Positions 1 to 32,000 of a stretch of 32,000 nucleotides of DNA are shown here, one piece after another; position 1 is the first letter of the stretch; each line of letters starts with the position of its first letter. Under the pieces are notes generated by a model. It was given only the letters and a program-made list of their open reading frames with translations. It searched no databases and was not told the DNA's origin. This DNA comes from Mycolicibacterium smegmatis (lineage in GTDB: Bacteria > Actinomycetota > Actinomycetes > Mycobacteriales > Mycobacteriaceae). The stretch covers positions 810,001 to 842,000 of the forward strand of contig NZ_LN831039.1 in NCBI RefSeq assembly GCF_001457595.1, read 5' to 3'. Position numbers and translations under genes: made by a program.

Positions 1-10
1 CCTTACCGAA

Positions 11-49
11 AGAAGCGGCCCCCTCCTGAATCAGGAGGGGGCCGCTTCT
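11..49. terminator. Perfect 18-bp stem, 3-nt loop hairpin downstream of the Fe-S reductase gene
   Basis: agaagcggccccctcctg (11-28) is the exact reverse complement of caggagggggccgcttct (32-49), loop aat. It lies 22 nt beyond the stop codon (71-73) of the minus-strand CDS. No long U-tract on either strand, so it is an I-shaped, possibly bidirectional terminator. Confidence 0.6.
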
Positions 50-70
50 CAACTACTCGACCACCGGCGG

Positions 71-3000
71 TCAGCGCTTACCGGGCCGCTTGGCGCCCGG
101 CTTGATGCCGAGGCCCACCACGGGTGGTTCCGGCTTCGCGGGCTCAGCCGGCTTCTCGGCGGGCTTCTCGGGCTCCGCGGCCTGCTCGGCCGGCTTTTCG
201 GCGGCGGGCGCCGGCGCAGCGGCAGGCTTGGCGGCCGCCTTCTTGGCACCCGGACGGCGAGCGCCCGCGGCGATGCCGAGGCCCACGACGGGCGGTTCGG
301 GCTTGGCCGGCTCGGCCGGAGCCGCGGTTTCTGCCGGCGCCGGTGCCTCGGTCTCTGCGGCTGCGGGCTTTTCGGCCGGTGCGGCTGCGGTCTTCTTGGC
401 GCCGGGACGCTTGGCGCCTGCCGCGAGACCCAGCCCCTTCACGGGCGCCGCCGGGGCTGCCGGGGTCGCCGACGCTTCCGGAGCCTCTGTGGCTGCGGGC
501 TTTTCGGCCGGAGCAGCTGCCGCGGTCTTCTTGGCGCCGGGTCGCTTGGCGCCACCCGCGAGACCGAGCCCCTTGACCGGCGGAGCGTCCGAAGCCGGAG
601 CAGCGGGTGCCTCGGCGGCCGGTGCGGCGGCCTTCTTCGCGCCGGGACGCTTGGCCCCGCCGGCCAGGCCCAGACCCTTGGCCGGGGCGGGCGCGGCGGC
701 CGGTGCCGCAGACGCTTCCGCGGCAGGTGCGGCTTTCTTGGCGCCCGGACGCTTCGCGGCACCCGCCATGCCCAGGCCGGTGACCGGCTTGGCCTCGGCC
801 CCACCGGCTGCCGGGGCGGCCGGGGCCTCTGCTTCGGGTGCGGCTTCCTCGACCGGGGGAGCGGCCGCTTCCGCCTTCGCTTCGGCCTCTGCCCGGGCAG
901 CGGCGCGCTTCTCCGATTCCTTTGCCGCCGTGCCCTTTTCGGGCAGCGTGACCTTGCTGGTGTCCAGCGAGTTCAGCAGCAGCTGGGCGACGTCGAGCAC
1001 CTCGGCCTTCTCGACGTTGCGGCTGGCCGCCACGTCGTCGACACCGTCGGTGATCATCACGCGGCAGAACGGGCAGCCGGTCGCGATGGTCGAGGCCGTG
1101 TCCATGGCCTCTTCGGTGCGTTCGACGTTGACGCGCTTGCCGATGTGCTCTTCCATCCACATACGCGCACCGCCGGCGCCACAGCACAGGCCGCGGTCAG
1201 CGTGGCGCGGCATTTCCTTCAGCGTCACACCGGAGGCCTCGACCAGCTCACGCGGGGCCTCGTAAACCTTGTTGTGGCGGCCCAGGAAGCACGGGTCGTG
1301 GTAGGTGACGGGCTGGCCGTTCTGCTCGCTGACCGACTTGACCGGAACCAGCTTCTTGTCGCGGACCAGCCGGTTGAGCAGCTGCGTGTGGTGCACGACG
1401 CTGTAGTTGGCACCCAGCTGCGGGTACTCACGGCCGATCGTGTTGAAGCAGTGCGGGCACGTCACCACGATCTTGCGGTCGACCGTCTCGACGCCTTCGA
1501 ACAGTTCGTTGATGGTCTCGACGTTCTGCGCGGCCAGCTGCTGGAACAGGAACTCGTTGCCCGAGCGGCGCGCCGAGTCGCCCGTGCAGGTCTCGCCGGT
1601 GCCCAGCACCAGGAACTTCACGCCCGCGGTGGCGAGCAGTTCGGCGACGGCCTTTGTGGTCTTCTTGGCGCGGTCCTCGTAGGCGCCGGCGCAGCCGACC
1701 CAGAAGAGGTACTCGAACCCGTCGAACGAGTCGACGTCCTCGCCGTAGACCGGCACGTCGAAGTCGACCTCGTCGATCCAGTTGGTGCGGTCCTTGGCGT
1801 TCTGGCCCCAGGGGTTGCCCTTGGTCTCCAGGTTCTTGAACAGCACGCCCAGCTCACCGGGGAACTCCGACTCGACCATGACCTGGTACCGGCGCATGTC
1901 GACGATGTGGTCGATGTGCTCGATGTCCACGGGGCACTGCTCGACGCACGCACCGCAGTTGGTGCAGGACCACAGCACGTCGGGATCGATCACGCCGCCC
2001 TGTTCCTCGGTGCCGACCAGCGGGCGCAGGGCCTGCTCGGGGCCGCTGCCGAGGATCCGCTCGAAGCCGGACTCGGGGACGTGGTCGTGCGCGTGCTTCT
2101 GCTCGTGCTTCTCGCCGCGGGCCTTCTCACCCAGGCCGCCCTCGGGCGTGCTCTCCAGCGGCGACGGCTTCTCGCCCAGGATGTAGGGAGCCTTGGCGAA
2201 CATGTGGTCGCGCAGGTTCATGATCACGAGCTTGGGCGACAGCGGTTTGCCGGTGTTCCACGCCGGGCACTGCGACTGGCAGCGGCCACACTCGGTACAG
2301 GTCGTGAAGTCCAGGTAACCCTTCCAGGTGAAGTCCTCGATCTTGCCTTTACCGAACACCGCGTCCTCGGCGGGATCCTCGAAGTCGATGTACTCGCCGT
2401 TGGACTCCATCGGCAGCAGCGGGCCGAGGCCGTTGGGCAGGCGCTTGAACGTGACGTTGATGGGCGCAAGGCCGATGTGCAGGTGCTTGGAGTGCAGCAC
2501 GATCAGCAGGAACACCAGCATGACGCCGATGTGGCCCATCAGGGCGACGGTCTCGATCCACATGTTGGCGGTCGCGCCGAGCGGGCGCAGGATCCACGCC
2601 ATGAAGTCGGAGAAGAAGGCGCCGCTCTGGTACGGGAAACGCTCGCCGAGGGTGTTGACCGCGGCACCGCGGAACAGCGCGTAGGTCGCGATGACCAGGA
2701 AGATCATGAACAGGATCTCCCACGCGCCGCCGGTGTGCGAACCGTAGAAGCGCGAGTCGCGCCCGATCTTCTTGGGCTCACGGACGACGCGGATGATCGC
2801 GAAGACGATGATGCCCAGCAGCACGGCGACGGCGAAGAAGTCCTGCAGAAAGCCCAGGACCGGCCAGCGGCCGATGAACGGGATGTGGAACTCGGGATCG
2901 AACAGCACGCCGTAGGCCTCGAGGTACACCGAGGCGAGGACGAAGAAGCCCCACATCGTGAAGAAGTGCGCGATGCCCGGAACCGACCAGCGCAGCAGGC

Positions 3001-3199
3001 GCGTTTGCCCGAAGACCTCGGTGATCTGCGTGGTGATGCGCTTTTGCAGATCGTTCTTGCGGCCGTTCTCGTCGAGCGTCTTCTGGCCCGAGCGAATCAG
3101 CTTCGTCAGCCAGAGCACTCGCTTGGCGGCGAACACCAAGACGATGGCCGTCATGAGCAGCCCGATGATGAGCCTGCTCACTTCGAGGGTGTGTGCCAC
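71..3199 (-). CDS. Membrane-bound iron-sulfur-binding reductase (Rv0338c-like): HdrE/DsrM-like polytopic N-domain fused to an HdrD/DsrK-like 2x[4Fe-4S] + 2x CCG domain, with a basic Ala/Pro/Lys repeat tail
   Basis: 1042-aa ORF with a GTG start at 3199 preceded by GGGAGG 6 nt upstream. N-terminus has 5-6 hydrophobic helices with conserved His. Two ferredoxin motifs CTECGRCQSQCP and CTNCGACVEQCP. Cys-rich CCG-type motifs (CPHCFNT, LCCGAGG, GCPFCRVM). Position next to the IniR-like gene matches Rv0338c. Confidence 0.9.
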   Translation of the reverse strand: MAHTLEVSRLIIGLLMTAIVLVFAAKRVLWLTKLIRSGQKTLDENGRKNDLQKRITTQITEVFGQTRLLRWSVPGIAHFFTMWGFFVLASVYLEAYGVLFDPEFHIPFIGRWPVLGFLQDFFAVAVLLGIIVFAIIRVVREPKKIGRDSRFYGSHTGGAWEILFMIFLVIATYALFRGAAVNTLGERFPYQSGAFFSDFMAWILRPLGATANMWIETVALMGHIGVMLVFLLIVLHSKHLHIGLAPINVTFKRLPNGLGPLLPMESNGEYIDFEDPAEDAVFGKGKIEDFTWKGYLDFTTCTECGRCQSQCPAWNTGKPLSPKLVIMNLRDHMFAKAPYILGEKPSPLESTPEGGLGEKARGEKHEQKHAHDHVPESGFERILGSGPEQALRPLVGTEEQGGVIDPDVLWSCTNCGACVEQCPVDIEHIDHIVDMRRYQVMVESEFPGELGVLFKNLETKGNPWGQNAKDRTNWIDEVDFDVPVYGEDVDSFDGFEYLFWVGCAGAYEDRAKKTTKAVAELLATAGVKFLVLGTGETCTGDSARRSGNEFLFQQLAAQNVETINELFEGVETVDRKIVVTCPHCFNTIGREYPQLGANYSVVHHTQLLNRLVRDKKLVPVKSVSEQNGQPVTYHDPCFLGRHNKVYEAPRELVEASGVTLKEMPRHADRGLCCGAGGARMWMEEHIGKRVNVERTEEAMDTASTIATGCPFCRVMITDGVDDVAASRNVEKAEVLDVAQLLLNSLDTSKVTLPEKGTAAKESEKRAAARAEAEAKAEAAAPPVEEAAPEAEAPAAPAAGGAEAKPVTGLGMAGAAKRPGAKKAAPAAEASAAPAAAPAPAKGLGLAGGAKRPGAKKAAAPAAEAPAAPASDAPPVKGLGLAGGAKRPGAKKTAAAAPAEKPAATEAPEASATPAAPAAPVKGLGLAAGAKRPGAKKTAAAPAEKPAAAETEAPAPAETAAPAEPAKPEPPVVGLGIAAGARRPGAKKAAAKPAAAPAPAAEKPAEQAAEPEKPAEKPAEPAKPEPPVVGLGIKPGAKRPGKR
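74..787 (-). repeat. In-frame degenerate coding repeat: six copies of GLG(L/M/I)A(G/A)GA(K/R)RPGAKK separated by Ala/Pro/Glu spacers of 15-40 residues
   Basis: Read from the C-terminal 238 aa of the 1042-aa ORF: PVTGLGMAGAAKRPGAKK, KGLGLAGGAKRPGAKK (x2), KGLGLAAGAKRPGAKK, VGLGIAAGARRPGAKK, VGLGIKPGAKRPGKR. Confidence 0.85.
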
Positions 3200-3220
3200 T
3201 GCGCGCCTCCCGATATGTTC

Positions 3221-3261
3221 GTTACCCGTCGGTAACTTAAGCCATGTTACCCGTGGGTAAC
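3221..3261 (-). promoter_or_regulatory. Two copies of the palindrome GTTACC-N4-GGTAAC (candidate dimeric-repressor operators) in the leader/promoter of the Fe-S reductase gene
   Basis: gttacccgtcggtaac at 3221-3236 and gttacccgtgggtaac at 3246-3261. Each has perfect 6-bp inverted arms and both are followed by tt. Centre-to-centre spacing is 25 bp. The proximal copy ends 21 nt upstream of the GTG start (3199). Confidence 0.5.
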
Positions 3262-3451
3262 TTGGGCTAGATGCCTGCTCATAGTTGCACCCCGTGCCGA
3301 ATTCCCGCTACGAAGGCTCGCCTAACTCGAATCGGAGAAGTGCCACCGGGCCCGAGCGCATCGCGGTGGCGCTGTCGTGACGATTCGGCGCCGAATTGAC
3401 ACCCGTTCCTTTTCACACGCAATTTGCGCGATGTCGTCGGACGCCTGAAAC

Positions 3452-3476
3452 AGCGACGAATGTGATTTTCGTCGCT
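3452..3476 (-). terminator. Possible intrinsic terminator hairpin downstream of the IniR-like gene
   Basis: agcgacgaa (3452-3460) pairs with ttcgtcgct (3468-3476), 7-nt loop. On the minus strand it is followed only by GTTT. It lies 22 nt past the stop codon at 3498-3500. Confidence 0.35.
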
Positions 3477-3497
3477 CTGCGGAAACGCGGCGAAAAG

Positions 3498-6008
3498 TCA
3501 GCCTTGCGGGGAGAACATGGCCCGGAGCATCGACAGCATCTCGGACCGCGATTCCGCGCCCAACCGGCGGCGGATGCGGGCCACGTGGTGCTCCACGGTC
3601 TTTGCCGAGATGAACAGCTGGTTGCCGATGTCGCGGTACGGCATGCCGAGCAGCAACAACTCGGCCACCTCCCGCTCGCGGTCGGACAGGCGCGCGGACC
3701 CGGCCGGGGCACCGGCCTGCGTCGCCACCGGCGCCCGCGGCGTCTCCGGCGCCGACACGTCGTCGGCGGCCCCGGACTGTTTGAGATCGCGCGCCAACTG
3801 CAGCATCGCCTGCGACACCCGCGCATCTGAGGTCTGCAACGCGGCCTGACTCGCCAGGCGCGTGGCATCCCAGGTCAGCCCGAACTGCGCCAACCCGCGT
3901 GCGGCCGCCGCCACCTCGTCGACATCGACGTGATTGGCCAGCACCCGCAGCCAGGTCCGGCCCGCCCCGGCCAGCGCGCGGGCGAACGGGCTGTGGCCGG
4001 CCGCAGCGGTGAGCGCCTGTCCGTGCGGCGCCACCGCGCCCGGCGAGTTGGCGAGGATCCCCGCGTGCACGCCGGCCCAGTGCAACGGCATCGACCACAA
4101 CACGGGCTTGCCCAGCGCATCGAGCAGCCCGAACGCCTCGGCCAACGGGTGTTCGAGGCGGTCGATCCGGCGCATCCGGGCCGCGGCGACCCACAACTCG
4201 CCGAGCGGGAGCAGTGAATAGAGGTCGATCGAGTACTCGGCGAGCACCTCCATCGCGGCGAACCAGTGCCGCTGGATCGCGCCGCTGTCTCCGCTGCGCC
4301 GGGCGATCGCGGTGCGCAGCGCCGCGGCCCACAGCGCGTCGCGGCGGTGCAACGGCGGGCCCGACTCGACCGCGGACACGTCGGCGCCCGCGGCGGTCAG
4401 CTGACCGTCGAGCATCTTGACCCAGCCGAGCAGCAGCCGGTGGCGCGCAGCCCAGAAGGGTGCGGGCGGCGGTGTCCCGTTCTCGGCGCCGGGCGCCCCG
4501 GTCCGCACCGCGCGCCCGATCACGCTGCGCGCACGGACCGAGTCACCGCCGTGCAGCGCCGCCAGGGCCACCAGCGCCGCCGGGGTGTCAGGGCCGACAC
4601 TGTCGGTGTGCGGGTCGGCGGTGACGGCCTGCCCGAGCCGCGCGACCGTCGTCGTGAACGGTTGGTCCAGTGAGGCCACCAGGCCTTCGGCCAGGCTGCG
4701 GGCCGCGCGTGCGGCCGAGGTCGGCGGGCCGGACAGCTCGGTGTTCAGGGCGGCCCGCGCGGCTTCGGCGTCGCCCGCGGCGAGCAGCGCCACCGTGCCT
4801 GCCGAGCCGACCGCGGCATCCGGGTAGGGGCCGAGCCAGCGGAACAGGTCGGCGGCCTGAGCGGCGCTGCCGTCGTGCATCGCGATGCTCGCGGCGATGC
4901 GCACCGCGGCCGCGCGTTCGGCGGGGTCGTCGGAGCTGAGCAGGTCGTCGGCCATGCGGCCCGCCGTCGCGCAGTCACCCGACAACGCCAGCGCGTCGGC
5001 CAGTCGCGCGTTGAGCGCAGCCGAACCCGCACGTGCCGCGGCGCGGTACAACCGGGCCGCGCGCGCCGGCTGGCCCCGCACCTGAACCGCGTGATCGGTG
5101 AGTGCCGCGGCGAGCCGATCGTCGCGCACGCCGTGCTCGGCCAGCCGCACCGCGAGTTCCGGTGACAGCGTGGCCTTTTCGAGCTGCGAGTGCAGCAGTG
5201 CGATCTCGATGTCGTGGTGGCGTGACGTGCCTGCGATCTGCGCGACGCTGGTGTGCACCAGGCGCAGGAACCTCTTGTCGTAGGCCGGTTCGACCAGTCC
5301 GCCGGCCCTGGCGCGGTCCACGAGCACCGAGGCGTCGGTGCCGCTGACGCGCAGCGCGCCCGCGACGTCGTCGGGTCCGAGATCCAGGCTCAACGACGTG
5401 AGCAACAAGGTGTCGCGGGTCTGTTCGCCGAGATGGCGCACCCGTTCGATCAGGGCGTAGCGGGCGGCCTCCTCGGGTTCGGCGGCCGATGTGGCGACCG
5501 CCCGCACCAGAAACGGCAGGCCCGCGGTGACCGCGAGCACCGCGCGCACCGTGTCCGGCGGCGGCGGAGAACCCAGGGTGGCCGTCAGGAGGCGGCCGAC
5601 CTCGGCCGTCGACATCGGCCCCAGCGCCACGATCGGGTTCTCCCGCTCCAGCGCGGTCGCCAGGGCCCGCAGCACCGGCCGGTGTGCGAGCGGTTCGGCG
5701 GCGACCACCACGGTCGACGACGGATCGGTGGATCGCTCTGTCAGACAGTCGATCTCATCGTCGGCGAGATGATGCGCGTCGTCGATGACGAACACGGCGC
5801 CCTGATCGTCGTCGGGTCGCGGCGGCCGGGTGAGCACGGTGCGGCCCGCCTCGCGCAGCGTCGCCCGCACCGCCGCGAGCACGGTGCTCTTGCCCGTCCC
5901 GATCCCACCGGACACCAGCAGCTTCGCGGGTCGCGACGGTACCCCGGCGAGCATTTCCTGGACAGCCCGCGGCAGGTCGACCGCGTGTTCCGGTGCCGGG
6001 TTGGCCAT
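3498..6008 (-). CDS. iniR: Large ATP-binding LuxR-family (LAL/STAND-type) transcriptional regulator, Rv0339c/IniR-like
   Basis: 836 aa. N-terminal P-loop GGIGTGKST and Walker B-like VFVIDDAHH, a long Ala/Leu-rich helical-repeat middle, and a C-terminal LuxR HTH (LSDREREVAELLLLGMPYRDIGNQLFISAKTVEHHVARIRRRLG). Its position beside iniBAC matches Rv0339c. Confidence 0.85.
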   Translation of the reverse strand: MANPAPEHAVDLPRAVQEMLAGVPSRPAKLLVSGGIGTGKSTVLAAVRATLREAGRTVLTRPPRPDDDQGAVFVIDDAHHLADDEIDCLTERSTDPSSTVVVAAEPLAHRPVLRALATALERENPIVALGPMSTAEVGRLLTATLGSPPPPDTVRAVLAVTAGLPFLVRAVATSAAEPEEAARYALIERVRHLGEQTRDTLLLTSLSLDLGPDDVAGALRVSGTDASVLVDRARAGGLVEPAYDKRFLRLVHTSVAQIAGTSRHHDIEIALLHSQLEKATLSPELAVRLAEHGVRDDRLAAALTDHAVQVRGQPARAARLYRAAARAGSAALNARLADALALSGDCATAGRMADDLLSSDDPAERAAAVRIAASIAMHDGSAAQAADLFRWLGPYPDAAVGSAGTVALLAAGDAEAARAALNTELSGPPTSAARAARSLAEGLVASLDQPFTTTVARLGQAVTADPHTDSVGPDTPAALVALAALHGGDSVRARSVIGRAVRTGAPGAENGTPPPAPFWAARHRLLLGWVKMLDGQLTAAGADVSAVESGPPLHRRDALWAAALRTAIARRSGDSGAIQRHWFAAMEVLAEYSIDLYSLLPLGELWVAAARMRRIDRLEHPLAEAFGLLDALGKPVLWSMPLHWAGVHAGILANSPGAVAPHGQALTAAAGHSPFARALAGAGRTWLRVLANHVDVDEVAAAARGLAQFGLTWDATRLASQAALQTSDARVSQAMLQLARDLKQSGAADDVSAPETPRAPVATQAGAPAGSARLSDREREVAELLLLGMPYRDIGNQLFISAKTVEHHVARIRRRLGAESRSEMLSMLRAMFSPQG

Positions 6009-6022
6009 GACGGTCCGCCGCG

Positions 6023-7810
6023 TCAGGCGCCGCCGTCGTCGGGAACGTCAGGATCGTCCGGGACGTCGGGGATCTCGACCGTGGTGGTGGTGATCGGTGC
6101 CTGCGTGGTGGTCGGCGGCGCCGTGGTGGTCGGCGCTGTGGTCGTCGGCTGCGTGGTGGTGGTCCGCGTCGTCGTCGGTGTGGTCGTGGTGGTGGTCGTC
6201 GTGGTCGTGGTGGTCGTCGTCGTGGTGGTGGTCGTCGGACTGGTGGTCGACGTGGGCTCGGTCGTCGTGGTGGTGACCGGAGGCGGCACCACCACGGTCG
6301 TGGTCTGTTGCCCGTCGGGGCCGACCGTCACAGTGGTGACGGGCTCGGGCGGTGGACCTTCCGGTGACGGGCCCATGGAATAGGTGGTGCTGGTCTCGGT
6401 GACCGGCGTCGAGTCGCCGGACGTGCTGGTGAGCGTGACGGCAAGACCGCCCGCGGCCAGGAGCGCGGCCACCGCGGCCGCGCCGAACAGGATCGGCGGC
6501 CGCTTGTACCAGGGCAGCGGCGCGGGCCCGGCGTCGTACATCTCCTCTTCGTGGCTGAACTCCACGGGAGGCCGGGCCGCCGTCGCGCCCGCCTGCGTCT
6601 CGTAGTCGGGGCCGGCGTAGGGCACCGGCTCGCCCGCAGGCGCGTCGTCTTCCGACCAGGCCAACGCGCGGAACGTCGACGATTCCGGGCCGTCGGTTCC
6701 CGCGGCGCCTGCCGCCCCCAGCGCGGCCGTGGGGCCCAACCCGGTCGGCGCATCCGCGGCGGCCACCCCCGGTGCCAGGCCGGTGGGTGCCCCGGCGTCG
6801 ACGGCGCGGTCGGCGAGCAGTGCCGCGCCGGCCGCCGCGACAAGCTGTGGCTGCGGCGAGGTCACCACGGGTGCCCGCAGTCGCTCGGAAAGCCGTTGCG
6901 TCACATAAGGAATCGCCGCACCGCCGCCGACGGTCGCCACGGCCGTCACGCTGGACAGGGCGATGTTGTTGCGCTGCAGGGTGTCTTCGACCGCGTTGAG
7001 GAACCCGTCGAGCGGTGCGGAGATCAACTGTTCCAACTCGGGGCGGGTGACGCGGACCTCCGAGGTGTAGCCGGGCAGGTCGGCCGAGATCGTCGCAACG
7101 GTGTCAGCCGACAACGCCTCCTTGGCATTGCGGCAGTCGCTGCGCAGGTGGGCCAGCGAGCCCACCGCGGCGGTACCCGCCGGATCGGCGTCGTTCGCCG
7201 CGGCGATACCGGTGAGGACATGGTTGAGCAGCGCCTGGTCGATCTGGTCACCCGAGAACTCGGGGTAACGCACCGTCTGGCCGAGCGTCGCGTAATCCGC
7301 GGCGGCGTCGGCGAGTGTCACGCTGGTGCCGCTGCCACCGAAATCGCAGAGCACCACGACACCGTCGGCGGGAAGACCGGGGTCGGCCTTCAGGGCGGCC
7401 AACGCGGCCATCGAATCGGGAACCAGCGCGGCGGGGATGCCGTCGGGTGCGAATGCGGGCTTGTTGCGCAGCGCGCCGCGCAGCGCGCCCAACGCGGCGG
7501 GACCCCAGTAGGCGGGGGTCGCGATCGCGACGGGAGCGCCTCCGCCGACCTCGCGGGCCATCGCGTCGAGCGCCTCGGCGAGCGCCAATTCGCCACGGTG
7601 CTGCGAACCGTCGGCCGCCACGATCGGCACCGGATCGCCGGTACGCTCGACGAAGCCGGTGAGCGCCAGGCCGTCACCGCCGAGTTCGCCGACCTCCGGG
7701 GCGCGGTCGCGGTACAGATTGAGGATCGATCGGCGGACCACCGGTGCGCGGCCCTCACGGGCTGCCACCAGATTGGTTATTCCGATCGACAACCCCAGTG
7801 AGTCGGTCAT
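6023..7810 (-). CDS. Membrane-anchored Hsp70-NBD-like (actin-fold ATPase) protein with extracytoplasmic Thr/Pro-rich tail; paralogue 1
   Basis: 595 aa with AGGAG 9 nt upstream of the ATG. Hsp70-like motifs LGLSIGITNLVAA, VVLCDFGGSGTSVTLAD and VGGGAAIPYVTQRL align to the DnaK encoded in this window. There is no substrate-binding domain. An Ala/Pro linker is followed by PWYKR, a TM helix (PPILFGAAAVAALLAAGGLAVTL) and a Thr-rich tail. The stop lies 14 nt from the iniR start. Confidence 0.85.
   Translation of the reverse strand: MTDSLGLSIGITNLVAAREGRAPVVRRSILNLYRDRAPEVGELGGDGLALTGFVERTGDPVPIVAADGSQHRGELALAEALDAMAREVGGGAPVAIATPAYWGPAALGALRGALRNKPAFAPDGIPAALVPDSMAALAALKADPGLPADGVVVLCDFGGSGTSVTLADAAADYATLGQTVRYPEFSGDQIDQALLNHVLTGIAAANDADPAGTAAVGSLAHLRSDCRNAKEALSADTVATISADLPGYTSEVRVTRPELEQLISAPLDGFLNAVEDTLQRNNIALSSVTAVATVGGGAAIPYVTQRLSERLRAPVVTSPQPQLVAAAGAALLADRAVDAGAPTGLAPGVAAADAPTGLGPTAALGAAGAAGTDGPESSTFRALAWSEDDAPAGEPVPYAGPDYETQAGATAARPPVEFSHEEEMYDAGPAPLPWYKRPPILFGAAAVAALLAAGGLAVTLTSTSGDSTPVTETSTTYSMGPSPEGPPPEPVTTVTVGPDGQQTTTVVVPPPVTTTTTEPTSTTSPTTTTTTTTTTTTTTTTTTTPTTTRTTTTQPTTTAPTTTAPPTTTQAPITTTTVEIPDVPDDPDVPDDGGA
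6080..6300 (-). repeat. Thr-codon (ACC/ACG/ACA) low-complexity tract including 19 consecutive Thr codons
   Basis: Plus strand reads as (GGT/CGT)n at about 6179-6238. The protein reads TTTTTEPTSTTSP-T19-PTTTRTTTTQPTTTAPTTTAPPTTTQAPITTTT. Confidence 0.9.
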
Positions 7811-7878
7811 CAGGCGTCACTCCTGTGTTGTCTGGGCCGTCCTCACCTTAGCGGCTCGGACCTGCGCCGCCCGTGATT

Positions 7879-7925
7879 GATCCCCTAGTGGCGTCGATCC
7901 CCTAACGGCGCGTCCCCTAACGCGC
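7879..7925 (+). promoter_or_regulatory. Three direct copies of TCCCCTA[AG] in the divergent promoter region between the Hsp70-like/iniR operon and the first IniB-N gene
   Basis: GATCCCCTAG (7879-7888), GATCCCCTAA (7896-7905), CGTCCCCTAA (7911-7920). Each is followed by (T/C)GGCG or CGCGCC. Spacing is 17 and 15 bp. Confidence 0.45.
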
Positions 7926-8028
7926 CGCCGCCGGAGGTGGGTTCGGCACCGATTCCCGCCGCGGGGTTGCTGGATAGCATCGTCAGCGACAGCAGCCACC
8001 AGTGATCGACCAGCGAATGAGAGGTGTC

Positions 8029-8553
8029 ATGGCAAATACACTGCTCGATTTCGTCATGTCGCTGGTGCGTGATCCGGAGGCTGCGGCGCGCTATGCGGCC
8101 GACCCGGCGCAGGCCATCGCCGACGCCGATCTCAACGGCGTGACCAGTGTTGACGTCGACAACCTGATCCCTGTGGTGTCGGAGTCGCTGTCCGTCGGTG
8201 CGGCCACCGGGGGCCTCGACGCCTACGGCGCCGAACCGGCCGACAACGTCTGGGCATCCGGGGCCGCGACCGCGGCGTTCGACGCGTTCGGTGACCATGT
8301 GCCCTTCGAGACCGGAAGCGGTGGCCAGGTCATCCACGCGCCGGCCGATCCCGAACCGGCTGGGGCCGACGCACTGTCCGGGCCGGCCGAGGCGGTATCG
8401 GCGACAACCCCCGAGATCGACCCACCGGTCGTCGAACCCTTGCAGGTCGAAGACCCCGTGTTCGGTACCGACTGGGGGCAGCCCGTCATCCCCGAACACC
8501 CCGATATGGGGGATCATGGGGACGACCTCTCCGGGCTCGACATCTTCGACTGA
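8029..8553 (+). CDS. IniB N-terminal-domain protein with acidic C-terminus (Rv0340-like)
   Basis: ATG at 8029 is preceded by GAGAGG. The N-terminus MANTLLDFVMSLVRDPEAAARYAADPAQAIADADL parallels the IniB N-terminus MTSLIDFILDLFRSPASAAAFIADPDGSLRDAGL. Position matches Rv0340. The ORF track offers an earlier start at 8002 with no better RBS. Confidence 0.8.
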   Translation: MANTLLDFVMSLVRDPEAAARYAADPAQAIADADLNGVTSVDVDNLIPVVSESLSVGAATGGLDAYGAEPADNVWASGAATAAFDAFGDHVPFETGSGGQVIHAPADPEPAGADALSGPAEAVSATTPEIDPPVVEPLQVEDPVFGTDWGQPVIPEHPDMGDHGDDLSGLDIFD

Positions 8554-8579
8554 TCCGCCCGCCCTCAGCATTCACTGAA

Positions 8580-8620
8580 AAGACGCATGACCAGTTAGGT
8601 CATGCGTCTTTTTTGTTTTT
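8580..8620 (+). terminator. Canonical Rho-independent terminator (13-bp stem plus T-tract)
   Basis: aagacgcatgacc (8580-8592), loop agtta, ggtcatgcgtctt (8598-8610), followed by ttttttgttttttg. It lies 27 nt after the stop of the Rv0340-like CDS. Confidence 0.85.
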
Positions 8621-8639
8621 TGTGTTTGCTGATGCGATG

Positions 8640-8664
8640 CCCTAGTGACCCCCTAACCCCCTAA
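8640..8664 (+). promoter_or_regulatory. Second cluster of three CCCTA[AG] repeats, upstream of iniB
   Basis: CCCTAG (8640-8645), CCCCCTAA (8649-8656), CCCCCTAA (8657-8664). Same orientation relative to the downstream + strand gene as the 7879-7925 cluster. It lies about 170-195 nt upstream of the iniB ATG. Confidence 0.4.
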
Positions 8665-8834
8665 TGGGATCGGTGGCCCCACCCCGGGGCGGGCGGCGCG
8701 CACGAGGGGATCGAGCCCCGTTTCCGGGGGCTTCGCCGGTCCATAGCGTGGTGTGCAGATCGCCGGAGAGCCCGGCGGAGAACCTCACAAAGAACTCACG
8801 AGGACCTCCCAGAAACACCTGAAAGGTTGGAGCA

Positions 8835-9914
8835 ATGACCTCTCTGATCGACTTCATCCTCGACCTGTTCCGCAGCCCGGCCTCGGCGGCCGCATTCATC
8901 GCCGACCCGGACGGCAGCCTGCGCGATGCGGGCCTGCCCAACGTGACGGCCGCCCAGCTGCACGCCGTTGCGGCCACCGCGGCCCCTGCCGGTGTGCTGC
9001 TCGGCGGCGGCAACCCGGTCGTGGGCCTGCAGCGCGCGGTCGCCGACCACCACAACATCCCCGCTCAGTTCGCGGCGCCGATCGCCTCGCCGTTCTCGCC
9101 GCAGACCCAGTTCGCGCCGGAGGTGGCCAGCCACAACAACACCGATCTGGCGAGCCACAACAACACCCCGATCATGAGCCCCAACCAGGACGCCGGCGCC
9201 AACGCGCAACAGGGTGCGTTCAACCTGGGCTTCGGTGACATCACCCTGGGCAACAAGACCACGAACACCGCCACCAACGGCGGCGTGGTGGTCGACGGGG
9301 ACAACGCCGGTGACATCGTCAGCGGTGACGGCGCGGTCCTGGGTGACGGCAACACCACCAACAACGGCGACATCCTGGCCGGCGCCGGGTCCAACGTCGC
9401 GGTGGGCAAGGACAACGACATCGAGGACAACTCGCAGACCGCGGGCGGTGACCTGATCTCGGGCAACGACGGCCCGGTCATCAGCGACGTCGACATGAGC
9501 GGCGGCCACGGTGGCGGTGCCAGCGGCGGTGACAGCCTGATCGGGATCGGCAGCGGCGGCGCGTCCGGCGGTGACGGAGGCAACGGCGGGTCGATCATCC
9601 TGACCGACGCCAGCTCCAACTACGTCGGCGGCGACCAGACCTCGGTCGGTGGCGACTGGGGCAGCGACAACACGCAGGACAACTCGGTGAGCTCCGCGGT
9701 GGAGTACGACACCCACACCAGCTACACGGACAACTCGTCGACCTACGAGTCGAGCATCGGTTCGGGCAACCAGACCGCGATCGCCTCGGGCAACGAGACC
9801 GCGTTCGGATCGGGCAACGAGACCAACACCGCGCTGGCCTCGGGCAACAGCTACGACACGACCGACATCGACACCAACGTCGCGTCGCCCAGCCTCGAGC
9901 TCGACGCGTTCTGA
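8835..9914 (+). CDS. iniB: IniB (isoniazid-inducible protein B-like): IniB-N domain plus Gly/Asn/Asp/Thr-rich repetitive region
   Basis: 359 aa with GAAAGG/GGAG upstream of the ATG. The N-terminal domain is shared with the 8029-8553 product. It sits immediately upstream of iniA as in M. tuberculosis. No signal peptide or TM segment. Confidence 0.85.
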   Translation: MTSLIDFILDLFRSPASAAAFIADPDGSLRDAGLPNVTAAQLHAVAATAAPAGVLLGGGNPVVGLQRAVADHHNIPAQFAAPIASPFSPQTQFAPEVASHNNTDLASHNNTPIMSPNQDAGANAQQGAFNLGFGDITLGNKTTNTATNGGVVVDGDNAGDIVSGDGAVLGDGNTTNNGDILAGAGSNVAVGKDNDIEDNSQTAGGDLISGNDGPVISDVDMSGGHGGGASGGDSLIGIGSGGASGGDGGNGGSIILTDASSNYVGGDQTSVGGDWGSDNTQDNSVSSAVEYDTHTSYTDNSSTYESSIGSGNQTAIASGNETAFGSGNETNTALASGNSYDTTDIDTNVASPSLELDAF

Positions 9915-9927
9915 GACCAGCACCCCC

Positions 9928-9957
9928 GCGGGGGCCACCCGAAGTGGTGGCCCCCGC
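9928..9957 (+). other. GC-rich hairpin in the iniB-iniA spacer (possible attenuator or RNA-stability element)
   Basis: gcgggggccacc (9928-9939) is the exact reverse complement of ggtggcccccgc (9946-9957), loop cgaagt. No downstream T-tract. Confidence 0.5.
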
Positions 9958-10001
9958 TCGGTGCGTATGCCTACCGTTGACGTCTGCAGGAGGGAAGCTT
10001 C

Positions 10002-11891
10002 ATGACGCAGCCCAGTGATCCGGGGGCGGCCGGCGGGCCGGCCAGTCCGGTTTCGGCCGGCGGGCCGGCCAGACCTGTCAAGGTGATCGTCGAGCTCATC
10101 GACCACACCAGCGCCATCGCCGCCGCCAAGGACCGCGCCGACCTGGTGGAACGGCTGCGTGCCGCGAAGGCCAGGATCAGCGATCCGCAGATCCGCGTCG
10201 TCATCGCCGGGCAGCTCAAGCAGGGCAAGAGCCAGCTGCTCAACTCGCTGCTCAACATCCCGGTGGCGCGCGTCGGTGACGACGAGAGCACCGTGCTCGC
10301 GACCGTGGTGTCCTACGGCGAGCAGGCCTCGGCGCGACTGGTGGTGGCCCGTCCCGACGGCGCCGAACCCGAACTGATCGAGATCCCGCCGTCCGAGGTC
10401 ACCACCGATTTGCGCCGGGCACCGCAGGCCAGTGGCCGCCAGGTGCTGCGCGTCGAGGTCACCGCGCCGAGCCCGCTGCTCAAAGGTGGCCTGGCGTTCG
10501 TCGACACCCCCGGTGTGGGCGGACACGGCCAACCCCACCTGTCGGCGACGCTGGGTCTGCTGCCCGACGCCGACGCCATGCTGATGATCAGCGACACCAG
10601 CCAGGAGTTCACCGAGCCGGAGATGAAGTTCATCCGGCAGGCCCTCGAGATCTGCCCGGTGGCCGCGATCGTCGCGACCAAGACCGACCTGTACCCGCAC
10701 TGGCGCCAGATCGTCGACGCCAACATCGCGCACCTGCAGCGGGCCGGGCTCAACGTCCCGGTGATCCCGGCGTCGTCGGTGCTGCGCAGCCACGCGATCT
10801 CGCTCAACGACAAGGAACTCAACGAGGAATCGAACTTCCCGGCGATCGTGAAGTTCCTCTCCGAGCATGTGCTGTCCCGGCAGAACGACCGTATCCGCGA
10901 CCAGATCGTCGATGAGATCCGTTCAGCGGCAGAACATCTGCTGCTGGCCGTGGAATCGGAACTGTCATCGTTCAACGACCCGGGGGAGCGGGAACGCCTC
11001 ACCGCCGAGTTGGAGCGACGCAAGCAGGAGGCCCAGGATGCGTTGCAGCAGACCGCGTTGTGGCAGCAGGTGCTCAGCGACGGCATCGCCGATCTGACCG
11101 CCGACGTCGACCACGACCTGCGGCACCGGTTCCGCATCATCGCCGCACACACCGAAAAGGTGATCGACGGTTGCGATCCCACGCTGCACTGGGCCGAGAT
11201 CGGCGCCGAACTCGAGGACGCGGTCGCCACGGCGGCCGGGGACAACTTCGTATGGGCCTATCAACGCGCCGAGGCGCTGGCGGCCGAGGTGGCGCGGACC
11301 TTCACCGAGGCCGGTCTGGATGCGGTTCAGATGCCGCAGATCGACGCGCGTGACATGGGAGCGGGCTTCGGGGAACTGAATTCACTGGCGCGACTTGAGG
11401 CCAAGCCGATCAAGATCGGCCACAAGGTGGTCACCGGGATGCGTGGCTCGTACGGCGGCGTGCTGATGTTCGGCATGCTGACCTCGTTCGCGGGTCTGGG
11501 CATGTTCAACCCGTTGTCGCTCGGCGCGGGTTTCGTGCTGGGGCGCAAGGCCTACAAGGAGGACATGGAGAACCGCATGCTGCGCGTGCGCAACGAGGCC
11601 AAGGCCAACGTGCGCAAGTTCGTCGACGACGTGGCGTTCGTCGTCGGCAAGGAGTCCCGCGACAGGCTCAAGGGCATCCAGCGCCAGTTGCGCGACCACT
11701 ACCGCGAGATCGCGAACCAGACCACGCGCTCGCTCAACGAGTCACTGCAAGCTGCGATCGCCGCCGCGAAAGTCGAGGAAGCCGAACGCAATACGCGTGT
11801 CAAGGAACTCGAGCGCCAGCAGAACATCCTCAAGCAGGTGGTCGACCACGCCGCCAAACTCGCGCAGGACCCGGCACCGAGTACGGCCTGA
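10002..11891 (+). CDS. iniA: Dynamin-like GTPase IniA
   Basis: 629 aa with AGGAGGG upstream of the ATG. G1 GQLKQGKSQLLNSLL, G3 FVDTPGVGG, G4 ATKTD. Long helical stalk and a Gly-rich hydrophobic paddle GMRGSYGGVLMFGMLTSFAGLGMFNPLSLGAGFVLG (nt 11436-11543). Confidence 0.92.
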   Translation: MTQPSDPGAAGGPASPVSAGGPARPVKVIVELIDHTSAIAAAKDRADLVERLRAAKARISDPQIRVVIAGQLKQGKSQLLNSLLNIPVARVGDDESTVLATVVSYGEQASARLVVARPDGAEPELIEIPPSEVTTDLRRAPQASGRQVLRVEVTAPSPLLKGGLAFVDTPGVGGHGQPHLSATLGLLPDADAMLMISDTSQEFTEPEMKFIRQALEICPVAAIVATKTDLYPHWRQIVDANIAHLQRAGLNVPVIPASSVLRSHAISLNDKELNEESNFPAIVKFLSEHVLSRQNDRIRDQIVDEIRSAAEHLLLAVESELSSFNDPGERERLTAELERRKQEAQDALQQTALWQQVLSDGIADLTADVDHDLRHRFRIIAAHTEKVIDGCDPTLHWAEIGAELEDAVATAAGDNFVWAYQRAEALAAEVARTFTEAGLDAVQMPQIDARDMGAGFGELNSLARLEAKPIKIGHKVVTGMRGSYGGVLMFGMLTSFAGLGMFNPLSLGAGFVLGRKAYKEDMENRMLRVRNEAKANVRKFVDDVAFVVGKESRDRLKGIQRQLRDHYREIANQTTRSLNESLQAAIAAAKVEEAERNTRVKELERQQNILKQVVDHAAKLAQDPAPSTA

Positions 11892-11895
11892 ACAC

Positions 11896-12237
11896 TCAGT
11901 GCCGGCGGCGCCACAGCACGACGCCGACCACGACGGCGAGCACCCCGACCGCGATGGGGATCACGGGCTTGACCGCGCCCCGGTCATCGGTGAGCGCATC
12001 GCGCGTCGCGGCCTGCGCGGTGTGCGCCTTCTCGGCGACACGCTCCTTGGTCTCGGCGGCCTTGTCGTGGGCGCGGGCCTTGACGTCGGTCTTGGCTGCC
12101 AGGGCCTCCACGGTCTGTCCGAGTTCGTCGCGGGTCTTCTCGATGTCGGCCTGGATCTCGGCCACCCCGGCGTCGGGACCTGGTTCGGGTCGCAGATTCG
12201 TGGGCTTGTCGGTGTTGTCGGTGTTTTCACTGGCCAT
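11896..12237 (-). CDS. DUF3618-type tail-anchored membrane protein (coiled-coil N-domain, C-terminal TM; YqjD/ElaB-like architecture)
   Basis: 113 aa. Contains VAEIQADIEKTRDELGQTVEALAAKTDVKARAHDKAAETKERV followed by the C-terminal helix VIPIAVGVLAVVVGVVLW-RRRH. Its ATG at 12237 overlaps the upstream gene by 11 nt. Confidence 0.75.
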   Translation of the reverse strand: MASENTDNTDKPTNLRPEPGPDAGVAEIQADIEKTRDELGQTVEALAAKTDVKARAHDKAAETKERVAEKAHTAQAATRDALTDDRGAVKPVIPIAVGVLAVVVGVVLWRRRH

Positions 12238-12640
12238 GGCGACCTGTCCTCACTTCGTCCTGGACCTCGTGGATGTCCTGTTTGACGTTGGCGACCGTCA
12301 TCTCGGGGGTCGGTGACGCCTGATCGATCTGCTTCTTGCTGATCAGAGCGGTGATCCCGGCGATCGCGAACAGGACGACCGCGACGATCAGCGCCGCGGC
12401 CCACACCGGAAGTGCCAAGGCCAGCGCGGCGATCGCCGCGGTCACCACACCGGCGAGACCGAACACCGCGATCAGTCCCGCGGCGCTGAACAGGCCCGCG
12501 CCGATGCCGGCATGCTTGGCCGACTCGGTGAATTCTTTTTGCGCCAAACGCATCTCGTCGCGGACCAGCCGCGAGGTCTGTGCCGATAGCTGGCTCATCA
12601 GTTCGCCGATCGGCGTGTCGACAGTGGGTTTCGGTTGCAT
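12227..12640 (-). CDS. Holin-X / DUF1469 (YqjE-like) two-TM membrane protein
   Basis: Two adjacent hydrophobic helices (GIGAGLFSAAGLIAVFGLAGVVTAAIAAL, LPVWAAALIVAVVLFAIAGITAL) after an amphipathic N-terminus (LVRDEMRLAQKEFTESAKH). The start is taken at ATG 12640 (MQPKPTVD...); the ORF track allows 12682. Confidence 0.7.
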   Translation of the reverse strand: MQPKPTVDTPIGELMSQLSAQTSRLVRDEMRLAQKEFTESAKHAGIGAGLFSAAGLIAVFGLAGVVTAAIAALALALPVWAAALIVAVVLFAIAGITALISKKQIDQASPTPEMTVANVKQDIHEVQDEVRTGRHGQ

Positions 12641-12809
12641 CTCTCGTCTCGCTTCGTCTCGCCTCGCACGAACAGCCGTCACGCTGCACTGCCGGCAGGC
12701 TTCCCGGCGGTGCCGGTGATCAAACCGTCGGGCCCGCGTTGGAGGGGCGACCCACGACCTAAGCTCGAAGAGTTAACCGCCGGTCGTTGGAAAGGTTGGA
12801 CTCCGCAGC

Positions 12810-14303
12810 GTGAGCACGGGGGATCAGGTGCGCGCGATCCTGCGCGGCACCGTCCAGGCATATCGTGGCGATCCGGCATACCGTCACCGCCCCGACGTGC
12901 ACAACGAGCTCGAGCGCATCGGGTGGCAGCTCAACCAGCCGATCCGCATCGCGTTGGCAGGCACACTCAAAGCCGGCAAGTCGACGCTGGTCAACGCGCT
13001 GCTCGGCGAGGAAATCGCCCCGACTGATGCCACGGAGGCCACCCGGATCGTCACGTGGTTCCGGCACGGCCCGACGCCCAAGGTGACCGCCAACCACCGC
13101 GGCGGCCGGCGGTTCAACGTTCCGATCGTGCGCGACCCCCACGACCGCGGCCTGACGTTCCGCTTCGACGGCCTGGACCCCGGCGAGATCCTGGACCTGG
13201 ACGTCGAGTGGCCCGCCGTCGAACTCATCGACACCACGATCATCGACACCCCGGGGACGTCGTCGCTGTCGCAGGACGTCTCCGAACGCACCTACCGGTT
13301 GCTGGTGCCCGACGACGGCGTGCCCCGCGTCGACGCCGTGGTGTTCTTGCTGCGCACCCTCAACGCCGCCGACATCGCGCTGCTCAAGCAGATCGGCGAA
13401 CTCGTCGGTGGCTCGTCCGGGGCGCTCGGCGTCATCGGCGTCGCGTCGCGCGCCGACGAGATCGGGGCGGGCCGCATCGACGCGATGATGTCGGCGAAGG
13501 ACGTCGCCAAGCGGTTCACCGCCGAGATGGACAAGACCGGCATCTGCCAGGCCGTCGTGCCGGTGTCCGGGCTGCTCGCGGTGACCGCCCGCACGCTGCG
13601 GCAGAGCGAGTTCGTCGCGCTCGAGAAGCTGGCCGGTGTCGACCCGGCCGAACTGGCCAAGGCCATGCTGTCGGTCGACCGCTTCGTCCGAGAGGACAGC
13701 GCACTGCCCGTGGATGCCGCGACGCGGGCGGCGCTGCTGGACCGGTTCGGCATGTTCGGGATCCGGATCTCGATCGCGGTGCTGCGCGCCGGGGTGTCCG
13801 ATTCGGTGGCGCTGGCCGACGAACTGCTCGAACGCAGCGGCCTGATCGCGCTGCGCGACGTCATCGACCAGCAGTTCGCGCAGCGGTCGGAGCTGCTCAA
13901 GGCCCACACCGCCCTGCTTTCGTTGCGGCAGTTCGTGCAGCACAACCCCATCTACGCGACGCCCTACATCCTGGCTGACATCGAACCGCTGCTGGCCGAC
14001 ACCCATGCGTTCGAGGAACTGCGGCTGCTGAGCCAGCTGAGGTCACGTCCGACCACGCTCAACGAGGACGAGATGGCCTCGCTGCGCCGCATCATCGGCG
14101 GCTCGGGCACCGACGCCGCGAGTCGTCTCGGCCTGACCCCCGACGCGCCGTACGACGGACCGCGTGCGGCGTTCGCGGCCGCGCAGCGCTGGCGACGACG
14201 TGCCGAGCATCCGCTGAACGATCCGTTCACCACCCGCGCGTGCCGGGCCGCGGTGCGCAGCGCCGAGGCGCTGGTCGCCGAATACGCCGCGCGTCAGCGC
14301 TGA
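12810..14303 (+). CDS. iniC: Dynamin-like GTPase IniC
   Basis: 497 aa with a GTG start and GGAAAGG upstream. G1 GTLKAGKSTLVNALLG, G3 IDTPGTSS, G4 ASRAD. Helical C-terminal half with no long hydrophobic paddle. Confidence 0.9.
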   Translation: MSTGDQVRAILRGTVQAYRGDPAYRHRPDVHNELERIGWQLNQPIRIALAGTLKAGKSTLVNALLGEEIAPTDATEATRIVTWFRHGPTPKVTANHRGGRRFNVPIVRDPHDRGLTFRFDGLDPGEILDLDVEWPAVELIDTTIIDTPGTSSLSQDVSERTYRLLVPDDGVPRVDAVVFLLRTLNAADIALLKQIGELVGGSSGALGVIGVASRADEIGAGRIDAMMSAKDVAKRFTAEMDKTGICQAVVPVSGLLAVTARTLRQSEFVALEKLAGVDPAELAKAMLSVDRFVREDSALPVDAATRAALLDRFGMFGIRISIAVLRAGVSDSVALADELLERSGLIALRDVIDQQFAQRSELLKAHTALLSLRQFVQHNPIYATPYILADIEPLLADTHAFEELRLLSQLRSRPTTLNEDEMASLRRIIGGSGTDAASRLGLTPDAPYDGPRAAFAAAQRWRRRAEHPLNDPFTTRACRAAVRSAEALVAEYAARQR

Positions 14304-14358
14304 CAGGCCGGATGACCGGCCGGCTTAACGAATCGGGCCCGTCCGACGACATACGGGT

Positions 14359-16209
14359 ATGCGTGATTGCCTGGGGTTGTCCGTCGGGACGACGAACCTG
14401 GTGGCAGTCGCCGACCAGTCGCCGGTGATCCGGCGTGCGGTCCTGACGTTGTTCCCACATCGCGGACCCGAGGTCGGTGGGCCACCGGACGGAAGTGCCT
14501 GCGACGGGCTGACCATCTCCGACTTCGTCGCGCGTGTCGGCGACCCGGTGCCGCTGATCGCGGCCGACGGATCCGCCCACCGTGCCGAGCAACTGCTGGC
14601 AGCTGCCGTGGGGGCGATGGGCCGGCTGGCGGCGCCGGGCCGCCACCCCGAGAACCAGGTGGTGGCGGTCCCGGCGCACTGGCACCCGGCGGCCTTCGAC
14701 GCGGTCCGGGCCGCGATGCCCGGTGTCCGCGTGGTGTCCGACGCCGTGGCGTCCTTGACCGCGATCCAGACGTACCCCGGTCTGCCGGCACGCGGGATCG
14801 TCGCGTTGTGCGATTTCGGGGCGACGGGTACCAGCCTCACCCTGGCCGACGCCGCGCGTGGGTTCGCCCCACTGGCCACGGTCCGCCACGAGGACTTCTC
14901 GGGAGACCTGATCGACCAGGAGATCTTGCGCCGTGTCCTGGCCGATCTGGACGCCGAACCCGCGGGCACCGCGGCGGTTTCGACACTGGCCGCCTTGCGC
15001 GAGCAGTGCCGGTCGGCCAAGGAGCGCCTGAGCTACGAGGCGGCCACCGGTCTGGCCGGGCCCGGCAACACCATGCGGCTGACCCGTGCCGACGTGGAAG
15101 CCGTTGTCGCGCAGCCGCTCAGCGGCGTGATCGACGCGTTGCACGACCTGCTGCGCCGCAACGGCGTGCACCCGGCCCAGCTCGCGGCGTTGGTGACCGT
15201 CGGCGGCGGGGCACGCATTCCCGTTGTCACACAACGGCTCTCCGAGGAATTCCGGATGCCGGTGACCACCGTGGTGCAGTCGCAGGTGATCGCCGCGACC
15301 GGCGCCGCGCTGCTGGCACACCGCGGCGAAGACCAGACCGTGACCCGCCGCGTCATCCCGCCCGCAACCGAGCCGGCTTCCGCGACAGAAGCTGTCGCCA
15401 CCACGGGATGGGCGCCGCCCCTGGCGTGGTCGGCGGCCGACGAGAGTGATGAGGCTGCTGGTCCTGAGGTTCCCACCGCGAGTTCGGCGCGGCCCGATCT
15501 GATCTTCGCCGAGCCGCCCGAGGCCGCGCCGGAGCCTGCGCGGCCGTGGTACCGGCGCGGTGGGGTGGTGTTCTACGCCGCGCTGTTCCTGGCCGTCGTC
15601 GGAACCGCCGGCCTGGTCTACTCCGTGCGCGCCGACCGGTTGGATGCGGCGGCGGCGAGCACACCGCTCGCGCCGCAGACCGTGCCCGCCGAATCCCCAC
15701 TGGCGCAATCGCTGCCCGCACCGCCGACCCGCACCGTGGTGGTCCAGGATCCGGGAGCACCCGCGGCGCCCGCGCAGGCTGCCCCGCGCCCGGCCGCTGC
15801 GCCGCGCCTGGTGCAGAGCGGGCAGGTGGCCCCGCAGGCCGCACCCCGGCAGGCGCCACGAGTCGCGGCCCCAGCACCTGCGCCTGCCCCTGCACCGGCG
15901 GCGCCCCCACTGCAATGGCCGGTACTGCCGCGGCTGCCGATCCCGACGTTCGTGCTTCCCGCTGCGCCGTCGTCGGCGCCTGAGCCCACTGCTACGGCGT
16001 CACCCACACCAGAGCCCACCGCGGAGCCGGAGCCGACGCAGGAGCCCGGCCCCACTCAGGCGCCGCAGCCCTCGGCCGAACCGACGGCCTCACCCGAACC
16101 GACGGTGTCACCGATCTCTGATCCGGAACCGACGGCGCAACTCGAGCCCGAACCAGAGCCCGAGCCTGCTCCGGAGACGTCCACGCCGCCGGTGGAGCCG
16201 GCGGAGTAG
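14359..16209 (+). CDS. Membrane-anchored Hsp70-NBD-like protein with Pro/Ala/Glu/Thr-rich tail; paralogue 2
   Basis: 616 aa. Colinear with the 6023-7810 product over the first 330 or so aa (LGLSVGTTNLVAV, ALCDFGATGTSLTLAD, VGGGARIPVVTQRLSEEF). Then PWYRR (15544-15558), a TM helix GGVVFYAALFLAVVGTAGLVY and a Pro-rich tail with PEPT repeats. It starts 55 nt after the iniC stop on the same strand. Confidence 0.85.
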   Translation: MRDCLGLSVGTTNLVAVADQSPVIRRAVLTLFPHRGPEVGGPPDGSACDGLTISDFVARVGDPVPLIAADGSAHRAEQLLAAAVGAMGRLAAPGRHPENQVVAVPAHWHPAAFDAVRAAMPGVRVVSDAVASLTAIQTYPGLPARGIVALCDFGATGTSLTLADAARGFAPLATVRHEDFSGDLIDQEILRRVLADLDAEPAGTAAVSTLAALREQCRSAKERLSYEAATGLAGPGNTMRLTRADVEAVVAQPLSGVIDALHDLLRRNGVHPAQLAALVTVGGGARIPVVTQRLSEEFRMPVTTVVQSQVIAATGAALLAHRGEDQTVTRRVIPPATEPASATEAVATTGWAPPLAWSAADESDEAAGPEVPTASSARPDLIFAEPPEAAPEPARPWYRRGGVVFYAALFLAVVGTAGLVYSVRADRLDAAAASTPLAPQTVPAESPLAQSLPAPPTRTVVVQDPGAPAAPAQAAPRPAAAPRLVQSGQVAPQAAPRQAPRVAAPAPAPAPAPAAPPLQWPVLPRLPIPTFVLPAAPSSAPEPTATASPTPEPTAEPEPTQEPGPTQAPQPSAEPTASPEPTVSPISDPEPTAQLEPEPEPEPAPETSTPPVEPAE

Positions 16210-16221
16210 ACGCGGCAGCCG

Positions 16222-16734
16222 TCAGGGCTGCTCGCCGCCCTCTTCCTCCGGGACCGTCGTGGTCTCGGTGACCGTGGACGTCACCACCGACGTGCTGGTC
16301 TCGACGGTTGTCGAGGTCGTCGGGGGCGCGGTGGTCGTGGTGGTGGTGGTCGGCGGGGTCGTCGTCGCCGTCTCGGTGACCGTGGTCTGCGCAGGCGTCG
16401 AGGTCTCGGTCACCGTCCGTGTCGGCACCGGGGCGACCGGGGCGACCTGCGATGTGGTGACCGGGGTGGTCGACGTCGTGCTGGTGGTGGTCGACGTCGT
16501 CGACGACGAGTCATCCGACGAGAACAACTGGATCACCGCGTAGATCACCAGAGCGACGATCAGCGCACCGAGTGCACCCAGGCCGACGAGCGCGGCGGGT
16601 TTGCGGTACCACGGAACGGGTTCGGGAGCCGGCGGTTGGTCGGGCGGCGGGTACGCCCCATAATCGGCCCCGTAGTCGCCGCCGTAGCTGTGGGCGTACT
16701 GGGTGGGCTCGTCGTCGGAGTAGTTGTTCGCCAC
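16222..16734 (-). CDS. Single-pass membrane protein with Thr/Ser-rich extracytoplasmic tail
   Basis: 170 aa with a GTG start. Tyr/Gly/Asp/Pro-rich N-terminus, PWYRK (16600-16614), TM helix AALVGLGALGALIVALVIYAVI, then a tail rich in TTST/TVTET repeats. The Thr codons are predominantly ACC/ACG. Confidence 0.7.
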   Translation of the reverse strand: MANNYSDDEPTQYAHSYGGDYGADYGAYPPPDQPPAPEPVPWYRKPAALVGLGALGALIVALVIYAVIQLFSSDDSSSTTSTTTSTTSTTPVTTSQVAPVAPVPTRTVTETSTPAQTTVTETATTTPPTTTTTTTAPPTTSTTVETSTSVVTSTVTETTTVPEEEGGEQP

Positions 16735-16753
16735 GCGCCGATAGTAGGTGGCC

Positions 16754-17230
16754 TCAGTTGCCGGGGGCGGGATACAGGGTGCGTGTCACGTTGGTGCGCG
16801 GCCGGTTCCGTGACGTCGACGTCTCGCCGTCGTCGTCACTGGTCTGCGACCGGGTTCGTGGCGGGGTCCGGGGAGCCGACGACTCCGACGTGGTCTCCTC
16901 GCCCTCCGACGGTGGCGTCTCCGTCCCCGATGGGTCGGCGCCTTCCGGAGGAAGACCGATATCGGTGGTCGCCGGCGGGCTGGTGCTGGTGATCGTCGAC
17001 GTCGTGGACGACGTCGTGCTCGACGTGGTCGACGCGTACGTCGGCTCTACGAAATCGAGGGGCGCCTGCTGAGGGTTCTCGGCGCCGCTCGTGAGCGCCA
17101 CAACACCCCACACCACCAGTGCGATGACCGCCAGCGCGGCCACGCTGGCGCCGAGGACCGCAGGTGTCGAGTGATGCCAGGGCGCCTCGGTTGTCTGCCC
17201 TTGCCGATCTCGGTCTGCGGTCACGCGCAC
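16754..17230 (-). CDS. Single-pass membrane protein with Ser/Thr-rich tail
   Basis: 158 aa with a GTG start (start uncertain). PWHH (17171-17182) then TM helix AVLGASVAALAVIALVVWGVVAL, then STTSSTTSSTTSTITSTS and an acidic/Ser-rich tail. There is a 19-nt gap to the downstream 170-aa gene. Confidence 0.6.
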   Translation of the reverse strand: MRVTADRDRQGQTTEAPWHHSTPAVLGASVAALAVIALVVWGVVALTSGAENPQQAPLDFVEPTYASTTSSTTSSTTSTITSTSPPATTDIGLPPEGADPSGTETPPSEGEETTSESSAPRTPPRTRSQTSDDDGETSTSRNRPRTNVTRTLYPAPGN

Positions 17231-17264
17231 TGATACTAGTGCGGGGTGCTGTGGTGGGCGCGCG

Positions 17265-18197
17265 TCAACTGAACTGGCGTACCACTTCGTTGGCGAAGAA
17301 CTCGACGTGATCCAGATCGCTCATGTCCAGCACCTGCAGGTAGACCCGCTGGACACCGGCCTCGATGAACGGGCCGAGCTTGTCGACGATCTCGGTCGAG
17401 GTGCCCACCAGCGGTGAATTGCTCCGCAACTCGTCGACCTCGCGACCGATCGCGGCGGCACGTTTGGCGATCTGGGCCTCGTCGGCACCCGCGCACAGCA
17501 CGAACGCCGCGGAGTAGATCATCGAATCCGCGGAACGCCCGGCACCCTCGACGGCGGCCGCCACGCGCTCGAACTGCGTCTTGAGCGTGTCCAGCGGGAC
17601 GAAGGGGATGTTGAACTCGGAGGCGAACTGTGCGGCCAGCGCGGGTGTGCGCTTGGCGCCCTGGCCACCGATGATGATCGGCGGATGCGGCGTCTGAACC
17701 GGCTTGGGCAGGCCCGGCGAATCCTTCACCGTGTAGTGCGTGCCCGCGAAGTCGAAGGTGTCGCCGACCGGGGTTCCCCACATGCCGGTGAGGATCTGAA
17801 GCTGCTCGGTGAGCCGGTCGAAACGCTCACCCAGCGGCGGGAAGGGGATGGCATACGCCAGGTGCTCCTCCTCGAACCATCCGGCGCCGAGGCCGAGTTC
17901 GACACGCCCACCGCTCATCTCGTCGACCTGGGCCACCGAGATGGCCAGCGGGCCCGGGTAGCGGAAGGTGGCCGAGGTGACCATGGTGCCCAGCCGGATC
18001 GTCGAGGTCTCACGCGCGATGCCGGCCAGCGTCACCCACGAATCGGTGGGGCCCGGCAGGCCGTCACCGGCCATCTTCAGGTAATGGTCGGAACGGAAGA
18101 ACGCCGAATAACCGAGCCGCTCGGCGGCCTGCGCCACGGCGAGCTGGTCGGAGTAGGTAGCACCTTGCTGGGGTTCGACGAAGACACGGAAATCCAC
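17265..18197 (-). CDS. LLM-class F420-dependent oxidoreductase (luciferase-like monooxygenase family)
   Basis: Start taken at GTG 18197 (VDFRVFVEPQQGATYSDQLAVAQAAERLGYSAFFRSDHY...), a typical LLM N-terminus. The longer ORF-track version (to 18320) would overlap the upstream gene. Confidence 0.85.
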   Translation of the reverse strand: MDFRVFVEPQQGATYSDQLAVAQAAERLGYSAFFRSDHYLKMAGDGLPGPTDSWVTLAGIARETSTIRLGTMVTSATFRYPGPLAISVAQVDEMSGGRVELGLGAGWFEEEHLAYAIPFPPLGERFDRLTEQLQILTGMWGTPVGDTFDFAGTHYTVKDSPGLPKPVQTPHPPIIIGGQGAKRTPALAAQFASEFNIPFVPLDTLKTQFERVAAAVEGAGRSADSMIYSAAFVLCAGADEAQIAKRAAAIGREVDELRSNSPLVGTSTEIVDKLGPFIEAGVQRVYLQVLDMSDLDHVEFFANEVVRQFS

Positions 18198-18216
18198 GGG
18201 GCCCAGCCTATAGAAG

Positions 18217-18840
18217 CTAGAGGCCCCGGCGCGCGGCCCGCAGGGCGGCGATGCTGTTCTCGTCACCGGTGAACTCGACCCGCACCTGATCGCGGCCCGC
18301 GACGAACAGCAGAAGTTCACCCGGCGCCCCGGTCACGGTGACGGCCGGGCCCTTTCCGGCGGTGGCCAACGTCTTGCCCTCAGGGGTGGTCAACGCCACC
18401 CGGACCGGGGACTTCGCCATGGTCATCCGCGCCATCATCGGCACCTGCCGGGCCACGGCATTGGCGGTCTCGTCGTCGAGAACCCTTGGTTCCCAGTCAG
18501 GTTGGGCGCGCCGCACATCCTCGTGGTGGATGAACATCTCGGCGACGTTCACCAATGGATCCAGCAGCTTGAACGGCGACAACAGCGGAGGCCCGGACGC
18601 GATGCGCTCCAGCAGCGCCGACCAGTCCGTCGAATCGGTGACCTGCTGCTGCACCTTCTCGGTGTACCCGGCAAGTTGTGGCACCAGGATTCCGGGTGCG
18701 GCGTCGAGACGACGCTCACGCACCACCAGATGCGCGGCCAGATCCCGCGTGGTCCAGCCCTCACACAGCGTGGGGGCGTCCGGTCCGGTGGCCCGCATGG
18801 CCTCGACGAGTGCGGCGCGTTCGCGCTGAGCTACAGACAT
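18217..18840 (-). CDS. DinB-like / mycothiol maleylpyruvate isomerase N-terminal domain protein (TIGR03085-like)
   Basis: 207 aa. MSVAQRERAALVEAMRATGPDAPTLCEGWTTRDLAAHLVVRERR is the characteristic N-terminal pattern of this actinobacterial family. It lies upstream of the LLM gene on the same strand. Confidence 0.75.
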   Translation of the reverse strand: MSVAQRERAALVEAMRATGPDAPTLCEGWTTRDLAAHLVVRERRLDAAPGILVPQLAGYTEKVQQQVTDSTDWSALLERIASGPPLLSPFKLLDPLVNVAEMFIHHEDVRRAQPDWEPRVLDDETANAVARQVPMMARMTMAKSPVRVALTTPEGKTLATAGKGPAVTVTGAPGELLLFVAGRDQVRVEFTGDENSIAALRAARRGL

Positions 18841-18911
18841 GCGCGATCCGCCTTCGGCTCTTCGCTCACCGACATGCGCGATCCGCCTTCGGCTCTTCGC
18901 TCACCGACATG
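18836..18911. repeat. 35-bp perfect tandem duplication (2 full copies plus a 6-nt third start) that includes the start codon region of the 18217-18840 gene
   Basis: gacatgcgcgatccgccttcggctcttcgctcacc occurs at 18836-18870 and again, identical, at 18871-18905, followed by gacatg (18906-18911). Confidence 0.95.
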
Positions 18912-18943
18912 TGTTTTGCCTCCCGCAGGACGTCGTGTCTGAA

Positions 18944-19483
18944 TCAGAAGACCTGTACCCCTTCGACGGCCACAACCATCCCGTGGCCGGTGCCGTCATT
19001 GGTGAAGCGCGTACCGTCGCTGCTCGCATCGATCGTCCACCCCAGCGCGCTGTAACGCTTGTAGTCCAGCGTCACCGCGGGGATGGCGCCGAGGTTGCCG
19101 ACGATCCACCGCATCTTCCCGCTTGCACTCAGTTGTACGCCGTTGGCGGGCAGGCCGTCGACCACCGGGGCGTTCGCGAAGTCCGACTCGCAGCCGACAT
19201 CCTGCTTGGACAGCTGGCAGCGTGTCCTGCCGGACTTGGTCTCGATGAAGACGTAGCCGTTCTGCGGCTGCAGTGGGGTCGCGCCCGTCGGCGGTTTCGC
19301 ACTCGGTGGCGCGGCCACGGTCGAACTGGGGGCGGGGCTCGACCTGGTCGGCCGGGGAGTCGGGAAGTTCGGCTCGATGGGCGTGATCGCCTTGGTCACC
19401 GGTTTGCCCTCGATCGCGGAATGGCATCCGACGAGAAGCCCGCCCACCGACAGCAGACACCCGAGCAGCAACCGCACCTTCAT
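18944..19483 (-). CDS. lpqJ: Lipoprotein, LpqJ-like
   Basis: 179 aa. Signal peptide with lipobox MKVRLLLGCLLSVGGLLVG-C, then a Pro-rich linker. Its position relative to iniC corresponds to Rv0344c. The symbol is assigned by synteny only. Confidence 0.7.
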   Translation of the reverse strand: MKVRLLLGCLLSVGGLLVGCHSAIEGKPVTKAITPIEPNFPTPRPTRSSPAPSSTVAAPPSAKPPTGATPLQPQNGYVFIETKSGRTRCQLSKQDVGCESDFANAPVVDGLPANGVQLSASGKMRWIVGNLGAIPAVTLDYKRYSALGWTIDASSDGTRFTNDGTGHGMVVAVEGVQVF

Positions 19484-19535
19484 CGCCCGGATTTTCCACC
19501 GCGAAAGTGACGGAGATGTCGTCGGCGCGCCGGTG

Positions 19536-20861
19536 TCACGACAATTGCGTCGAACTCGTTATGCGCAGCGGGTGGTTGGTGCGGGTCAGCAGGAAACCGC
19601 CGATCCCCACGACCGCGACGGCGGCGTTGACCACAATCACCGGGGTCCAGCCCAGGTCGCGGGCGAGCACGGGCGCGAGCGTGGGCACAATGGCCGCGGC
19701 GACGAAACCCCAAGCGTTCATCCAGCTGCCGACCGCTGCGGTGTGGGCACGCCCGATGTCGGTGGCGATGGTCCACGCCAGGGTCTGCGCGAATCCCGCC
19801 CCACCGAGTGCGACGCTCAGCCAGATCACGCTGACCAGCACACTGCCGCTGGTCAGGCTCACCACCAGGCACACGGCGGCAAGTGTCAGTCCCGCCACCG
19901 CGACCAGATTCCTCGCCTGGAACCTCGACCGCCCGGCGCGCAACAACCGGTCGCTGACCAGACCGGCGACGAGGACACTGACCGTGATGCAGGCGAACGC
20001 GATGCTGGTGTACCTGCCCACCGCGGAGAATGGCACGGCCAGCGCGTGCTGCAGGTAATACGGCAGCCAGTAGACGAAGAACTGGATGGTCCACAGCGTT
20101 CCGAAGAACCCGACCGCCAGAGCCCAGAAAGACCGCTGTCGCAGGAACAGTCGCCATGGAGCGCCACCCGAGGTGGGCGGGAGGTCGGTGCCGTCCTCGA
20201 TCAGGCGTACCTCGGCATCGTTGGTCTTCGCGTGCTGTGCAGGATGATCGCGCAGGAACACGTGCGACGCCACGGTGAGGACACCGCCGACGACCGCGCA
20301 GGTGAAGAATGCGCCGCGCCACGACAGGTGGCCGATGATCGGCACGAGGAGCACCGCGCCGATCGCGGTTCCGAGGAAAGCGCCCGAGTTCATCAGGGAC
20401 GTGGCCTTGCCGCGCTCCCGTGGCGGGAACCACCTGGCGAAAATGCTGTTGGCGGTGGGGAACAGGGGAGCTTCCCCGGCTCCGAAGGCCAAGCGGCTCA
20501 ACGCCAGCATCAGCAGGCCGTTGGCGATGCCGGTCATGCCCGTGAACACCGACCACAGCAGCAACGCCACGGTCATGGCGCGGCGGGTGCCTGCCCGCTC
20601 GATGAATATGCCCGCGGGGATCTGGAACACGAAGTAGCCCACGTTGAACAGCGTGGTGATGAGGCCGAACTGCACTGGCGTGAGGTGCAGGTCTTCCATG
20701 ATCGAGGTGGCCGAGACCGAGAACACGATGCGGTCCAGGTAGGCCACGAAGCAGATCACGAAGACGAGGGCGCCCACGTACCAGCGGATCCGGGTCGGTC
20801 GCCCAGTGGTTCTGGAAGTGCTTGCGGTCGTTGGGATGTGCGTCTCGTCGTTGAGAGTCAT
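19536..20861 (-). CDS. MFS transporter, anion:cation symporter (ACS)-like
   Basis: 441 aa, about 12 TM. The N-terminal motif YLDRIVFSVSATSIMEDLHLTPVQFGLITTLFNVGYFVFQIPAG...ERAGTRR is typical of ACS-family organic-acid permeases. Confidence 0.85.
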   Translation of the reverse strand: MTLNDETHIPTTASTSRTTGRPTRIRWYVGALVFVICFVAYLDRIVFSVSATSIMEDLHLTPVQFGLITTLFNVGYFVFQIPAGIFIERAGTRRAMTVALLLWSVFTGMTGIANGLLMLALSRLAFGAGEAPLFPTANSIFARWFPPRERGKATSLMNSGAFLGTAIGAVLLVPIIGHLSWRGAFFTCAVVGGVLTVASHVFLRDHPAQHAKTNDAEVRLIEDGTDLPPTSGGAPWRLFLRQRSFWALAVGFFGTLWTIQFFVYWLPYYLQHALAVPFSAVGRYTSIAFACITVSVLVAGLVSDRLLRAGRSRFQARNLVAVAGLTLAAVCLVVSLTSGSVLVSVIWLSVALGGAGFAQTLAWTIATDIGRAHTAAVGSWMNAWGFVAAAIVPTLAPVLARDLGWTPVIVVNAAVAVVGIGGFLLTRTNHPLRITSSTQLS

Positions 20862-20879
20862 CTGATGTCCTGGTCGTTT

Positions 20880-21491
20880 CTAGTTTCCGAGCCCGGTGGG
20901 GTCGAACTGGTAGAGGTCGATGGTCGTCGCGCCCTGCCGCAACGCGGATATGACCTGCTCCTCTTTGCGGATACGTGCGTCCGCACGTTCGAGGATTTCC
21001 GGAACCTGCTCGGCGGGAAGGGATACGACGCCGTCCGCGTCACCGACCACCAGATCGCCCGTTCGTACCTTGACGCCGCCGACGCGGACGGGGCGGCCCA
21101 GCACCCCCGGATAGGACTTGCCGGTGCCGCGGATCGCCAGGCCCCGCGAGAACACCGGGAACCGGAGGTTCTCCTGCTCGACGCTGTCGCGGACCGCTCC
21201 GTCGATGACGAGTCCGCGGATCCCGCGCGACATTGCGGCGACTGCCAGGATCTCGCCCCAGTGCCCGAAGGCCTGTCCGCCGGCGTCGACCACGAGGACG
21301 TGCCCCGGCGGGCACTTGCACACGGCGTTGTGCAGCGCGAGGTTGTCGCCGCCGACGCCTTGAACGGTGAAGGCCGGGCCGGCAACCCGGGCACCCCGCC
21401 AGACCGGTGCGATGGCGGGATCCAGCGCGACGTCGCGTTGTGCAGCCTCCAGAAGTGTCGCGGAGGTGTGGTTGGTGAACAGGTCGCTCAT
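20880..21491 (-). CDS. RraA-family protein / 4-hydroxy-4-methyl-2-oxoglutarate aldolase-like
   Basis: Start at ATG 21491 (MSDLFTNH...). Contains GHVLVVDAGG...GEILAVAAMSRGIRGLVIDGAVRD. The ATGA start/stop overlaps the upstream paralogue. Confidence 0.8.
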   Translation of the reverse strand: MSDLFTNHTSATLLEAAQRDVALDPAIAPVWRGARVAGPAFTVQGVGGDNLALHNAVCKCPPGHVLVVDAGGQAFGHWGEILAVAAMSRGIRGLVIDGAVRDSVEQENLRFPVFSRGLAIRGTGKSYPGVLGRPVRVGGVKVRTGDLVVGDADGVVSLPAEQVPEILERADARIRKEEQVISALRQGATTIDLYQFDPTGLGN

Positions 21492-22147
21492 CCCGCACTC
21501 CTGGTCTGCAGCGTGTGGTATCCGAACCTGCGGCGGGCTTCGGCGAGAGGTGTTCCCGCGATCGTGGTCTCGACGATCACGGTCTCGATGCGCTCGATGT
21601 GTTCGGCGAGATCCAGCGTCGCGTCGATGTGTGGGGCGGGTACGACGACGACGCCGTCGGCGTCGGCGTGGACGTAGTCGCCCGGGTTGATCGTGACCTC
21701 GTCGATCACCACGGGCGTCTGGACCGCGACGCAACGCACCCGGTCTTTACCCGTACGCATGAATCGTCCTGCGGCCCAAAGGGAGTAGCCCACCTCTTGC
21801 GAGGCCGTGACGTCACGGCAGACCCCGTTGATCACGGTTCCGGCGATGCCCCGCGCCGCGGCGACCCGACTCATGATGCCGCCCCACACGGTGCAGTCCA
21901 GGCGGCCCGCGTTGTCGATCACGACGGCGCTTCCGCGAGGGACGTCGTCGAGGAAGTCGCCCACGGTCCCGTCGTCACCGGCGACGGGCTCGTACCGGAC
22001 GGTGAACGCGGTTCCCGTGAGGGTCGACCCGGTGACACGGCCGATGCCGGCCAGCGAACCCGGCAGGCCCTGCGCGTCAAGTGCGTCCGACACGGCCGCG
22101 GTCGGCAGGGCGCTCAATCGCTCGGTCGGTGTTCTGGTGCTCGTCAT
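21488..22147 (-). CDS. RraA-family protein / aldolase-like, second tandem paralogue
   Basis: Start at ATG 22147 (MTSTRTPTERL...). Contains GSAVVIDNAGRLDCTVWGGIMSRVAAARGIAGTVINGVCRD. Confidence 0.8.
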   Translation of the reverse strand: MTSTRTPTERLSALPTAAVSDALDAQGLPGSLAGIGRVTGSTLTGTAFTVRYEPVAGDDGTVGDFLDDVPRGSAVVIDNAGRLDCTVWGGIMSRVAAARGIAGTVINGVCRDVTASQEVGYSLWAAGRFMRTGKDRVRCVAVQTPVVIDEVTINPGDYVHADADGVVVVPAPHIDATLDLAEHIERIETVIVETTIAGTPLAEARRRFGYHTLQTRSAG

Positions 22148-22178
22148 ATCGCCTTTCTGGGAGTTCAGGGGCAGTGCC

Positions 22179-22197
22179 ATTCTCATTTGCGATGAAT
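22179..22197. promoter_or_regulatory. LysR-type T-N11-A box (ATTC-N11-GAAT) in the divergent LysR / RraA-MFS promoter region
   Basis: attc tcatttgcgat gaat at 22179-22197. The spacer is relatively AT-rich. It lies between the divergent starts at 22147 (-) and 22267 (+). Confidence 0.5.
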
Positions 22198-22266
22198 ACG
22201 GGAGTCGAATAACAATCCGGAATGAAAAGATGTGGTCTGCGTATACCTACGGACGACGGGACCGGG

Positions 22267-23220
22267 ATGGACCTGAAGGGGCTCAACGCGCTCTTGGTGG
22301 TGGCGGATGCGGGCAGCGTCACCAAGGCCGCGCGGATCCTGCACGTCGAGCAGCCTGCGGTGAGCCGCCAGATCAAGCTGCTCGAAACGGAGTTGGGCGT
22401 GGCTTTGTTCGAGCGCAGCAGGCGTGGGATGGTGCTCACCGACGCGGGGCGCATACTCGTCGAGCGCGCGCGGCGGGTGGTCGACGAACTGGAGAAGGCC
22501 GAAGCGGAGCTGCGTGCGGAGGTGTCGGGGGTCCGTGGGATCGTGAGCGTCGGAATCCTGGACAGTGTCACCGATCTCGTGGCCGAGGAGTTGGTCTCCG
22601 ATGTGCGGCGCAGATATCCGAACGTGCGGTTGCGGGTGTTCACGGCGTTCGCCGGGCAGTTGCGAAGTTGGCTGTACGACGGCGAGCTGGACGTCGCTCT
22701 GCTGTTCGGAGTGACGGATCAGACAGCGTTGAAAACGCTTCCCGTGGCATCGGAAAAGCTGTGGGCCGTCGCGCCGAAAGAGGCTGTGCTGCAACCCGAC
22801 ATCCCAGTCGGGTTCGACGAGATCGCCCGTCACCCGCTGATCGTGCCGGTCCGTGGAAACGCTCTTCGCTCACTCGTCGATGAAGCCGCCGCCCGCGCCG
22901 GAGTGGACATCGACATCTCGGTCGAGACCAACGCATCGCGGGTGCAGAAGAACCTGGTGGCGGCCGGGCACGGCTGGGCGGTGCTTCCCGCGATCTGCCT
23001 CTCCGATGAGATGACGTCCGGCAAGTTCTCCCTGGCGCCACTGGCCGAGGCCATGGCGATGCGTGAACTTGTGCTGGCGACGCCGCGCACGAACCGGTCG
23101 ACAGGTGCGGTGCGAGCCGTGGCGGGGGCTTTGTTGCGGATCCTGCACGGGGCGGCACTCGAAGGGCGGTGGCCGTCGGTGGTGTGGCATCTCGGTGAGG
23201 AGCCCGAGGCGCGGGTGTGA
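22267..23220 (+). CDS. LysR-family transcriptional regulator
   Basis: MDLKGLNALLVVADAGSVTKAARILHVEQPAVSRQIKLLETELGVALFER is a canonical LTTR winged-HTH. The ORF track starts at 22222, but the conserved N-terminus begins at ATG 22267. Confidence 0.88.
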   Translation: MDLKGLNALLVVADAGSVTKAARILHVEQPAVSRQIKLLETELGVALFERSRRGMVLTDAGRILVERARRVVDELEKAEAELRAEVSGVRGIVSVGILDSVTDLVAEELVSDVRRRYPNVRLRVFTAFAGQLRSWLYDGELDVALLFGVTDQTALKTLPVASEKLWAVAPKEAVLQPDIPVGFDEIARHPLIVPVRGNALRSLVDEAAARAGVDIDISVETNASRVQKNLVAAGHGWAVLPAICLSDEMTSGKFSLAPLAEAMAMRELVLATPRTNRSTGAVRAVAGALLRILHGAALEGRWPSVVWHLGEEPEARV

Positions 23221-23225
23221 GCGGC

Positions 23226-23254
23226 GGCCCTCCCCACGCATAGAGGGGAGGGCC
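23226..23254 (+). terminator. Hairpin downstream of the LysR gene
   Basis: ggccctcccc (23226-23235) pairs with ggggagggcc (23245-23254), 9-nt loop. No T-tract. Confidence 0.45.
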
Positions 23255-23342
23255 GTTCGGCGTACATGCCTATGTGACCTATGTCGCGTGGATGGCGTGG
23301 GAACAAATCCTGACCTGCGCTCGTTGACGAAAACGACAGCAA

Positions 23343-23363
23343 GTTGAGTGACATAGACTCAAG
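23343..23363 (+). promoter_or_regulatory. HAIR (HspR-associated inverted repeat) operator 1 upstream of dnaK
   Basis: GTTGAGT-gacatag-ACTCAAG against the known consensus CTTGAGT-N7-ACTCAAG. A TTGACA hexamer follows at 23370-23375. Confidence 0.8.
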
Positions 23364-23397
23364 TCTAGATTGACAGCCGGTAGAGGGGCGGAGCAGA

Positions 23398-23418
23398 CTT
23401 GAGCGCAGTCCGCTCAGA
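23398..23418 (+). promoter_or_regulatory. HAIR-like operator 2 upstream of dnaK
   Basis: CTTGAGC-gcagtcc-GCTCAGA, an imperfect HAIR 28 nt upstream of the dnaK ATG. Confidence 0.6.
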
Positions 23419-23445
23419 CCCCTATATCTATCAGGAGGCAAGAAC

Positions 23446-25310
<1,865 letters not shown>

Positions 25311-25314
<4 letters not shown>

Positions 25315-25961
25315 CTCAGGACGATTCGCACGAGCCGGTGACCATCACCGACAAACGGCGCATCGATCCCGAGACCGGTGAGGTTCGTGAGCCGGCGGCG
25401 ACCCCGCAAGGGTCGGCGCCGGCCTCGGCCGCACCGGAAACGGGTGGCGACAGCGACGAGGTCACCGAACTGAAGGCCACGCTGCAGCGGGTCAAGGCCG
25501 AGTACGACAACTACCGCAAGCGGGCGCTGCGCGATCAGCAGCTCATCGCCGAGCGGACGAAGGCCAACGTGGTCAGCGAGTTGTTGGGCGTGCTCGACGA
25601 CCTCGACCGTGCTCGCAGCCACGGCGACCTGGAATCCGGCCCACTCAAGGCGGTTGCCGACAAGCTCGTCAGCACCCTTGAGGGCCTGGGCCTTTCTGCG
25701 TTCGGCGAGGAGGGCGACGAGTTCGACCCGCAGCTGCACGAGGCCGTGCAGCACGAGGGCGACGGTACGCACCCCGTGGTCGGAACTGTCATGCGTCGCG
25801 GCTACCGGGTGGGCGAGCAGGTCATCCGGCACGCCATGGTCGGCGTCGTCGACACCGTTCCGGACAACGCCTCCGAGGACGGATCCGGCGCCCAGCCGGA
25901 GGACGGCTCTGGGGATAAACCCGACGCCGCGGCAGAACAGGCCGCAGAATCAGACAATTAG
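25311..25961 (+). CDS. grpE: Nucleotide exchange factor GrpE
   Basis: 216 aa. The GTG start overlaps the dnaK stop (GTGA). Contains [14 protein letters not shown] and FDPQLHEAV motifs. Confidence 0.97.
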
Positions 25962-26002
25962 ACAGATCCGACTAGAAAGAAGAGGTAAGGAGGTGGCGCA
26001 GC

Positions 26003-27175
26003 ATGGCCCAACGCGAGTGGGTCGAGAAGGATTTCTACAAAGAACTCGGCGTCTCCTCTGACGCCAGCGCCGACGAGATCAAGAAGGCCTATCGGAAACT
26101 GGCCGCCGAGCTGCACCCTGACCGGAACTCCGATCCTGGAGCCGCGGAGCGGTTCAAGGCGGTGTCCGAGGCGAACAGTGTTCTGTCGGACCCCGCTAAG
26201 CGCAAGGAGTATGACGAGACCCGGCGGTTGTTCGCAGGTGGTTTCGGTCGCAGGTTCAATCAGGGCGGCGGCGGATTCGGAGGCGGTTTCGGTTCCGACG
26301 GAGTCGAATTCAACCTCGGCGACCTGTTCGACGCTGCCGGGCAGACCGGTGGCGCGAACATCGGCGACCTCTTCGGCGGACTGTTCGGCCGCGGCCCCCA
26401 GCAGCGGCCGAGCCGTCCGCGTCGCGGCAACGACCTGGAGACCGAGACCGAACTGTCGTTCCTGGAGGCCACCAAGGGCGTGGCCATGCCGCTGCGGCTG
26501 ACCAGCCCGGCGCCGTGCACCAACTGCCACGGCAGCGGTGCACGGCCGGGCACCAGTCCGAAGGTGTGCCCGAGCTGTAACGGCTCCGGCGTGATCAGCC
26601 GCAACCAGGGCGCTTTCGGTTTCTCCGAACCCTGCACCGAGTGTCGTGGTAGCGGCTCGATCATCGAGCATCCCTGCCAGGAATGCCGGGGCACCGGCGT
26701 CACCACCAGGACCCGCACCATCAACGTGCGGATTCCCCCCGGTGTCGAGGACGGTCAGCGCATCCGGCTGGCCGGGCAGGGCGAGGCGGGCCTGCGCGGC
26801 GCGCCGTCCGGTGACCTCTACGTCACCGTGCACGTGCGTCCCGACAAGGTGTTCGGGCGCGACGGCGACGACCTGACCGTCACGGTTCCCGTGAGTTTCC
26901 ACGAACTGGCGCTCGGGACAACGCTTTCGGTCCCCACACTCGACGGCAAGGTCGGAGTTCGGGTGCCCAAGGGCACCTCGGACGGCCGGATCCTCCGCGT
27001 CCGCGGACGCGGTGTGCCCAAGCGGTCGGGTGGCCACGGGGATCTACTGGTCACCGTGAAGGTCGCGGTGCCACCGAACCTGGAAGGTGAAGCGGCAGAA
27101 GCGCTGGAGGCTTACGCGAAAGCTGAGCGTGCCAGCGGATTCGATCCGCGTGCTGGATGGGCGGGGAATGTATGA
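26003..27175 (+). CDS. dnaJ: Co-chaperone DnaJ
   Basis: 390 aa. J-domain KDFYKELGV...[13 protein letters not shown], a G/F region and four CxxCxGxG zinc-finger repeats. Confidence 0.98.
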
Positions 27176-27531
27176 GCGGCAAACGCAACGAAGAAGCCCG
27201 TACGTTTCTGATCTCTGTGGCGGCCGAGCTCGCCGGCATGCATGCGCAGACCCTGCGCACCTATGACCGGCTGGGCCTGGTCACCCCGCAGCGCACATCC
27301 GGTGGCGGGCGGCGTTATTCGGAACGCGACGTCGACCTGCTGCGAGAGGTGCAGCGGCTGTCCCAGGACGAGGGCGTGAACCTGGCCGGCATCAAGCGCA
27401 TCATCGAGCTGACCAATCAGGTCGACGCGCTTCAGCGCCGGGTCGCCGAGCTGACCGCCGAGGTCGAGCGACTGCGCAAGCCCAGCACCGCGTTGGTGCT
27501 CTGGCAGCCACGGAACAACCGAAAACGCTAG
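27172..27531 (+). CDS. hspR: MerR-family heat-shock repressor HspR
   Basis: The ATG at 27172 overlaps the dnaJ stop (ATGA). Contains [43 protein letters not shown]. It is the last gene of the dnaK operon, as in other actinobacteria. Confidence 0.93.
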
Positions 27532-28118
27532 CTGCGCAGACCATCTGCGTTCATGCCGACGAGCACCGTATCGAGGAACTCGTCGGCGATGTCCTCGGGG
27601 CTTTCGGGGCCGTCCAAGGTCAGCCACAGATAGCTGTAGTTGAACATACCGAGCAGGCCCTTGACCATGAGCGTCGGCAACGGCCGGAACTGGCCGTCCC
27701 GGACGCCCTGGTCCAGGGCGTTGCGCCAGTGCGCCTCGTAGCGCTCGCGGGCGGCGATGACGCGGTCACGCCGCTCGCCGGTCAGCGCGTGGTACTCGCG
27801 GAAGAACACCGTCCACTCGGCACGGTGCTCGGCGATGTTGCGCAGCAGCGCGCGCGCCAGCCCCCGAAGCCGTTTCTCCGGATCCTTCTCCGTCAACGCA
27901 AGCTCGTCGGCCAGGTTGTTCATCTGTGCCAACTGCCTGCTGCTGATCTCGTAGAGAATCGTCTCTTTGCTGCCGATGTAGTGGTACAGGGCGCCGCGGC
28001 CGAGTCCGACCGCGGCCCCCAGGTCGGAGATACCGGTTCCGTGGTAGCCCGACTTCGCGAACAACTCGGCCGAAATGCGCAGAATCTCATCCCGGTTCGA
28101 CTCGAACTTCTTGCTCAC
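27528..28118 (-). CDS. TetR-family transcriptional regulator
   Basis: 196 aa. The N-terminal HTH is ILRISAELFAKSGYHGTGISDLGAAVGLGRGALYHYIGSKE. Confidence 0.9.
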   Translation of the reverse strand: MSKKFESNRDEILRISAELFAKSGYHGTGISDLGAAVGLGRGALYHYIGSKETILYEISSRQLAQMNNLADELALTEKDPEKRLRGLARALLRNIAEHRAEWTVFFREYHALTGERRDRVIAARERYEAHWRNALDQGVRDGQFRPLPTLMVKGLLGMFNYSYLWLTLDGPESPEDIADEFLDTVLVGMNADGLRS

Positions 28119-28195
28119 TGCCGTCGTGCTCCCTTGAACCTGTGTCGCCTGTCAGCCTATGAGGTCGGTGCCGCGGCCCGGGGACGGGCCCGGTG

Positions 28196-29380
28196 TCACA
28201 GGCCGGCGGCGTCGAAGGCGTCGGAGAAGACGTACCCGGACAACAGTTCGTTGGCCGCCACCATGTACTGGATGGTCGGCGTACCCTCCTCGAGCCAGTT
28301 GAGGCGGGCATCCCGGTAGAGGCGTTCCACCGGGTAGGCCCTGGTGTATCCGATGCCGCCGTGGATCAGCAGCGCCCGGTCGGTGACCCGGCCCACCGCT
28401 TCCAGGCCGAACAGTTTGCACATGCTCGCCTCGGCGGGGATCCGCTTCCCGCTGTCCCACTTGTGTGCCGCATCGGCGAGCAGGCCGCGCAGCGCGTAGA
28501 TGTCTGTGGCCATCTCGGCGAGGTACCGCTGGATGGCCTGCCGGGAACCGATCGGTTTGCCGAAGGTCACGCGCTCCTTGGCGCGCGCGACCGACAACTC
28601 CAGTGCGCGTTCGGAGGTGCCGAGCGAACTCGCCGCGATGAACACGCGGCTGATCTCGAGCGCGCGTTCGAGGTGTTGGTTCCCTTCGCCTTCCGCGCCG
28701 ATCAGCGCCGTCGCCGGAACGCGGACTCCTGCAAGCCTGATGTGGCCGTGCTCGCCGCCCTTGCAGCCCATGGTCTCCGGGAGCGGTTCGATCGACAGTC
28801 CGTCGGTGTCGCGGGGGACCAGGAAGGCCGACACCTCGGTGGGCGCGGTCTTGGCGAACACGATGAAGTGGGTGGCGATGTCGGAGTTGGTGATCAGCCA
28901 CTTCTCGCCGGTGATCTCGTACTCGTCGCCCATCCGCACGGCCGAGGACCCGAGGTCGGCGCCGGTGCCGTGCCCGGGCTCGGTCAGCGCGAACGCCACC
29001 GAGTTCGCACCGGTCGCGGCGCCGTGCAGCACTGCGGCCTTCTGTTCGTCGTTGCCGATCTCCGACAGGGCGTGGGCGAAAGAGTTGTGGACGTGCACGA
29101 TGACACGAAGTCCGCCCTGGACTTTCGCGAACTCGGAGATGATGGGCAGGTACTGCGCGATCGACAGCCCGCTGCCGCCGTATTCCCGCGGCACGAGCAG
29201 TCCGAAGGCGCCGATCCGTTCCAGGATCGGCAGCACGATCTCGTTGGGGATGCGCTCTTCGTTCTCGATGCGCTCCTCGAGCGGATCGAGTTCGGACCAG
29301 ATCGCGTCGAAGATCCGGTCTCTGAGGGCGCGGTATTCGGCGTCGGGCAACCCGGTTGCATGTTCGAGAGTGGCGGTCAT
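28196..29380 (-). CDS. Acyl-CoA dehydrogenase family protein
   Basis: 394 aa. Typical ACAD layout (LTEPGHGTGADL, ...KWLITN..., C-terminal RIHGGIGYT-like IHGGIGYTRAYPVERLYRDAR). Confidence 0.9.
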   Translation of the reverse strand: MTATLEHATGLPDAEYRALRDRIFDAIWSELDPLEERIENEERIPNEIVLPILERIGAFGLLVPREYGGSGLSIAQYLPIISEFAKVQGGLRVIVHVHNSFAHALSEIGNDEQKAAVLHGAATGANSVAFALTEPGHGTGADLGSSAVRMGDEYEITGEKWLITNSDIATHFIVFAKTAPTEVSAFLVPRDTDGLSIEPLPETMGCKGGEHGHIRLAGVRVPATALIGAEGEGNQHLERALEISRVFIAASSLGTSERALELSVARAKERVTFGKPIGSRQAIQRYLAEMATDIYALRGLLADAAHKWDSGKRIPAEASMCKLFGLEAVGRVTDRALLIHGGIGYTRAYPVERLYRDARLNWLEEGTPTIQYMVAANELLSGYVFSDAFDAAGL

Positions 29381-29408
29381 ATCGGGGTTTTCCTTCCGGT
29401 TGGGAGTG

Positions 29409-30152
29409 TCACAGGGCCCAGCCGCCGTCGGCGGTCAGGACAGACCCGGTGCAGAATGTGGCGTCCTCGCTGAGGAAGACTGCTGCCGTTGCGATTTCGT
29501 CGACGGTGCCGAAACGGCCCAGGACAGTCGCATCCTCGATGCGGCTGCGAGCGCCCGCCGGCACCGCGTCGGTCATGTCGGTCTCGATGAAACCCGGCGC
29601 AAGGATGTTCACCCGGATGTGGTCACGCGCGACTTCCTTGGCGAGGGAGCGGCCGAACCCGACCATCGCGGCCTTGGCGCTGGCGTACGCGGTGTCGCCG
29701 GCGTGGCCGATCAGTCCGACCACCGACGAGATCAGGACGATGCTGGGCGAATTGCCACGTTGCAGGTGGGGCAGCGCGGCCCGGGTGAGCGCGACCGTCC
29801 CGCGCAGGTTGGTCTCGACGACCTCCCACCACGCGGCGGGTTCGCTGGTGACCAGTCGCCCACCGGCCCATTGGCCGGCGTTGAGGATGACGGCGTCGAG
29901 CCGCCCCCACGTGTCGACCACCATGTCGACCGCGGCCGTCGCGGTGGTCGGGTCGGACAGGTCGAAATGCACAGGCAGTACCAGATCCGGCGCGTCGGAT
30001 GCCAGCTTCTCGGCCTCCTCATGCCGGATCCGATAGGTGCATCCGACCCGCACACCCCGCCGAGTCAGCGCTGTGGTGATGCCGGCGCCGATGCCGCGAG
30101 ACCCGCCCGATACCAGCACCACGCGATCCGCGTCGTTTTCGTACTGCGTCAT
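29409..30152 (-). CDS. SDR-family oxidoreductase (FabG-like)
   Basis: 247 aa. Cofactor motif VSGGSRGIGAG, NAG, catalytic YASAKAA. Confidence 0.9.
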   Translation of the reverse strand: MTQYENDADRVVLVSGGSRGIGAGITTALTRRGVRVGCTYRIRHEEAEKLASDAPDLVLPVHFDLSDPTTATAAVDMVVDTWGRLDAVILNAGQWAGGRLVTSEPAAWWEVVETNLRGTVALTRAALPHLQRGNSPSIVLISSVVGLIGHAGDTAYASAKAAMVGFGRSLAKEVARDHIRVNILAPGFIETDMTDAVPAGARSRIEDATVLGRFGTVDEIATAAVFLSEDATFCTGSVLTADGGWAL

Positions 30153-30159
30153 GCCTGGA

Positions 30160-30263
30160 CTGTACTGATCGGTTCAATATCAACGCAATAGCGACCGATA
30201 AATGCTCTTTACCTCTGTAAATATGCGACGACTGTCCCGAGACTGCGGTTGGACTGATCGGTA
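30160..30263. promoter_or_regulatory. Two copies of an imperfect 14-bp palindrome (GTACyGATCGGTAC-like) in the divergent SDR-operon / MFS promoter region; candidate TetR operator
   Basis: gtactgatcggttc at 30161-30174 and ggactgatcggtac at 30250-30263. Both share the 10-mer actgatcggt and are centred on GATC. This is the most AT-rich spacer in this part of the window. Confidence 0.35.
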
Positions 30264-30302
30264 CAAAAATCTTGCAATGCCGATGGCTGGTGTGTTAGGA
30301 CT

Positions 30303-31640
30303 GTGACTGAGCGCACAATCGCCGCCACGGAAGGGGTCGACGTGACAACCATCGACAATGAGGTCGGGCAGAAAGTCGGGGCGGTCAGTCCGGCGCGGGT
30401 TGCCACCGCGAGTTTCGTGGGGACGGCGATCGAGTGGTATGACTTCTTCATCTTCGGCACCGCCGCGGGCCTGGTGTTCGGGGTCGCGTTCTTCCCGAAC
30501 CTGAGTCCGTTGTCGGGAACCCTCGCCGCTTTCGCCACGTTCGGTGTGGCGTTCTTCTCCCGTCCGGCGGGCGCGATCGTCTTCGGTCACTTCGGGGACC
30601 GGATCGGCCGCAAGAAGCTGCTTGTCCTGTCGTTGTTGCTCATGGGATCGGCCACTGTCGCGATCGGCCTTATTCCCACCTACGACCAGATCGGCATCGC
30701 CGCACCGGTTCTGCTGGTCGTTGCCCGGCTGGTGCAGGGATTCGCGGTGGGCGGTGAGTGGGGCGGCGCCGTCCTGATGGCCGTCGAGCACGCGCCGCCG
30801 AAGCGGCGTGCGTTCTACGGTAGCTTCCCGCAGGCGGGTGTACCGGCCGGACTGGTGCTCGCCACCGTGGCGTTCCTGATCGTGGAGCGACTTCCCGACG
30901 ACGAGATCATGGCCTGGGGATGGCGCGTACCGTTCCTCGCGAGCTCGGCACTTCTACTGGTAGGTCTCTACGTCCGGTTGCAGATCACCGAATCGCCTGA
31001 GTTCGAACAGATTCGGCGCAACGACCAGGTGGTGAGGCACCCGATCGTGGACGTACTGCGCTCCCACAAGCGCCCGCTGGCGGTGGGCATCCTCACGCAG
31101 GCGGCGTCACTGGTGCCCTTCTACCTGGTGACCGTGTTCGTGCTGTCGCACGGACCTGAGGAACTCGGTGTCGCACGCGAGACGATCCTGATGAGCCTGC
31201 TCGTCGCGTGTGTCCTCGACATCTTCACGGTGCCTTACGTCTCGATCGTGGCCGACCGGATGGGGCCGCGAAAGATGTTGATACTCGGCTCGTTGTACAT
31301 GGCCGCGATCGGATATCCGTTCTTCTGGCTGTTGAGCACCGGTGAGGGGTGGGCGGTGCTGGTCGCCATGATCCTCATCGTGACGGTCGGACACGCCGTG
31401 ACGTACTCGGCCGTGGCGGCCTATGTGTCCCGACTGTTCCCCGCCGATGTGCGGTACACCGGTGCGTCGGTGTCCTATCAGATGGGCGGCGTGGTGTTCA
31501 GCGCGCCCGCACCGTTCATCGCGGTGACCCTGTGGTCGGCGACGCACGGACACTGGTCGCTTGCCGCGTACCTCGCCGCGGCCTGCCTGGCAACGGTATT
31601 CGCCCTGATGTTCACGAAGACAGCGAAAGTGAGTTACTGA
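30303..31640 (+). CDS. MFS transporter, metabolite:H+ symporter (MHS)-like
   Basis: 445 aa with a GTG start. GTAIEWYDFFIFGTAAGLVFG and FSRPAGAIVFGHFGDRIGRKK are signatures of the MHS/ProP/ShiA-type family. Confidence 0.88.
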   Translation: MTERTIAATEGVDVTTIDNEVGQKVGAVSPARVATASFVGTAIEWYDFFIFGTAAGLVFGVAFFPNLSPLSGTLAAFATFGVAFFSRPAGAIVFGHFGDRIGRKKLLVLSLLLMGSATVAIGLIPTYDQIGIAAPVLLVVARLVQGFAVGGEWGGAVLMAVEHAPPKRRAFYGSFPQAGVPAGLVLATVAFLIVERLPDDEIMAWGWRVPFLASSALLLVGLYVRLQITESPEFEQIRRNDQVVRHPIVDVLRSHKRPLAVGILTQAASLVPFYLVTVFVLSHGPEELGVARETILMSLLVACVLDIFTVPYVSIVADRMGPRKMLILGSLYMAAIGYPFFWLLSTGEGWAVLVAMILIVTVGHAVTYSAVAAYVSRLFPADVRYTGASVSYQMGGVVFSAPAPFIAVTLWSATHGHWSLAAYLAAACLATVFALMFTKTAKVSY

Positions 31641-32000
31641 TGGCGCGCGACGTATGCACTGTCGAGCAGGCCTGGGACGCCATCGAGTCGCGGCTCGACC
31701 GTGATCCTTTCGGCCCGGACTTCAACACCGCACACGAGGCGTGCAGCCGGTATGCGACCGATCCGGGACGCCTGGCGCTGACGGTCCGGCATGAGGACGG
31801 ATCGGCCGACCAGTGGAGCTACCGTGAGCTGGACCGCCAGGCCGCCAAGGCCGCAAGGGTTTTCGCGCGTGCGGGCCTGCGCCGCGGCGACCGCGTGGCG
31901 GGACTGCTGACGCGTCAGGTCGAGAGTTGGATCACCGCGTTGGCCGCCTGGCGATCCGGTCTGGTGTACGTGCCGTTGTTCGGCGGCTTCGGTCCCGAGC
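31640..32000 (+). CDS. AMP-dependent synthetase/ligase (acyl-CoA synthetase-like), 5' partial at window end
   Basis: The ATG at 31640 overlaps the MFS stop (TGATG). I translated it by hand and it stays open to the window end: MARDVCTVEQAWDAIE...WSYRELDRQAAKAARVFARAGLRRGDRVAGLL...AWRSGLVYVPLFGGFGPE. This is a typical N-terminal region of adenylate-forming enzymes. It is absent from the ORF track because no stop lies in the window. Confidence 0.75.
   Translation, partial: MARDVCTVEQAWDAIESRLDRDPFGPDFNTAHEACSRYATDPGRLALTVRHEDGSADQWSYRELDRQAAKAARVFARAGLRRGDRVAGLLTRQVESWITALAAWRSGLVYVPLFGGFGPE

Follow-up and report, generated by a model that had tools for sequence, protein, structure and literature searches.

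The isoniazid-inducible (ini) locus of Mycolicibacterium smegmatis, a possible mosaic of an IniR core extended by Hsp70-like proteins, a SigF cassette and genes of an adjoining operon

The 32-kb stretch of DNA analyzed here (the window) harbors the genes of the M. smegmatis ini region, MSMEG_0691-0701, and shares 99.1% nucleotide identity over 20.4 kb with M. smegmatis CP080273.1. All eleven genes are present, essentially at the coordinates first given in the initial annotation (Table 1), and this gene content is corroborated by family matches and by a third-position GC of 0.79-0.93 in the proposed frames. The core had been taken for the ini locus, and the IniR, Rv0340-like, IniB N-terminal, IniA and IniC families were indeed all matched. 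The region is the envelope-stress locus known as ini (isoniazid-inducible) in M. smegmatis. MSMEG_0691 is the equivalent of Rv0339 (PMC13494985), with a GerE HTH located by family search at residues 773-827 of IniR, and MSMEG_0698 has been called IniC (PMC5656591). IniA of the window is the crystallised M. smegmatis IniA (PDB 6j72), and the body of MSMEG_0694 C-terminal to the IniB domain is repetitive and rich in Gly, Asn, Ser and Asp. A long open reading frame on the reverse strand (7885-8571) gave no family matches and was rejected as an antisense shadow, the true gene being the Rv0340-like one on the forward strand; the terminator-like hairpin 3' of the latter is partially conserved across species. 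As stated initially, the accessory genes are still without an assigned function.

Table 1. Features of the ini region, in positions of the window
Feature	Position	Strand	Description
iniR (MSMEG_0691)	3498..6008	-	STAND ATPase + LuxR helix-turn-helix; NF038181 equivalog 1414.6 bits vs cut-off 750
HL1 (MSMEG_0692)	6023..7810	-	partial PF00012 HSP70 match, E 9.5e-17
Divergent control region HL1 / Rv0340-like gene	7845..7980	.	contains -10-like elements and three direct repeats
-10-like TAAGGT for HL1	7845-7850	-	
Direct CCCCTA(A/G) repeats, divergent region	cores at 7883, 7900, 7915		
Conserved GGGTTCGGCACCGAT block	7939-7953		3' of the three repeats
-10-like TAGCAT for Rv0340-like gene	7975-7980		
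Rv0340-family IniB-related protein (MSMEG_0693; 'iniB*')	8029..8553	+	NF038176 197 bits vs 100; IniB_NTERM 70 bits
Terminator-like hairpin	8577..8613	+	16-bp stem + T-run, 3' of Rv0340-like gene
iniB promoter region	8640..8749	+	CCCCTA(A/G) boxes at 8640, 8651, 8659
Inverted box GAGGGGA, iniB promoter region	8704-8710		
Conserved CCCCGTTTCCGGGG element, iniB promoter region	8716-8729		
-10-like TAGCGT, iniB promoter region	8744-8749		
IniB-like protein (MSMEG_0694)	8835..9914	+	IniB N-terminal domain, NF038175 71.7 bits vs 40; PF27122 IniB
iniA (MSMEG_0695), bacterial dynamin-like GTPase	10002..11891	+	Dynamin_N; PDB 6j72 1286.8 bits
DUF3618 tail-anchored protein (MSMEG_0696, 'alanine-rich')	11896..12237	-	PF12277, E 8.8e-15; cassette gene 2
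Holin-X / YqjE-like membrane protein (MSMEG_0697)	12227..12640	-	PF07332, E 3e-35; cassette gene 1
SigF-type promoter GTTT-N16-GGGAA	12701..12725	-	61 nt upstream of Holin-X ATG
Relic of ancestral iniA stop / iniA-iniC junction + iniC ribosome-binding site	12759..12809	+	right cassette edge
iniC (MSMEG_0698), second dynamin-like GTPase	12810..14303	+	Dynamin_N 40.6 bits
HL2 (MSMEG_0699)	14359..16209	+	HL1 paralogue; partial PF00012 match, E 5e-15
ST1 (probably MSMEG_0700)	16222..16734	-	YSDDEPTQY...PWYRKP + TM + Ser/Thr tail
ST2 (probably MSMEG_0701)	16754..17230	-	PWHH + TM + Ser/Thr-rich tail

HL1 and HL2 had been described as two paralogous membrane-anchored Hsp70-NBD proteins that bracket the locus, and the PF00012 matches together with the ~48% identity of their NBDs bear this out. 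In HL1 an Hsp70-NBD-like region (residues 1-340) is followed by a disordered linker in which LAWS is invariant, by WYKR with a TM helix (~440-466) and by a Thr/Pro-rich extracytoplasmic tail; the tail of HL2 is Pro/Ala-rich. Beyond the single TM helix the HL proteins carry an extracytoplasmic Pro/Thr-rich stalk of 130-200 amino acids, and the architecture is kept across the family representatives (303 clusters, E<=1e-30). The AF2 model of the NBD reaches a pLDDT >90, and its best Foldseek matches are DnaK NBDs with target-normalised TM scores of 0.7-0.78. The model shows residues 342-430 as disordered, and the HL proteins therefore have no substrate-binding domain. The equivalents of the catalytic residues Asp8 and Lys70 are Ser and Glu, the exchange of Lys70 for Glu being read from a sequence alignment at ~20% identity. 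The HL proteins may be pictured as membrane-anchored nucleotide-binding adaptors and not as chaperones.

HL1 lies upstream of iniR with a gap of 14 bp (median 8 bp in 61 loci) and was found, divergent from Rv0340, in 67 of 67 Mycolicibacterium ini loci. HL2 starts 55 bp 3' of iniC; it occurs in 43 of 68 loci, at a median distance of 30 bp from iniC, and no terminator was predicted between the two genes. These tight, conserved gaps support the earlier suggestion that HL1 is co-transcribed with iniR and HL2 with iniC. HL1 and iniR, in this order, would form an operon that diverges from the Rv0340-like gene and is driven out of the compact region with the three direct repeats, and HL2 would be the final gene of the iniC transcription unit. 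The loci compared belong to one genus-level clade (IniA 78-89% identical), in which the unrelated flanking genes EtfD and LLM are equally syntenic; conservation alone is therefore little proof. This positional conservation is also what would be expected from synteny by descent only, with HL1, HL2, ST1 and ST2 as general Rv0312-family envelope proteins that have no tie to Ini. The Rv0312-type paralogues of slow growers, which occupy a separate, dynamin-free locus with DUF7159 and Rv0313 proteins, fit such an origin, as do the dispensability of HL2, missing in 25 of 68 species, and a MAG locus (L087) that lacks iniR and iniBAC nearby and still has an HL1-like gene next to EtfD. Likewise, HL1 (MSMEG_0692) was recovered in the interactome of the cell-elongation protein FhaA rather than with Ini proteins. 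Descent alone is harder to reconcile with two distinct paralogues that each stand operon-like with an ini gene at conserved gaps. It is also at odds with the insults that induce HL2, which are of the same class as the inducers of iniBAC: HL2 is strongly induced upon envelope perturbation (PMC7494350, PMC8525676), its transcript rises when galactan is shortened, a role as an RcsF-type periplasm sensor has been suggested for it (Justen et al. 2020, PMC7494350), and it is among the top up-regulated envelope proteins following sublethal rifampicin.

The control regions were analyzed for shared elements. Six matches to CCCCTA(A/G) occur in the window, all of them inside the two ini promoter regions. 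The three-box set of the divergent region, spaced by 17 and 15 bp, is found in essentially all 69 loci with columns conserved to at least 90%, and the -10-like elements of both regions are conserved across loci. Over these 69 loci the box density is 13.7/kb and 7.7/kb in the promoter regions versus 0.065/kb elsewhere, always on the forward strand, which corresponds to an enrichment of >100-fold across 69 species. The boxes also occur in a more distant species (L085). None were found upstream of the HL gene in MAG locus L087, which is without iniR and iniBAC, in Rv0312-type loci, or upstream of iniC in M. smegmatis, where the cassette parts iniC-HL2 from the iniB promoter. IniR activates iniBAC, and an IniR ChIP peak has been reported. 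We propose the repeats, new here, as candidate IniR boxes in a MalT-like direct-repeat arrangement, to which IniR may bind both before iniB and in the divergent region. The presence of the same boxes in the HL1 control region and upstream of iniB, and their absence where iniR is missing, argue against descent alone, which on balance appears rather unlikely.

According to the initial annotation, the eleven genes form one co-regulated 13.7-kb envelope-remodelling machine of dynamins, actin-fold switches, a YqjD/YqjE-like pair and stalks. The genes are densely packed, every accessory product is membrane-anchored and a juxtamembrane/anchor module is common to the four stalk proteins ST1, ST2, HL1 and HL2, all of which agrees with a single machine. 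The comparison of gene neighbourhoods, which supported the linkage of HL1 and HL2, gave the opposite result for the DUF3618/Holin-X pair: it is missing from 80 of 80 other Mycolicibacterium ini loci, has a SigF promoter of its own and is recognisable as an insertion. The promoter is the sole GTTT-N16-GGGAA match within the window and is kept in M. goodii as well as in M. mageritense, whose copy lies at another location; MSMEG_0696/0697 are SigF-dependent, and the identical promoter has been reported for MSMEG_0697 (PMC4694148). The start of the Holin-X gene at 12640 was correct, as its product is the 137-aa protein given by NCBI (99% identical to M. smegmatis protein P0121) and the SigF promoter lies closely upstream. 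In M. mageritense and M. thermoresistibile the cassette sits outside the ini locus. Alignment with M. wolinskyi, M. houstonense and Mycobacterium sp. 21AC1 (L003) revealed the relic of the iniA-iniC junction, and judging from these sequences a cassette of ~870 bp was inserted antisense at the iniA 3' end in the smegmatis/goodii lineage. The Holin-X/DUF3618 cassette is a general-stress unit and no ini component.

The Ser/Thr-rich genes ST1 and ST2 gave no family matches; nonetheless their N-terminal segment and TM helix are conserved across species, and the ST1 motif is kept in 50 of 50 orthologues. Local alignment of ST1 with the HL1 linker/TM yielded a z of 9.5, a score reached by none of 300 shuffles, and ST1 looks like a copy of the HL C-terminal module that lacks the NBD. 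ST2 is separated by 19 bp from ST1 and by 34 bp from the upstream LLM oxidoreductase gene, all three being co-oriented. ST2-ST1 are NBD-less HL-anchor relatives and probably close the adjacent TIGR03085/LLM (F420 oxidoreductase) operon. Their opposite strand, their orientation shared with these neighbours and the absence of candidate IniR box clusters at ST2-ST1 further contradict the single machine, as does the absence of HL2 from about one third of the species, and we consider this reading improbable.

A role in phage defence, as an Eleos-like (LeoA/LeoBC) dynamin system with accessory membrane proteins, had also been envisaged. IniA matches the PADLOC LeoBC model with 45 bits (E 2e-12, most of the model covered) and IniC matches LeoA with 32 bits around the P-loop, but these are weak matches at the level of the superfamily, and those of the accessory proteins to defence models are at most at chance level. 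Moreover, the locus does not behave as a variable island, its position from EtfD to the dnaK operon being fixed in the core chromosome of every species examined, and both regulator and inducers belong to cell-wall stress signals. The defence role was not sustained and is very improbable.

HL1 and HL2 look wired into ini, and the remaining extras are a separate stress cassette and genes of an adjacent operon; the locus is therefore read as a mosaic and not as a single machine. We regard it as moderately probable that three units are combined, an HL-extended IniR core, the SigF cassette and ST2-ST1 of the neighbouring operon, with the HL proteins as adaptors. In this mosaic the HL adaptors would link the cytoplasmic Ini machinery to the state of the envelope or periplasm, with HL1 at work close to IniR and HL2 close to the IniA/IniC dynamins.

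The ini locus of M. tuberculosis was reportedly described by Alland (1998-2000). The iniR-Rv0340-iniBAC locus of M. tuberculosis and M. marinum (PMC5760070, PMC6715688) has the same gene order and orientation and is likewise flanked by EtfD (Rv0338c), with the dnaK operon further downstream. It differs from the fast-grower locus, where HL1 separates iniR from Rv0340 and iniC is followed by HL2, and from M. smegmatis, where the antisense SigF cassette splits iniA from iniC. The claim that the locus goes beyond what is described for iniBAC holds only in part, as a 'dnaK-like gene' was already noted in passing, in one sentence, by Boot et al. 2017 (PMC5760070). In slow growers IniR and iniBAC occur without an adjoining HL gene (Boot et al. 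2017, PMC5760070), which counts against HL-Ini coupling. MSMEG_0692 has been given as the Rv0312 counterpart (PMC11898655). Rv0312-type proteins share the HL architecture (Hsp70-like NBD, LAWS linker, one TM, Pro/Thr-rich tail) and are ~46% identical to HL1 and 42% to HL2, but unlike HL1/HL2 their genes belong to the Rv0309-Rv0313 neighbourhood, where neither dynamins nor IniR are encoded; the relationship is probably one of paralogy, not of orthology. The NBD fold is common to HL, to DnaK/HscA and to atypical non-hydrolysing Hsp70s such as Ssz1. The glycine-rich phosphate and adenosine loops of canonical Hsp70 are retained in HL, whereas the Asp8/Lys70 equivalents are replaced, a membrane anchor and extracytoplasmic tail are present, and the substrate-binding domain and lid of DnaK/HscA are lacking (NCBIfam ~55 bits vs cut-offs >600).

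E. coli MalT is a STAND activator that acts on asymmetric direct-repeat boxes, including those of the divergent malE/malK control region. The sensor domain of IniR is MalT-like (Boot 2017, PMC5760070), and the candidate IniR boxes resemble MalT boxes in being short, asymmetric, G-rich on one strand (TTAGGGGAT), directly repeated, located 5' of the -35 position and part of a divergent control region. They differ from MalT boxes in sequence and spacing (15-17 bp). That a membrane partner such as HL1 might regulate IniR as MalK does MalT is pure conjecture. The SigF cassette resembles the stationary-phase pair yqjD/yqjE of E. coli (ElaB/YgaM family). In that pair, too, a small tail-anchored coiled-coil protein goes with a small polytopic membrane protein, and both are governed by a general-stress sigma factor, RpoS in place of SigF. 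However, the similarity is marginal (PRK10132 E 0.003, 18 bits vs cut-off 157), and in Pfam the cassette proteins fall into DUF3618 and Holin-X rather than DUF883. For HL2, Pfam/NCBIfam scans gave no RcsF family match. RcsF is an outer-membrane lipoprotein, whereas HL2 sits in the inner membrane in N-in orientation and has its Hsp70-like NBD in the cytoplasm; what an RcsF-type sensor and HL2 have in common is the idea of an envelope-spanning Pro-rich tether that reports the state of the periplasm or envelope.

Cell-wall drug stress in mycobacteria is classically reported by iniBAC, and among actinobacterial dynamins IniA and IniC have been studied best. The gene content that the initial annotation had assigned to an expanded ini island was borne out, since third-position GC backed every listed gene; family matches are given in the table. 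The core proposed by analogy with M. tuberculosis was likewise recovered, with an IniR-type regulator, Rv0340-family and IniB N-terminal proteins upstream of iniA, and the tandem dynamin-like IniA and IniC. IniA matched the M. smegmatis IniA structure (PDB 6j72) with 1287 bits. Over 20.4 kb the window shares 99.1% identity with the corresponding locus of M. smegmatis CP080273.1, in which the genes have the same lengths, and the Holin-X product is 99% identical to an M. smegmatis protein. MSMEG tags were assigned by counting back from the dnaK gene of the window, which we take to be MSMEG_0709, and the mapping agrees with published uses of these tags. The flanks keep the Rv0338c to Rv0353 order of M. 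tuberculosis. Downstream, genes for an F420 LLM oxidoreductase, a TIGR03085 protein, an MFS transporter, RraA-like proteins, a LysR regulator and a full-length DnaK follow in this order, and the ORFs past dnaK are sized as expected for grpE, dnaJ and hspR. An ORF of 228 aa on the minus strand (7885-8571) was rejected as a gene, being an antisense high-GC shadow of the Rv0340-like gene that has no family match. M. smegmatis has been reported to be without iniB (Boot 2017, PMC5760070). In the window, however, the iniB position is occupied by a protein of 359 aa that starts with a clear IniB N-terminal domain and continues as a repetitive body rich in Gly, Asn, Ser and Asp.

Features of the M. 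smegmatis ini locus, in window coordinates
Feature	Tag	Position	Strand	Evidence or remark
EtfD	MSMEG_0690	upstream flank		EtfD-like Fe-S/CCG reductase
IniR	MSMEG_0691	3498-6008	-	STAND ATPase/LuxR regulator; NF038181 equivalog, 1414.6 bits (cut-off 750)
HL1	MSMEG_0692	6023-7810	-	partial Hsp70 match
Candidate IniR boxes CCCCTA(A/G)		7883-7920 and 8640-8710		both ini promoter regions
-10-like elements				TAAGGT toward HL1, TAGCAT toward Rv0340, TAGCGT for iniB; 57-species alignment
Rv0340-like	MSMEG_0693	8029-8553	+	NF038176, 197 bits (cut-off 100); also NF038175 IniB N-terminal
Terminator-like hairpin		8577-8613		directly 3' of the Rv0340-like gene
Near-palindrome		8716-8729		between iniB boxes and -10-like element
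IniB-like	MSMEG_0694	8835-9914	+	IniB N-terminal domain; NF038175, 70-72 bits (upper figure; cut-off 40)
IniA	MSMEG_0695	10002-11891	+	Dynamin_N, 51 bits (cut-off 27)
DUF3618	MSMEG_0696	11896-12237	-	family scan
Holin-X	MSMEG_0697	12227-12640	-	family scan
SigF-type promoter		12725-12701	-	sole window match to SigF consensus; 61 nt upstream of Holin-X ATG
Ancestral iniA-stop/iniC junction		12759-12812		directly 5' of iniC
IniC	MSMEG_0698	12810-14303	+	Dynamin_N, 41 bits (cut-off 27)
HL2	MSMEG_0699	14359-16209	+	partial Hsp70 match
ST1	MSMEG_0700	16222-16734	-	Ser/Thr-rich stalk protein; tag by position
ST2	MSMEG_0701	16754-17230	-	Ser/Thr-rich stalk protein; tag by position

HL1 and HL2, the two membrane-anchored Hsp70-like proteins, belong to a family for which an exhaustive profile search returned 303 cluster representatives at E<=1e-30, and all named ones are from Mycobacteriaceae. 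The layout is conserved: most full-length representatives start with a nucleotide-binding domain (NBD) of about 340 aa, continue with a linker some 100 aa long, the motif WY[KR]R and one strongly hydrophobic helix as the single transmembrane (TM) segment, and end in a tail of about 100-260 aa that is rich in Pro and Thr. An alignment of 81 sequences contains 30 invariant columns, including L383-A-W-S386 of the linker (the LAWS motif) and Y403. AlphaFold2 modelled residues 1-340 with pLDDT >90, residues 342-430 as disordered and a helix at 440-453. Foldseek retrieved solely DnaK/Hsp70 NBDs (E about 1e-20; TM score 0.7-0.78 normalised to the target), and both analyses place the N-terminal part in the Hsp70-type NBD fold. 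A peptide substrate-binding domain or lid is absent C-terminal to the NBD in the model, where disorder is followed by the TM helix. Consistently, the Pfam match covers solely the NBD part of the Hsp70 model, and the NCBIfam DnaK/HscA scores reach 40-55 bits against cut-offs of 620-822. In an alignment at about 20% identity, the catalytic residues Asp8 and Lys70 (E. coli DnaK numbering) are replaced by Ser and Glu in HL1, HL2 and the Rv0312-type proteins. The same alignment with the window's own DnaK places Ser at the phosphate-1 Asp and Asp at Glu171, with Asp194 and the Gly-rich loops kept. From established Hsp70 enzymology, these substitutions predict nucleotide binding with poor hydrolysis. 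One metagenomic protein of the family, P0249 (980 aa), carries an N-terminal extension of about 350 aa before the NBD (residues 354-700). An RcsF-like sensor has been suggested in the literature for MSMEG_0699. This assignment was not reproduced, as no RcsF match was found in Pfam or NCBIfam at E<=0.01. RcsF is an outer-membrane lipoprotein, whereas HL2 has no lipobox, starts with the Hsp70-like NBD, is TM-anchored and ends in a Pro/Ala-rich tail. Induction of MSMEG_0699 by envelope insults other than isoniazid or ethambutol has been published (PMC7494350, PMC8525676); after sublethal rifampicin it is a top up-regulated envelope protein (PMC8525676). MSMEG_0692 has been found in the FhaA interactome.

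The neighbourhoods of these genes were compared in an IniA-seeded scan of genomes, one per species; more than 476 relatives were detected. All window proteins were run by tblastn against the 80 closest loci listed. These are all Mycolicibacterium-like (IniA 78-89% identical), and the comparison with slow growers therefore rests on the neighbourhoods of Rv0312-type genes and on Boot 2017. HL1 separates iniR from the Rv0340-like gene in all 67 loci covering that position, and the distance from its stop to the iniR start has a median of 8 bp. In 43 of 68 loci iniC is followed by HL2, at a median distance of 30 bp. The unrelated genes for EtfD and the LLM oxidoreductase are equally syntenic in the same clade, so position alone is weak evidence, and the short, conserved, co-oriented gaps are more telling. 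We consider the two HL proteins, both uncharacterised, to be credible accessory parts of the ini system in fast growers. The initial annotation had gone further and suggested one machine of all accessory genes with iniA and iniC. This reading is partly right: an arrangement with the ini genes was seen for the two HL genes but not for the DUF3618/Holin-X pair, which occurs in none of the 80 closest ini loci listed, nor for ST1 and ST2, whose matches adjoin the LLM gene irrespective of the presence of HL2.

In a more distant genome (HL1 60% identical) HL1, iniR and EtfD follow one another in this order, the genes for the IniB proteins and the dynamins diverge from HL1, and HL2 is absent. In the metagenome-assembled genome (MAG) GCA_936402805.1 (locus L087, 10001-11809) an HL1-like gene lies between ST-like/LLM genes and EtfD; neither iniR nor iniBAC nor the three-box cluster described below is present in its vicinity, so that the ini core was either cleanly lost there or relocated. 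In M. riyadhense, M. shimoidei and M. botniense a family member lies among YkuD, SnoaL, DUF7159 and Rv0313_N genes, like Rv0312, and these loci contain no dynamins and no ini genes. HL1 and HL2 do not share this neighbourhood and are, by this measure, not orthologous to Rv0312, a protein essentially without dedicated study in the literature searched. Because of the differing neighbourhoods, the family comprises at least three lineages (iniR-linked, iniC-linked and Rv0312-type), and the ini-linked copies are a fast-grower feature. In slow growers a DUF7159 protein of about 470 aa follows the Rv0312-type gene (L088 16078-17484, L089 12155-13579, L090 12134-13546). PF23717 matches some HL proteins faintly, and the DUF7159 protein may itself be related to the family as another diverged member.

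Both ini promoter regions contain a conserved repeat. The divergent region between HL1 and the Rv0340-like gene harbors three direct repeats, GATCCCCTAGTGGCG, GATCCCCTAACGGCG and TCCCCTAACG, and all six window matches to TCCCCTARYG with at most one mismatch fall in this region or upstream of iniB. Across 69 loci, CCCTA[AG] occurs at densities of 13.7/kb and 7.7/kb in these intergenic regions, with every occurrence on the forward strand, versus 0.065/kb on both strands elsewhere. Box spacing in the first region is fixed (17 and 15 bp), and in an alignment of 57 species the boxes, a GGGTTCGGCACCGAT block and the -10-like elements on both sides are at least 90% conserved. The boxes recur in the distant locus L085 and in M. 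goodii, and no box stands upstream of the HL gene in Rv0312-type loci or in the iniR-less MAG. None was located upstream of iniC, HL2 or ST1/ST2 in the window, with sporadic clusters in a few other species. It has been shown that IniR activates iniBAC, with a ChIP peak upstream of iniBAC for which a motif was not defined (Boot 2017, PMC5760070); this peak is the sole published evidence of IniR binding that was found. Activators of the MalT type have asymmetric direct-repeat boxes upstream of their targets, and the conserved repeats are candidate sites of this kind. We interpret the CCCCTA(A/G) repeats as candidate IniR boxes for both divergent promoters, by which HL1-iniR would be autoregulated. 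The near-palindrome CCCCGTTTCCGGGG, also at least 90% conserved in the 57 species, might be bound by another regulator, e.g. a repressor. The hairpin 3' of the Rv0340-like gene is strong, with a 16-bp stem, and suggests a transcription unit separate from iniB-iniA or an attenuation point; all other sites in a terminator scan of the window were at chance level. A sigma-70 promoter scan of the window gave no match, as expected from the GC content.

The DUF3618/Holin-X cassette, which lies antisense between iniA and iniC, is unrelated to the ini system and belongs to the SigF regulon. Its promoter matches the consensus GTTT-N15-17-GGG(A/T)A, and the same promoter precedes the copies of M. goodii and M. 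mageritense. Expression of MSMEG_0696 and MSMEG_0697 was reported to depend on SigF, and the promoter described, GTTT-N16-GGGAA, lies 58 nt upstream of MSMEG_0697 (PMC4694148). Among the loci compared, the pair lies inside the ini locus in M. smegmatis and M. goodii only. In M. mageritense it is found at another site with a DUF4235 gene, and in M. thermoresistibile it adjoins genes for a ribosome hibernation factor and Usp proteins. Since the ancestral iniA-stop/iniC junction CTAAGCTCGArGAGTTAACCGCCGG...GTG survives beside iniC, the cassette of about 870 bp was inserted into the 3' end of iniA. We infer that iniC-HL2 of M. smegmatis, without boxes 5' of iniC, is cut off from the iniB promoter by these antisense, convergently transcribed genes. 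The iniA-iniC junction is an insertion hot spot (L016-L018, about 11800-12540; L033, 3151-3708; L058, 13791-15103; L043, 11806-13500), and the inserts of other species include a small antisense membrane protein (M. peregrinum group), one or two extra IniB-N genes and a TnpB-like transposase. In L058 a 3' fragment of iniA is apparently duplicated. The initial description of the pair as YqjD/YqjE-like did not hold: for membership of the YqjD/ElaB/YgaM-YqjE families, PRK10132 scored 18.3 bits against a cut-off of 157, and the likeness to the E. coli pair is an architectural analogy only.

ST1 and ST2 are related to the HL anchor. The ST1 N-terminus YSDDEPTQY...PEPVPWYRKP and its TM segment align to the linker and TM segment of HL1, AWSEDD...EPVPY...PLPWYKRPP (z 9.5; 0 of 300 composition-preserving shuffles reach the score), and ST1 aligns to ST2 with z 9.4. 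The motif is present in 50 of 50 ST1 orthologues. Based on these alignments, both are NBD-less relatives of the HL anchor module. Their genes are 19 bp apart on the minus strand, 34 bp 3' of the LLM gene, and are probably co-transcribed with the LLM operon and not with the ini genes. Gene callers disagree on their strand: Logan and ENA records (L081 and L083, 5569-6382) contain opposite-strand ORFs of 94-104 aa, and an NCBI record (L082, 5414-6419) contains ORFs of 156 and 171 aa. GC3 and cross-species conservation favour the ST1/ST2 frames.

A role in phage defence, as in the Eleos (LeoA/LeoBC) system, had also been considered for the locus. PADLOC assigned IniA to LeoBC with 45 bits and IniC to LeoA with 32 bits, the latter in the P-loop region only, and no accessory gene was matched above chance level. 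An Eleos system would be expected to match LeoA and LeoBC confidently and to lie in a variable defence island, whereas the ini locus combines weak dynamin-superfamily matches with a fixed core synteny in more than 80 genomes. The defence reading was therefore rejected.

With modest probability, the HL proteins act as membrane-anchored nucleotide-binding adaptors or sensors. The more specific proposal that HL1 supplies the membrane sensor still missing from the IniR pathway of fast growers, with HL2 and ST1/ST2 in matching roles, is unlikely. In this proposal the Pro/Thr-rich, probably O-mannosylated stalk of HL1 would sense the condition of the cell wall or periplasm, and the hydrolysis-impaired NBD and LAWS linker would hold IniR at the membrane or release it. 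IniR would then act through the CCCCTA(A/G) boxes. In HL2 the same module would place the IniA/IniC dynamins at damaged membrane, and ST1 and ST2 might serve as NBD-less competitors or partners. If true, a transmembrane signalling adaptor with an Hsp70 fold would for the first time be linked to dynamins in bacteria. The analysis as a whole touches two gaps in the ini system, namely how IniR picks its promoters and what links envelope damage to the cytoplasmic machinery, and offers directly testable handles in a model organism, namely the conserved candidate IniR box, the HL1-iniR arrangement of every fast grower examined and the envelope-stress-induced iniC-linked paralogue. As far as the searched literature shows, the candidate box, the putative HL1-iniR operon and the insertion that splits iniA from iniC are new. 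With an antisense SigF cassette parting iniA from iniC, M. smegmatis should not be taken as a simple proxy for the M. tuberculosis ini operon. The proposed action of HL1 on IniR would resemble that of MalK on MalT and of DnaK on HspR.
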